A stretch of DNA of 64,000 nt, from assembly GCA_051362555.1 (NCBI GenBank), contig CM120640.1, positions 39,100,788-39,164,787 on the forward strand. Direction: 5' to 3'. Source of the stretch: Lingula anatina. Taxonomy: Eukaryota > Animalia > Brachiopoda. A program made the position numbers and the translations under genes. Positions 1 through 64,000 of this stretch are shown here, piece after piece (position 1 is the first letter of the stretch; the number at the start of each line of letters is the position of its first letter). Under the pieces are notes generated by a model. That model saw only the letters and a list, made by a program, of their open reading frames with translations, did no database searches and was not told where the DNA came from.

Positions 1-638
1 TTCTCAGACTGTTAGTTTGCGTAAAAGCATGAGGGTAGACTATTGGGCGCTAAATACTCCGTTAAACGATCACGTTTTCATATTTTGCTATAATGCCAAA
101 CTACAACTTTACCACACAGCCGTAATCACAGTATTTTCCAGATCATAATTTCATTTCTTTCTGACCGAGAGTTTCCTTGGAGAATATCGAAATATTTAAA
201 TTTTTTCTGGCAAAGATTTAAGTCATGTGGTGGTTAGCGATCACAAACATGACACCTTTTGATAAAAAAAACAAGTCGCTATTGTCTGAACAATTGCGTA
301 TACACAACCTAGTCTCCATGTAGTTTGCGTATAAAAAGAAAAGATTAAAAACAAGCACTTTTAATCAGGAAGCATAACATTTTAAGCTTTAGAGATAAAA
401 AAAATCCAAAAGTTGTTATGGGCTGATATAGCGTTATGGCGTCTGTACTACAGAGTTGAATTTAATCTTAATACCCCTTTCATAGTTTTCAATTTTATAC
501 TCAACTCCTCCAAGGCAAAGAGAGTAATAATCAACGAGACTAGGTTTCGAAAAGTGTCTGAACACTATTGCGTAGAGAAGAAACTCCAATCTGCGTGATA
601 CACCAGATGATACATGTATAATAAGCTGCACAGCTCAC

Positions 639-834
639 CTTGTGCCCTAGTAAGTACAGCTCCAGGATCGCATAGCCACGATTTCAGTTGCCTGCCACAG
701 TCCCTATAGTTAGTCCTGGGGTTTGGAACATTTTCTATTCTGTAAGACACGGCTGTAATTAAACCCACAAGAGACAATAAAACTAAGAGTTTTACTTCTA
801 GAGACCTGCTTCTCTCCATACTCGTAGACTCCAT
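639..834 (-). CDS. First coding exon of a secreted/membrane MOLO1 (TPM-domain)-like protein; gene continues off the left edge
   Basis: A hydrophobic signal-like stretch (KLLVLLSLVGLITAVS) is followed by VPNPRTNYRDCGRQLKSWLCDPGAVL, matching the PNP-x-CGR-x-S-x-CDP N-terminal motif I recall for MOLO-1/TPM proteins. Donor CAAG|gtgagc at 639/638; acceptor ttttatacag| at 961-962; possible upstream non-coding exon donor CCAG|gtaagc at 1178. The start could be ATG 834, 819 or a more upstream Met. Confidence 0.65.
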
Positions 835-3342
835 GCCCGATGTTGTTGTTTTGACCGCATTTGGAAGTCGCTCAACGAGAATATTCAGCATATGGTGAGT
901 AAGCTGAGCTATTTTTACCGGTTTAACGGCCTTAGGCCTATCCTTTGAAACTAGTTTCACCTGTATAAAACGAATGGATATGCACGATTCATTAACTCTT
1001 GGAAAGCTACTTATTTCAGTAGATGGAGGATTCGAGAAGACCCAGATAGTGAGTTGCGTGTATTAAGTGCATTAATAACTGAGTAATAAAAAGTAAGTAA
1101 AACAAGCTGCTGTTTTGATGGACTGGTCCGGAAGTTTAAACCAGGTCAGAATAAATTTGTGCCTTTATTAAGCTTACCTGGTAAAGTAAAATGCTTAGTG
1201 CAGGTTCTAGAAATTTAAGCCAGCGCTTGCTAGTTAAGCCTCACCTTGAAATCTGCAGCAGAAACTTTTATGAACGCCTGATGTTCTAGGCTCGTTCAGT
1301 GCATGAACCTAGATATCATACCTAACCATCATCATTATTATTATTATTATCGTGAAATACTATTTAATGATTCAGTTTACTAATATTTTTTCCTATATAC
1401 TAAACTGCAAATCTTAGATTACTGCTCAATTTAAAAGAACATCGAATTGAATTTAATCCTAATGTAAATATATGCATTTAAAACTGGAGACAAACTTAAT
1501 TCAGAAAACTTTGGGAGAAAAAAGTGTCTCATTTGGTTCTGTTGAGGGCAGCGTTATTTTTTTCCAAAGGGCCTTTTATGTGTCAGTGTGTTAGGTGTAG
1601 GGTTACTCACTTTCTTGTCGCCCCCGTTGAATGCCTCAAGTGTATTACAACGTATCTAACACAATGATTCCTCCTCCCACTTATTTGAGAAGGGCTATTG
1701 CTTAATAATCTTGTAATGATCTTCTCCCAATCTTGAGGATTATCATGACAACTGGCAGTACATAGAGATAAGCTAATACCAAAATATAAGCATAGAGTCT
1801 GTATATTTTTCGGAATTTGAAATTAATGAATTAAGCATTTGTTGGGATATCAATCTCTCTTGGATCATTAAAGGTAAAATATTGACGGTCGAGGTAGAAA
1901 ATCGGGTCTAACAGACTGAGTCATTACATGATTTGACTTCCTTTGTGCTCACATTATCTGTTCTACAGTGCTGCTTGTTTACTTTTTTACATGTATATGT
2001 AGCTACGTTACAAAACATTATGGTTGTCGCTGCATACCGGGTAGTGCCTTTGCCTCCTGTGCTTGTCGCAACTTCAAACACCTCTTCAGTATCACATGCA
2101 ATCTTTTTAGGTGAACTCGATACTGTAAAGATGTTTGTCAAGATACTTTTTTTTCAGCCACTCAGATTCTCGCGTGTGTATAAAAAATCGAACAGAAAGA
2201 ACATTATTTTGATTAGACCTAAGCGTCAGATTTCCGACGTTTATACTTTTTCGGTACAAAGAAAATGTAACTATTCAATTCTTCTGTTATGCGATGGCAC
2301 CTTGATCATGAAAGTGGCCTGTACACAATACTCATTTGGCATTATCAAAGCATCTAAATTTGCACCCTGTTTTTTTTTATGTTATGTGAAGGCACTCCTG
2401 GTGCATATAATAACGCGCCACTTAATCTGAGGAGCCCGACAGTTTAATACTTCCAGATTTGGTTTAACAAATTAATCAAAAAAGCGCTTCAACAGGGGCA
2501 ACTGTAACAGAATTAACAGCATGTTTGAGTGCCTACCACCGTACGACTACAAGAATGAACCAACAGAACTGCAGGCTGTTCTGCACTGCCAAACGTACCC
2601 CGATACGGAATCTACTATTTGTCATTTCATATCTCCTTGATACTGTGTACGGAGGACACACGACGTCCCTTGACTTTTGTATGTTGTATTTTTGTTTTTC
2701 TCTCTATTTTCATGTCCTTTTGAGGTCATTCGGAACTCGCTACCCTGGGACTGCTTATCTACTGTATCTGTCATTCTTTTTGGGTCATATCAGATTGGGA
2801 GCTACTCGTGACAGTGTTCCTTTGTGGATTTTTTTTGGCAGTGTGACAGTAATGAGCTGAACCATGCAAATAATAAGGTGACTCAGAATATACACACTGA
2901 CCCATGTCAAACACATCGTGCCAAAGTGACATTAAATTTTTGATACTACAATCTTACTGTTACAGCAATGCAATAGAATTACTTTTAAAGGGGGATATGT
3001 GGGGGGATCCATCGCGTTCGCCTTTGTGCAGAAAAATATCTTTGCTTCTAATAATTGCATTGGTTTATCAAGACTGATTTTTGTAAGGTAGCTAAGGAAA
3101 ATGTCTACGTAATCATTGACAACGATTTAGACTCAAAACAAAAAGCATCTCAATGTATTGCACTTTATATAAAATCTCGTTTGTATTAGTAATGAACAAA
3201 ATGATGATCAACAGTAGCAAAATAACGACATTATCGGTTAGATCTCTAAGTTTACGAACAATCTTCAAGTACAAAAATACGATTTAATGAATAGTAAAAA
3301 AAATGCCATTTTCAATCGCAGCGATCATGTTACTATCAATTT

Positions 3343-4599
3343 TTATGCCACTCCCATCGCAATCCCACGGTTATTTCTACGAGCAATTCGGAAGGGAACT
3401 TTTCGCTTAGTCTCTACAATCCTGTCCAGCATTTGTCCAATCCTAGTTGCTGTAGCTGACCAGCTGTACTTTTGAATGGCAAACTTGCGGTTGTCTTCTC
3501 CTGTTTTTCGAACTCTATCTCTGTTGCAAGCAAGTTTTTCGAACGCATTGCGGATGGCCTCAGCGTCACCAGGGGGGACTTTGCAGCCGTGCACGCCATC
3601 TTGAACGATCTCGTCCAGCCCACCGACAGAGGTCACTATCATGCAGCAGCCAGCGGCCATTGCTTCAATTGCAACGATTCCAAAAGGTTCATACAGAGAT
3701 GGCATTATCAAAATATCTGATGCTGCCATATACGTTGAAAGTTCATCTGGAGTTTTTTGTCCTAAAAATTCGAACTGAGTGTTTTCTTTGACTAGATATT
3801 CATAATCGCTTCCTTTATAGTTGCCGACCAGTCTAAATCTATGAGGTACTTTGGTTTTCTTCATAGCCTCAATAGCATATGGAATGCCTTTTTGAGTCGC
3901 AAAACGTCCAGCAAACAACACATTAATGGTATCGTGCCTAAAGCCAAGTTGTTTTTTCGATTCCTTTAAGTCTAATGATGCAAAGCGGTCAGTGTTTATT
4001 CCAGCTTTAATCAGTATCGGGTTTGTCGCTTTGCACGATTCCACTTCAGACACTGTTTGGTGCACCATGCAATCTGCGTTTTTGTTAATGGCTTCCTCTA
4101 CCTTCAGTCGGGTTGGCCCGATATCTGGCATGGGCTCACGCTCATACTTCTGACTCCCCAGGGAGTGGTGGACGTGAAGCTGAGGCAAGCCGAGGCGCAG
4201 GCCAACGTAACCGCTCAGCCAATAGTTTGTGAAGGCGCAGTCGAATTTTGATGTGTCTATTTGTGAAATGAAGTCATCTAGGTACGGGAACAGGAAGTCC
4301 CGGTTGATGTGCTCCTGAGGCCCAGATACAATGTACTGGCACCGGAGAGTTGGCGATAGCGTGACCACACCCACTTCTTCTGGCGATTCGCTTCGTGTAA
4401 ACCAGGTGACATCGAACCCCAGCTTGGACAACTGCTTGCCCACCTCACGAACATAGACGTTTTGACCTCCCTTGCCGTCAGAGCCGAGTTCCGAATCTGG
4501 TACCAAGGGATTGCCGTGCACCGAGATCATTGCCACGCGCTTTGGGCCCGTGCAGATCTCTGGCGCTATGCTGCTCGTGGTTGCTTCGTAAGCTGGCAT
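3343..4599 (-). CDS. GT4 (GT-B fold) glycosyltransferase, cyanobacterial sucrose-phosphate-synthase / MshA-like; copy 1 (418 aa, intronless CDS)
   Basis: Motifs ISVHGNP..GGQNVYVREVG..FTR, TNYWLS, HSLG, GRF..KG, PSLYEPFGIVAIEAMA, VGGL and YSW. The ATG at 4599 has a GCCATG context and lies 7 nt after a polypyrimidine/AG acceptor (ttccttcag| at 4607-4608). Confidence 0.9.
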   Translation of the reverse strand: MPAYEATTSSIAPEICTGPKRVAMISVHGNPLVPDSELGSDGKGGQNVYVREVGKQLSKLGFDVTWFTRSESPEEVGVVTLSPTLRCQYIVSGPQEHINRDFLFPYLDDFISQIDTSKFDCAFTNYWLSGYVGLRLGLPQLHVHHSLGSQKYEREPMPDIGPTRLKVEEAINKNADCMVHQTVSEVESCKATNPILIKAGINTDRFASLDLKESKKQLGFRHDTINVLFAGRFATQKGIPYAIEAMKKTKVPHRFRLVGNYKGSDYEYLVKENTQFEFLGQKTPDELSTYMAASDILIMPSLYEPFGIVAIEAMAAGCCMIVTSVGGLDEIVQDGVHGCKVPPGDAEAIRNAFEKLACNRDRVRKTGEDNRKFAIQKYSWSATATRIGQMLDRIVETKRKVPFRIARRNNRGIAMGVA

Positions 4600-4891
4600 G
4601 GCAAATCTGAAGGAAAGACAGAGAGAAACATAATAATAATTTGACAAAGCTAAAATAAACCCACCAGATAAAGACGGGATAAATTTATTTAAATATCAGT
4701 TAATCCTTATACGCTTATATATTAATTAAATATTTATACTTAATCATAAACTGTTGCCGTTCCGTTTTTTTAAAAACACGTTCTTTGCAACTGATAAAGC
4801 ACATGTCAACTTTCGACCTAGATAATGCTCTTTCAAAACTGCAGAGCTTAAACAGAAGTATGTCACAGATAAATAATCATAACAAACAAAC

Positions 4892-5096
4892 CTTTGCTAT
4901 TTCCTGGTTCCTTCGATTGTTTCCTTTTTATTATCTGTGTATTCTTCGTTTCTTTCTTCCGTTAAAAAACCGCTAAGTCGGTTACCAGTTGAGCTGCGCC
5001 TCCGCTTAAATAGTCCCGTATGAGGGTAATAAGCCGGGTCATTTTTCACCATTCCGTTCACACTAGCAGCATGCAGCTCACGGTAGGAAAATCCCC
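4892..5096 (-). promoter_or_regulatory. Putative promoter and non-coding first exon of GT copy 1 (TATA-like box, kappaB site)
   Basis: On the minus strand: TATTTAA at 5006-5012, GGGGATTTTCC (contains the consensus kB decamer GGGATTTTCC) at 5086-5096, and a candidate donor AAAG|gtttgt at 4892/4891. Confidence 0.4.
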
Positions 5097-6808
5097 AGCG
5101 TTTATGTTAACCGACTGTGTAACTTGATAATTTCCTCATCCATACCTCTCTCACGTGCAAGAGCATCACGTGTTACGTATTCTCGCAAGGGGCGTGCTGC
5201 ATCGACCTTGAGCCGTTGGGTAGTTTTTTATTAGAGCGATCGTTTACTTCAAACATCTGCATGAGATTGCTTCCAGATTACGCTCGAAGATTGGCTGAAT
5301 TAAGCTTGTTAAATTTTCCCTATATGTAATATTTTTAGAGGTACCACTGTTGAGTTATGATGAGTATCAAGGCAATTGGAGTTAAGTCTAGGGCTTGTTT
5401 TAAGACTGAATAAAATCAAGGTTAATGGTCCTTTAAGCTTTTTAAGTACAACTTAGACGAGTGAACTTTATTACTTAGATCAACATTCGACTTATATTAA
5501 GAGTGTGAAATGGGAACAAGGTCCCTCATCAGGAAATGCCACTGAAACAGTAAAAAAGAAAAAAGGCATATGACGTTTTCTTAGACCTATATGATAAATA
5601 CCCTTCTGAAATTAAAAGTTGAGATGGGATGAGTGATCATATAATAAGGTTCTCATGCAGGCTTCTCACGCGTGTATATCATGCATCCACCACCTGCCAT
5701 TGTCGTGGAAAGGAAAGAGCGTTCAGTTACATGTCAGCATCACACACCTGCCCATTTCGCTTGTTTCTCGTAACGTCTTTTTTGACGCAGTTTGGGCAGC
5801 CTTGGATTATTTATATTTGAGGCAATAAATATCCGACATTATTTACTACAGTGAAATGGGTTGTACTACGTGTAGTGCCTCCTATTGCTGTAAACACGCT
5901 GGTTTGACTATTAGTTAAGACAAGTTTATACTTTGCAGCTGTGGATATTTCCTTTACTACTTCTCTGAAAGCGCGGCAGATCTGCCGCTCTGTTAAAGTG
6001 GAGGTTTTCTATTTTTATCCAGGGAAATATGCCCTTCTTGTATGATGCAACTGTTCAATGGGCCAATTTCATGCATCGAGTATTTTAGAAAATCACACGA
6101 TTTTTGTATCGGATAAATTGATCCTGAAACTTTTTTTTTTGGTTTTAAAAATTCGCTCCTGTCCACGCCGTCCAGTCCACTGAATGATCAACGGAAAGTT
6201 AATAAGACGCGAGTATTGGGACTCCTCCCCCCCCCCCCCCCCCAAAAAAAAAAAAAAATCGTCCTACGTAGTTAGATCCAACTCCGCGGGGACTGTTGCT
6301 GAATGCAGTCAGATTAACAGATAAAAAACCCTCCTCCTGGCGTTGAGTAGAAGACGAGTACGTTGGAATCAAGAGGAAGCGTGTTAAATAGGTTGGTGCC
6401 ATACTCGTGTAAAAGGTCGATGTCTTATAGTACCTGATAACCTTAGTGAAATAACTAGATGTGGTAATGTTACGATTGGGGTTTAGACGACAGTGTTCAC
6501 CGAGGCAATATTAAAATACATGAAATTGTACTATAGTCATCATTTAAACTATGTATGTAGTTGTAACACTACCCGCCTTCTTTATCACAAGATCTATTTT
6601 TCCCATAAATGTTTTTGTAGGCAGTAATAGATGAAATAAAAGATTAAGGTAAACATGCGTGCTCGTTTGTACTTTTGCATATACGGATGGCTTATCTTTG
6701 CCTTCCAATTGATAATTTTGTCATCTCTTTTTTATGTTTACCTCATCAAATACCTCTACCATCTATATTTAAACATTTCTAGTCTGATTCTCACAACGGA
6801 GAAGTAGT

Positions 6809-6850
6809 TTTATTTTTATTTTATTTTATTTTATTTTATTTTATTTATTT
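6809..6850. repeat. (TTTTA)n microsatellite
   Basis: Directly visible pentanucleotide run. Confidence 0.9.
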
Positions 6851-7238
6851 TTTTGGTTAAGTTGCGCTAGATAAACCATTTATATTTAATTAAAGTTATT
6901 TTGATAGAATCTCCAGGATCCCAGTTGAAAAACAACTCCTGCACGCAGCCGTCCAGTGATTGCCGTTGCTCACTGCGCCAAGGTATAGAGAAATTCAGAT
7001 CTTTTGTTTGATAAAAAAAATCATCATTATGACACTTGTATTTTTGTTAATGTAAGTGAGATTTTCGTGCTTAAACACTGGTTTTAGTGTTCGTATCGCT
7101 ATCACCAAAACAAACCGGGTGCTTGTTGTGCGTGTGTTTATTCCAGTGATTAGCTCAGTCATGCTATGACCTAAAGCAAGGAAAACGCGAATATAAATAT
7201 AAACTTCATCCTCGAAATTCAAAACCGTTCGAATCTTT

Positions 7239-7640
7239 GTCTTCAAATTTAAATAAGATATAACATGTTAGTTAAGTACAGGTCGATTTCGAAATACATC
7301 TTAATCGGACCATTTTTCCAAAACATGGGCTGTTTTTTGTTTGTATTTTTTAGCCTAAATGCAGTACAAATAACATATTAAGAAGGAAAACTGGTTAACG
7401 TATTGTCTTCAAACTTACAAAACTGATGAATAGTGGTAAAATACAGGTCGAGATATAAAATTAGCTTAATAGGACCATTTAAAAATGCTGTTTTTTTTCA
7501 GCATATGTACAATACAGATAACACCTTAAGTAGAAAATAAGTGGATCTTTTGACTTCAAACTTACATGACTGATGGATATTACTAAAATACAGGTAGAGT
7601 TAAAAAGCAATATTACTGACGATTCTCAAACTTACAAAAA
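7239..7640. repeat. Degenerate tandem repeat, ~150-165 bp unit, ~2.5-3 copies
   Basis: Recurring motifs acaggtcga..cttaat.ggaccattt (~7278, ~7443, partial ~7590) and cttcaaacttaca..actgatg (~7407, ~7554, ~7625). Confidence 0.6.
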
Positions 7641-8159
7641 AGATTCATAGTTGGAAAACCAGCCTGATTGGGCATCTTTTTTGAAAGTAATGCATTATTT
7701 TGTGAAATGATCATTTTTCATATATTGGCATTTTTATTGTGGGACTTAGCATTCCTACGGGCACGAAGTTGTATAGCTGATACATTTTCTGAATGTCCAT
7801 GTTACCTTTAGTAGGTAATTAAAATTTGGTAGTGATTATACAGTTAACCATTATGTAAAATTGCATTAAAATTGACAAAAACCCTATTTTGTGCACTGCC
7901 ACAATTTGCAGTATAAAGGAAAACTGTATTATATATTATGCTCAAACCTACGGAGTGTTTCTCAGGAATAAACTACAACTTGAGTTGGAAAACTTTGCCC
8001 GATTAGATTCCCTTTTTCGAAATAATGCAGTGTTTTTGTGTAATGCTCATTTTTCACATTTTGAGATTTCCCGGGTACTAATTTGAACTCTCATGCGCTC
8101 AAAGGCAGTTTAAGCTTATTGTTTTACTATAATAGATCACAGCGACGTTGAGTGTTATA

Positions 8160-9125
8160 AAAAGACAATCGGGCGTTCTCTAAAATCAGGCTACTAAATG
8201 TTACATCAAATTTGATAATGGCATGCCTCAAATGTTGATTTTTCTTTAAAAAAAGAAAGAGAAAAATACTCAGTCATTGGCATTTAGCTTTATTTGCATG
8301 TTTTATTTTTCATATCATGGGCTGCGTGCTATTTTGTCGCTAAAGCTTTGCCAAAGGAAGTATGACACAAATTTGTGCAAAATTGTTTGTAAATAAAAAC
8401 TTTTGCTGACTCATTGCATCATAATTTTTAGGATGATGAGTCGTATCGAATATTTGATACATACCTTTTATCCCTTAGGTCATAACATTTATAACAGGCA
8501 AAAATTTGTTACATTGTTAGTATAGTAGGGTTATATAATAAATGCGACCTTGTTTGGCCAAATATCGAACAACCAATATTCTTTGTTCCCTTCTTTCTTG
8601 TTGTGAATGGAATTATGAAAGTTTGTGGTGCACTAGGAAGGAGGAGACATAAAAACACGTGGCTTTTAAGTGACTGGCGTTTGGGTATTGTCCAGCAGCA
8701 TGCACCGTTCACGTGCACGTGTATTATAAATGACTCAATAATGAGTAGTCTGGTTAATATATAATAGGTAACTCTGTCGAAGACAATCGGGCGTCCTCCG
8801 TCAAAATCAGGATTCTTGGTGTTATTTTCAAATTCGATTAAGACATACCTTTATATATATTCACTTAATGTATCGTCTCGGAAAAAATAAGTTACAGAAA
8901 AAGATTCACTAACTGATATTTAGCAGAATTTGCATGTTTGTAATTAGATTCTATATTTTTTATATTATTTGCGGCACGCTATTTGTCTCTATAACTTTTC
9001 CATCGGAAGTATGAGAAAATTCGTAAGTAAAACACGTGCTTTTTAAGTGACTTGTGCCTGACCATCGTCCGGCAGCATGGACTGTTCACGTGTGCTATAA
9101 AACCTGAAATGACTCAATAATGATG
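8160..9125. repeat. Degenerate direct duplication (8160-8750 vs 8780-9125)
   Basis: aagacaatcgggcgt..aaaatcagg occurs at ~8162 and ~8780; aaacacgtg.ttttaagtgact..cagcatg..gttcacgtg..aaatgactcaataatga occurs at ~8663 and ~9030. Confidence 0.7.
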
Positions 9126-10211
9126 GCCCATAAATCTTAACTTTATTGTTGTAATTTGGACACGGTCAGCCGGTTTAACGACAGGTGAAATTTATCTTGG
9201 CACTGTCAGCGAAACATGATAAATCTGCCTATTAATCTAGCAGTATCATTGTTGCACGGGTGAGAAGTTAAGATATACAGTGGTGTGTGTTTTTCCTAGG
9301 GTTGAATGCCCTTTTTACTCAATGCGGCTTTATATGCAAAGAGCTAATGTGCACTAACTCCACGGGGAATCTTGCTTAATGCAATCAGATAAACAGATTT
9401 ACACGCCCCCCTTGTTTCCAACGAATCGTATAATCACCAGCTCTCTTTATTCTACTCAAGGCCATGAGTTTGTCTGATTTCATCCAGCGAGAGTCCCCTT
9501 GGAGCTATTGTGCATTAGCTAGGCCGAAAATTCACTCATAGTGAATGGTCCCATAGAGGGGTGTTACCAAATAAAATCCATTTTATCAACTCTATCCAGT
9601 TAAATACAGTGGGTCAACATGACGTTTTCAGAACCGTTTTCTAACTGATGAATTTATAAGAAACACGTTTTCCAAGAGTGTTTTTAGAAAAAATAAATTA
9701 AAAATATAAAGTCATCACAATTTCTTGTGTGCATCAATTTATTTATTTATTATTTTTTGTAACGTTATACAAAATCAGTAAATAGTATGTGAAGCTTTCA
9801 TAACAAATTTTGTCCAACCGTTTAATATTTCAGTGATGTATATATATAACTAGAATCTGTTTAATAATTGAATCTTTTGTTCTGTTGCCTCTTTTTGAAC
9901 AGCATTTTACTTATTTATTGTATATATACATGTATGTCAAACACTTGCATCCGAAAGGAGAGTAGAAATAATGGTGTATCCGACAATTATCGAGCACTGC
10001 TGCTCGAACAAGGAGGGTTGGATGTGTAGACCGCATGCATACATGCACGCCAGGAAAACTCTTTCAAATGTTATTGACTAAAATAACATTAGGCCTACCA
10101 TTGGGTAAAATATTTGAATTAATTGAAGAAAAAAAATACTGATTGTTAGTCTGAGTTTAAGCAGAACACCAAATCCAAATATACAGTGCAAATTATGGGT
10201 GCATACAGTCC

Positions 10212-10216
<5 letters not shown>

Positions 10217-10255
<39 letters not shown>
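10217..10255. repeat. (TA)n microsatellite in the 3' region of GT copy 2
   Basis: Directly visible. Confidence 0.9.
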
Positions 10256-10258
<3 letters not shown>

Positions 10259-10373
10259 CTTCACTCATTAAGTAATTCACAATTCAAGCGGCTCGTGTGA
10301 ATTATATCAGTGTGCAACGTCAGGACTATGTACAATTTTGGCAGAAAAATGGAATGTTCGTTTTGGTCGGAAT

Positions 10374-11695
10374 TTAACCAACGTACGATCTCTTGGACGC
10401 AAGCCCGACGTCGGTTAAGTCTGCTGAAGCACCCTTATTGTGTGCAGGTTGGACAGCTGGTGTGAAAATTCTGTTGGCTGGAACAGGGTTGCAATAGACA
10501 ATTCTTTCTAACTGCTGGCGTATTTTGATTGCTGTCCCCTTCCAACTGTAGGCTGACATGGCGTTGACGTGTGCGTTTTCAGAAAGCCGACGTCTGAGGT
10601 CGGGCGACGCTGCCAATCGTTCGAACGCCACGCGAATGGCGTTAGCATCTCCAGGGGGTATCTTGAGTCCTGTGACGCCCTCTTCCACGATTTCATCCAA
10701 ACCACCAGTAGCAGACACAATCAAAGAGCATTTGCTGGCCATTCCCTCGATAGCAACGATTCCAAAAGGCTCGTACAAGGAAGGCATGATTAAAATATCA
10801 GAGGCCACCATGTATAGCGCCAGCATTTCTGGAGGTTGTTGGCCAACAAAATCAAACTGTGGATTTTCAGCCACCAAATGTTCAAATTCACTCCCCTTAT
10901 AGTTACCAATCAGACGAAATTTGAAAGGGACATCTGTTGATTTCATTGCTTCAATAACGTACGGAACACCTTTCTGCGAGGCAAAACGTCCAGCAAACAA
11001 TACGTTGATGGTGCTCTCGTCAAAACCCAGTTCCTGTCGAGCAGCGGTTGGGTCGCACTGTTCATATCTATCCGTGTTGATACCAGCTTTAATTAAAACT
11101 GGATTTGTCGATTCGCACAGTTTGATCTCAGAATCTGTCTGATGTACCATACAGGCGACATACTTGTTGAGGAGTTTTTCTACGGTCAGGCGAGTTGGGC
11201 CGATTTCGGGCATTTCCAGTCGCTCATATTTCAATTGTCCAAGGGAGTGGTGCACGTGCAACTGGGGTCGTCCAAGACGCAGGCCAACGTAGCCACTTAA
11301 CCAGTAATTGGTGAATACGCAATCAAACTTGGAGGCATCGATCTGTGCGATGAAGCAGTCGAGATGGGTGAAGAGGAAGTCCCTGTTGATGTGTTCCTGA
11401 GGCCCAGCAACAATGTACTGGCATCTGAGGGTAGGTGATATGTCAATCACACCCACCTGGTCCGGAGCTTCGCTTCGGGTGAACCAAGTGATGTCGCAGT
11501 TGAGTTTGGCAAGCTCTTTCCCCACTTCTCTCACGTAGACATTTTGTCCACCTTTGCCATCAGAACCCAGTTCTGAATTCGGAACCAAAGGATCCCCGTG
11601 CACAGATATCATGGCAACCTTCAGTGGGATCCCCCCAGCGTTCTCCATATGTGGAGGGGGTGTTTCCACCGTGAACCCCGGCGTTCGGACACCAT
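10374..11695 (-). CDS. GT4 glycosyltransferase, SPS/MshA-like; copy 2, main coding exon (443 aa when spliced to micro-exon 16666-16675)
   Basis: Same motifs as copy 1 (ISVHGDP, GGQNVYVREVG, TNYWLS, HSLG, GRFASQKG, YEPFGIVAIE). Acceptor ttttcactccag| at 11696-11697; the reading frame is open up to the acceptor in phase 1. An alternative internal ATG is at 11648. Confidence 0.9.
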
Positions 11696-14600
11696 CTGGA
11701 GTGAAAATGTGATAATGAAATACATGTACAATTAAAATGAAAACAGTTAAAAACTGAAATTTATATTAACTTCACTATATTTTGTTTCGTTACCCCCCCC
11801 CCTTCCCCCATTTTGTAATTTTAATTTAAATTTACGTTCTATTGATATGTAAATATCTGTTGTATAAGTCATTTTGCAATAAACGGCAATATTCATCTTT
11901 CTGGTGTTCGTTCTCCTCTCCTTTATAATACCTTACAAGCATTTTTTAACATATTATAATGAGATAATGGAAATCATACATAAAGTTGGTATATTTTGAT
12001 ACCGTCTGAGATGATTTGATAAAGCTAAAATAAGCGTGTTGCATGCAATAGAAAAAGCACTGTGAATGAATTTAGCTGTCTTTTAAAACGAATGGACTAA
12101 TGGATGTTTTAAAATTTAACCTTATTTAAAGAATGGAAATAGCAACACATATTGTCTTATTAAAAACTGTCTATTACTCGCGAAATCGCAAGCATCTTGG
12201 TCTGCTTGTTTGTTACTTGCAAATTAATTTTCGTCAATGCATTGGCCTGCTCGTTTGTTTGTTTGTGGTCTGCTCGTTTGTTTGTTTTGTGGTTTGTTGT
12301 TGTGGATATGCAATCGAGGGAGTTTGAATTACTCCTAAATACCTCTATGTTAACATACAATCTACATGTGCTCCCAGTTCTTTTTAAAGGCTGGCAATAT
12401 GATATTTGCTAGATTTATTGTATTATAGTTCGCAAGTATTTCCTCTGTAAGCAATTTTATTTTAATTTCCTCCTTATTGCTTTTTTCGTGTGATAAAAGT
12501 GTGGGTGAGTTTTCAAATCATAGAATTGTGCTGGAACAACCATTCATTCCTCTACCCAAGTTGAAGCTTCATGGAACAGAGCCTAAAATAAGAAACTTTC
12601 TTGACTTTGAAATGTAAAAGGCCAGCTGCATTAAGGCCCGGAAGATGCGCGCGTTTTTTTTTTTTCTCTTTTTTATGGAATGCTCAAGTTTGGGTATCAC
12701 GGAAAATTCCTGACCTTGGCATTCTCAACGTCTGAAGTTAAGGGCTTTTGCCAGATAACTAGCAGTTGCTAGTACAACATTCCCAGACGCTGAGAGTAGC
12801 TGGACTTGGCCAGTGTAGCTTAATTTTTGCCGGGTAACCGAGAGAAACGCATGGTTATTTACATTAAAAAGGACGCGAATAGTTTATTACAGATGGGGCT
12901 ACGTGCTTTTAAATACGCGGATTTCTTTATGCGCAAAGGTAGGACTTAACGCCGTTTGGGGCACATGAATATTTAAGCTATACCCGACCTTGAAACCCGA
13001 TCTCAAAAGTTGTTTTTCTGTTCAAAAACTCGTGGTTAAACAATCTTCCGTTGGTGGTCCGTATGGTGATTTATTGAGTTTTAATTCAGATTACGGCAAT
13101 GCGTATAGTTAAAAATCTGGTCAGTGACTGTGATTAAGTTGGAACGCCAAGCAGATGGCCGGATAAACCCTCTAACATATCATCACATGACCGAAGGGTA
13201 TCCAAACACCACCTTGACTTGACCAAGCGTGATAATATCACCTGCGTTGGATATACACACGCGCAGGTAGTCCCAGATATAGCCAGAAAGTTCAAGGGAG
13301 TTCTATAAAGGATCCAAGGCACCTTGAAATTAACTGGGGCTGAATTCGAGTAAAAAGGAAAATTACTGAACTGGTTTGGCACTGGTTTGGTGTCGGAAAT
13401 TTCCATGCTGTGACTAGGTGATTTAAGGTTAAAAAAACACACTCACACACAAAAATTACGTTAAACTAAACTTCAGAAGGGGATGGGGGTTCAAGCTTCT
13501 TTGCAAAGCAAATGCAAATTTCGGTTGTATGAATGACATATTATTACACGTAAGTAGCATACTTTAATGTCATTAAAGAGCGTAGAAAATGAAAATAAAG
13601 AGTCCTAGCGATGTCGTGTAACAGAAGCATAAAGCACTTTAGGGAGGGGATATCGTTTTTTGGTTTACTGAGTATACCTTCACCCTGGCAGCTTATGTAA
13701 CTCCGTGAGTCTACCCTTTTGTCGGTCTGGACTGAATAAATTAACTTGTCTCAAATCGAGGAGATGTGCCGTTCTGAACATTTGATAGAATAATCGAAAA
13801 GACAATTCGAAGGTTCTCAAAAGGGAATCAATTTCATATTTCTCTCAATATCTCACACTGGTATAACCGTAAATATTTACAAATTTAAATATTAGATCTG
13901 ATGAAGTGTTTGAAGATAGTGAGTTATAACTGCATCTATTTAGTTGCAAATATGACGCAGTTAGACTGGAACGCATTTCAGAATATTTTAGATCTACGAC
14001 TAAACGAACCTGAAAAACTAACTGTTATTGTTTTAATTCGATTTCGTTCATGCTCAATTACAAGCTCAAACAGGAGATACCGTAAACTGTATCTTGGAGA
14101 AGATCTAATCAAATTTTTTTTGCAATAGCTGATTCAACGAACCACATGCCCCCCCTCTTTAGTATCCCTTCTCTCTCTCTCTCTCTAAAAAAATGACACC
14201 TATCAAGCGAAACGAAACAAAATCATATAATTTTATCAACCCTGTGCCTTATATGTTACAATCAAACTGTTCTTCCCAACCATTTTATATTAGCCGGGTG
14301 AAACGAGGTATAGAAAATAAATCTTTGCTCTACACCAACCCCTCAACAAAATCCTGGATCAGTCAGAGGTGTGATGTCAAACACATATTGATATCAATTT
14401 TGCTAATAAAGCAAAATCCTCGACATTTTGTCTTCTTCAGATGCTATTTAAAAAAATAAAATGATTTGTATGATAGCTATGATAGAATGGTTTATATGAT
14501 AGAAACTGGAGATAACAGGTTACCACAACATTCCCAGAAAAAAAAAACTACGAATAATCTATCTATCTATCTATCAGTGTTATCTTAGTTATGTTCACTC

Positions 14601-14839
14601 TTGAACTCCAATCTAATTCACCGAAGAGAAGTTAAAGAAGCTAAGAAACAAATCCTTGTCAAACCAATACATTTCAATCATAGATGTTCACTCGTTGAAA
14701 GTTGGCAGTTGATAGTGGCGATCAAGAATGGTGAAATATTTGGAGCTCATTTAAAGTCAATGGGTCTTTTGATCTCTCGTTCAACACGGTCACCACACCT
14801 GAGAAAACCCGGTTCAAGCCAGCCCCAGCGCTATCTAAA

Positions 14840-14896
14840 CCCCCCCCCCCTCCCCCCCCCCCCAACCCTCCCCCCCCCCCTCCCCCCCCCCCCCCC
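14840..14896. repeat. Interrupted poly-C tracts (G-quadruplex-capable on the - strand)
   Basis: Several long C runs separated by t or aa. Confidence 0.8.
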
Positions 14897-16380
14897 TCAA
14901 CAGGAAACCATAGCCATGTTTATATTCCACGACCGGTTCTTCGAACAAAAGGATTACAGTGCACGCGTACGTGTATTTCGCTCACGCTCTCGCTTGTAAC
15001 TTCATACGCTTCGGTGCGTTGATCTTATTGTTCCAGCCGTGGGATAAGCCAGTTACAGCTACTTGTCGTCCGCTACATCCGACAAACAAGAGCAAATTAT
15101 ATCATGACTGCTGCAGTGGACGACTCCTGTTGTAATACTAAGAGCGTTAAAACTAAAACTATAATCCGGTGAATTAGTGTTTTTACTTTTGTTTGCCAAA
15201 AAGACAAATAGTGACACATACACAGAAATTGATTTTAATCAGTAGTCAGACCAGATAGATGTGCGCGGTTTCCTGTGAAGTAGTGTTTCTCTATAGTGCT
15301 CAGAGAAACCCCTGGGAGACCGCCAAGAGCCCGTTTCTGTCTACGTGCTACCACGTGTAGCCCGTGTTTGTGAAATAAATTGAGCGAAGTTTTACAAATG
15401 ACTGTTGTGTTTCCTTCCACTAAAATCGCTAACATTTTCACAGCAGTAGTTAGACAATTGTGCTTGATATGGAAATTTATTTATAAGGAAACCAAGTGTT
15501 TTAACATTACGAACTGATGATGATAAGTGAATGGCAAGGCTTATTGTACATGTTGTGGAAATATGATGCGGTCAAGCGTGCTTTGGTAACGGTAAATTGC
15601 CCAAGGGCCCATATCAGCTATTTTTATAATGCATTTAGGCTACCTTTTGTCTCTAAAATATGCAAATCGATTTTACGCTTTATCGTTTTAAGTCTCCTTT
15701 TTTAAAGCTGACACAAATATCCATAGTGAAACTCAACAAAACAGGTGCATGGGGTCATTTTATTGTTATATAATTCTTGCAACACTCCGAGCCCTAGATC
15801 CGGGCATCTTTGAAGTCAGCGAGGATCTTCAAGTGCAAATTCGATTTTTAAGGATTGGTAGGTGATTTTTTTATGTTTTGCAATCCGTTGAATCCGGGAT
15901 GGTATTTATCTAGCAAGCTTGCCAAAGTGACAACACTATTTAAGACTTCTGACTATATCTTGCGGCAAAAGTGGCATACGTTCGCAGTGTTTAGTTACAA
16001 ATAAACATGATAAAAAGCACTCGTCCAAACCGGACTTGTTATTTCTTTTCTTTATTGAAATTGTTTGACCTTCTTCGCAGGTTTAAACGAAAATAGATGC
16101 ATACATATCAAACTCATTCTATTTCAAGAAATATGAAATAATATTTCACAATATCATTGGAAAATATTTGCGCACATATGACCGTGATTATATCTCAGGG
16201 GCTAAGATTTCTAAAGCCATCCCTTTTAAGTGCATCACCAAGAAAGGAAAAACTGGAGACTAATTATAATTGTCTTTAGTGTTTAGCTTAGTATGCTTAA
16301 CCCGACACTGATTAAGTGTGTTTGGAAAGATGGATGTTTGGGTTATAATTGGAAATAAGACTCATCCTACCTTGTCAACT

Positions 16381-16500
16381 ATTATTCATTCTTTTGACAC
16401 TTTCTAAATACCTAATATAAGTTATTCATTGTTTTAACACTTTCTAAATACCTAATATAACTTATTCATTGTTTTGACACTTTCTAAATACCTAATATAG
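16381..16500. repeat. 40-bp tandem repeat x3
   Basis: Unit (n)ttattcatt(c/g)tttt(g/a)acactttctaaatacctaatata(a/g), three head-to-tail copies with no spacers. Confidence 0.92.
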
Positions 16501-16665
16501 GTGCGCATGTTAATTACCATCGCAAAATATATGACATTTTATTAAGTATGTAAACAGTGTCTAAAAATGTCTTGCAAAATTTACAGTATTTCACAATGTT
16601 TTCTGCGATTAAATTTCTTCAACTAATAACACATCTTGCTGACATAAAAAGTTTAAACGTCTTAC

Positions 16666-16675
16666 CTTGTAACAT
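16666..16675 (-). CDS. Candidate first coding exon (ATG TTA CAA G) of GT copy 2
   Basis: aagccATGTTACAAG|gtaaga combines a Kozak-like ATG with a strong donor. Its phase 1 matches the acceptor at 11695, giving MLQDGVRTPGF... The intron spans 11696-16665. Confidence 0.7.
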
Positions 16676-16789
16676 GGCTTGATCTTGTGTGCAGAACTAT
16701 TCAGCAATAGTTTTGGTTGAATGTTGGGTTTGTCTCCCTCTGCGTGTGTCAGCCAACTGGTCTCTCCTGCGCCCTACTGGACGATGGCA

Positions 16790-16828
16790 GTGTTTTTGAC
16801 GATTATGCGGTTGACTGCCTTATAAATG
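16790..16828 (-). promoter_or_regulatory. Putative TATA promoter of GT copy 2
   Basis: Minus-strand ccatTTATAAgg at ~16819-16826, about 150 nt upstream of the ATG at 16675. Confidence 0.5.
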
Positions 16829-18061
16829 GAACAGTCCTTGGGTACGGCCGCCGTTTCTGTTTACAGGGGTGACATTGTGTGACGATTGCCAATGAAATTG
16901 AATGCCAAGTGCTGTGCACGCATCTTCGTTTTCGCGGTTAATCAAACAGTTCGCATGTCACTGCACAAATCCTCTTACACGAGAAACCGTGGTGAACCGC
17001 TCTGTTATCACTTATTGAAATTTTGGTGACTTGTTTTCATGAAAAATCGTGTAATACGCACTTCACGAGTCAGCAAGGTGTATGTGAGATGAACGAGTGC
17101 GAAACACTAATGGATTTCACGTACTGAGTAAATAATATATATATATATATATATATAAGCATCTTAATAGTTCGTATTATGTTGATATAATTCAAGTCTA
17201 CATTTAAGATATCTTAACTATTATAGCAACGTGCAAAGTGACGGGTGCTACACAATCTTTAGTAGGCCTATTATATAAAAACGTACGTTTGATAGATCGT
17301 ATGTTTGATAGACGTGGGTACATGTGCACTGTAGCTGGTAATTATTTGCCAATGATGCTGTGCTGCAGTACTTATATTCACTTGGCCAGGTGGAATTTTG
17401 GACAATTTTGGGAAGGAGGGGACTTGAAGGCGAGAGGTCTCTGTTAAATGTCCCTCCACAACAATATGTGAGCGTAAGCCCAAATTTGGATCTTAACATA
17501 TTTAACATATTTGGGTGAAGGGTCGGATGAACGGCATGCGAGACAAATGAATTTAATGCAAATCTATGTTCACCTGCTGTATGCTATCTTACACAGTAAA
17601 AGAAACTGCGTTTTTTTAAATCATTTTGTTCAAGTAAGGCTAATAATCGCTACATGTATCAACGGCAAACATGCTGACTTTATTAGGCTGATCTTCTTGA
17701 TATGGGACGAAAGTACTATAATGAAACGAGATTTAATCTGTGGACGGTAAAAATTAAGGCAAAAAAGTTACACAACAACGAACACGTGGTACTGTTATAA
17801 AATTTTAAAGTGCTGGACAATCCATCATCCCGATCTATACACCGTGATCTCCCTGAAATCGATACGTGTCCCCCACTGAATTGACGCGCAAATTAATGGT
17901 AGCAGTTGACCCACTCCATAGAAATATTTCAATCTGATTTTTTTTTTATAAAAAAAGAAGCACTCAAGCTCAAAATTAATTTAAAGTCCAGAGAGACAAC
18001 AAAGAAGTAACCGCCGACTTCAAAACTAGATGGTTTTCAAGGCCGCGACTGCTCCAGTCAT

Positions 18062-18086
18062 ACTGGCGTATCCAGGATTCGGCTTT

Positions 18087-18122
<36 letters not shown>

Positions 18123-18130
18123 GGGGGGGG
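18062..18130. repeat. Poly-G tract preceded by ctggcgtatccagg (probable end of a G-rich MITE)
   Basis: ~40-nt G run. The 5' motif resembles the termini of poly-G-containing MITEs, with only a degenerate partner near 18720-18740. Confidence 0.45.
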
Positions 18131-19330
18131 TAAAATTTTAAGCATAAGACGAGAAAAATAAATTTGCGCGGCTGAGCTATTTTGAGTAACACGTCAAAAC
18201 GGAATAAAGCACGCTGGCTTTGCAAGGTGTCGCTTGTGAAGACCGGTCATTTCAGCCCCCAGGCGCATACTGCTACCGTGACAAAGCAGTAGCGGCAGTG
18301 ACTTGATATCTCTCTGTAACTCCTTAAATTTTTCATTTTATGACAGATATTATATTTACTAACTACAGTGTTAATTAAACGCCGTATTTATGGCACGTAT
18401 CCAAAAGTGACCCCAGGTACGCCTAAACCGGTCACAGATGGCTGGAGTTTCTTTTGTTCTCGTCCCAAAGCAGAAGCCAAATCTCGATAAATGCAAAAGA
18501 ACAAACATATCGATAACAAATAAGTTCCATGTAGTGCAATGAAATGCAGTAAACATTTTGTGGGTGGACACGGTTGTCCACAGAAAATACGCGTTCGTTT
18601 AACAAAAAATGTACCAAGTCACACTGAAGATCATGGTTCCAAATTCTGAAAGGTGTGCTTATGTACATGTGAATTTATTTTTTGTGAATGGGTCCGTGCA
18701 CGCGTGTTGATCAATTTCAGCCCTTAGTTACGCCTCAGTTATGCCAGAAGTCACGTCTACGTCGCCTTTTTTTCTGGCGACAACTAGACCTGCCCGTTAC
18801 AATTTATCTTAGCAAGAAAAAAGTGTCTTGAATCAAGAGGACCTATCCCGTAACCTAGATCCGTATTTGACAGACAATTCTTCGAAAGAGTCCTGGGTCC
18901 GGGTTTAGTTTTAATAAATTCTTGCCACGTGTTGTTTTTTTATCCAAACCTAAAACTATTATAGCATTGGTTTTGAGAAGCCAGTTTCTTGAAATAGGCC
19001 TAAGGACAAAAGTCGGCCTAATTCAGATTCATCTCAGTCACCTGGAAGTAGGAAATGGCAGAAAACGGTTTCAGGTGCTATTAGATTCTATATGAGACGC
19101 ATACCCTTTGTTGCATATTGTGTTTTGCATTGTATTGTGTATTGACTCCTAGCTCCTTATAATGGGTTTGAACATCTGAAAATTTGATCGTCACAGGCCT
19201 GTAATTTTTGTGGGCTACCTTCAAAATGTAAAATTGTGATTGCTACACGACACATCCACCACAATCTCTTATGTTCGAAGCAATGTTTCTGAAAATAGAG
19301 ATGTCTAGCTCTGCATGTTGTTTGGCGAGG

Positions 19331-22300
19331 ATGGCGCAGAAGGAGTCTGCAGGTGTCATAAAGCGCCAAATGCAGTACAAACCAATGACTCCACCATGGA
19401 AAGAAACATACAGAAAGGTAGTGATATTTTCCCTTGGGTCTACAAAAGGCTTAAACTTAGTCATTATTTAACACTCTGGACGGTTAGTTGGTCCCGGTGG
19501 GTCCTGTTGCCCATTTGATTTGATTTTGAGATCATTGAGATTGAGTTTCACAAAATAATGTCTCATTCATTTACATATATCCTTTGATTTGGCGTGGTTT
19601 TCTATACTGTGGCATGATTGCCAGATTTTGCTGTAGTTTTACTCGCGAGAAGGAAATGTACACTCAACAACCACAGCCAGAAAGGGTCATTGCTTGATTC
19701 TACCGGTAGGAGATGGAGGGAGGGGGGACTGAGAGAGAATTTCAATTCTGACGTGATCTGTGTATATAATTAAATACAGGTCACAACACAAGTACAAAAT
19801 ATCGTCTGTTTGTAAAATGAAGACAATTTCAAAGGTGCATCAATTCACAAATTTCAAAGCCATTATATTAAACTGCCCACCCCTCACCCACCAAGATAGA
19901 TTCAACACCACAGTTTATATAAGGGAAATGCATTCACATCACTTCCAGTTTAGATTAGCTGTCTGCAACCAGACAGTGAGATGTGCTGTACATGCAATGT
20001 CGCAGAGCAGTTTAAAAAAATTGAGTGTTTTTGTCCTTTTGAATTTCATTAAGATTATTTAGGTAACAGATGCATGGACAGGCTTAAGATGAAGGTCTTT
20101 TCAGCAGATATGATAGGTCAATGCCTTCTTGTCATAATTGAATGAGTTGTCTTTATTAGCTATGCAATGAAATATTGGCAGAATTCCAACTCGGTGGTAT
20201 TAAGTGTTTTACAGACAAGATGTTTATCTGTTACATTAGTAGAACATTATTTATTGGATCTCTTTTTCTGTTGGATAAATCCATATCTTGTCATTTTAGA
20301 GATGTATGAGCAGACTGAAGAAAAATCGAGAGGCCTTTCTGAACAGATTCCGAACTTCTGAAAGTAACAACAACAACAAACCATCACTTGTTAGGAATCT
20401 CATGGTTCAAGAGTGGAAAACTCTGCAGGCAGAAGAAGGTGGACTTCCACAGTTATCTGATAATTTTGATGTAAGTTTTTTAATTAAAATAAGTTGTTAA
20501 GGATAGAAAGTATTGGTCATAAAGCATCACGAGTCTCTTTGTTTTACCAGACCTGGAACCATGCATAACTAAACTCTTGTTTCATTCATGTTTCTTCTGC
20601 AAGAAAATAGTTTGAAATATTAAGTGTTTTTACTGCCTATGCTGATATTTGATTTCAGTCACATTCATTTTTCAGAAAGCAGGATCTTTATTGTTTTATA
20701 TATAGCATTTTAACAAATTTATAGAAATAAAGCAACTTAATATTAATTCCTTTCTGAATCAGCTCCAATCTGCACCAGATGACACAGATGTTGAGCAGGT
20801 TTTGTCAATTTTGGAAGAAATAAAGTCAGAACTGCTTTTAGAAGGTATGTTAAAACAAAGGGTTATATTTTGCTTTGTTCTTCATATCAGTGTTTTGTTA
20901 TAGCCTGCAATTGCATGGAGTAGTTTGAACCATTAGCAGAATTAACAGTGTAATATTTCATTACTTTCAAATTCCAGCTCACAAAAAAATTCAGTATCCT
21001 GTATATTTTTTCATGCTCAAGATATGAAGTCAAAATAAGAAGAGGAGATGGAATGTCCTTTAATTTGTATTTTTTTCAATTAATTTTTTGGATTTTAGAA
21101 CAACGCATATTGGAGGAGTATGAAAAAAGTTTGGCTTTTGACGAGGCTGGGCTTTGTGCTGCAATAGACCAATTAAAAACAGATGAAGTCATTTGTCCTA
21201 TATGTAAAAAGTGAGTTCAATTGAGTCGGGTGTGCTTAAATTGGCTTCTGAATTGTCTTCTTGTATCGGATGGTGCAGTTGAAACAATGTCGTTCAGTAA
21301 AGCATAAGCAAATTTGTCAAACAATGGTGGTTTTTTGTTGATCCAGAGGACCAGTGTTGTAAAATGAAAGTTCAACAAAAAAATGTGCATGGTACATATT
21401 GATCCATAACTTTGTGTCCATAATTGAAAATGTTATTTTTAGAGGGAAAACAACTGTTCATTTTGGCCACAAAATTGATTTTCCTGGGGTAAAGGACAAT
21501 TTTCCTATACTAACCAATGGATAATGAATCCATTCCCACATTCAAAGTTAGACCCTGTTTTTTTTTTTCTAAAAAAAATGGTTTTCTGTAATGTTCTCTT
21601 AAGAGATTATTATAGAGTGTAGCCATATATGGAGGTCTTGTGATATGATGGCAAGCACAAATTTCAGAATAATTGTGTTTATCACCAATTTTGGTGTTAA
21701 AATGGAATTTATTATATTTCTATGAGCTGTTTACAATGCATTTATTGTAAAATATCGATAACTTATGAACAGTTGTTATCTATTTAAGTGGACAGAATGT
21801 ACAAAATGTTACCGTTGTTATGATGTAGTTTCATTTCACAAATATGGACCTTGTAAAATATACAGAAAAAGGTTGTAAAATAATGAATGCAGCTGTTTAT
21901 TTTTTATAATTTTATGCAATGTTTTACATTTTAGAAATCCACTTATGCAGAATAAACAAATTATATTTTGTTGCTGTGGGATGAGGATTGACACAGAGGT
22001 AATGCTTTTATGCTCTTGTTTTATATTGAAAGAAAAATTTTTATATTTGGAACAGTGTTCGCCTCTTAGGAAAATAAGTTGCTGGACAGAAAGTCCAGCC
22101 ATCTTGAAAAATAGCTGGACTGAATGTCTGCCGGGTGGGAAAACTTCGCAGCCCGTTCTGGAAGTTGTCAGCCCGGGCAGACGGTCCAGCCTTAATTGCT
22201 AACACTGATTATGAAGGTATATTTACATATCTGAGTCTGTTAAAATGTACGACGCTCGTATGCAACTTTATTTTGTGTGGATGATGGAGTTATTAAGAAA

Positions 22301-22830
22301 TGCAAACTTGATCATGTCATGAGTTTCTGGAACAGATTAAAAATAATATCTTAAGTGTTTACCTCAAACCTTAGATGCTTTAAACTCCGTTTTTTATAAA
22401 TGAAACCTCCCATTTCAGCTGGATGGGTTGAATATAGCCAATATCAAAAGTCAACTTGAAGAAGGCATATCATTACACAATACTCAGTGCGTGAAAGAAG
22501 CCAAGTTTTCAGTGATGAAACAAGCAGGAGTAGAAAATCTTCTTATGACATGTGAGGTAAATATAATAGATTTACGATACAAACATTTTTTTTGTTAATT
22601 TTACATACAAAAAGTGGAAGAAAATGTTGTAACTTATAAGAGCAGGTCATATTAATTATTCTGGGTAATTAAGCCAACAACAGTGGTTGGAATCACACCA
22701 ATCTATTGCAAAGTAGTGTTGTTTGAATAAATAGGTATTTCTTTTTGTGACACAAATTGCATTCACATGCAACTATTGGTTTTAATTTTTTTTTTTTCAG
22801 ACCTGTGACTTTATGTTTATTGTGATATGA
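19331..22830 (+). CDS. RPAIN: RPA-interacting protein (RIP/RPAIN), 7 exons, 227 aa
   Basis: Exons 19331-19417, 20300-20470, 20763-20844, 21099-21210, 21935-21998, 22419-22556 and 22801-22830. All are GT-AG and phase-consistent (684 nt). N-terminal YK..TPPWKETYRKRC..RL...R..FLNRFR, an acidic middle, and a C-terminal Zn finger (VICPICKK..CCCGMRI..H...C..LLMTCETCDFMFIVI*). Confidence 0.93.
21438..21787. mobile_element. Degenerate copy of the TTAA-type MITE seen at 41925-42281 (in RPAIN intron 4)
   Basis: Colinear similarity with 41925-42281 (ttcattttggcca, aatccatt..cacattcaaagt, ctcttaagagattat, tagccat..atggaggtc, attatatttctatga). Its own inverted ends are caactgttcat / atgaacagttg. Confidence 0.75.
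22053..22207. mobile_element. Possible short hAT-like MITE in RPAIN intron 5
   Basis: Termini cagtgtt...aacactg with internal inverted gctggac/gtccagc motifs; no clear TSD. Confidence 0.4.
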
Positions 22831-23642
22831 CAGTGCAGGGGACTTCACTTGATAGTGTGGTGCTTGGACTGGCCCAGAAGAACACACAGTAAGATGAGGT
22901 GCTTGCCAGCAGATTCAGGCTCCGGTTGCTGCTTTCATTAAACTGTTGTACATGACTACAGAATTGGTTGAATCATGCACATATTCTAGTAGAGTACAAA
23001 TTGTGCAATTCATGTGCTGTTTGACAAAATGTTAACAAATCCAAAGAACTTGCAACAGTTTAGTAGTGTTTTTTTCATTCTTTGAATATGTTTAACAAAA
23101 TTTATACAAGTCTAAAGAAATAGTAAATTTTTTTGTTTCGTTTGTTGAATATGTTGTCATATGCCCATTTCCATTTTATACATGCTCAATATCTGGAGCT
23201 CAAAGCAGCCAGCTGATTCCTCCTTCCTGCGTTCAGCAAGGCTTTTCATTGCCCAGCGGTCATTTGGATGGCCATTAGCCTCAAAAGATTTGCTTATATT
23301 TTTTAAGAAGGCTGGGTAGCTTTGGGTTTGCTTCTGGTGAACACCCTGTAAATTGATGACTAAATTATAGATTTACTTTTTTTGGACTCCCTGTACTCCA
23401 AATCCTGGGGAAACCCCTGGTGTATAGGTAATTTGCATAAAATACCAGGGAAAAGTAAGTATCATGATAATCCATTATTTTGTTATGCACTTTATGTATT
23501 ATTATGTCTATGTATTATTATATTGTTATACTTGTAGTTGATATTATGTTAAGATATTAAAGTTTGTAAATAGAGTAAATTGTACCATATGTTTTAAAAG
23601 AAATTTCTATAAGTGAAATTTCCAGAATCTGAAATTTGACTC

Positions 23643-23648
23643 AATAAA
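23643..23648 (+). other. Candidate polyadenylation signal of RPAIN
   Basis: AATAAA about 810 nt after the stop, followed by T-rich sequence. Confidence 0.4.
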
Positions 23649-24121
23649 TCGAACAAAAAGTTATTTTATTCTGTTTTAGTAATTTATTGCTACTTACTTT
23701 ACAATATTGATTTCATTTTTATGGATGAGGTAATGTGGGCGGGTTTAAGTGAGCGATGTTAATCTGGTGAAATGCCCCAGTTGTAATACAGGACTGATTA
23801 CAATATCAGTAATATTTTATGTTTTGAAAACTAACTTCTCAAGAAACAAATAGATATCAATTTAGGGCAGGTTTTATTTCTAGGGATGTTTTTCACATCA
23901 AGCATATTGGTATTTTGGAACAACGTTGCACTAGACATGACACGACAAAAAATTAACCATCAGAGATTTATTCAAGCTCTTGGTATGTTGGGAAAGCGAA
24001 TTCAAGTAGATTTCCAATGTGCTTCATAAGATATTTATTCCCTTTGAATCAACCTACTTGTGATACAGAACGACATGTCTGAATGTGAAAGCAAGTCGCA
24101 AGCGACTGAAATGACTAGAGA

Positions 24122-25253
24122 CTACCAGAAAATCTTAAAGAAGTCGACCACACGTGTCTTCCAATCCTTTATCTTCCTTTTGCATTCCGTCGGCTCCGAA
24201 TCGGTAACAAATTTGATTCGCCCTTCCAAGCCGTGAATTAGGGGAGAATACTTCCTGATGTAGGCCATCATGATATCTGCATCAAGGACGTCTGTAAGAG
24301 AGTCATTTCAGTATAAAATGATATAGGGAAAATATTGTATGGATGCGTAAATAGATCAATTAATTGAAAAAAGTTAATAAGGCACTAAAAGGAATGGCTT
24401 TAGTACGTTTGATAAAATTGTATTTAATCAATCAAATTATATATATATAAAAAAAAAATCGCGTGATTGCATTTTTCACATTAAAGTCATTATTTGGTTT
24501 ATTGTAAAACATACAGTAGCCTACCAATTCCATATCGAAAGAGAATGTTGTTCTTCAAAACTTCATAACCGTCACCACCTCCCAGTAGGAATGTTGAAGT
24601 TGCAACATTGTATAATTGGGTCTCTACAAGGGGTTTGAACTCGGGGACGACACAGTCTGCGCATCTTACATCAAGACTGACAACTCGGCTACCCACCGGC
24701 TTAGAAACGTCATACACCACCCGTAAACCTTGGCGCAACGACAAAATATTTATCTATGATGATGCGTTCAGACAAAAGCCACTAGTTAAAACGATACGGT
24801 ACTAATATACGACCAAATACTTCTTTAAGTGGTTATCATAATGAAACATTTCATTTTTTTTCTTTCTAGGTGATAAAAGATGTTAGGTTTGGATCTTTAT
24901 CACAAAAATACAGATATTATATTCAAAATGATAACTTACATTTACAATTCATATGAAAGTAATGTAGCTCCATTAATTTATAATACCGGGGTACAACATA
25001 AATTATATTCATTTCTTACCCGAGATCTGCAAGAAACGGCCTCGTCCCGACTCCATGTTGAACACGGAATGTTCCATGATGGCCCACAGCGCACTGCCGT
25101 TTATCTGGACTATATCTACGCCGTTACCAAAGGGGAATATACTGAGGACGTCTGATACAAGTATGTCACCTGTAATGAGAAAAAAAAATAATTGCAACAA
25201 TCGGTCCAATTATATTTTTTATTTTTGTTGGATAGTCAAAGAGAGAGAGAAAG

Positions 25254-25310
<57 letters not shown>

Positions 25311-28300
25311 GGGGTGATACCTATATCGAATGACGACCGTATTCCGCCACCATTCCAAAATCCAATTGAGACATTAGTCCATCGAGTTTTGTCTTGGGAT
25401 GGCTGTAAAAATGCGTGCACCAATGCGTCTGCTACGAAGTTACCTGGTCATTAAAGTAAAGAGCATGTTTCAAGTTTGCTATTTGCACTACAATAAATAA
25501 GTAAATAAATAAATAAATAGTAATAATAATAAAAGAAAACTGAAAATGACATCAAATTATCAAAAAAAAAAAAAAAAAAAAAAAACAATATAGATCCGAC
25601 TTTAAGAATAAAATATTAGCTAACAAAGAAAATACATTTTACTGATCAGTTTTCAGTTCACATGTATTATCCCAGTTTGTATCTTTTTGATGCAGGTACT
25701 GTAAATTCTAAAGCATAAGATTAAATACAGAAATGTTCGACCAAAGTCGAAAGGATCTCTCACCCAGACTGCATTCACGGGATATACAGCCTTCGGTATC
25801 CAACGCGACCAGACTACTGCCTATTTTTTCTGCACCAAATTCTGCTACTTTTTTCTTCCATGGTTCCAACTCTATCAGCATCGCATTATCTTAAGAAAGA
25901 AATGAAAATGCGTGGGTTAACTGAAATCAACATTAATTATTAGCCAGACATTGCATATACATGTACTAGAGGGCGTAATGTGGACTGTTGAAAGTAATTA
26001 GTACTTGTTTCTGCTGTCTCACAGCCTGTATATTTTTTCAAACAAAGGAAAACATGTTGAAAATGCAAAAGAAACCGCAGTACAATTTTAAACAAGATGT
26101 ATTGTGCAGTGAAATAAAATTCAATAGACTGACTATCAAAAGTTCAGAAAGTTATGGGGAATGACATTACGCTTCAAAAATAATTTGAGTTTTGAGTTTC
26201 AGATAAACATTTTGGAAAAAAAGTACATACACTGATGTTACCCTTACCTTCAGGAATAGAGTTATCCAATAATATGGGATTTCCATTCCATGACGTAATG
26301 ATCCCCGCTGGATCAAATGTGACGTGTAGATGACCTAGATATTTGGCGTAATGGTAAGCAGTGACGAACAGCACTTCGCTTCCCGATGGTTGAGTAATGA
26401 TCATTGGATAATCACCAACAGGAGTTTCCCTGGACGGTGGTGGGCCTGTTAGAAATAGTATGAACAGAAATATTTACTTGTGCGTAGTTGTGTGTTTGGT
26501 TATGCACGTGTGGACATGCGTGTATTCTTATGACTACATTTAGCAGTCATAAGTAGTAAGCACCGATTATTATTATTATTATTATATGTGACATTAAGAA
26601 TGGTAATATATCCTTGGTAACGTGAACTGGTTAGAAAAAAATCACAAACGTTGCGCATCCATTAAAAAAGTATATAGGTACCAACAACAACAACAACAAA
26701 AAAAAGACACGTTAGCAAAAATAACAGTCAGATACGGATATTACTCATTCAATTATCGTACCAGAATAGAGAAACTTATGACTGTGCCCGCCAACAACTA
26801 TGTCCAGTCCTGTGACAAGTTCAGCGACCTTTTGATTCACTATAAACCCAGCGTGGCCAAGTCCAATGATCTTATTTATGCCTTGGGATGTTAACTTGTC
26901 AACCTCTGCTTGGACAGCCTCTACCTCGTCAGTGAATATTAGGTCACCTAAGATGAAATATAATTAACCTATCAAATACGGAGTCCTTGCGAAATGAAAT
27001 GGATAGGTTAAATTATGGCTGACAGATGATTTTCATTAACTTCGAATAGAGGCGAGTGAAATTGTTGTTCACTCGCTGTTCATTGAAATATTTCTTGAAA
27101 ACATCTACCAACTGAGCATGAAACTTTTGAGATATCATAAATATCAAGTGTTGTTTCAGACGAGAAATAATATTCCAACAGAAACTTTAGTTTGCAGATT
27201 ATTTAAAAAATACACATTCTCCAAAAACAAAGTAGTCCTTATATAATTGGACCGAATTAAATTTCTTTTTTCTTCTCCTTATTTCCAACGTCAGACTACA
27301 TGGTATATAGGGGGCCTAACAAAGCACAAATGTAGAGAAAAAAGAGAAAAATGGTAGATCTCTTTTATATTTTCTTAATTCAGAAATCATGAAGTTACAG
27401 GTACTTCTGCTTCTTAAAACAGCACCTGGATATGACAGAGAAGGTGTTTTGCTATGGGCAAACCCCACTATTCCGATACGTTCTCCACTGACGCTGAGTA
27501 CGTGTGACTTCTTGATCAAGCCCTGCAGTTCAGGGACTTTGCTGGCGTCAATATTAGCGGCAACTACCGGGAACGACGCGTTGTCAATTAGGGACAGTAC
27601 ACCTGATACGCCGTTGTCAAACTCGTGATTGCCAAGTACCTGAAGAACAAGGTGATTAATACCAGAATTATGAGTCAAGTAAACACGCGCATACTCACAT
27701 ATTTTTCTTACTTTTTTCTTTATTTTATTTCATTTTATTATTATTATAATTTTTTTTATAGATGAACTGTGAAGATGTAGAACATTGCCGTCAAACGCAT
27801 ACAGTTCTATGTTAGTTACAGAAATGCATGAATACAATATTAGATACGCACGAAAATAAATGTGACCAGTATAGGACTACACATCTTAACAAGTGGAGCG
27901 TTTTAGCCCTTGCTTGTCATTAAATGGCAGTTAACAAATGAAGAAGTAATTCAAGTCTCAATAAATTAAATTGCGGTTACTGTCAATGCAAATGTTCTCT
28001 CTCTCCATGTGTTCACATTTTGGAAGGGTTCAGTGCAATTTCATGTTGTCGTGATTTGTATATTTGTTACTACAATATGGCACATTGAATTTCGTACAAC
28101 TTAATAAACACCGAGATCTACGCGTTTAGTGATGCGGGAAAAACTATTTTTGTGATCTCAAGTGTTTTTGGCGAAGAGATATTTCAACAGTAGAAGTGAC
28201 CGATTCCAACTTGAATTGCTAAACATTTGTGTATTTCATTGACCTAACAAGCTAACTTCTTTATTTGAAAGAAAATTTCTAAAAAATTTCGGAGACTTCA

Positions 28301-28711
28301 AAGTTTAACAACGATTCTTATTTAAAAGACACACGTGGAAGAGACCTACCCACTGCAATACATTTAAGAGCTTTTTTTTTTACTTACCATAGCATCATAG
28401 CCCAGTCTGTTCATGAAATGTGTCGCTGCCAAGCCATGGTAGATAGAAAACCACAGGGTCCCTTGCCACTGGTCCCCGGCGTCCAGCAGTATGACGTTCC
28501 GCTCAGAGTTGCGAATTTCATTTATTTTTGTAGTTCTGCGGGCGACTCCTCCGAAACATTGACCCACAGCTGCCTCGTCCTCGGAGCAGCGGCCTCCGTA
28601 CTTATCGAATTGCTCGATATGCGCGTGAACATCATTTGTGTGTAAGATAGTCAAGTCAAATCCCTGGCTTAGTGCTAAACACAGGATGTTGAAGACAACT
28701 AACGCCCTCAT
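24122..28711 (-). CDS. NT5E: Ecto-5'-nucleotidase / apyrase family (CD73-like), 9 exons, 564 aa, signal peptide
   Basis: Exons (minus strand) 28711-28388, 27639-27426, 26947-26762, 26445-26248, 25889-25764, 25443-25321, 25169-25020, 24728-24525 and 24291-24122; GT-AG, 1695 nt in frame. Metallophosphoesterase motifs HTNDVHA, LLDAGD, GNHEFD, LGHAG and GGHSH; substrate-domain motifs NGGGIRS, FPFGN and GGDGY. Orthology versus paralogy to NT5E cannot be resolved by eye. Confidence 0.92.
25240..25314. repeat. Compound (GT)n(GA)n(G)n microsatellite in NT5E intron 6
   Basis: Directly visible. Confidence 0.9.
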
Positions 28712-29373
28712 GCTCGCTGTTTTTATCGGTGGTTTGGTGAACTAACTACGCTGGAAAGACATCAAGAGCGTGACTTGAATTTTAAAGTGGCTATTACATT
28801 CGACTACATGACAAAGAAGGTTGGGGCCATTCTAAAAGTTCACATGATTTCCCTTAATATAGAATTGATTAAATTTTGACGCTGAACACCACCCGTATCT
28901 GTAAACAATAGGTGAAAATAGGTACAATCATGATCAAGGTCTGACAGTGAGCATTAGAACTTATTTTGAAGCTAAATTAAAGTATGTCCATTATGGCCTT
29001 ATATTTCTTTTCAAAATCCGCAAAATATAGCAGATATTTGTCTGATGCTCAGGAACTTGCGGTTTTCAATTTCTTTAAATTTGTGCAAATTAAGTCACGT
29101 CGACTATCTTTGATAAAAATTGTAATAAATCCAATGTCGCTTATCAATATTTAAATATAATTATTTCAACTTTTTTCTTAAAAAAAGTTATCGAGATTTC
29201 TTGGAAAAAGATGACTATGGTATGAAAAGGCTGAGGGGCACTGGGCATATATTTGTATTTCGATACGCAGGTTTAGATGTTTGGTTTACAAAGGGCCGTT
29301 TAAATAGTCAAGCACAATCTTCCCCAAGTTGAATTTTTTCTCTCTGACGCACACGTGTACGGGTGCGCGCACG

Positions 29374-29376
<3 letters not shown>

Positions 29377-29413
<37 letters not shown>
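29377..29413. repeat. (AC)n microsatellite
   Basis: Directly visible. Confidence 0.9.
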
Positions 29414-29414
<1 letters not shown>

Positions 29415-29762
29415 TTTCGTAGCAGTCAGAAATAAAGCGGTCCTTAACCGTTGTGGTATACAAGTAATATGATTCACATATCACGATAATTGACATCACG
29501 TAGGTTGTCAGAGATTAAACAAACAAAAACATAGAGGGTTATTGTAACCATGCATAACTTCAACAACTGGCGTTTCAAGAGGGTCCCCTGATTCATTATT
29601 TTGCCAGAAAATATTGGCTGAAAAAACATATCATAGCGACAAATAACTGCCGTATTAGAAACTGTGCTTAAAATGTATCACTAGGCAAATAAGAAGTATG
29701 TTTGGTCTGTAGGTCCATTTATGTGACTACCATATAACCACCATATAGGCTTAACTATGTCT

Positions 29763-29806
29763 ATGTCTCTGAAATCCCTCCTGACATCAGCTAAAGTGAA
29801 AAACAG
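29763..29806 (+). CDS. Candidate alternative first exon V1a of ADGB (MSLKSLLTSAKVKN-S)
   Basis: ATG 29763 (or in-frame 29757) to AACAG|gtaacg; 44 nt, phase 2. An X-box-like gtaaccatgcataac lies at 29544-29558. Confidence 0.55.
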
Positions 29807-30940
29807 GTAACGTAGCTTATTTCTAGTTGTAACCTAAATTGTCGATATAACATTGTAATATAGAATAAAAAGAATAGTAAGTTTAACTTTGATAAAGAAG
29901 TCTCTGTTGCCGGATATTAGGTTGACAGACAAACTTAAAATGAAAACTTGGCCCTGGAATACCGAGCGTTATACCACACCTGACAAGAGGGTCTCTTTGA
30001 ATAAAAAAGGCTAGGTGAGCTGATCAATGTTATGTCCTCGAAGGACAAGCACAAATGTCTAGCTTAAATCCTATACACTGAATAAAATAGGCCTACATAT
30101 AATTGAACTTAAGCAAAATTTAAACATCAGAATTCTTCCATTAAAAAAAGAAGGGAAAAGCGGGGATGCGCTGTCTCGTAACTCTTCTCCCTCCCCGTCT
30201 CCCGCCCCTTATTCTTGCTCCAAAAATGTGAGAGCGAAATTATGCTTCTCTTTTATATTTATAGAGCTAAGCGAGGCAAAGCTATTTTATTCTTGTGACT
30301 CCTGGATCTGGAAGTGCTATAGACCTATTAGTTATGAGTCACAAAGTCAATTTTATGTTTAAAACACAGGCTCGTCATTAAACTGGCCATACTATTCATG
30401 TACATTAGTACTTGTATGTCCAAGTTATTGTATTACTAAGCCTTAGTCTATAGAAGTAGGAAAAAAATTTAATTTACCTATAGTTCCAGGCGCTCTTGTG
30501 TATTCTTCCGACGTTGTTGATCAGCCCAAGTAAATGTGAAGTAAAACTTTTACTCAATTTGTAACGAAAGGGATTCGTTACCATCGCATAAGGGTCATTA
30601 GCATGATAAAGCATGTACATACAATTTGTAATGTTTGGTAATTGTCTGGTGTTAATCTGCCACTGCGCTTTGATCGTTTTTATAACAAGTCTGTATTCAT
30701 TTCAAAGCATCATTTAATGTTTTTCTATGTGACACTGGTGTCAGATAGAATTAGGCCTACTTGATATGAAGCATTATTTTAACAGGCATTTGGATTTCTA
30801 AAAAGCCTACCCGCACTGTATGACAAAATAAAAACAAAAGTCGTGAACAATGATAGATCGTTCATATTTTATTATTCAATTTTGAAAAAAAATTTATGGC
30901 TGTTATCACTTTCCTGACATAGCCGTGTTTTCGAGTAACT

Positions 30941-31038
30941 GTGTGTGTGTGTGTGTGTGTTTGTTTGTGTGGGTGCGTGCGTACATACATTATATTATAT
31001 TATATTATATTATATTATATTATATTATATTATATTAT
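30941..31038. repeat. (GT)n and (TATAT)n microsatellites
   Basis: Directly visible. Confidence 0.9.
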
Positions 31039-31095
31039 ATTATATTATATTATATTATGTAGCCTGCCTGTCATAACATCATATATTTTTTTCAG

Positions 31096-31194
31096 TGAGC
31101 ACGATGATTCAGGCAGCGAAACAAAATCGAGAAGAGCGTCAATGATGACGAGAAGTGCTTCAAAAATGGCTTATCGGGACAACCCCAGCCCGGA
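31096..31194 (+). CDS. Symmetric phase 2-2 exon V1b (EHDDSGSETKSRRASMMTRSASKMAYRDNPSP-E), likely follows V1a
   Basis: tttttttcag| acceptor, |gtaagt donor, 99 nt, open frame. Confidence 0.65.
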
Positions 31195-32390
31195 GTAAGT
31201 AAACATCCGTTAGGTGGCAGCAGTGTAGAAGTCGTAAAGGGAACGTCATTCTATCTTTGGATGAAAAGCATTTAGTTTGTTCAAAGATAGCCACACGCGT
31301 TGACGGAATATCTCAGTACATATAATTCTGCTGTGCAGGAATTTATTAGCTTTGCGCAGTGGCGGTACCATAGCCAATGAGGTTTATCCGAGGCGTGGTT
31401 ATTGCTAGTTGAAAACTATACCCAATACCCCGCACTGACGACGTGAAATACCGTCGGTAGTGCAATTTTTGAACGCCTCTACGGGGGCAGAAAACAAATA
31501 ATGATCCTGTGATATATCCACGCCTCTCATAATTTTAACTGTAACGTTTCTTATCATGAAGAAATTAATTGTACTTAGGGCTCCGTCTTAGGCTCCTTAT
31601 TTTTTGTTATTTATTTATTTTTATAAATACCTCTCCCTACGAGGGCGCTCAAAATCACATAAATGAACAGAATGAACAAGGCCTTGATGGATAGATGAAT
31701 GAATATTTTTAATAATTGATTCATTCATTGAATAAACTATTGTTTGGTTTATTAACTGGGTGATTGGTAGATATTAATGAGCATCAGTTTTAGTTAATAT
31801 CTTAGAAATGATGTTTATTGTGATGGCAATAAAATTAAGATGCGAAATTATTTTGTGTTACAAAGCAGTTACTAATCGAAACGAAATAAACCAATTTCAA
31901 CTACATTATGTAGACAATGCCTAACTTAGCAATACAGGGGAAAGGTAAATAGACTTTTATTAGTGCAGGTATCAGATAAAGTAAAACACAAAAGACACGC
32001 GCAAATAAAAACAAGCTAGTTACACATCCTATTTGCGTTACAGACAATGATAGCGTACAGAGTTGATACTCGGTAAACATGACATTACATTTTATTGCAC
32101 CTGTAGAAAAACATTTGATACAAAATCATTATTGGAGTATTACGGGGCCCAATTTAACAGTCATCAAATATTCATATCAATCGATTGGTAACTAGCGATT
32201 TCATGATCGGATCAGCGACGTCGCATATGCTAACAATCGATATCTTCACCAGAACGACGCTTTGTCACCCATTTGTGGACGGCAACCAGTCATCTGTGGA
32301 CCCTTATTCCGGTGACAATACGGTCACAGGCATTGTTTCGCTAACCCGATACAATTCTTCGGATAATTAGTCAGCAAGTAATTAGTTGCT

Positions 32391-32851
32391 ATGAGTTCCA
32401 AGCCTGACCCCGCTCCTCCGTCGGAGTCAGCAACAACTACGCCTGGTGCTAAATTAAAAGGCCGCAGTTTTAAAAGCTTGGTGACAGGGATACAGACGCT
32501 GAATAAACTAAGAATGAGCAAAGTTGGTAACCCGACCGAGTCACCGTCGGGGAACAGGAGGGTTTCTGTCTCCTTCGCTCCGGGAGTGGGTGAAAAGGGA
32601 GAGAAGTCGGACAGCTCTTTAATCTCCAGTTCTAGTGGCGGCGGTGGTGGTGGTGGTGGTGGTGTTGGTAGCTTGGGGACGGCGGCTGCAAGTCGTGACC
32701 CGGGGAGTAGTAATACCAATACAACCAAGTCAGAGGCCCAAGGGACAAAGTCGCCACCTTCGGGAGCTGTGAAAAAACGAAACTCTGCAAGTGATATTAA
32801 AGGAAGTCCCCACACGGAGGGCGCGCCTCCTCAGAGAAAAGGAAGCAGCAC
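32391..32851 (+). CDS. Candidate alternative first exon V2 (153 aa, Ser/Gly-rich disordered)
   Basis: ATG to AGCAC|gtgagt; 461 nt, phase 2; GC-rich coding-like island in an AT-rich background. Confidence 0.7.
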
Positions 32852-34139
32852 GTGAGTTCTCCATACAAAAATTTAGAAAAAAGAATAGATAAATAAATGG
32901 ATAGTAGATATAGGCTTTTTATCGATTTTTTTTACCTTTGTTAAATATTTTCTATTAGATTTTTGACTTTGTCCCTTGTGCCGTGAAAAAAAAATCATCC
33001 TAACAAATTGTTTGCTTTTTAATTTAATGCAAGGATAAGTGTTTGGCCCTTATCCAAACTTTGCATCTTGGTCTTCGAGCTTCTGTGTTGCATTTTGAAA
33101 TTAAGCTCCTATTTTTTAATATTTCTCCTGTACGTGTGGGCTTTATTTCTGCTCTGCCGTTAAGTTAAATTGTCATCCTTTTTTCGATTTCATTTGGGAA
33201 TCCCAATGATTCTACAATAGGGGAAAGCAAAATGACAGACAAAAAAATCAATAGACATAAATCATTTGTTGTAAAAAATCGGTTCTAAGATGTGAAAATG
33301 TTGATACTTTGATCAGCATAGCTAAACAGCTATTGTTCCGAATCGGTATTATAACACTATCGTATATATTGTTTCTTTTGTTACCAGTCACGTGAGCGCA
33401 AAACTACACGCACGAGCACCTGTTATTGTGTGCTGTTTACGGTCCGCATCTTTGTTACTTTCAAAATGAACTGATGTTTTGCATAATTTCTATTATCAAT
33501 TACTCTGGTGTAGTAAGCTACACAGGTTATTGTTGTCGGGGCGGTTAGTTCAACTTCTTTGTCACTGTTGGGCTCGGACACTGTTATCCCTGCATTCATG
33601 TGTGCGACCCTGGGTCATGGTTCAGTTTAGCCAGGAGGCGAGTGAAGTAATCTTCAGGTTGGATTGGGTTAATAAATTTGCGAGTTTGATGGAATTTTGC
33701 CCCACGTGCATGTTCTCTCGTTGAGCGAAAAATGTCATCACAGTGGTCCTGATGTTTACTACTGGATGTTAATGATCAAATACACAGCCAAAATTGTCTC
33801 ATTCGCCCCCCTTCAAATTTTAACTTTATTCCGGTATATGACTGTGTGCAAAAGTAGGCCTAAACTATTTGCATTTTAAATGATTTTCATATAGTTAAGT
33901 ATATGAGCTACAATAGACGAGTTAAGATACATTCTTAATCTTATTACACAATCCGTGTTGTCTCTGATCAAAGACATGATTAAGGCAACGCAAATGGAAA
34001 CACGCCATCAACCGCATAAGACCTGCTACCATAGAGTTACGTTGTCAGGGATTTGACACTGGATGGTGTAATTCAAGTTGAAATGTGATAGATATACATT
34101 AGATTTTGAACTTTTTTATGAATCCTTAAAGAAGTGACA

Positions 34140-34270
34140 ATGAAAGGGGGACTGTTAAAGTTAACAAAGGCCCTCAAGGGTGGCCAGGATGGATCGGCAA
34201 CAGCTGACAAACCTGCTGGAACAGAGAGCCCCACGGCGGCTATGGACAAGCTCAACAGGCTTGTCAAGTC
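34140..34270 (+). CDS. Candidate alternative first exon V3 (MKGGLLKLTKALKGGQDGSATADKPAGTESPTAAMDKLNRLVK-S)
   Basis: acaATG to AAGTC|gtaagt; 131 nt, phase 2. Confidence 0.65.
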
Positions 34271-36659
34271 GTAAGTTGGTGCAACTATTCTTAAATTTCT
34301 TAAAATTCCTCCGATACTAACGCCACAGTGAGAAGATCTTTGCCTGTTTCAGTTAAAACAAAGAAATCTGGTTGCCATTCATGACAACTTCATGAAACCC
34401 TCTATTGGGAATCGGGAGGTTATTTGTAAGATGTTATTGATTTTAAAGATTTGATACATCTAACACGTACCACGCGTGTTGCTATTAATATTATTTCCAA
34501 GTTGAGATCTACAAAGCACGTTTTTTAATTTAAAGTAAAGCTAGACTATAACCAACTTAAAACTTACGGTTGATATCTTGAATCGATGAGAAGGATGTAA
34601 TTAGTACATTGATGCTCAGATGAGACGAATACATATAAAGTCAGCTTCCGCAGCTCTTCCAGGTGGATAGATAAATAGTCAGTAGAGGTTTAATCAGGCA
34701 TTGGTGGAATAACTGTGCATTCTCGTCTTTTTCATTTCGAACATGATATGGCCTTTAGAAACGGACCTTAATGCTCAAGAAAGTTTTAAGTTGAATAAGA
34801 TACGAAAGTAAAGGAGATTGATTCTAAGGCGCACTGAGGTCACAGTCAGATAAAAGGGGAAAGACTTCAGTGGGATTGTACAGTACCACAATGTGAATAT
34901 TACCTACATGTGTTAGGGGAAGCTGGCGCTATGTGCAATATTTTCAATATGACAAAGATCTCAAATTAATGTTAACACGTTTTACTGTTTTCAGAAAACG
35001 CGCTAAATTGATTTCTTACCGTATTAAGTGCCACGCAGAAATATTGAAATTGGATAGCTGATAAAGATATTATTGCATAGTGGAATATTGCAAAAATTAA
35101 GTAAAATGATAAGTGCAAGGTCACCACCGTAGGTTTTAGATCGCCAGTGAAATAAACAGGTGTTTCATGTCTGCGCTTCAATTCTTGTGTTTCATTGTCT
35201 TTTTTGTAAATGCGGTCAAACGCAAGTTAGCTACGTGTTACACAATCAAGGCAACTTTGAGATTCACGGATCACGGAAAGAAAACGAAACGTCGCCATTG
35301 TTTCATTACTTGCGTATTCAGGCATAAAATTGAATTAGTCGTGACCATTTGCACTAAACGACAGAGGAAAGCGGACCACTCCGTTCGTGTCACATCTAAC
35401 ACAATCGAAAAATTGTCTGCGCAATCACAACACAATAGTTCTTCATGGTTATAAGCTACATCAAGGTTATAAGATAAGAACTCCCCCATATAAGAATATT
35501 TGATGTTTTATATTGACTCTGTCTACAACTTATAATAATGACATTTTGGATTCTTATCGGAAACAACTTACATTTTCCCCAGGGTTTATTATAATGACAA
35601 ATCAAAAGCAATGACAAATCAAAAAGCAAGCAAACTGAAGCTCTTAACATATAATGGAGGGAGATCTTCTTATTTATATATGATCAAGCGTTGAGTGGTA
35701 CCTTCAGCTTATATTTTGAATTCTTGATTTGGGTAACGTTTGTTCAGACTCCTTTCTAACTTGGTGAATAGTGTCCATATTTCAGAGCTTCATAGAAGTA
35801 TTGGTTTTATTAAGGTGCGGAAGTCCTATTCGTGTCGATCTGATTGCAATATTTAGACTATGCTAAATCATAATACATTGCTTCAGAACCATTTAGTAAC
35901 ACAGCAGTTTGTTTTTTTAGCTTCTAGTCACGAAGTTTACATTAAGGCATGTCAAAGCCACGTGAGTTTAATGGTAGAATCTTAAACTTAAGTTTTGAAT
36001 TGAATAACATTTGACATCACCCTGGGGAGATCATAGTTGGCCCCTATATTTCTATTTATCAAGCACGTGTGCTATAATAACAGTCATTGCACAGACCTAT
36101 GTTGAAACCTCATAAAAAGAATAATTGCAGGCAAAACGTTTTGGTTGACAGACACAAGCATTGCGGCAGTCTTGTTTTCCATCATCATATCTTGTCCACT
36201 TTTTACTAAAAACATTATAACTCAAGAAACTGATAGCGGAAATGACGTCTGTCCCTAGAGAGACACGTGTGTGTGTGTGTGCTTGTTCTCACTTTCATCG
36301 TCGTACTGACTACTGGAGCTTATGCATCCTAAGTGCGCTAAACAAAGCGCTAATAACTCTGTATATTGAATTTGCTCCTGGAGTTAACTTAGCAGGATAG
36401 AACAAACAGTATCAACGGTCGATTGAGTCAAGGATTTATCAGAATAAAATAGACCAGAGCATTATGGGCGGAAATTCGAAACTTGATTGAAATCGACTTT
36501 TTTCGAAACAAGAGGGGCTGTTTTTGAACAGCAGCATTAGGACGGATGATTTGCCAGATACTTTAAACTGAATGCACCGTTACTTGGAGAAGGGCTATGA
36601 AATACGATTACTGGTTTAAGAAATATTTAGAGGATACTTGACATAACATCATCGAAACC

Positions 36660-37159
36660 ATGAATGAAGATGCGTCAAATAACGCTACCGGCGGATTGCA
36701 GGATGGTGATATAAAACTACTAAAAGGACTGAAGGGATTTTCTAGGGTTTTGAAATCTGGTACATTAAATTCTGCCAATGTGTCAAAAACTGAAAACAAT
36801 CAGGGCGCAGCAAAGAACGTGCAAAGATTGTTCCACAAAGAAGCCGCCGCGGAAAGACGGAAAAGTGATGCGGTAAAATCCACTACTTCTATGACTGGAG
36901 AAATGTCTGGAAAATTGCCGTCCATCGGTCGTCTGCTTAAAAACAGGTCCTTGTCAAGTTCTGCTGGTCTGATGAGAATGATAGAAACAGGAGGCAGTGG
37001 AGACGATCAAAATAAAACCGTTCATAAACTTCAGGCCATGTCCCAACTATTGTTAAAGGGTTCCCCGTCGCGAGCTGGAACAGCCGAAGATACTCGAGGG
37101 TCAAGCCCGGAAACTCGGATACGCTCGGCTATAATGGCCAAAAAGCTTATGTTGTTATC
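36660..37159 (+). CDS. Candidate alternative first exon V4 (166 aa)
   Basis: accATG to TTATC|gtaagt; 500 nt, phase 2. Confidence 0.7.
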
Positions 37160-39269
37160 GTAAGTGTCAGTGCTTTATTTAGCAATCACGTCTTTCTGTC
37201 CCCTTCCCTTCTCGATTTTTTTCTATTTTATCATACATTTCAGCACAGCTTTAAGTACAATTACAAAGTCTTGACGCTCTTCCTTTGTTTGTTCCTCGTA
37301 GCTATTTGTCCATTGTGTTTCTCGACAGGTTCTGGAAATATTTTATTCGTTCCCTATATGTTTGATATGCTCTGTTAGTTCAAAGATGTTCTGTTTTTGA
37401 CATATTTATTATTTCGATGAAACGCATTAAAATATTTGCCAATAAACGACAATTATATTTAACGTTTCATCACATAAAGTTGTAGTATCAACATTTGTGG
37501 GCGATAGGTTCCTTTGTATTGGGTAGTTATGACGAAAGGATTACTAGAATATTTAAACTAAGTACACAGCGGAAAGCAATGCTTGTTCATACACCAGTAT
37601 GGACACAGGCTTATAGTGACGGGAAAACAATATCCTTGGTTTTTCAGGAGTAAAAAGGGACAGAAAAAAAGCAATTACATGTGGAACAATGGGACTGAAA
37701 ATAGACATGAATGAATGAGCGCAGAAATTTGCAAACATAATTTTATATCTGAGTGTTACCACCAAATCAGTTGATCGGGCAGTGAAAGTACCTAGAAATG
37801 GTTTCGTCAATTTTTTGTCATATTTGTCTAATATGATTTGATCAAAATTGGTTTTTATTCAGCGTGTTCTTTGTAGCGAAAAACGCAGCTAAAAATAGCT
37901 ATTTCTGCCTTTAAGAAAAAAAATCGCTTTATCATCCGGTGTTCAAGTTGATGACCGTTTGTGTATTAACATTAAGTTGGCAAGAACACAATTACCAGTA
38001 TAAGTTGATGCTAAGCCATTGCAAGTTGCTTAGACTTCAATGTTAAGACGTAAATAAATCCACAACACGGGGCCGTTCCACAAAAGAACATAAGTTCAAA
38101 CGTTGGCATAAACTTTAAGATAATATTTTTATTACTTAAAAGAAGCATTGAGCCTCTTGAACAAAAAAATGACTTAAATGTACGTTTCAGGTTCATCGTT
38201 ACGTTACTTTATTATACTGGTACTTGACTACTAAAGTATACATGAACGCATGTAACTGATTTAACTTGATCGAAAAGGACCAAAATTGTGATCTAAAACT
38301 GAAGACCACTCCTTGGTTTGAAGTTTTTTTTTCCAACTTGCCCGAAGGCCTACTAATCACCGTGGTAATACGGCAGCAGTAGTGCATGACAACGTCTGTT
38401 TATTACAACAGCTATGAGGCTAATTCTGTGTGTAAACACGATTCTTTAGGAATCACGAATGAAATCCATTTTTCTGTCCTGAATTAACTTAATATAGTTC
38501 ATATTTGATTATCGCTTTTTACCAAAACATTTAGAGACCTATAGATGAAGGTTGCTATTTTTTATTGATCAGCACAGGCAAGAAAAACGTCGAAGATAGT
38601 CTTGCATTATGTGATGTATCGTACTCATTAGCACTCGGGTAAAATATCGACACTGAACTTATTTAGTAACAGTGCATAGACACGTTAAACACATTCCTTT
38701 TGTTTAACATATTAAAACATCATTATGGATGCTAATACGACCATTTTTTATCATTGTAAATGCTTATGCGACCGCTATTTTCATCGTTACGAATGCTTAT
38801 GCGTCCATTTTTTTCCTCACGCCTATATCACAGTTTTCACAAACCGCCTTAATGCCTCGTTACAGTCGAAAACAAATTCAATTTCAATGTTTCTTTATGT
38901 CGAAAGTAAATTTAGCAAAAAAACAGCAACAGCCTGTTCTATAAGTGAATGAGTTCTTTTGTGGAGTTATAAAGTACATTGTGGCAAATGTAACGGGGCC
39001 GTTTCTGTTAATCATGTTTCCAAAACTCAAACACAACAATCACACTTTTATTCAACCCTGCCTAGTATAAACATGGGAGTCTATCACAGCTACTGAATAC
39101 TTTGCAAGTGAACGTAATAAGGGTCGCCTGTGTCGAAGACGGACTTTTTATAATTTGTTAGGACTGTGAAATTTGATAGTTTTAAGTTGTGTCGGATAAA
39201 AGAAGCCTTGGAGACCGTATGGCAGACTCGCTTAGATCGAGTAGTAAAGTGACATTTCGGGTATTAACC

Positions 39270-39328
39270 ATGTCGGTCCGGGGAGCCACCCCATCACGCC
39301 GCACGAAATCTCCCGGAAAAGATCATGG
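39270..39328 (+). CDS. Candidate alternative first exon V5 (MSVRGATPSRRTKSPGKDH-G)
   Basis: accATG to CATGG|gtgagt; 59 nt, phase 2. Confidence 0.6.
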
Positions 39329-39917
39329 GTGAGTTTATGAAGTAAAACATTTGTGATGCTCTTCTGAAGGGATTTTTATTCGTTTTAGAAATACTCTGAT
39401 TTTGCTAATTAATTTAATGGAAAGACTGTAGGGCGCATCTCTACTTTGATGTTAGGACCGTTCTGTATTGTAACATTGATAGATGTTTTACTACATGATA
39501 TAGTGGTAGTTTTGTATTTAGTTGTCAAAACAAGAGACACAATTAAATCTCAGGCAAAATTATAATTTTGGTTTTTAAAAATTGAAACTCCAAAATGCTT
39601 TTCTGGCTAGTTCAAGGTGTTTTCTTCGAAGGTTTTGCTGTATATCAGCTTAAGATGCTCTAAGAGCCCAGTATGAAGTCTGGCAATGTCGCTCATATGA
39701 GAAATATGTAGATGCATTGCACCACAAGTAATATGGGGCAGTTTGTTTGTCCTTGTTTATCTTACCTGTGGGACAATTGTTCGCTAATTACACTGACCAG
39801 GGTTTCACCTATATTGCTATTACAGCTACATAAACAAACCGTTATTGTAATATCACCCTTAACCCATCCTTGGTTGGATTCTTATATTGGTATTAGGTAT
39901 AATTTTGTAACGGATTG

Positions 39918-40059
39918 CAGGCCCGTAGCTTCCTGGGGGGGGGGGGGGGGGGGGGGGTCGAAAGAACCGCCCTTCTTGCCGAGAAAAGGTTCCTTCTGGG
40001 AAAGATGAATCTAGGTATACCCCCCCCCCCCCCTTTTGAAATTGCTTGCTACGGGCCTG
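39918..40059. mobile_element. MITE with 12-bp TIRs, internal poly-G/poly-C and a 5-bp TSD
   Basis: caggcccgtagc ... gctacgggcctg, flanked by GATTG at 39913-39917 and 40060-40064. Confidence 0.85.
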
Positions 40060-41924
40060 GATTGTACACATACGCATCGCCCGCAGCAAGTGACTAAATT
40101 TCCAGTTCGTATTTCAAAATTCCAACAGTGAGTTCAATATCGCGTGGTAGAAAAACTATTTTGATAGGTTTTCAAGTGAGAGGTGATGGTCTGCTTCATG
40201 TCCGTTAATACCATGAGGAGATTTCTATCAGTTAAATATTTAAAAAATTAAAAAGCGCTTAGTAGACTTTGCGATGCACGTGTCCCTTCTCTGTCACTTT
40301 TCAGAAAGTGATATCAAAATATTATAGCCCCGTTCATGAGAGTAATGGTGGAAATTATACCTAAAATACATAAACTATCAGGTTAAGAAAGCCCCTCTAA
40401 ATAGATAATTTTAGACAAAAAAAAGTAGATCAAAAACCATAGTCAAAATCGATGCATCATTTCATTTAATGAACTTTACCTGCTCGGGGTTAGCTTCGGC
40501 ATTGTAGAATTATATATTGATTTAAGGGTGTCGCTGACGGAATAATCAATGACCACAGGGGTACAAATACAACTGACCATAACATCCACACGACAATACT
40601 GTTATAATGAATTGCCACAACAGTCGACTCAAATCAGTGTAGGTTTAATGTGTTCGTAATCTTCACTTTTGTAGCCAGTTAAAAGAATAACCCAGGTTTC
40701 GTCGGTAAGGCTTTGTATAGCGCTAACACTGCTTACGTTGACGGGTGACATTTATCAAAATAAGGTAGAATCACAAAGTAAACAATTATTCTGCGAAAAG
40801 GGTTTTCCTAATTTTACACCTCATTGCTTGAAGTGGGGGCGGTGTTACAGTATGACATCATCTGGATGAAGTTCTACTTGTTTACCTTGTAAAAATTGCT
40901 GAGATAATAAAAAAATTATTAAGGTTTCAGTTAAGCAGTTTATCACTTTGTATTACAAGATTTTGAAAAAAAAAATATGTTTCAAAGTTGACATGACAAC
41001 TCCATGTAAATGTTTGATCCAAACAGCAACCTCAACAATAACGGAAAGAAAACGCTAGATACCGTATAAAATATAACATATTAAAAATGAGGCTACCACT
41101 GGCATAAAATAACTTCATTTGAGGATATGGTTATTTTCACAAATAGCAGTGACTTGGAGTATAGCCCTCAGGTAAAAACTGTCAGTTTACCAGCGTCGCC
41201 TGCACCACCTGTCATAAACGAGAAATGATCTTTAACCTTTCCACGCCAATAAAAACGTAGCTACCTGGTCACGCTTACAATTGCCGTTGTGTTTGATTTG
41301 TCTCCAGCAAATCATTGCTGTTTGATATCAGTGAAGTTTATCGATATTTTACCCACGTGTATACATTAATGTGATGACTACCACAGTTTAAAATGGTTGG
41401 CGGCGGTAAAGTGGACCGAAGGACATCTGTTAGTTCCAGAGTGGGATCCGCAAAAGGGTGGGTGTTGCTAAGATGCCGTCATTGATCCGTTTTTGCCGTA
41501 TTATACTGTAGAGTGGATTCAGTCCCACCGGATACAGTGTGTAGATCATTTGGTGTTCACTGTCACGAGAGTCAAGTGTCATAAAGTCATTATATCCAAT
41601 TCACGTATACATTTTAGAAGATAATATAAAATGTTTTAATCGCAATGTTTACTGCTGGTAGATGAAGAACTGGTGGTGTATAAATAGGCCTACGTAAACA
41701 TTGCTCTCACATTCACTATATATGATTGAAGGAGTAGGCCCATCGTTATTGATTTGGTAAAAACATTCCACTGTTAACAATCAGCAAATTGCTTAAAAAG
41801 ATAACGTTCAAGTTATTATTCTGATAACCAAATGTTTGTTCGCTATTCTTTCAAAGGGGTGATATTTTTCAGAAGTTGGATTACAAGTGTGTTGTATTGG
41901 AATAACGTTTATTTTAATGATGCA

Positions 41925-42281
41925 TTAAAGGGATAATAACTCTTCATTTTGGCCAAAAAATGAATTTTCCTGGAGTAAACAACAATTTCCGCATACTTAC
42001 TAATGGTTAATGAATCCATTTTTACATTCAAAGTATTAGTCCCTGGTTTTTTTTTTTTTTTTTCTAAAAAGTTTGTTTTTTTGTTAAAATCTCTTAAGAG
42101 ATTATAACAGAGTATAGCCATCAATGGAGGTCACATGGTCCGAAGACAAGCTCAGATATCAGAATAATAGCTATAACTGCCGTTTTTGTGGTAAAACAGA
42201 ATATATTATATTTCTATGACTTGTTCACAATGTTTTTATTGTGAAATATAGATCTCATACGAAGAGTTATTATCCCTTTAA
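41925..42281. mobile_element. TTAA-flanked MITE (Kolobok/T2-MITE-like termini)
   Basis: Perfect inverted ends ttaaagggataataactcttc ... gaagagttattatccctttaa; a second copy is at 21438-21787. Confidence 0.88.
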
Positions 42282-42418
42282 GTATTAGACAGCAATTCAT
42301 TCTCACCTTGTATATTCAACCAATAATGTAGGTTTATATTTTTGTTCATTTAAGTTAGTTTAAAGAGTGAGGGGAAATGTGTAAGGGTCACAACTATCGC
42401 AATCGCTAGTAATTTCAA

Positions 42419-42670
42419 TAGAGACTAGGTTCCCATCTCTAGATCGATCTAATAGGATCCGTCCATCTCCACGGGGTCCCTCGCTAAATTGCTTTCAGCC
42501 CAAGCGGCTTAGACGTCTGGGACGCCCACTAAAGCTGCTAAACGATAGTTAATTACCCCCTGTCAGCCTCAGCTGGCGTGACAGACATCTAAGCCGCCCA
42601 AGTTAATTGCAATATTAAGCGAGAATCCCCTCGAAGATAGTTCGATCCAAAGTTAATACGATAGTCTCTA
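42419..42670. mobile_element. Possible MITE
   Basis: Short TIRs tagagacta ... tagtctcta enclose a GC-richer interior with internal inverted motifs (gcggcttaga.gtctg / cagacatctaagccgc). Confidence 0.5.
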
Positions 42671-42774
42671 GGAATGGCATCATAGTACGTATACATACGA
42701 CCACACCACACGCACACAGACAGAAAAAAAATCAAAATCAGTCATTCATCTCACAAACACACGTGCACACACAC

Positions 42775-42776
<2 letters not shown>

Positions 42777-42820
<44 letters not shown>
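42777..42820. repeat. (AG)n microsatellite
   Basis: Directly visible. Confidence 0.9.
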
Positions 42821-42821
<1 letters not shown>

Positions 42822-44458
42822 GTGTTTCTCTTGACACCTACACTTACTGAAATTAACTTGTCTCATATACAAATACACACGCAATCAATCAAGGTTTTGC
42901 AGGGAATATTGACAAGTAGCCATTACCATGTGTTGGACATAAGTACTGCGGCAAGCCAAACACAAAGAGACATTTTAGCTTTGAATGGGAGAGTGAAGCC
43001 TCCATTTATTGCTAAGTAGATATCTCAGTTCAGCTGGGCACCCATTGTTTTTCAATCTGCTATGATTGATTTGAAAGCTTTTACGGCTATCTCCAGGCTT
43101 TTAATCCATCCTTTTCAAGGTAATATGCAGTTATAGGTCTGTCAAACTAAGTGCTATCGCTTACTGCACAGGTGATCTTAAAAGAGGTATTTCGAATCGG
43201 AGAATGCATTGCTTCAAACCTGGCAAGTCCTTCTGTATATTGTCCGCTCTCCTGTGTACGAGTCTCAGTTTTACAAGGTTTGATACAGACATTCGAAGAA
43301 TCAGAGGTGTATTTTCCATGAAAATTGGGCAGTGAAGCATCATTGCTGTTGACGCTTGAATGTGTCATCACGGGTTTGATATCTTAGTTACGGCGGGCCT
43401 TCAGAGATTTCCTATTGATCCTGCCTTTGTTTTTCGCAGTACCTGTTAGTCAATACGTACGTGTTGCAACGGAACTGGCTCACTAATTTGACTTATGTCT
43501 GTTGACTGAATAACAAACAAAACAGCAAAAAGTTTACAACGAAAACAGCCGTAGTTAAATATTATTTTACAAGGGCATGGTGTAGACATACACCAGGACG
43601 GCCTCCTAAGGGTATTGACTAACACAGTGGTGCGAAGCCGAATTTCTTATTGACGGAAAGAGAAGGGCCAGTCTAAATTATGTAAGAAGTGGATTTGACA
43701 TATCACCAGGTAGCATTGTGTCGGATTAATTGTGACGAATGAATACGCCGTGATACATTATTGTAGTTCAGCCCCGTGGATCACGCTGTGGGAAATCTGT
43801 CGCTGGTGCGTTACTAAGCGGTTTGATGTTTGGACAACATTACAAGATTCATAAGGCAATAAAAAACTCAAAAAGGGGGCGGTGATTTACTGTGATTACC
43901 GTGCGAGGTCAGATTATTTTAAGGACGTGGTCCAAAGGACGTTTTCCTCACATGGTGGTATGTCTCTGGAAAAAGGCAAAAATTGCCTGTAAAAGTCGAC
44001 ACTTTACTGGGAGACAGCCGCATGTGGAAAGATTTCATATCACATACTTCGATATCTAAATACAATTCTTTCAATCAGTTTGAGGGGAATTTCACTGAGA
44101 GGACAAATTGGAAGTAATATCTTGATCGGAAAATAATTCTTCACGGACAGTAAAATTAACATGCGACAGAGAACTGCTAATGGACAAATATAGGTAAAAG
44201 TCATTGAACGTGATCGCATACACGCCACAGTACTGCTTAAAATTGGGAAAGACGTTTCTCCCCTGTTTACAGTTATTTTGTTTCAGTCTGTAAAAATAAA
44301 GAAACGAGGTCAGTGGCTTTCTGTAACAAAAAAAGAAGTTGACTATGGAATGGCGTAACACTTAGAACAGTGCAAAGCCCAGCGAACTGGAAACATCCGC
44401 ACCTACCCAACATACACCCCGGCCAGTTTAACGAAAGCTACCGTCTGACAGGCTCAAG

Positions 44459-44610
44459 ATGTCTTCGAGGGGAGGAGGAGGAGGAATGACATTACTGACG
44501 CCCACACCCCAGGATCGGCCTCGGTCAGGTCGACCGGTGTCAGGGAGACCTCGGAGCGCTAGGAGATGTCGACCCGTCTCGGCTAGAAAAGAAACACACG
44601 AGACTGTGGT
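44459..44610 (+). CDS. Candidate alternative first exon V6 (MSSRGGGGGMTLLTPTPQDRPRSGRPVSGRPRSARRCRPVSARKETHETV-V)
   Basis: aagATG to GTGGT|gtaagt; 152 nt, phase 2; four RPxS(G/A) repeats. Absent from the ORF track because it is under 60 aa. Confidence 0.68.
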
Positions 44611-47123
44611 GTAAGTTTTTTTTAATTCAATCAGAAACGTCTAAGTCTTTTGTGCAGTATTACTTGTATGTGCCACATGGCTGGCTTGAGACCGACGGAG
44701 CAACAAAACCCAATATGGATGTGTTGTTGGTTTAATCGACGTCTTTGGGTATACAGAGAGAAATATAATTCTTTGGTAATTAGGGATATGCATTAGACGT
44801 TAGTGAACGTGCTCAAATTCATAAACACTTTTCGTGACTGTTCATGTATTCAAAAACTGTTTCGTTCCTGTGGTTTATTTATTTGGCGCACAATGTAATT
44901 TATCAAGCTTTTTCGGTTAAAAAGTGAACAACGGTTTTCTGAGATCTAGATTTTCCTGGGTATGTTTCCTCGATTTTTCTTAACGTGGTAGCAGTTTTCC
45001 CAGGGTCAAAAGAAATATTTCTGTCAAATGAACCTATAGTTTTTTGTATGGCAACAGGTGTGTAGGCTTCAAAAGTTTTATATATCGTTGTTTAATGTCG
45101 GGGGAATATTACAAAAATTCCTGACAGGTTTTCTGTTTCTCAGTGTGACTGCAGCATACCCCTCTCCGCCCTTCCCATATTGGCCATGCGAATATGGTTA
45201 TATACATGTAGATCATCTATTTTGATGATGTAGGCAAACTGTTTATTCTACACTTTAAGTAGATAGCATCTGAGCATTCTAACTGTGAGGGAACGCATGA
45301 AGGCGTTTTAGAGGAAGTTTTTAGAATTGTATATAACCAACCTAGATTAGAAATTTTACAATGATTTCAATAATTGCAGTCTAATAAGAAGCCTAGATTA
45401 AAACCTCTCTAGACATCTCCGTATGCTCAGCTTAAATGTCAAGGAGTTTCATTTGTTTTTTATCACAAGTTTCTTATTACGTGACCAATCTACCCTTTTA
45501 AGTGAGCTCTTGAAGCTTGCACCCTAAAACAAAATATGCACTGGGGCAGTATACATTCTTGTTTTTGTCTGTGTCATTATCAAGGTGAAAAATGTTCTTG
45601 TAGTCGCTTCATTCAATACCGTTTCCTCTATATGCTGATCTCTTATAAGGCTTTTAGCATTTACAGAGCACTGTAGCGGAGACTAGACGCATTGCACTGT
45701 CGACAAAACCGTTTTTCTGAGCCGCGAGTAGGCTACCCTGGTTTCCGTGAACGGTTTTCCAAGTTTTTCGAGTGCCACCTGTGATAAGAAGCATTGACAA
45801 GTGGTTCATAAGCAGTTTCTAACTGAGACGAGGCAATGCTTTCATGTGCTTTGCATTGTGTGGCATACGTAGTATCTTTATTACCTGTAGGTAATAGTGG
45901 TAAAGGGTGGGGTAAAGATTTATTAAAGATGGGACCGAGATTATAGGGGGTTCCTCTTTTTTGTTGCGGGTCAGCGTGATCGTTTTTCTTCGTTTATCAG
46001 TTATGAAATTTCGCTACAAGATAGCGTCTTTATAAGTCAAGCAATCGAAAACTCACTAGATATATCTCTCCTAGGTGATAAATGCGAGGGGGGTAATTAC
46101 ATGTGGATTTTACTGATCCACAAAGTCAGTTAAATTAATCCGACCTGTCTATCACAAATTGGGGACACTTTATCATAGATTATATTGTCATACCACCGCA
46201 CCGGTGGCATTTGATATTCTTAATGTCGAGCTAAGTACCTTGTCCAAATTCCCCCTGCATGGCTCAGAGGCTCGATCTTCACCCCTTGCTACTGTACACA
46301 AAGAGACAGCAAGCTGAGCCGACTTGATCGGAGAAACACTCCACTTCACTTGCGACAGTTCATCCACAACACCGGCGTTTCTACATGCACATACAGTGGT
46401 CTACATGGACAGTTGCTTGTTTCACCTATAGGACTGGGGTTGTGACTTGTTTAAGTTGCTGACTGGATGGACAGGACAACTTGATTCAAAAATGAAGTGA
46501 AGAGATACAGCTATGTTTAGCATACATGCCGAAAGTGAAAAGCCCTCTGTGGACCCGTGTCACGCGTTGCCGGGGAATTTAGAAATGTTATGACCAGTTG
46601 CAAGGCAAATTGAAAGGCATTGCTGAATTCAACCGAAGGGACCATTTACTTTTTAAACGGGCATGAAGAACAGGCAATAAGTTGTTTTCTAATTGCTCAA
46701 CATATGGCATCGGTACCTTTTGAAGGCACTTGTCGATTTATCGTCAAAATTGTAGTGGATCAACTCTCCTGATGACTGACTATACAATTGAAAGTGGAAA
46801 AGCACTGATAGGCAAAGAAATATCTGCGAGCTTTTTAGTCGCTATATCTTCACAGGGAACACAGTCGTAGCAAGAACCAGCGATGTTTTGTCGAATTTTA
46901 AAAAAACTAAACAGCTGAAACTTTATACCCCGGACATACGCTAAACATAAAACGCACTAACAGCTAGTGAACTTATACAACGTGTAGAATTTGATACGTA
47001 AATGATTTCTTTGTGCAACGCACTTAATTGAAATATCAGGAACTGTGGTAAGTTTTTATTTTCGCGAGCACAACACTACAAAGTCATAAGGATTGACGCA
47101 AGTTTGCTCAAAACACCAAGGGG

Positions 47124-47320
47124 ATGAGTTTTCCTGGAAGTCGGAGACACACAGTCCATCTGACAGGCGATAAGGCTTCTGTAGGCCTTGTGCCCCCGGT
47201 TAGCGGGAGTGGAGGGGGTCTTCGCACGCACGGGAAAGGAAGACTCAGTCTCGATTCTCAGTACATTTCTACAAATAACGAGTCCAGGAGAAACAACAGC
47301 AGAAGGGGCACTCAGCAGTG
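47124..47320 (+). CDS. Candidate alternative first exon V7 (65 aa, MSFPGSRRHTVHL...RRGTQQ-W)
   Basis: gggATG to CAGTG|gtgagt; 197 nt, phase 2. Confidence 0.68.
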
Positions 47321-49320
47321 GTGAGTTGTGCAGTTGGACTCTACGATTTATGTATTATCTAAGTACCGCTAAGTGTCTGTTATATTTTCACTGAAAAAAA
47401 TCCCATAACTTACAGTGGATACGATCTGGTAATAAAAGGCATTGATTTAGTTATCAAGGTCATCGATCATGAGTAAATACAAGAGATGGATCAGTTTACC
47501 GGCGACAAAGATTATTTAGCGAACTAGACCAGCATATTTGGTCCTATGACGGTGACAAGCTATTTTCACCAGCTATTTTTGTCAGCTGATGGCAAACAGA
47601 CTTTTATCTTTGAACTCGAGCACTGCAACGTGCATATTGTTATTTTCAATATAGTTCAAAGTTAAATGTACATTTTCTGTTGAAACACTAACTCTTTTTT
47701 CTCCAAAATTGACAAAAAATTTATAGAAAGTACGAAATGGTGAAAAACAAACAAGTGAATGTTATACCATTTCAATGTGGTTTCAAACGACCAAAAGTCA
47801 ACCAATTACTTCCAATCATAGCCTAGCTACGCTATAGCACTGTCAATAATGACACACCCACCCCTAATAATAATCACGCGCTGTTTTAGAAATATAAAAA
47901 GAGCCCATGCGTGTCTTTGTGTTTTGATCCGTTTGTCACCAAGCAGCGTCATGAAAGATGTCACCTGACGTCGGCGTAACGCGAGGATCTTCTATTGATT
48001 TATCGTCACTGATCAGTGATGGATGAGACGGTGATAAGGAGAAGTTGAGATTACGCAGAGTTTACCTGTCATCACTTATCAGACCATCTGTTTGTTTGCT
48101 GCATAAGTGGTGTGTAAACAGCAATTTTGTATAAGCTAATTTTGAATCACACTGTTTATTCAGGTACAGTAATGATATTGCTTGCACAGGCTAATTACAT
48201 GTGATATTGCTCTTCTTTAGTGCCGCTTGTTTTAAACGAGACATTCTTATGTAAAATGTTTTATTTCTTTTAAGTAAAAGATCAAAACACTAATTCATTG
48301 ACAAAAGGACAATGCGTTTTGGAGCTGATTATAGCATTAAAAAGAGGGAAGGATTTAATGTATTTAATATACATAAAACAATCCTATTATTTACGCTTAT
48401 ATTACTACGTACCGCTCTCTGGAGAGTGGTTATAGAAAATGAGTGTATTTTCCTCTTGTTTCATTCTAGTAAATGCACATACACCAAAAAATGAAACAAA
48501 TGCATTTAATTTCTGGTTTTGTCACTTGGCAAATACACATCTGTACGAGCTTTTTCCCCGATATATTTGCTTCATCTTACTATGTACAGTATAGATTACG
48601 GTGTGATTACCTTGGGGAAATCATTTCAAAGCATCCTTACCGTGTGTGCGTGTAAACTCTCAAGACAATACAAATGAAGTCGTTTACCATAGCAGTCTCT
48701 TTGTAATAAGTGTGTTTTGAGCGCTTTCCGGAAGTACCTCAGCTGAGCTGCCAAAGTTGTGAACGTTGCAAGCAGGGGTTGTGGAAGCAGATTTAAGAAG
48801 GCCTGGTTTCATATCAGTCAAGTTAATAAGGATGCTTTTGGCGCAGATGCTATGTCGGTTTGCTAGATAACTATGTTGTTGGGAAAGATGAGCAATATTG
48901 TCGTTTTATCTTCGGTCCGTGTCGTCTGGACGGCGGCCGAGCTGGGGTCATTACCTGTTGGTTGTCATTAATTACCCTCTTGTGGACATTCAATATCAGT
49001 GACATGGTTCGTCGTTCAGAGATTGTCATGATTTAGTCGCAAAGTTGCAAAATTGGGATTGCAAATCGCCTTAAGTCTCTGAGCCAAAATTTTAATAAGA
49101 ACAGCAAGGACTAGTGAAATCTGATGCACGTCTTATCTCGGTAATCGCGTTAGGTTTTTTTAATGGAGAAAATATTCAATACAGTATGGATTACTCAGAT
49201 GACTGATGCATATGCAAGATAACAAAGAACGGCCAAACTTTTAATCCGCTTGATACCCGTGACAACGCTAGACTGGAGTGTTCCTCACGGAGGAGACGCG
49301 GTAGCTTTTTTGTTTTTAAG

Positions 49321-49463
49321 ATGTCGTCGGGGAACACGAGTCGTTCTTTCTCTCGCAATAGTTCACGTAGTGGAAGGTACAGCGTCAGCTTCAAAAATGA
49401 ACTTGGTCGATTGTCCGCCACACCCATTACTGGATACACTTCACAGGGGAGGCGGAGGAGGGG
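49321..49463 (+). CDS. Candidate alternative first coding exon V8 (MSSGNTSRSFSRNSSRSGRYSVSFKNELGRLSATPITGYTSQGRRRR-G)
   Basis: aagATG to AGGGG|gtaagg; 143 nt, phase 2. An X-box-like gatacccgtgacaac lies at 49252-49266. Confidence 0.65.
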
Positions 49464-51336
49464 GTAAGGAAATTAACCGATACCTTGATATGTTTAAGGA
49501 CGTTCTTCTGTATTTTGTGATGCAATATAATATATTTGGATAATAGATGAAAACAGTGCAATCAAAAAGGTGAAAAAGGGTGACAAGATTAGATAATTCT
49601 ATTTCTAAGTGGATATGTCACAAAAAGAGAAAAAAGATTTAGATCTGCAGTTTGGCTATCTAAGGTCAGCGTTACTCCACATGCTTTCTTTTAAGGTGTC
49701 CGATGACCCAAGCGTTCTTATTAAATGTTTCTATTTCAAATTCCGAAAATACAAAAAAACTGTATGCCAGATGTTCGTATAGAGAAAGAAAAGGTTTGGT
49801 TGATTTTTGTACTTTGTTAGCGCTGTTTGAAAGCAATAATGAACAGAATGCTTGGCTAGTTATTCAGTTGTATTTATGAAAAGAAACGTGCTGAAAGACG
49901 AATGTCGAGCTTTTGTGTCGTAGTCCATATGTTGAAAAAGACTGAGAAAAACAGCTTCATGTCATCACGAAAAACGGACTCAAACACGCGTTTTAATCTT
50001 TTCTTTGTCAAAAAATGACAAATGTTTCGAAGGTCAGGGCTTGAGTTTGTTTTTATATCTAACGCTTGCTGTTGCACCAGATGAACTACTACATGAGTTT
50101 ATGTATACCAAGCGGCACACGCCACATTAAGAAATGAGTAAAACACACTTAAAACACATTATAAGCCATTACTTCGGGACCGAATCATTGAAAAGACGAT
50201 TGCAGTAAATCATTGGAACAACATCCAAATTAAGGAAAAGACCAATGAACAATCAGTTCGAAAGTCGCTGCGTATCAGTCTTGTGGAGATAAGACTTTAT
50301 TAACATGAGGTGGGATTAGAGCGTGGCGGGATTATTATTATCCTACAGCTATATTGAACCTAGAGATATAGGTCGTCATGTATAGTTACTGACAACAAGG
50401 GAATCACATTGTTCTGAGGCTGTGTTTTTTTTTAATGGACGGTTTTCTCTTTGGATTTTCTTCGTCGTTCGTGACAATAGAAACTTATAGAGGATTGGCA
50501 GATTTTCTACAGAAAATCTTGTAGCTAAAAGCCAGTTGACGGTTCTTGAAAACAAGCATACAACTTGTGTGGGCAAGCGAGTGTGACAGAAGTGAACGAC
50601 AAGAAGTGTTTTATTTTCTGGACAGACTGAAGCTGTGAAGCATTTTGAATAGTTTCATTGTACGTTAACCGCCTGAATGAATTCAGCGCCATCGACCCTG
50701 ATAATTCCACTTTATTGCTACAGATAAAACTAAGCGCTTCATACTTTCGGCAATACTCTCACGTCCAGGGGATTTATTACGATGACTTCAATGAATGATG
50801 TGAGAAATATCAAACAATAGTATTGTCATAACACAAGTCGCTAGGGATCACGCTAGAGTTGACAAAGAATTTCATGCAGTTTACATAATAAATCCTCACT
50901 CAGAAATGGGATATTTGATGAAACATTTATTAGTGCTATCCGGTTGATTGTTATTATGTTGTATTCGGAAACGATAGAAGTCATGGATGCCGTACAAATA
51001 GGTGTTTACGATGTGTGAGACATTAGCCTGCGTGGACAGAATAAGCAACAGTGATTTCTGGTCAGGATGCGAGAATTTCCATGGATTACAGTATATAGAG
51101 TATTACTGTATGAGCAGTGGTGCACGTGGATTTACGATTTCAAAACTGTGACAATTCTGTACGTTATAAGCACAAGAAGGTGATCCATAAAAATTAACAT
51201 AGAAGATGGACATTTGCTAAATGAAATTTGACTGAGTTTTCATTCAGGAGGATTTCAAAGCTTTCACTTCGGTACTAGTGCAGTTGCAGTTGATGGGTTG
51301 CTGTGCTTATGAACTTAAGAGAAATAACTGAGTAAA

Positions 51337-51524
51337 ATGGCGAGCTCGGAGGCTGACAGCCCCGCCCGAAAGCGGCAATCCCGACAGGGCATCAGGCGCG
51401 ATTTGTTCCTTCCCTCCTTACCCATGACGCCGGAGGAAACGCCAAATCAGCGTCCAAGTGACAGGCGATCGTCTGCATTTGGGAGTCGGAGGAGATCAAA
51501 TGTTACGTTTGTCTCGTTACACAG
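51337..51524 (+). CDS. Candidate alternative first exon V9 (62 aa, MASSEADSPARKRQS...RRRSNVTFVSLH-R)
   Basis: aaaATGG to ACAG|gtggtt; 188 nt, phase 2 (weaker donor). Confidence 0.6.
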
Positions 51525-53159
51525 GTGGTTATATAGGCCTCTTTACTTTTGTTTTCCCGTTTGATCTTGGTTTGGTTTTCCATCATTCTGCTGTTTCTCA
51601 GTATTTAGGTTTAGGTTTAATAGCAGCGGTCTGGTTGGTTTCTTTGGTCGTTAGCATTATTATATTGTCAATAATTTGTCTCATGCGTGTCGAGCTTTTG
51701 CGATTTTTAATTACTTGTTGACAACTTTGTCATAGTCGGACAAAATTGTCAATGAAATCATTATTTCTTTATATGTTATAATTTAAGACCGGGACTTTGG
51801 GGTATATCAGCGGATTTATTGGACTCCACTTTAATTAACTTTATTATAATTTAGAAAAACATTTGCAAGTTTGTTTTCTATGTATCAAACAGCTATCTAT
51901 CTTTACCGAGGGCTTTATAAAAATGCAAGTGAATGCGCTACAAATCGTAACCAACACCACGAGGACGCATTTCAGGCATTCTGATTCTTCTCTTTCATTG
52001 AACAGGATTCATTATTGTGCTTGTTGAGACATAGGCATGTTACTGCAGCGATTGAGTGCGTGTATGATCTTTGGCTACGTAGTCAAGTGCAATATAATGC
52101 AAATAAAACACAATGCATAAAAGCATGGCAAACATCGAATGTAAAGGAACTGCTATTTGGATCAGTTAAAGGCAACTGTGAATGGATCTTCCTGCTTTTT
52201 TTTTACTTTGGTTGTGTTAGACAAATATGCATGTTCAAGATAATGAATTCAATCAATTAAGGGGAACCTGCTCCAGAACCAGGACGGTCCGTTTACAACA
52301 GGTTCTGATTTCATGGCTCAGGTAGAAGAGTGCCATGGAGAGTTATTTCTAAATCCATACCCAATCCCCTTTTGTCCCCGTAAGCCATGAGATACACCTT
52401 GAACAATACGAACAATAAAATAATTTACATTTCACTGTTTACTCGCTACAAATATGTTGACTTACACGTCGGGAGAAATATGAACACTTCTAACGAGTAG
52501 ACCTTGGCGTTGACAACGGTTTAGAAACTATGGAACGGTGACGAGGAAATAGGAGGATTTTGAAGCTTTCTTTAAATGAAGATTATTTCAATTTGACCAG
52601 AAAATTTTACTGGTTTTATTATTTTGTTTTGCTGTGGAACCTTAGTTTAAATTTGATTAAAACTACTGGAGGATTTTAGGACAAATGTTGGACAAGATTA
52701 ACTCTGCAATCGGCCTGAATCTATACCAAATGACTGATAAAACGCTAAAAGTCACAGACCAGTTTTAATTTTCGAGCAATTCTCCAGAGACTCAGGTAAC
52801 GAGGAGTTGATTTGCGTGCACATGAAGCGGCAAATTTATTTCGCCACGAACATAAAACTGGCTGCATATTTTCTGCGTGTCCGAACATACGATGAAACTG
52901 AAACCCGAGTTATCGACGACGAAGCAAGTTAGGCACACTGTCGATTATTACCTAGAGGCTAGAATACCCTTGATTGTTTAATTGATCTGTGCTGTTATAC
53001 TACAATACGTGTTGAACAATTTCTACTTTGTTCTCGGTCCCAGGAAACTATTGTAATGTGAGGAAACCTCTGACAATCACATCGCTTGGATAGACTAAGC
53101 CGGATACAAAAACACAGTTGAAAAAGTCGTTGCTGGCTTTCATCTCCACGCATTTCATA

Positions 53160-53503
53160 ATGCGTCGAGGCTCAACCCAGCCAATGTCTCTATCCGTTAG
53201 CAAGAAGCGCGGAGGCAAGGACAGCAAGGCGGCACCAGGCGAGATAAAAGAAGGGGATATATTCTACAGGACTGTTAGAATATATCCATCGCACCCGTTG
53301 GAACCCGAGGAACAGCATGTAACGATCACGAGGCCCGAGTTCCCACCTGGTGTGGTCGAGGTGCCGCATCACAGACAGCGGTCGGCAGCACACTCTGAGA
53401 CCACGTCCCGTAGAGGGTCGGTGATGAGTCTTGCTGGGACAGAGCGCGGGAATGTCAACCGTGATGAAGCCACCACGCCCAGAGAAGAGACGGACAGGGA
53501 CAG
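53160..53503 (+). CDS. Candidate alternative first exon V10 (114 aa, MRRGSTQPMSLSV...EETDRD-R)
   Basis: ATG 53160 to ACAG|gtgccg; 344 nt, phase 2 (weaker donor); GC-rich coding-like island. Confidence 0.6.
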
Positions 53504-54850
53504 GTGCCGTATTGCCGTACCGCCCCACCAGCACATTTTTTTCTTATCAATTTTCTCCTTTGTAAATGATGAAAATTGTTAAGAGTTATCTTTGGGGATT
53601 TAAACTTTGCTAAAATTGAAATTAGATTAGGAAATTGAAATATATTGCAATCAGCTGAATAAGTAATTAAGGCAAGGGTTTAAAAAACCCGCCTGGCATG
53701 GTGATTAAAAAAAACTGAAGGACCGAAAGACAAGGGGTCAATAGTTATTATAAAGGCACACAGTATTTTAGATTAAACTAACAAAATATTTTATTTATCT
53801 ATAGCTACCATTTTGTACTTAAACTCAGTTTAGGGGCCTAGTGTAAAAAGGTTCTGTCGGCTAAAAGCCATGATGGCATTTTTGTTCGAGTTTAGCTTTC
53901 TTCCTTTTTTATGCACGTCGACTGTTTAATTCTACTTCATCGCTTGTGAAAGTGAATCAATGACAGTGTAGTGTGACATTTAAGAGAGATACATTGCGGC
54001 ACAGAAAGTTATCATTAATCGATAAATCTGATTAGGTAAGGTATCGGCTACGTTCACTAGTTAAGGTACCGAATATGGGAAGTTTCCTATAAAAGAACTT
54101 AACTTTAAAACCAACCACTTACCTTTATGTCCCATAGTCGGCTGGTAGGCCTACAGCATCTTGTTTAAATTGCCAGGAAAAACTAGAGACTTTCAGGACA
54201 ATCCTAAAAATAGCGTATACAAGCATTGGCTACTTACTGTGTCAAGATGTTTTGTAAAACATTTTGGTGGGCAAAATTTGATTTTTTAGGAATGTAAGAT
54301 TGACATTCAAAATGTAAGTGCTTGTCTAAATATACAACAGATAAAGGTTAAGTGGTATTAATGTTATAACTTGTAGGAGGGACTATAAAAATAATGTTTA
54401 AGTACTGACAGAGGTTTGGGATCCTTGCTTTAAAAAAAAAACAAAGTGGCAGATCCAATCCTATCCCTTCGCTAAATGATTTATCAATATAGGCCTACTT
54501 ATTGGGCTCACAGGTAATATCAAACAAGCAGACAAGTAAATAAATAAATAAATAAATAAAGCAAAATAATTTTATCCCCCCCCCCCCCCCCCCCAATGTG
54601 TTGACGCTAGGGACCCTGAATCCTAGGTTTATAATGTTTTAACAGCAGTCTTTTCACAGTGGCATCAGGGTGTTAAACAAAATGAGTGTTTGCTACGTTT
54701 ACGATAGATAACGATAGCTAAACTTTTGTGAAGTTATTATAACCGCATGTAACTATTGCTAGATGGTTAATTTTGCATATACTTTAAAACTCAAAACAAA
54801 ACTTCGTTTGTTTTGGTATGGGACGTCTTTGTGACAGTGTAATACCCTGG

Positions 54851-54918
54851 CGCCATCTTCACTGCTCAGAGCTCAAAAACATTGTACGCATGCGTGGCGA
54901 CCTGCTGCTCGTGGCAAC
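54851..54918 (+). promoter_or_regulatory. Canonical ADGB proximal promoter: YY1-like, NRF1-like and RFX X-box-like motifs
   Basis: CGCCATCTT at 54851-54859, CGCATGCG at 54887-54894 and gctgctcgtggcaac at 54904-54918, 60-130 nt upstream of the ATG. Confidence 0.55.
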
Positions 54919-54980
54919 CAAATATATTTTAAAATATAATACTGAAAAAATTCGAATGCCATTAAAATGATTTTATGACG

Positions 54981-57900
54981 ATGGCATCGAAAACAGCAAA
55001 AAAGAAGGAATCATCTGGGCGGGTTAGCTCTGCAGGCAAAACTGAGTAAGTGAGGCTATACAAACTTATTGACCTTGCAACTTGTTTGATTGGAAACAAT
55101 ATGGCGGACAAATTTGCGTGAACCTTATTATAAACACAGTGAAAAGGTGCCCTAATGTCCTAATCGATGAAAACCATATTACTACAGCTGGTTTAAATAA
55201 AAGGATTTAATTTTTGTTTACATCTGTGCTAATATCTTACCATGCCACCCGTAATAGTAATTTGTCTGTAATTTTACCTGTAATTTTACTGGTATGTAAA
55301 AGTTTAAAAGTTATTTTAAACTTTATGAATTGCATTTTACAAATTTATTCATGCTTTAATTTGTAGTATTTAATTCATTGTCTTCAATTACTGGAAAAGC
55401 TAGTGGGACCTTATTTACCCCACATGTAATGGTTCTTTAGCCACAGTTTTATAGGCAAGTCATCCCAATGGTCAGACCTACAGTAGCAGGATTGCAAATA
55501 TAAAAATTCCAAACAAAGCAGGTCCAGAGGTTACCAGTAACCTATATTTTGTCAAATTTGTGAAATTTATTATTTAGTTTTCATAGCTAGTGTGTATGTC
55601 CTAAATTTAAGCCAAGTAGAGATTTTTATCATATCTTCAACAATTTTCATGTGCTTACCCACCATCACTCTTTTGAGTTTGTTTTACTTGCTCATATTAA
55701 TTGCCAATAACAGTTAATGTTTGTACTCATGAGTAAAAGAGTATTTACATAGATGGTACCTTTATGTTTCTTGGAGAATTTTCCCCATGAGATATTTAAC
55801 TTAAAAGCCTTGGATTGGTTTAATCAAGCTGGTGGGTTGTAATGAGCCTACGGATGTAACCAATCAATCTCCAATGCTATTTGCTCATGGAACGTTGATA
55901 TCACTGTGGAATATGTCAAACGTGATCACATAATATGAAAGATGATCAAGTATTGTTTTGCTCATCTCCCAGAGCTGTTTCTATACTTGGTCACCATCAC
56001 TTACACTCAGTTGACCTTATTTTTCAAAGCTTTCTTTTCACTGTTTCACTCGGACCATCATTAATAACTAATCGTTAATCGTGGAGTTAATGTATTGAAA
56101 GAGTTTTCATTCCATTTTTAAACTTGCAGATTTAGCATACATGTGTAGAGTGATATCTAGAGCATATTTAAAGCTGGAGGCAAAAAATAATGATCAAATT
56201 CCTCAGATATCATCAGATCTGCAGTTCTTTGTGCCAGCAGTATAACAAAAATTGAGATATGAAGAAGAGAACATTTCAAGACATAGGGAAGAAATATGTC
56301 ACACTGTTTACATCACTGAAGAACTTGAAAGCTCTTAGGTAACAGTGATTACTGTTTGTCTTGTGAAAAAACAGCTAAGACATGCAGAACTTTACAAATG
56401 AATCTTTACCAGTACCCCAAAATTTTGGGGTAGTGGTTTTTATATATTGTGCATTATATATCTGCTTTTTCTTTTTAGGGCTGCATCGATAGCTGCAGGG
56501 AGCCAAGTCCGCCAGAAAATTCCACTCTGGCCTGAGTGGAGTGATGCTGACATAAATAATGAAAAATGGGTAAGTGAAGAGTTTGTTATTTATGAAATAA
56601 AACGTTGCTAGTCTTGATTTGAAATATGGTTGCACTGGCGTTTTGACTTACTGTCATATAATATTGATATGTAGAATAATAATGTTCAAATAATAGATAT
56701 AACTGCTTGTGAATGAATGAAAAAGATTGCTCAATGCACTTTGCAGCCTTTGCTTCTTACATATTGCTTCATTTTAGGTTTGGAAGAGAATTGATAAAAA
56801 AAAAAGACTGTAGAATGATAAAATTGCTTGAAATGTGTTGTCTTACCAAATTAAACATTTGTCAGTAATTGGGTTTGAATTTAAAGGAATAATATAACAC
56901 TGACCATTTTCAATGTAGTATAGATATTCTCATGGAAACACAACAGGTTGTGCAGTGTTTTAATTATTACTTTCTCTTAAAATCTAGGTAACTATAGAGA
57001 ATATTAAAAAAGATTATATCCTATTGAAATTTTAGAAGATAAAAGAGTAAAAGAAAAATACTTTATTTTATTTATATACCTGCCTCCATATTGTTCCAGT
57101 CAAAAGAGGTAATTCTGTAATTGTTTAGTTGTAACTGTACTAGGTTATCCTTTACTGGGCACCCATAAATCCATAATGAAAATGCACAGAACTGAGCAAC
57201 CAAAGTACTAATTCAACAAACTGAAATAAGAACATTTAGATGTTTTTATGGTAGTATGATTTATTCAGTTTGGAGAGAAAAAAATCTTTTTAGTTTCACT
57301 TAAAAGATTGATTTGTGTTCACAAAAATTTGCATGGTCATAAAATAATCTGTCACATTTTCTATAAAGCACATTTTTAATATAGAATAAAAGGGTAGATA
57401 ATGTTTAGTCACAATTTTTCACAGTCCTATTTTGCATGGGAAAACACAGTATACTACTACACTAGATGCCATCATAATTTTTAATGCCGGCAGCATATAG
57501 TTGTTGTTCTGATTGTTTTAACAGAAAGCCAGTTACGTATGTGCTGAAATGTTGATGTTACATAGTACATGTAGCACATGTATATGTTGTATATGTGTTT
57601 GAAGTGAAAATCTTTGTATACTTTTCTGTACTTGCAGCATATTTGTAATATAATAATACACAATGGACATTAAAAAACATTGTATCAGTTCAAATATAAG
57701 GCACAAAGAGTATACATGTATAAATCCATAACAAACTGTTTACTAGTACTTTCTTACAAAACATAATGATATATGCTCTCAGTTTGAAATAACAAGCAGA
57801 CTTTTTTTAAAAAGAGAAGGCTTTTAAAGTATATATTATCCAGGCAGTGTTACGAAAAATATTCATATTTTCATCATGCACATTTGATGTCTATAATTCC

Positions 57901-60900
57901 AAAATTACAAAATTAGTCTTATTACTCATATGTCACTCGACGGATTTCTTTTAAAATGTCACTCTCTGCTTGCGCTCTGCAGCTTAATCACTAACTGGGA
58001 CATGGTTTTTCTTTTGTTATGCATGTTCATGGGTCTTAGATGTACATGTGTACATGATTTATAATCATTGTAATGTGACATTGTTCAGGAACATACTAAC
58101 ATTGTATCATGACTTGATTCCAAGTAAATGTCATTTGCTTTTTACATTTGTTTGGGGCTCAAGCTCAATATGACTATCAGGGTGGACTATGCTGTAGAAT
58201 ATATGGCTGTTTTTAAAAATACAAAAGCTGGAACATACTTTGTCTAGTAATTTGGTTTGGTTTTGAACTAGTTTTTACCTGAACACACTGCTGTGTGTAC
58301 AGTAAATGTGTTTGAATGAAATGTTCTCATTTTAACTCTGCATTATATGTAAAAAAAGTACATGAACTGAATATTTCATTGTATTTTGATTTCTCTTTTG
58401 ACGTGTTTACAGGAGGCAGCTCATGGCAAAGGCAAGGAAAAAGACAAAGGGAAATCACCAGTGGTAAGATATTATACTCTATTTATTTATAACTTATTAT
58501 AAGTGCAACTATAAAGGGATGAGAGATTTAAAAAAAATGGAGTAAATGTGTATTGGACCATGCAACTGAACTGAAAAAAAAATGACTATAAATTTTTAGT
58601 ACATTGTATTCAACATAGATAATCAAGACTGATGAAAATGTAATGCAAGAAAAAGTTCCAAAATTGTGACAGAAAGAAACGAATGTGTAATAATGTAATT
58701 AAAAGTTTAAAAAATGGGTTTACTGATACTCATTCTTGTTTACATGCATGATAAAAGATTCAGATTTCTGTAATATGAAACGTCTGTTGTAAGTTGGGAG
58801 GATATTGCCTGCCATTATCTCCCCAATGGACAGGATGTTCATTCCTTGCCTGATCACAGTGTTTATAACAAAGGTTTTAATTCTGTTTGAACTGTAGATT
58901 TTGGATCAATAGATGTTCAAGTCTGTAAATGAATATGTTTTTTTACTTACCAAGCTTGTCTATTGTCAGTGTATAGGTGTGATTACATCGTATGACTCAC
59001 ATTCAGTTTATGACTTTTTTTTTTTTTAAGAGCATCTGCCAGTGTCATTTTTTCTATTATGATGGGAAGATTATCAAATGATTCATTGACTTTTCAATAA
59101 TACACCCTATATATATATATATAGGTTTATGTGTATTTATTTGTGATTCTCTTTTTTAATCAAATTAAACTTAGTGCACTTCTGCTGTGGATTTTTTTAA
59201 AAACATTTTTTTTTACAGAAACTATTTGTTTAATATGGAAATGATATTTTCTGTAAATATCACAGTTGTTTGTTCTGTGTTGGCGGAGACACTTGTTGCT
59301 GATAAAAGCACAACAGCCCCATTGTGGTAACACAATGAAATAATAAGCAAGAAATGTAATTACATCCGATGATACCGCAGCCCAGTGCTTGCCCTCCCAG
59401 CTGGGGCCCTTCTTCTTTAAACCTCCAAAAATATTGACTTTCTCACAAACAGCTTGTATTTTTCTAATCTGGAAACCAGTTGTTTTGAGATAATTGTCTC
59501 AGTCTGACCAGAGAATTAGTGGCTGAGAGAAAGAAAGTTGCATTCAGTGTATTGAGGGCAGCTTCATGAATTGTATCTGAAGTTCTCTGAGTCAGAAAAG
59601 GGCGTGGTGCTTATAGTTGTGATGGTCACTCCATGAATCCTTATTTAACTGAAGTAAGTCAGTGTTTATTGGAAGCTATTTAACAGTGTTTAAAACTGCA
59701 AAGAATGGTTCTTTTTGAGAATTAATAGGCGCTGACAGTGGCAGGTTTAGGTTAGTGAGTCAGAATTTTTGGTCTGATTAGTTAAGTTGGTTCAACCCAT
59801 CGTGGAAAACTTGTGCCACGTTTTCAGGATAACAGCAGTCATGTGGAAGAGACACTGAGTACCAAACTGCAAATAACTAGACTGCCTGGTAAGATAGGAT
59901 GTAAATAGTTGAGATAAGAAAGGAATATTATCCAAAGTGATAGTGCTTGTACATGTAGGACAGTTTGTCTTGTGCAATGTGCAATGGAAGAGAAATACTC
60001 GGTATAGCAAGAGTGGGTAAAAGTTTAAGTGTGTGACATGAAACCAGTGCTATGAGACCTGTTAGGACACATCTTATTTATGGTACACAGCAGCACAATG
60101 CTACAAGTAAACTGCCCAAGAAGGTTTGTACTCTGTTTGCTATCTGTCCATTGTTTCAACAGTCTGGGTTATGAATTACTGCCAGTCCATTTTAATGTGT
60201 AATTTTGGCATCTATGGATACTATCTACTTATGAATTTGCTTTAACATGGCCGAATGCACCTGAAGGCAGTTGGTTGGTGTTTTTTTTCTTTTTTTTTTT
60301 TTTCATTTTGAGTAATTTGAGTAATTACAAGAAGTTCCAGATGCACTTATGAAAAAGCCAAACCAATTTTGACTAGATTTTGTCCAGTTAAATGAAAATT
60401 ATTGTTATTAAGCAGATGGAAGCATTATCTACATGCAGTACACCACATAGCTAAGGTGAAATTTCCAAGTTTTTCCATTATTAGAACATTTTGCATGGCA
60501 TACATTGATTAAGTCTGGGTAAAGTGGGCTAGCTTGCTGCTAGTATATTGCCCATTATGGAGAGTGACAGGTGTTATGCCACTGGAGGCGAAATTAACCT
60601 GCCATTTCATTGGCTACTTTTACTCCCTTGGTGTCTGCTCTCAGTCGAAAATATTGATTTTGTTTTTCACTGGAAAGACTCAAATGAAACCAGGTAGACT
60701 ATAGTCGGAGGCTGATTGTGTAGATTTTATTAGATTGCATTCAGAAAGATAAATGTGTTTTATATCTTTTTTAGCTTTTGTCTCATGTTAAACTTTGCGG
60801 GGTTCTCTTGCTAATTTGACAACATCAGTTTGGGGGAAAGATTGATATTTATTGTCAAGAAGAATTTAGAGCATGATAATTTAGAGTTTGTTGAATATAA

Positions 60901-63900
60901 TTTCAGAAACATATACAAATTTGAATGCATGATCACTCAAAAATATATGAAGATAAAGACAATGTGTATCTCCTTGGTGTATAATTTCTTTATGTTCTAA
61001 AGGTCAACAGTTATACAATCACATTCTCATTAAAATAAATTTCACAGGTTAATAGAGCCTGTTATTTCTATCAGCCCTGGACTTGTTTTGTTGATTAGGC
61101 TAATTGGTGACAGTGATTGCCATAATTTGGATCCCTGTTAATATACCTGTCTGTATAACACAAAGGTAATGAGTAAGGTATCTTAAAGCAATCAACTTCA
61201 GCTTCTTTGTCATCATTTAATGACTGGTTTCCTAGGCAGGTGATTGCTTAACCTGTAAACCAGGCATTTCCTTTATTACTTCTCAAGGTAAGAAATGGAG
61301 TTGGAAGGGGAGGGGGGGGGGGGCTTAATTTTCCAGGAAGTTTGCTTAGCTTATCTGTCATAGATCACCATAGTTGCCAGGGGATATTATATTGTGTGTA
61401 ATTTGCTGAAAGCCCCCGAGATTGATGGCAGGTATTGTGATTGCGAGTATTGTGAGTGGAGCCAGTGTTGTTATAAGCTAGTGGTTTGAGGTAGATGGAT
61501 CCCAGTATGCAGGGATCTACAGAGGAAATTAGTTTTCTGTGGTCTGGGCCCACTGCTGTTTGAGACACTGACATCTAATCTAGATTTCAACCTGTGTGAG
61601 AATCAGGTAAATGAAGGAAGTTGAATATGAAGATTTGAAAAGAAAAGCTCTTAAATTGAAGATAATTTGTTTTGGTATCCTGCATGCATTTAGTTTTATC
61701 GGTGAGTGGGTGAGATAACTGATGCCTATGTGTGGAATATTCAATTTGGTTTCTCTACTTTCTGGGGTCTTCAGGGACTCATTATATATCTTAATGGATA
61801 AAGGGATCATTGTGAAATGCACCTAATGGTGGCATGTGATCATCAGAGTGGATTATATTTTCAGGTGCAACATTTCTTTGATGACCCAGAGGGTAAGATA
61901 GAGCTTCCACAGTCTCTCAAAGTAGACACATGGAAAAGGCCCACAGACTTCATATTTGACCAGGTGAGTACTCGTAGTTCAGATGTCCATTTCTTAAATT
62001 AATCTTTGTCAGTACATTTGAATAGCATTGCAAAATGTAGATGGAAATGGGATTTGAATATTCTGGGGTAGCGCTAACACTCGCTAATTTAGCCAAATGC
62101 TAAAAGTGACATAAATTGGCTAAACAAAAAAGGCTTTATTTGACTTGTTTTAGTTATAAATTGACAAAAAAGCGGTGATTTGGCTAAGTGAAAAAAGTTG
62201 CTAGCGCTACCCCAGATATTACTTTAAAAGAAAAATGTCTGTTGTATTGTAAGCATTGTTATCTTATAAAAATCTCTATTGTTTATTGCTTTGGTAGTGC
62301 TACTCATGCTGAGATATATAATATTTTGTAACTCATCATAAAAATAAAAATAGTAATGATAATAATAAAAGAATATGGTTACTGTTAGAATCAAACTCCC
62401 ATTTAAGAATTGTTGAAATGAAATCTAAGTAATTGTGTAGAAGGCATTTCTTTGGGGAATAGAACTGAAAAAAGTGTTCAGATTTACAAGAAGACAATTT
62501 TCTGTAATGAAAAAAAAAAAAGAGTATCATTAGTGTTCAATACATCATAGTCTGGTCCTCTGTCAAACTTGATGATGATATGTGTGACTTTCTCTCCAGC
62601 AACCTGTGGTGGTGGATCCTGATAAAGGCCTCAATGGATTTGATCTGCTGTCTGCCAATGAACATCTTCATGATAGTGAGGTGAGTAGCATTTGGAAATG
62701 TCTGATGCTTTTCATCATTTTACCCAATAATTGGTTATACCTCATTTCGTAAAATATGAAGCTGCTGTGAGAAAGTAAAAGTGTTTTAAATTGGTGTCTG
62801 TGAAACTTTTGAATTTTGAAAAAAAAGAATAAGAAAAAATATGTGGAAGAAGAACTTAATCCTATGAATGCTGTACATATTTTCAATTATGTCCCTTCTC
62901 AGAATGTTCAGAAAATGAAAATAATGCCTTTCAAGCACACAAGCCACGTTGTATTGAAAAATGAAAACACAGACATCATGCTTCAGTCATATGAGATTCA
63001 TGTACCTGTGGATTAGCAGCTGGTCCATTGTTTGGGAGGGAGGTTAGGTACTACCTTCAATGTCAAGCATTTCCTTTTATTATACAATAACACAGATTAG
63101 AAAAAAACTGGACTCACACAGCTTGTTGTAAGGCTATACATGTATCCTTTTGTATTGAAAGATCGTGTAGGATTTGACTATTGTCCACTGTGCCATCAGA
63201 TAATCTGCTACAAGTATACCTAGGAAGGTGTTTTAGTCTGTCAGTGGCCTGCCATTGTGTGACAGAAGAAAGAGGTAAAGAATAGATTCCAGTTTATAAC
63301 TGTGGTGGCGTGACTGAGACTCTTGGGCTGTCATGGCCGTGCAGTTTCTAGACTTTGTATGGGTTGGAGACAGGTTGTCACATCATCTTAGGTTTCAATG
63401 CAGCATGTATTTTTGACTAAGCCAGAGGAAATTTATTATATATGTAAGTACTTGGTATGAAGATGTGAAAGCTGGTGATTATATTATTCCAAGAATAAGG
63501 GACCGTGCTGTATTTTATAACTTTGAAACCAGTGGTTTGGAATTGTTCAGAGGATCAAAAGCCTTTTTCACAAGTGCAAGGCAGTATATATATATAGCTA
63601 ATAAGCTTGCATGTATTGGTTATTTTGGGAAAATATCTCTGAAAAGGTTCACTGAAAAGAGCTACAATTAAGGTTCAGGTATGAAGTGATAAAGGTTGGA
63701 CTGATATGGTAGCACATACACCCGCATTTAGTGTGGTGTTCCAAGTGGAATGGAAATGTTCATACAATTATGATCTGAGTATGAACTATTTTTCATCACC
63801 TCTTTGTCAATTTTTGAAACATAATCACTTAGGTGATGCCAAGAAGGCATAGCCGTGATGAGGAATGTATTAAATTTCCACCGCAAATTCTGTTTTCAGT

Positions 63901-64000
63901 TAATCCGCTGGATCATTAGTGAGGTGACAGCTTTGTGGCGCATGCACGCGGTGAAGAACCCTCCACCCGAAGATCCTAGTGATGAAACCTACCAAGAGTA
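54981..64000 (+). CDS. ADGB: Androglobin (calpain-like N-terminal region), 5' partial; continues beyond the window
   Basis: Exons 54981-55045 (MASKTAKKKE...), 56479-56569 (..KIPLWPEWSDADINNEKW), 58413-58463 (EAAHGKGKEKDKGKSPV), 61865-61963 (VQHFFDDPEGKIELPQSLKVDTWKRP..), 62600-62680 (QPVVV..FDLLSANEHLHDSE) and 63900->64000 (LIRWIISEV..). This matches the vertebrate ADGB N-terminus as I recall it (MASKQTKKKE..FPLWPEWSEADINSEKW..HFFEDPEGKIELP..WKRP..FDLFSANEHL..MRWIISE). Confidence 0.95.
56259..56338 (+). CDS. Candidate alternative first coding exon V12 inside canonical intron 1 (MKKRTFQDIGKKYVTLFTSLKNLKAL-R)
   Basis: ATG 56259 to CTTAG|gtaaca; 80 nt, phase 2; 140 nt upstream of the exon 2 acceptor. 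Confidence 0.5.
62063..62215. mobile_element. MITE with 14-bp TIRs and a 5-bp TSD in ADGB intron 4
   Basis: ctggggtagcgcta ... tagcgctaccccag, flanked by ATATT at 62058-62062 and 62216-62220. Confidence 0.85.

Follow-up and report, generated by a model that had tools for sequence, protein, structure and literature searches.

Two spliced, expressed Lingula anatina genes in an animal-only branch of bacterial single-domain sucrose-phosphate synthases

Introduction

The ability to make sucrose is generally ascribed to plants, cyanobacteria and a small number of other bacteria. The chromosomal segment of the brachiopod Lingula anatina analyzed here (the window, 64 kb) carries two tandem genes for glycosyltransferases of family 4 (GT4) that resemble bacterial single-domain sucrose-phosphate synthases (SPS), which raises the question of how such genes came to reside in an animal genome and which reaction their products catalyze. 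No description of these animal genes was found in the literature searched. The answer that we favor, tentatively and at slightly less than an even chance, is that these spliced and expressed genes belong to an animal-only branch of the bacterial enzymes, likely founded by one ancient gain from a bacterium, and that their predicted cytosolic products transfer glucose from UDP-glucose to fructose-6-phosphate or a close sugar-phosphate.

Structure and expression of the two genes

Both genes are encoded on the reverse strand. The intronless coding sequence of gene A (3343..4599), delineated from the open reading frame, Pfam matches and reads in three of four RNA runs, specifies a single-domain SPS-type GT4 protein of 418 aa. 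A 285-nt GT..AG intron in the 5′-UTR (4607..4891), bridged at the joint 4606-4892 by 32 reads in two of four runs, separates it from a non-coding first exon (4892..4980, upper end approximate) that is defined by read depth and by this joint. In gene B, the second exon (10374..11695; Pfam matches and read depth) contains codons 4-443, the stop codon and the entire GT4 domain, and is preceded by a phase-1 GT..AG intron of 4970 nt (11696..16665), the joint of which (11695-16666) is covered by 338 reads in six of eight runs. The first exon (16666..16795, upper end approximate), mapped by reads many of which end at 16782, comprises the 5′-UTR and 10 coding nucleotides (16666-16675), with the start codon at 16675. 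The spliced product of 443 aa exactly matches the L. anatina RefSeq protein LOC106179861. Judging by sequence, a putative TATA-like element (5006..5012) and a putative TATA box (16818..16826), both on the reverse strand, lie upstream of genes A and B, respectively; a scan for bacterial promoters around the genes, which is not relevant to genes of this kind, yielded matches at chance level. Host repeats lie between the two genes.

The RNA evidence derives from raw-read poly(A)/oligo-dT runs labeled L. anatina from independent studies, including one population that diverges by several percent and in which the introns are still bridged. The depth over the second exon of gene B is about 90x in the stranded run X6 and about 90x per direction in run X9, and the expression of both genes varies between tissues (RNA reads, some of them stranded). 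Genes A and B are confirmed as genuine spliced, expressed genes of L. anatina, and the expression on which the earlier note had made its proposal depend is seen in spliced reads for both.

The two proteins share 69% identity and the catalytic regions of both genes lack introns, as had been described for the tandem pair before its leader introns were seen in reads. Synonymous sites are saturated between the paralogues (pS 0.79; dN 0.24), so the duplication is old. Among the read differences listed for gene A, 22 are synonymous and seven non-synonymous, and pN/pS calculated from these 29 listed differences is about 0.09; both genes show signs of purifying selection. The duplication proposed in the earlier note is supported.

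Domain architecture, active site and predicted reaction

Both proteins contain Pfam GT4 domains (E 1e-30 to 1e-33) and combine the features of retaining GT-B enzymes of this family, namely two Rossmann domains, matches to PF13439/PF13579 and PF00534 above the cut-off and the E-x7-E motif. The best solved relative is the Thermosynechococcus enzyme TeSPS/Tll1590 (6KIH; E 7e-57, 34% identity, TM 0.81), for which residue roles are as given in PMC7264703. In the alignments from which the residue counts were taken, seven of the nine ligand-binding residues of this SPS are kept, A48 being replaced by lysine and R253 by glutamine. The catalytic His158 and Glu331, as well as Glu339, Arg249 and P332, are retained in both window proteins, and at the fructose-6-phosphate site the equivalents of Q51, R105 and R178 are present. 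The HSLG, GRF..KG and EPFG..E motifs are intact in both copies, in agreement with the initial claim.

Given this active site, the enzymes are predicted to perform a retaining, front-face (SNi-like) transfer of the kind described for TeSPS. The donor side would involve His145 (H158), Glu304 (E331), Glu312 (E339) and Arg232 (R249), and the acceptor side Gln46 (Q51), Arg100 (R105) and an arginine in the region of Arg165 (R178); Lys43, a residue specific to the clade, may replace the lost R253 near the phosphates. The product would be sucrose-6-phosphate or a related disaccharide phosphate, which a host phosphatase could convert into a non-reducing sugar that might act in certain tissues as an osmolyte or as protection against stress. 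A cytosolic location is consistent with the lack of a hydrophobic leader in both proteins (best 11-residue Kyte-Doolittle means 0.64 and -0.12, from a simple hydropathy window rather than a signal-peptide predictor), in line with the earlier statement that neither copy has a signal peptide.

The strongest alternative, which we consider quite possible albeit not probable, retains the same origin and posits a changed function, with another sugar (for example, mannose from GDP-mannose) or another phosphorylated or small-molecule acceptor, and with lumenal versions in ctenophores. Mannosylfructose-phosphate synthase uses GDP-mannose as the mannose donor. A change of function is suggested by substitutions at ligand sites across the whole animal clade (A48>K, R253>Q and HTYH>HxHH, that is, Y>H beside the catalytic histidine), by loop deletions, by the absence of 13 residues from the donor domain, and by more distant homologues that serve heptose/carbamoyltransferase operons; moreover, no sucrose-phosphatase-like gene (PF05116) was found within the 64-kb window. 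A hydrophobic leader and 4-9 N-glycosylation sequons are present in each of the 11 ctenophore-type members tested, and some ctenophore-type members additionally lack R105 or Q51; these members appear to have gained signal-like leaders, which suggests that at least some of the clade works in a lumen and on an altered acceptor. However, the Lingula proteins keep all the other active-site equivalents listed above, the R253A mutant of TeSPS retains some activity according to PMC7264703, and the clade that encloses the animal proteins consists of SPS by biochemistry and gene neighborhood.

Distribution in animals

The genes are not a Lingula-only gain: the search recovered about 23 close relatives at 45-82% identity, which group into a single clade (100/99) and have indels in common that are absent from all 12 non-clade rows listed in the alignment, and the clade is common to a brachiopod, echinoderms and ctenophores. 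Only five animal genera are named among the matches, namely Lingula, Amphiura (brittle star), Acanthaster (sea star), Mnemiopsis and Bolinopsis (comb jellies). Members of the clade score at least 567 bits and the next matches at most 314 bits; when 1.84 billion representatives were searched with HMMER without an index, no full-length sequence fell in between. The clade support, the common indels and this gap in scores speak for one origin. As Amphiura and ctenophores glow, a role in storing coelenterazine was weighed, and was dropped since Lingula and Acanthaster are not known to glow.

A single old gain requires very many losses. More than one independent transfer, either between animals or from a bacterial, viral or protist lineage not yet sampled, would account for this very patchy distribution and for the intronless catalytic exons of Lingula; we rate such a history as possible but rather unlikely. 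The donor could be represented by P0291, a 187-aa fragment that is sister to the animal sequences. The root within the clade shifts between trees, and Lingula, Acanthaster and ctenophores lack a segment of 4 residues that bacteria share with the Amphiura group, a distribution in conflict with simple descent. Furthermore, animals seem to have acquired SPS-type genes on more than one occasion: the hagfish-labeled SPS-type protein P0209 falls outside the clade in the tree and lacks the clade indels, and on these two grounds is apparently a further, separate case, although its joining the animal clade is not rejected by the AU test (p=0.33).

Conversely, species-like groupings within the clade are not rejected (p=0.17 for the monophyly of Lingula; p=0.23 for Acanthaster with the Amphiura group), and divergences of 45-69% identity fit old descent. 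No named non-animal member of the clade was found in the collection that included EukProt, metagenomes and NCBI genomes, and none in two viral-contig scans and a phage set. The viral contigs yielded no relative with the alignment query and one marginal 27-residue match with the P0291 query, the phages three distant records, and the ESM Atlas bacterial GT4 clusters only. Scanning contigs from genomes and metagenomes for the pattern (8 and 9 of 64 parts), which is uninformative on absence, gave distant GT4s and one cyanobacterial SPS among the matches listed.

Placement among bacterial enzymes

The animal clade is nested among bacterial SPS-type enzymes, within an enclosing clade (91/97) of cyanobacterial and Bacillota members; in all five Bacillota loci tested, an S6PP phosphatase gene adjoins the SPS-type gene, and two of these loci also lie beside osmoprotectant transport or mechanosensitive-channel genes. 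Proteobacteria were represented in the comparison only by three plasmid loci and representative sequences. This placement, along with TeSPS as the best structural match, upholds the SPS-type bacterial ancestry proposed originally; the phylogeny recovers a clade confined to animals, yet one that is small, patchy and inside the bacterial enzymes. Introns, expression and selection, combined with nesting within bacterial diversity, are the marks of a horizontally acquired gene, for which we prefer one ancient acquisition from a bacterium.

The cyanobacterial label given to the genes holds for the best non-animal matches, single-domain SPS of cyanobacteria at 33-38% identity, and not for the mixture-model tree, in which the animal clade, whose stem is long (1.1 + 0.6 changes per site), lies outside the cyanobacterial group, weakly beside one sequence (81/90). 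FastTree groups the clade with cyanobacteria, and the union of animals and cyanobacteria is not rejected (AU p=0.34); the data thus neither establish a donor among the cyanobacteria nor speak decisively against one. A recent transfer from a cyanobacterium to Lingula, in this animal only, is nevertheless highly improbable: both its recency and its restriction to Lingula are contradicted by echinoderm and ctenophore relatives that are far closer (45-69% identity) than any cyanobacterium and by the saturated synonymous sites between the paralogues.

Comparably improbable is the reading of these proteins as MshA-type D-inositol-3-phosphate GlcNAc transferases, an option that had been entertained for Lingula and that follows the database names of the Amphiura and Bolinopsis proteins. 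The MshA model TIGR03449 is the best NCBIfam match and MshA ranks second among the structural matches (TM 0.79), but the scores of 168 and 161 bits fall far below the cut-off of 462.5, and the AU test rejects a tree that unites the animal proteins with actinobacterial MshA (p=0.018). The motif pattern GGQ/R/TNYW/HSLG/GRF/EPFG is SPS-like, with GGQ, R, HSLG and EPFG in place of the GGM, K, HTLA and ESFG of MshA. TIGR02472, a model of the SPS glycosyltransferase domain that derives from the larger SPS type, is likewise matched below its curated cut-off (80 and 75 bits vs 576). The label "D-inositol 3-phosphate glycosyltransferase-like" that databases attach to these animal proteins is probably incorrect.

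Chromosomal context

As previously noted, the genes are flanked by metazoan spliced genes. An exon of a MOLO1-like gene (640..735, reverse strand; PF17175, E 2.3e-6) lies on one side, and on the other are RPAIN (19301..22830, forward strand), with seven exons, six GT-AG read joints, an open spliced frame and matches to PF14766/PF14768 (E 1e-6 for PF14768), and a multi-exon 5′-nucleotidase (NT5E)-like gene (24877..28711, reverse strand, lower end approximate), assigned from open reading frame pieces, weak single-exon Pfam matches (E 0.004-0.007) and few spliced reads. A third Lingula paralogue resides on a 1.67-Mb scaffold, and the Amphiura and Mnemiopsis copies are on scaffolds of 67 Mb and 12.6 Mb, respectively. 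Contamination or a chimeric assembly with bacterial DNA, which the bacterial-type, intronless catalytic exons might evoke, is a negligible prospect, given that poly(A)/oligo-dT reads from independent studies bridge the spliceosomal introns, that the genes have host repeats between them and that orthologues are located on chromosome-scale scaffolds in other animals.

Implications

With an SPS-type family expressed and under selection in a brachiopod, and present in echinoderms and ctenophores, the synthesis of sucrose or a sucrose-like osmolyte by animals becomes a directly testable question; sucrose or a similar sugar may be made by some animals. A single gain would predate the ctenophore-bilaterian split and rank among the earliest acquisitions of a bacterial gene by animals; if the gain was not single, the pattern points to animal-to-animal transfer or to an unsampled donor lineage. 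A broader scenario is speculative and, in our estimate, unlikely as a whole: a brachiopod, some echinoderms and comb jellies would share one ancient SPS and make sucrose as a tissue osmolyte or protectant, the comb jelly enzyme would have moved to the secretory pathway, and further SPS-type genes, such as that for the hagfish-labeled protein, would have entered animals separately.

Comparison with known systems

The closest counterparts are TeSPS of Thermosynechococcus and the Anabaena SPS-A/SPS-B type (GT4, EC 2.4.1.14), with which the Lingula proteins share a single GT-B domain of about 420 aa and the GGQ-x2-Y and E-x7-E motifs. In contrast to these, the Lingula genes are animal and spliced, with putative TATA elements; L335>I occurs in addition to the A48 and R253 replacements, as do four or five clade-specific indels; the window holds no sucrose-phosphatase partner; and the ctenophore members bear secretory-type leaders. 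The enzymes of Bacillota SPS-SPP operons (for example, the Syntrophothermus lipocalidus cluster) belong to the same 91/97 clade and have a similar domain, but their genes adjoin the S6PP phosphatase gene and lack the animal indels. MshA (PDB 3C4Q/3C48) has the same fold and a phosphate-binding acceptor site, but is 27% identical and differs in acceptor- and donor-site motifs. In evolutionary terms, the nearest parallel is msp130, a gene of old bacterial origin that marine invertebrates, brachiopods and echinoderms among them, have retained patchily and duplicated; it encodes an unrelated protein and is reported to be bilaterian-only (PMC11878542), whereas the SPS-type clade includes ctenophores.

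Gene structures, neighbors and relatives

Two paralogous genes for GT4 enzymes of the single-domain sucrose-phosphate synthase (SPS) type, genes A and B, are encoded on the minus strand and flanked by metazoan genes (MOLO1-like, RPAIN, with six GT-AG joints, and NT5E-like). Gene A is an intronless open reading frame of 418 aa (3343-4599) with a separate non-coding first exon. Gene B, as the RNA read joints define it, has its start codon at 16675 in the first exon and continues in a second exon (10374-11695); once spliced, it encodes a product identical in every residue to the Lingula anatina RefSeq protein LOC106179861. Pfam GT4 domains score above the cut-off in both products. The two GT4 genes among metazoan neighbors described in the earlier note are borne out. 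The window also contains short host repeats (6295-6325, 8369-8459, 9356-9395, 21443-21483 and 22053-22207), which gather reads from elsewhere in the transcriptome, and low-complexity exon-like ORFs of host genes (32382-32855 and 53094-53582, plus strand; 36642-37163, minus strand).

A single-sequence search yielded 1354 proteins; among the 120 listed, 23 show 45-82% identity, followed by a drop to 33-38% for matches that are mostly cyanobacterial. A profile search, in which the best 7999 candidates were scored, displays a gap between this clade (at least 567 bits) and the next matches (at most 314 bits), and added no full-length member. By name, the clade includes three Lingula paralogues, two proteins of Amphiura filiformis, and those of Acanthaster planci and Mnemiopsis leidyi, with Bolinopsis microptera present as a cluster member. 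HMMER, run without an index on 1.84 billion representatives, recovered one full-length clade representative and the fragments P0291 and P0330, followed by cyanobacteria, and three further clade-like pieces were among 29 matches shorter than 203 aa. None of the single-sequence, profile, HMMER and fragment searches placed a named non-animal eukaryote in the clade. Given these echinoderm and ctenophore relatives, the gain is not peculiar to Lingula, as had been supposed, and the branch is older and wider. The bilaterian-type fragment P0357 ends, and the Bolinopsis model P0141 starts matching, at the same point just past the GPQ motif; judging from the protein ends alone, this may be a shared intron position.

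A full-text literature search, with most subscription papers outside its reach, turned up no account of animal genes of the SPS type. Looking up terms gave nothing on such genes in the main text and one supplement of the Mnemiopsis HGT paper (PMC6005172), nor in the main texts of the Lingula genome paper (PMC4595640) and of a metazoan HGT compendium (PMC13342648), the gene tables of which might list them. This branch of single-domain SPS enzymes in animals is apparently undescribed.

Predicted activity

The closest solved relative by sequence and fold is TeSPS (Tll1590 of Thermosynechococcus, 6KIH; E 7e-57, TM 0.81, model pLDDT 84), which is reported to make sucrose-6-phosphate (PMC7264703). 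Nine ligand contacts, made by polar groups or the backbone, are named for TeSPS (A48, Q51, R105, H158, R178, R249, R253, E331 and E339). Both Lingula proteins retain seven of them, and most clade members have K in place of A48 and Q in place of R253. In TeSPS, R253A reportedly retains some activity, and H158A and E331A abolish it (PMC7264703). The SPS motifs that PMC9971976 describes are present, in the single-domain form. In all five Bacillota loci tested from the clade enclosing the animal sequences, a sucrose-phosphatase (S6PP) adjoins the gene; none of 12 cyanobacterial loci has one within the approximately 1.5 kb scanned on each side (the scan took in 40 of 77 ORFs, the others being GT4 genes, overlapping frames and neighbors of other cyanobacterial loci). 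SPS function thus brackets the animal branch (TeSPS, S6PP-linked Bacillota), and its ancestor was therefore an SPS.

The Lingula enzymes would transfer glucose from UDP-glucose to fructose-6-phosphate, or a near relative, in the cytosol, and host dephosphorylation would then yield an osmoprotective disaccharide. Lingula inhabits intertidal sediment of variable salinity. No S6PP-like gene lies within the 64-kb window. We give this predicted pathway a little under an even chance; the main rival, an altered substrate in the animal branch, is a serious if less probable alternative.

Phylogeny and donor

Trees were built with FastTree (241 rows) and an IQ-TREE mixture model (51 rows picked from those 241, leaving out loci from two genomes flagged as unpublished). 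Both methods recover the animal sequences as a single clade (100/99), with clade-wide indels that are not in the 12 non-clade rows displayed. Its sister, on a long stem (100/99), is P0291, a 187-aa fragment from an 813-base contig that has the deletions common to the animal sequences; knowing where it comes from could point to the donor, or to a clade member outside the animals. The ctenophore-type sequences are sister to the bilaterian-type ones in one tree and nested in another, the internal root differing, and AU tests give p=0.17 for Lingula monophyly and p=0.23 for an Acanthaster-Amphiura group. A single old gain followed by many losses fits the data; repeated transfer into animals is a less likely but plausible alternative. 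P0209, an SPS-type protein of 410 aa under the label Myxine glutinosa (hagfish), has 48-49% identity to cyanobacterial SPS and lacks the Lingula-clade indels (grouping with the animal clade not rejected by the AU test, p=0.33); it may reflect an independent transfer to a vertebrate, or else contamination.

The animal clade falls, with cyanobacterial and Bacillota enzymes, in a group (91/97) separate from actinobacterial MshA (D-inositol-3-phosphate glycosyltransferase), Chloroflexota and betaproteobacterial homologues, Proteobacteria being few among the tree rows. Grouping with MshA, an affinity raised in the earlier note, is rejected (AU test for animal clade plus MshA, p=0.018). Of the proposed cyanobacterial origin, bacterial SPS-type ancestry stands but a cyanobacterial source is not demonstrable: the mixture tree sets the animal clade apart from the cyanobacterial group (88/86) and weakly next to another sequence (81/90), and uniting it with cyanobacteria is not rejected by the AU test (p=0.34). 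The donor is best described as an SPS-bearing bacterium, and need not have been a cyanobacterium.

Integration, expression and selection

RNA reads from eight runs under the same species label (three studies; 6-30% of each run used) were mapped, four runs over 2500-17500 and four over 10300-30200. The 285-nt intron of gene A is spanned by 32 reads in two of four runs, with read depth over the gene in three of four, and the 4970-nt intron of gene B by 338 reads in six of eight. The RNA level of gene B is high in four of the eight runs, low in three and absent in one, and therefore its expression depends on tissue or condition; in the stranded run X6, its correct-strand depth is ~90x, about tenfold that of RPAIN. 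At 4179, 51 partly aligned reads of run X7 continue, as read by eye, into letters encoding the third Lingula paralogue, LOC106178102, which is therefore also expressed. The animals behind runs X7 and X8 differ from the window by a few percent, and loose read ends on both sides of 9920-9923 in these runs point to an insertion in the gene B 3' UTR in that population.

Coding differences in gene A between the X7/X8 animals and the window, among the best-supported 40 of 302 rows, comprise 22 synonymous and 7 others (n=29; pN/pS ~0.09). The two paralogues have reached saturation at synonymous sites (pS 0.79), with dN of 0.24 over 376 codons, and the duplication is therefore old and under purifying selection. 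Contamination is very unlikely as the source of these genes. With introns bridged by RNA reads, host integration and expression of both hold, and genes A and B are real and domesticated.

Comparison with ctenophore and bacterial homologues

The Lingula proteins have neither hydrophobic leaders nor sequons, in agreement with the absence of signal peptides from both copies in the earlier note; leaders were scored as the best 11-residue Kyte-Doolittle mean, which is not a signal-peptide predictor. Each of the 11 ctenophore-type proteins tested carries a hydrophobic leader together with 4-9 sequons, which suggests, at the sequence level, that these members moved into the secretory pathway; one bilaterian-type protein, P0203, also has a leader by this score (2.06). 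The ctenophore-type group (P0011, P0014-P0025) is multi-copy, with signal-like leaders and many N-glycosylation sequons.

Among bacteria, Bacillota loci (L084-L086, L088, L089) combine single-domain SPS and S6PP in operons, some of which adjoin genes for MscS or for a glycine-betaine-type ABC transporter. The homologues of Burkholderiaceae and Streptomyces (L140, L141, L143) are more distant; they belong to heptose-related and carbamoyltransferase operons and perform a different job with the same fold.

Follow-up and report, generated by a model that had tools for sequence, protein, structure and literature searches.

The window analysed, a 64,000-nucleotide stretch of Lingula anatina contig CM120640.1, contains ADGB, the gene for androglobin. 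Its annotated protein (P0002) carries PF00648, PF22068, PF22069 and PF22070 above cut-offs and PF00042 just above, and thus has the Peptidase_C2, Globin and Androglobin II, IV and V domains likewise found in ADGB of mammals, Tetrahymena and basal metazoans. The constant portion of the gene begins at exon 2, directly preceded by a pyrimidine tract and an AG, and both joints seen in RNA (from 39328 and 55045) target this exon.

56479..56569, plus strand: ADGB exon 2, first constant exon; phase 2 acceptor, contained in P0002
58413..58463, plus strand: ADGB exon 3; exon 2–3 joint covered by 48 reads in run X6
61865..61963, plus strand: ADGB exon 4; present in P0002, its start matching loose read ends behind exon 3 in runs X2 and X6
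62600..62680, plus strand: ADGB exon 5; agrees with the P0002 sequence

Ahead of exon 2, a row of about 12 candidate first-exon islands spans 27 kb. The most distal lies head-to-head with the start of NT5E at a distance of ~1 kb and splices to 31096; P0002 runs through 31096..31194 directly into exon 2.

29757..29806, plus strand: first exon A, most distal, 16 aa, phase 2; N-terminus of P0002
31096..31194, plus strand: second exon of start A, 99 nt, phase 2-2, own acceptor; RRAS site
32391..32851, plus strand: candidate first exon B, 153 aa; ATG to GTGAGT, phase 2, GC 0.54
34140..34270, plus strand: candidate first exon C, 43 aa; ATG to GTAAGT, phase 2
36660..37159, plus strand: candidate first exon D, 166 aa with RRKS; phase 2, frame open for 500 nt up to GTAAGT
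39270..39328, plus strand: first exon E, 19 aa, RNA-proven; 39 X6 reads to exon 2
41393..41457, plus strand: additional candidate first exon, 21 aa, RRTS; phase 2, GC 0.54, donor score 4.1
44459..44610, plus strand: candidate first exon F, 50 aa, phase 2
47124..47320, plus strand: candidate first exon G, 65 aa, RRHT and RRGT; ATG to GTGAGT, phase 2
49321..49463, plus strand: candidate exon H, 47 aa, phase 2, donor score 5.4
51337..51524, plus strand: candidate first exon I, 62 aa, RRSS and RRRS; phase 2, GC 0.57, weaker donor
53160..53503, plus strand: first exon J, 114 aa, two RRGS; phase 2, orthologues in molluscs
54904..54918, plus strand: X-box-like (RFX) candidate site, 77 nt before the canonical ATG
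54981..55045, plus strand: canonical first exon K, 21 aa, RNA-proven; conserved to vertebrates, without RRx[S/T]
56259..56338, plus strand: weakest candidate L, 26 aa, phase 2; 140 nt before exon 2

The first-pass annotation had described twelve ATG-to-GT segments fitting the phase of exon 2. All 12 were found, each with a length of 2 modulo 3 and GT next, and all read in frame into 56479-56569. Some details needed amending. The annotated protein begins at ATG 29757 and not 29763, and a further in-frame ATG lies upstream of exon E at 39219. Donors described as mostly strong are GTAAGT or GTGAGT in 8 of 13 cases, the remainder being weaker (e.g., GTGCCG at 53503, GTAACA at 56338 and GTGGTT at 51524). 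The supposed GC-richness holds for islands such as B and I and fails for L (GC 0.35, donor score 1.1, CpG observed/expected 0.29 within a depleted gene body); the island region is CpG-intact and the gene body CpG-depleted. Exon lengths range from 44 to 500 nt. The X-box-like site scored 14.0 with a hand-made matrix, ranking second among 44 hits, and the same matrix gave no enrichment of X-boxes before the exons (8/12 against 7.5 at random).

To remove the by-eye choice of donors, ATG-opened frames of at least 40 nt were enumerated blindly over 28500-56478. Among 13 plus-strand GTRAGT sites, phase 2 was closed at eight and phases 0 and 1 at one each; the 10 minus-strand sites closed phase 2 once and phase 1 three times. 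A scan with a hand-made donor matrix (score cut-off ≥2) returned phases 0/1/2 at 4/7/16 on the plus strand (binomial p 0.005) and 9/6/6 on the minus strand, or 2/2/9 (p 0.009) and 3/0/0 at GC ≥0.45. The control region 1-17000 yielded 4/1/0 (plus) and 2/1/3 (minus). The excess of phase 2 is real in a blind count, albeit weaker than the chance of 1 in 59,000 first suggested. The blind list also holds further GC-rich phase-2 candidates absent from the earlier list, the best being 41393-41457, for which no junction read was seen.

RNA reads demonstrate alternative use directly. The check for junction reads into 56479 was positive for two donors: stranded run X6 contained 39 reads from 39328 and seven from 55045, with reads that leave exon 2 and continue in the unique 3' end of exon E at an agreement of 1. 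Sense intronic coverage in X6 extends across 43300-54450, as expected for a 17-kb intron that starts at exon E. The canonical joint 55045>56479 was the sole one in X7 (6 reads), X9 (6) and X5 (3), and exon E had zero depth in X1, X4, X7 and X9. Start use thus differs between samples (E to K 39:7 in X6 versus 0:6 in both X7 and X9; Fisher p 6e-8, calculated on reads with mates not collapsed, as a sample-level comparison between different individuals). With a third donor, 31194, joined to 56479 in P0002, the claim that these first exons are mutually alternative is upheld.

Within the scope of the read-based search (islands from 36600 on), no junction of at least three reads was found for 44459, 47124, 49321, 51337, 53160 or 56259 in any of four runs, among which X6 alone has real depth; these six are likewise missing from the 15 of 21 joints listed in a second read analysis. 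RNA depth over exon D was 0 in 4/4 runs, and exon I had low depth in X2 bins without a junction. No Lingula gene models were seen for 32391, 34140, 36660, 44459, 47124, 49321, 51337 or 56259. Model P0001 starts with exon J, yet it is no proof of splicing to exon 2 because J there joins a later part of ADGB lacking the calpain domain. Support by start amounts to two by reads, one by annotation (A) and one by orthologues (J); eight listed exons and 41393..41457 are candidates by geometry, without direct splice support in Lingula. The original figure of about a dozen N-termini accordingly stands for A, E, K and, through its orthologues, J, with eight others lacking a junction or model. The exon at 56259 is doubtful: X6 shows no junction from it despite 48 exon 2–3 reads. 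We are nearly certain that ADGB is a gene with a variable-first-exon array, and consider it probable that at least eight of the 13 exons are used.

Swappable ADGB starts are not specific to Lingula, as public isoform models of many marine invertebrates contain them too. In 17 of 22 invertebrate species sampled, two to seven distinct N-termini precede the exon-2 motif, although these isoforms are mostly gene models and their lists partial. The RefSeq/UniRef entries, named as ‘androglobin-like isoform X..’, come from bivalves, gastropods, a nemertean, hemichordates, echinoderms and amphioxus, and share the variable-to-constant junction of Lingula: wherever a species has at least two N-termini, the residues at the junction agree with a single common third base (17/17), as a phase-2 intron demands. 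Because a 6.4-kb assembly contig encodes a full 1736-aa ADGB with a non-canonical start (P0014), it must represent spliced mRNA. Lingula appears to have more candidates than can be counted in any relative from these partial lists. Vertebrate ADGB models are nearly all canonical, and the usual MASK-type N-terminus of known ADGB is matched by exon K. We found no description in the literature of the RefSeq/UniRef isoforms as an array for ADGB.

Conservation of the open frames in relatives, proposed as a check on the array, is divided. In 11 mollusc species an orthologue of exon J runs into the exon-2 motif (E 3e-11 to 4e-6). The exon has residues invariant between brachiopod and molluscs and a conserved core, EGDxxY[RK]TxxxYPS, predicted as two strands; a 50% library holds 42 short, divergent ORFs of it. 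Its structural model is confident for ~30 residues (pLDDT 88-95 over residues 31-60) and found no fold match. For nine of the 12 Lingula starts, no outside homologue fell below E 0.005. The best outside match of exon B, whose peptide includes RRVS and a basic amphipathic segment, has E 0.0095; exon C had no significant match, and exon D no homologue among 1204 longer candidates. Exon F matches scallop ADGB N-termini at E 1e-5 and 3e-5 through low-complexity sequence. Among the N-terminal families from other species, 27 of 36 are singletons, and some starts are just 4-7 residues long. A bolder and less probable reading is that an ancestral bilaterian array of independent first exons gave a non-duplicable C1b subunit its own cAMP-responsive tail per ciliated cell type, that exon J and an echinoderm/hemichordate Y-x5-YP exon share one pre-Cambrian ancestor, and that the bank was lost in vertebrates.

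The variable tails are basic and mostly predicted to be disordered. R-R-x-S/T is the consensus motif of PKA. RRx[S/T] occurs nine times in the Lingula tails versus 2.1 in shuffles, and is carried by only 17 of 36 family representatives, where S/T stands at +3 after RR in 35 of 46 cases (neighbouring offsets 8, 11 and 5 of 46; ADGB bodies 6/27). With a hydrophobic +1 residue, counts were 6 versus 1.1 and 22 versus 2.3. The sites are thus strongly enriched in variable tails and may be phosphorylated by PKA. They are absent from canonical exons (0/11), from RNA-proven exon E, and from C, F and H. No Pfam family was found in the nine exon peptides scanned. In line with the first proposal, paralogy among the exons was not detectable, the best pair in an all-against-all phmmer comparison reaching 7.3 bits.

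These observations allow several readings. A linear reading, with the islands as successive exons of a single long 5' region or of a separate gene, would suit the splicing of A to 31096 before exon 2 and the acceptor-like AG upstream of H and J (at H it directly adjoins the ATG, which leaves room for a non-coding exon ahead of H). However, exon E joins 56479 directly, passing over 17 kb and six or seven later islands, which largely refutes a linear arrangement; 11 of 13 ATGs also lack a pyrimidine-tract acceptor in the 150 nt ahead of them, and all 12 exons checked show an in-frame stop 1-38 codons before the ATG. We regard this reading as extremely improbable. It is unlikely, if less so, that A, E, J and K are the only real starts and the others ATG-GT islands arisen by chance, defunct exons or pieces of other transcripts. 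Junction reads were not found for these others, L lies in CpG-depleted sequence, and the blind scan also gives phase-0, phase-1 and minus-strand look-alikes; but phase 2 is closed at 8 of 13 strict plus donors compared with 1 of 10 minus ones, spacing is regular (1.3-3.1 kb, apart from one 5-kb gap holding 41393-41457), and relatives have up to seven starts even from partial lists.

Two further readings accept the array and concern the peptides. Extra promoters might serve ADGB expression in different cell types, with the peptides as tolerated, fast-turnover by-products of little function; singleton families, the scarcity of outside homologues for most Lingula exons and the shortest starts are as expected of by-products. 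Conservation of exon J from brachiopod to molluscs, maintenance of 461- and 500-nt open frames, the ~4-6 fold enrichment of RRx[S/T] over shuffles and the mostly synonymous read variants in F and K (4/5; in F three of four, with one R>K) count against this reading, which we hold to be improbable, if marginally less so than the four-start reading. A stronger minority view is that the tails are mainly plectin-like address or docking tags, or variable propeptides setting calcium-dependent N-terminal processing, with basic sites secondary. The core of exon J persists in divergent ORFs, in the manner of a docking motif; a short N-terminal region of mammalian ADGB is subject to minor calcium-dependent processing, likened to CAPN1/2 (PMC13696810); and four exons, B, C, D and L, contain basic amphipathic 14-mers (uncorrected p <0.004 to 0.04 over 13 tested). 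Strong amphipathic segments are found in only 3 of 75 N-termini of other species, though, the J model lacks a fold match, and RRx[S/T] is position-specific across unrelated families.

Plectin first exons encode short, unrelated N-termini. Plectin, NOS1 and the glucocorticoid receptor are named as genes with multiple variable first exons (PMC1885805), in which, as in Lingula ADGB, tandem first exons are spliced to common constant exons. Lingula ADGB joins at least two first exons to one constant exon in a shared phase, which places it in this class. It differs from those genes in being invertebrate, ciliary and single-copy with ~12 candidate coding starts, in a phospho-motif bias shared by its tails without shared ancestry, and in an array that appears absent from vertebrate models. 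The clustered protocadherin (Pcdh), UGT1 and GCNT2 arrays also place about a dozen tandem variable first exons ahead of a constant region, but their exons are large, similar paralogues encoding folded domains, vertebrate-specific for Ugt1, Gcnt2 and Ugt2a (PMC1885805). Having exons without detectable paralogy, and without a Pfam domain in the nine peptides scanned, ADGB falls outside the Pcdh/UGT1 type. Alternative first exons go unmentioned in the ADGB passages of PMC13331133 and of PMC7949040, where ADGB was studied with a single promoter region. The array is hence a known architecture for which we found no description in ADGB.

The explanation we favour, with moderate confidence, is that promoter choice, with one promoter per exon, would make ADGB differ between ciliated cell types in its basic tail, predicted to be disordered, and that candidate PKA-type sites in these tails would couple ADGB, a central-apparatus subunit, to cAMP control of beating. 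Whether PKA tuning is the main purpose of the tails we judge an even question. In Tetrahymena, where loss of Adgb slows swimming only to 81%, the protein makes up the distal C1b projection and Cfap174 co-precipitates with it; in Chlamydomonas, the orthologue of Cfap174 binds an A-kinase anchor (PMC8175508). By orthology, ADGB would be located at C1b in Lingula, where phosphorylation of tail sites may affect beating. Ciliary types of the bivalve gill respond unlike one another to serotonin, and cAMP-PKA has been suggested in sperm activation (PMC8913902).

ADGB is described as rigidly single-copy, without tolerance for duplication, in the Discussion of a 2026 survey (PMC13331133). The array would offer such a gene a route to diversity without duplication in suspension-feeding and larva-bearing marine invertebrates, whose isoform lists have concealed it; such a switch would escape single gene models and single-cell data biased to the 3' end. 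It touches on the question of how one axonemal gene set serves differently regulated motile cilia, be they lateral or laterofrontal, of sperm or of larval bands. The likely consequence is that one single-copy gene may tune different kinds of cilia.

Because the minus-strand gene NT5E begins at ~28.7 kb, the 5′ region of the androglobin gene (ADGB) is taken to be ~29.7 to 56.5 kb. About 1 kb separates the NT5E start from the most distal ADGB start (29757, plus strand); the two are head-to-head, and one bidirectional promoter may serve both. P0002, a Lingula ADGB protein model of 1818 aa listed as encoded in the window, has calpain, globin, and androglobin domains, with FAP42 as its sole relative of solved structure. 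Its start runs from 29757–29806 through 31096–31194 to exon 2, skipping 25 kb.

Candidate ADGB first exons and the first constant exon
29757–29806 with 31096–31194, plus strand: exon A
32391, plus strand: start of exon B
34140, plus strand: start of exon C
36660, plus strand: start of exon D
39270–39328, plus strand: exon E
41393–41457, plus strand: additional candidate
44459, plus strand: start of exon F
47124, plus strand: start of exon G
49321, plus strand: start of exon H
51337, plus strand: start of exon I
53160–53503, plus strand: exon J
54981–55045, plus strand: exon K, canonical
56259–56338, plus strand: exon L
56479–56569, plus strand: exon 2, phase-2 acceptor

The peptide of exon J (53160) is a 100% match to P0001, a named Lingula anatina androglobin-like record in the same cluster as P0002. 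P0001 lies on another contig (250,738 bases), where the exon J start is followed by sequence from further along ADGB and the calpain domain is missing. The model was likely built on another, incomplete copy of the locus, left by an uncollapsed haplotype or a gap, in which case J is recognised as a coding start and no splice from J to exon 2 is shown; alternatively, P0001 could be a real short ADGB isoform.

Elsewhere in the window, a small multi-exon gene at ~19320–22830 (plus strand) lies tail-to-tail with NT5E, has a CpG-depleted body (0.32), and resembles RPA-interacting protein (RPAIN). Two intronless paralogous GT4 glycosyltransferase ORFs of ~420 aa (3343–4695 and 10374–11765, both minus strand) have bacterial MshA as their top NCBIfam match (E 4e-49 and 3e-47, well under the family cut-off), and may have been acquired horizontally.

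The first-pass annotation had proposed about twelve mutually alternative phase-2 first exons feeding exon 2. All 12 listed segments do start at an ATG, reach a GT after two bases of a codon, and join exon 2 in frame. Since those donors had been picked by eye, we enumerated sites blind over 28500–56478, and an excess of phase 2 remained. Among 13 GTRAGT sites on the plus strand, an ATG-opened frame was closed in phase 2 at eight, in phase 0 at one, and in phase 1 at one; the ten minus-strand sites gave phase 2 once and phase 1 three times. A looser scan, using a hand-made donor matrix, returned 4, 7, and 16 frames in phases 0, 1, and 2 on the plus strand (p 0.005) versus 9, 6, and 6 on the minus strand. 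Blind scanning also added the candidate at 41393–41457, which sits in the sole large gap of an otherwise 1.3–3.1 kb spacing. Upstream of 11 of 13 ATGs there is no acceptor-like site within 150 nt, which fits the expectation for first exons.

Reads from eight of nine raw Lingula RNA runs (X1–X9, leaving out X8) were mapped, X1, X4, X7, and X9 to 36600–56599 and X2, X3, X5, and X6 to 43300–58500, using ~6% of the reads of X1–X6 and 25–30% of those of X7 and X9. The canonical joint from 55045 to 56479 was found in X7 (6 reads), X9 (6), X5 (3), and X6 (7). Another 39 reads of X6 extend past the exon-2 acceptor into a loose end (agreement 1) identical to the last 30 bases before the exon E donor at 39328, a sequence unique within the window. 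At least two ADGB starts are thus alternatively spliced to exon 2, in sample-dependent proportions. The exon E bin had a depth of 0 in X1, X4, X7, and X9, and the E:K ratio of 39:7 in X6 versus 0:12 (Fisher p 6e-8) counts reads rather than molecules, from differing individuals and runs without tissue labels.

Junction reads bear out the proposed splicing to 56479 for the donors at 55045 and 39328 and do not for exons F, G, H, I, J, and L, which showed no joint of at least 3 reads in X2, X3, X5, and X6 (43300–58500) and none among the joints listed (15 of 21) for X1, X4, X7, and X9. Exon D had a depth of 0 in the latter four runs, and exons A, B, and C, outside the mapped stretches, were absent from the consensus of the X6 loose ends. 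In seven of the eight runs, ADGB was covered too thinly to reveal minor starts; exon 2 had no depth in X1 and X3, and X2 shows reads over exons 3–4 only. The stranded run X6 had low sense coverage over 43300–54450, as unspliced RNA of the 17-kb intron would yield. High-copy repeat fragments at 40028–40059 and 41925–42670, abundant in poly(A) RNA of other loci and similar to an element near 21440–21790, dominated the mapping of X1, X4, X7, and X9. A few X1 reads in a single orientation at 45938–47271, upstream of and at exon G and without exon-2 coverage, may come from a 5′ UTR, an lncRNA, or a repeat.

ADGB N-termini of other animals came from the 120 top-ranking hits out of 550 and from 20 clusters, each sampled to a depth of at most 15 members. 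In these partial lists, 17 of 22 invertebrate species tallied have 2–7 distinct N-termini that lead directly into the exon-2 motif AAS[IVL]A.

Distinct ADGB starts by species (partial lists)
Eastern oyster: at least 7
Crassostrea angulata, Ostrea edulis, Branchiostoma lanceolatum: at least 6 each
Haliotis rufescens, Ptychodera: at least 5 each
Lineus: at least 3
Mercenaria, two Mytilus, Owenia, Asterias amurensis: one among those listed

Beyond this tally, similarly partial lists gave two starts in Physella, two in Clavelina, and one across 12 isoforms of the acoel Symsagittifera. These starts are mostly gene models. P0014, a full 1736-aa ADGB ORF with a non-canonical start, lies on a 6358-base assembly contig and can hence only be spliced mRNA. 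For each of the 17 species with at least two starts, a single third base is compatible with every junction residue, and residues unable to end in G occur at 1 of 65 junctions versus 16% of interior residues, a comparison in which orthologues are not independent. The canonical start is found in 68 of 77 vertebrate proteins; six others have a one-off or truncated start, and three a start inside the domain. Molluscan and deuterostome-invertebrate ADGBs have 20–50 annotated isoforms, many with a common start and different lengths; judging from these annotations, extensive internal alternative splicing is added to first-exon choice.

In a comparison with 82 N-termini, exon J matched those of 11 mollusc species, at E values from 3e-11 to 4e-6. 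Its profile drew 43 hits from 1.84 billion representatives, one an unrelated long protein and 42 unnamed ORFs of 91–236 aa with the same core; none of the 42 reads on into the exon-2 motif, as expected of isolated exons called from genomic DNA. AlphaFold places two strands at residues 31–60 of exon J (pLDDT 88–95, the remainder at most 65), and a fold search with this model gave no match at E ≤ 0.001. A Y-x5-YP pattern common to exon J and an echinoderm/hemichordate exon is suggestive only: the hhalign alignment covers 19 columns (probability 2%, E 0.02) and its score beats 150 of 150 column shuffles and is equalled by 19 of 150 block shuffles. Exon F is similar to scallop starts (E 1e-5) but repetitive in sequence, the other nine Lingula starts had no match below E 0.005, and searching found no homologue of exon D. 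The Lingula starts show no detectable mutual relatedness, in agreement with the earlier view that they are not paralogous to each other.

All 12 Lingula N-terminal tails are net basic, and order-promoting residues make up 0.20 of them versus 0.35 of the calpain domain. Across their 816 residues we counted nine RRx[S/T] motifs, the PKA consensus, where shuffling gives 2.1 (none of 2000 shuffles has as many as nine); the 1768-residue ADGB body has none. Across 36 family representatives of other species, 35 of the 46 RR pairs have S or T at position +3; the adjacent offsets give 8, 11, and 5 of 46, and ADGB bodies 6 of 27. The motif is not universal, being absent from Lingula exons C, E, F, H, K, and L, from 19 of the 36 representatives, from all 11 canonical exons, and from the N-terminal starts of the 77 vertebrate proteins. 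An excess of PP1-docking RVxF (1 versus 0.37 in Lingula; 4 versus 1.15 elsewhere, p 0.05 with one site counted twice) was dropped, and a general calmodulin-helix reading of the tails was unsupported across species (3 of 75).

We hypothesize that each first exon would have its own promoter, chosen by cell type, and that RRxS tails would make a C1b subunit cAMP-responsive in some cilia and not others. Lingula ADGB would then share the location of its Tetrahymena counterpart, the distal C1b projection. Tetrahymena Adgb co-precipitates Cfap174, and the Chlamydomonas orthologue of Cfap174 is a binding partner of an A-kinase anchoring protein (PMC8175508); the serotonin response differs between bivalve lateral and laterofrontal cilia (part of PMC8913902). 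There are two main rivals to PKA tuning. The tails may be docking or processing tags, for which minor calcium-dependent N-terminal processing of mammalian ADGB (part of PMC13696810) speaks, or the promoters may matter and the peptides be tolerated.

Scanning with a hand-made matrix found no X-box enrichment before the exons, and forkhead sites, counted without a control, numbered 0–3 per exon with no pattern. CpG o/e is 0.88 over 28500–55045 versus 0.23 over 55101–64000, with a sharp step at ~55050, immediately after exon K. CpG depletion marks germ-line gene-body methylation, as established for invertebrates. If that holds here, the germ-line ADGB transcript likely begins at K, so that upstream starts would be restricted or somatic. 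Exon L lies within the depleted sequence, which would make it improbable as a promoter.

The architecture resembles plectin, a variable-first-exon type, and this class of genes is defined in PMC1885805. In the portions available, PMC13331133 treats same-species ADGB homologues as possible isoforms or artefacts, a term search of its main text found no "first exon", "promoter", or "alternative", and PMC7949040 deals with one single ADGB promoter region. The earlier impression that no such array had been described agrees with our literature search on androglobin, with supplements and most subscription papers outside its scope; the array is present silently in database isoforms and was not found in print.

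The array is real, partly RNA-proven, and widely shared, placing plectin-type variable first exons on a single-copy ciliary gene; ~12 exons is a candidate count and PKA tuning a proposed function. In invertebrate genomes generally, a sharp CpG step of this sort may help to reveal first-exon arrays that are restricted in use and otherwise hidden.
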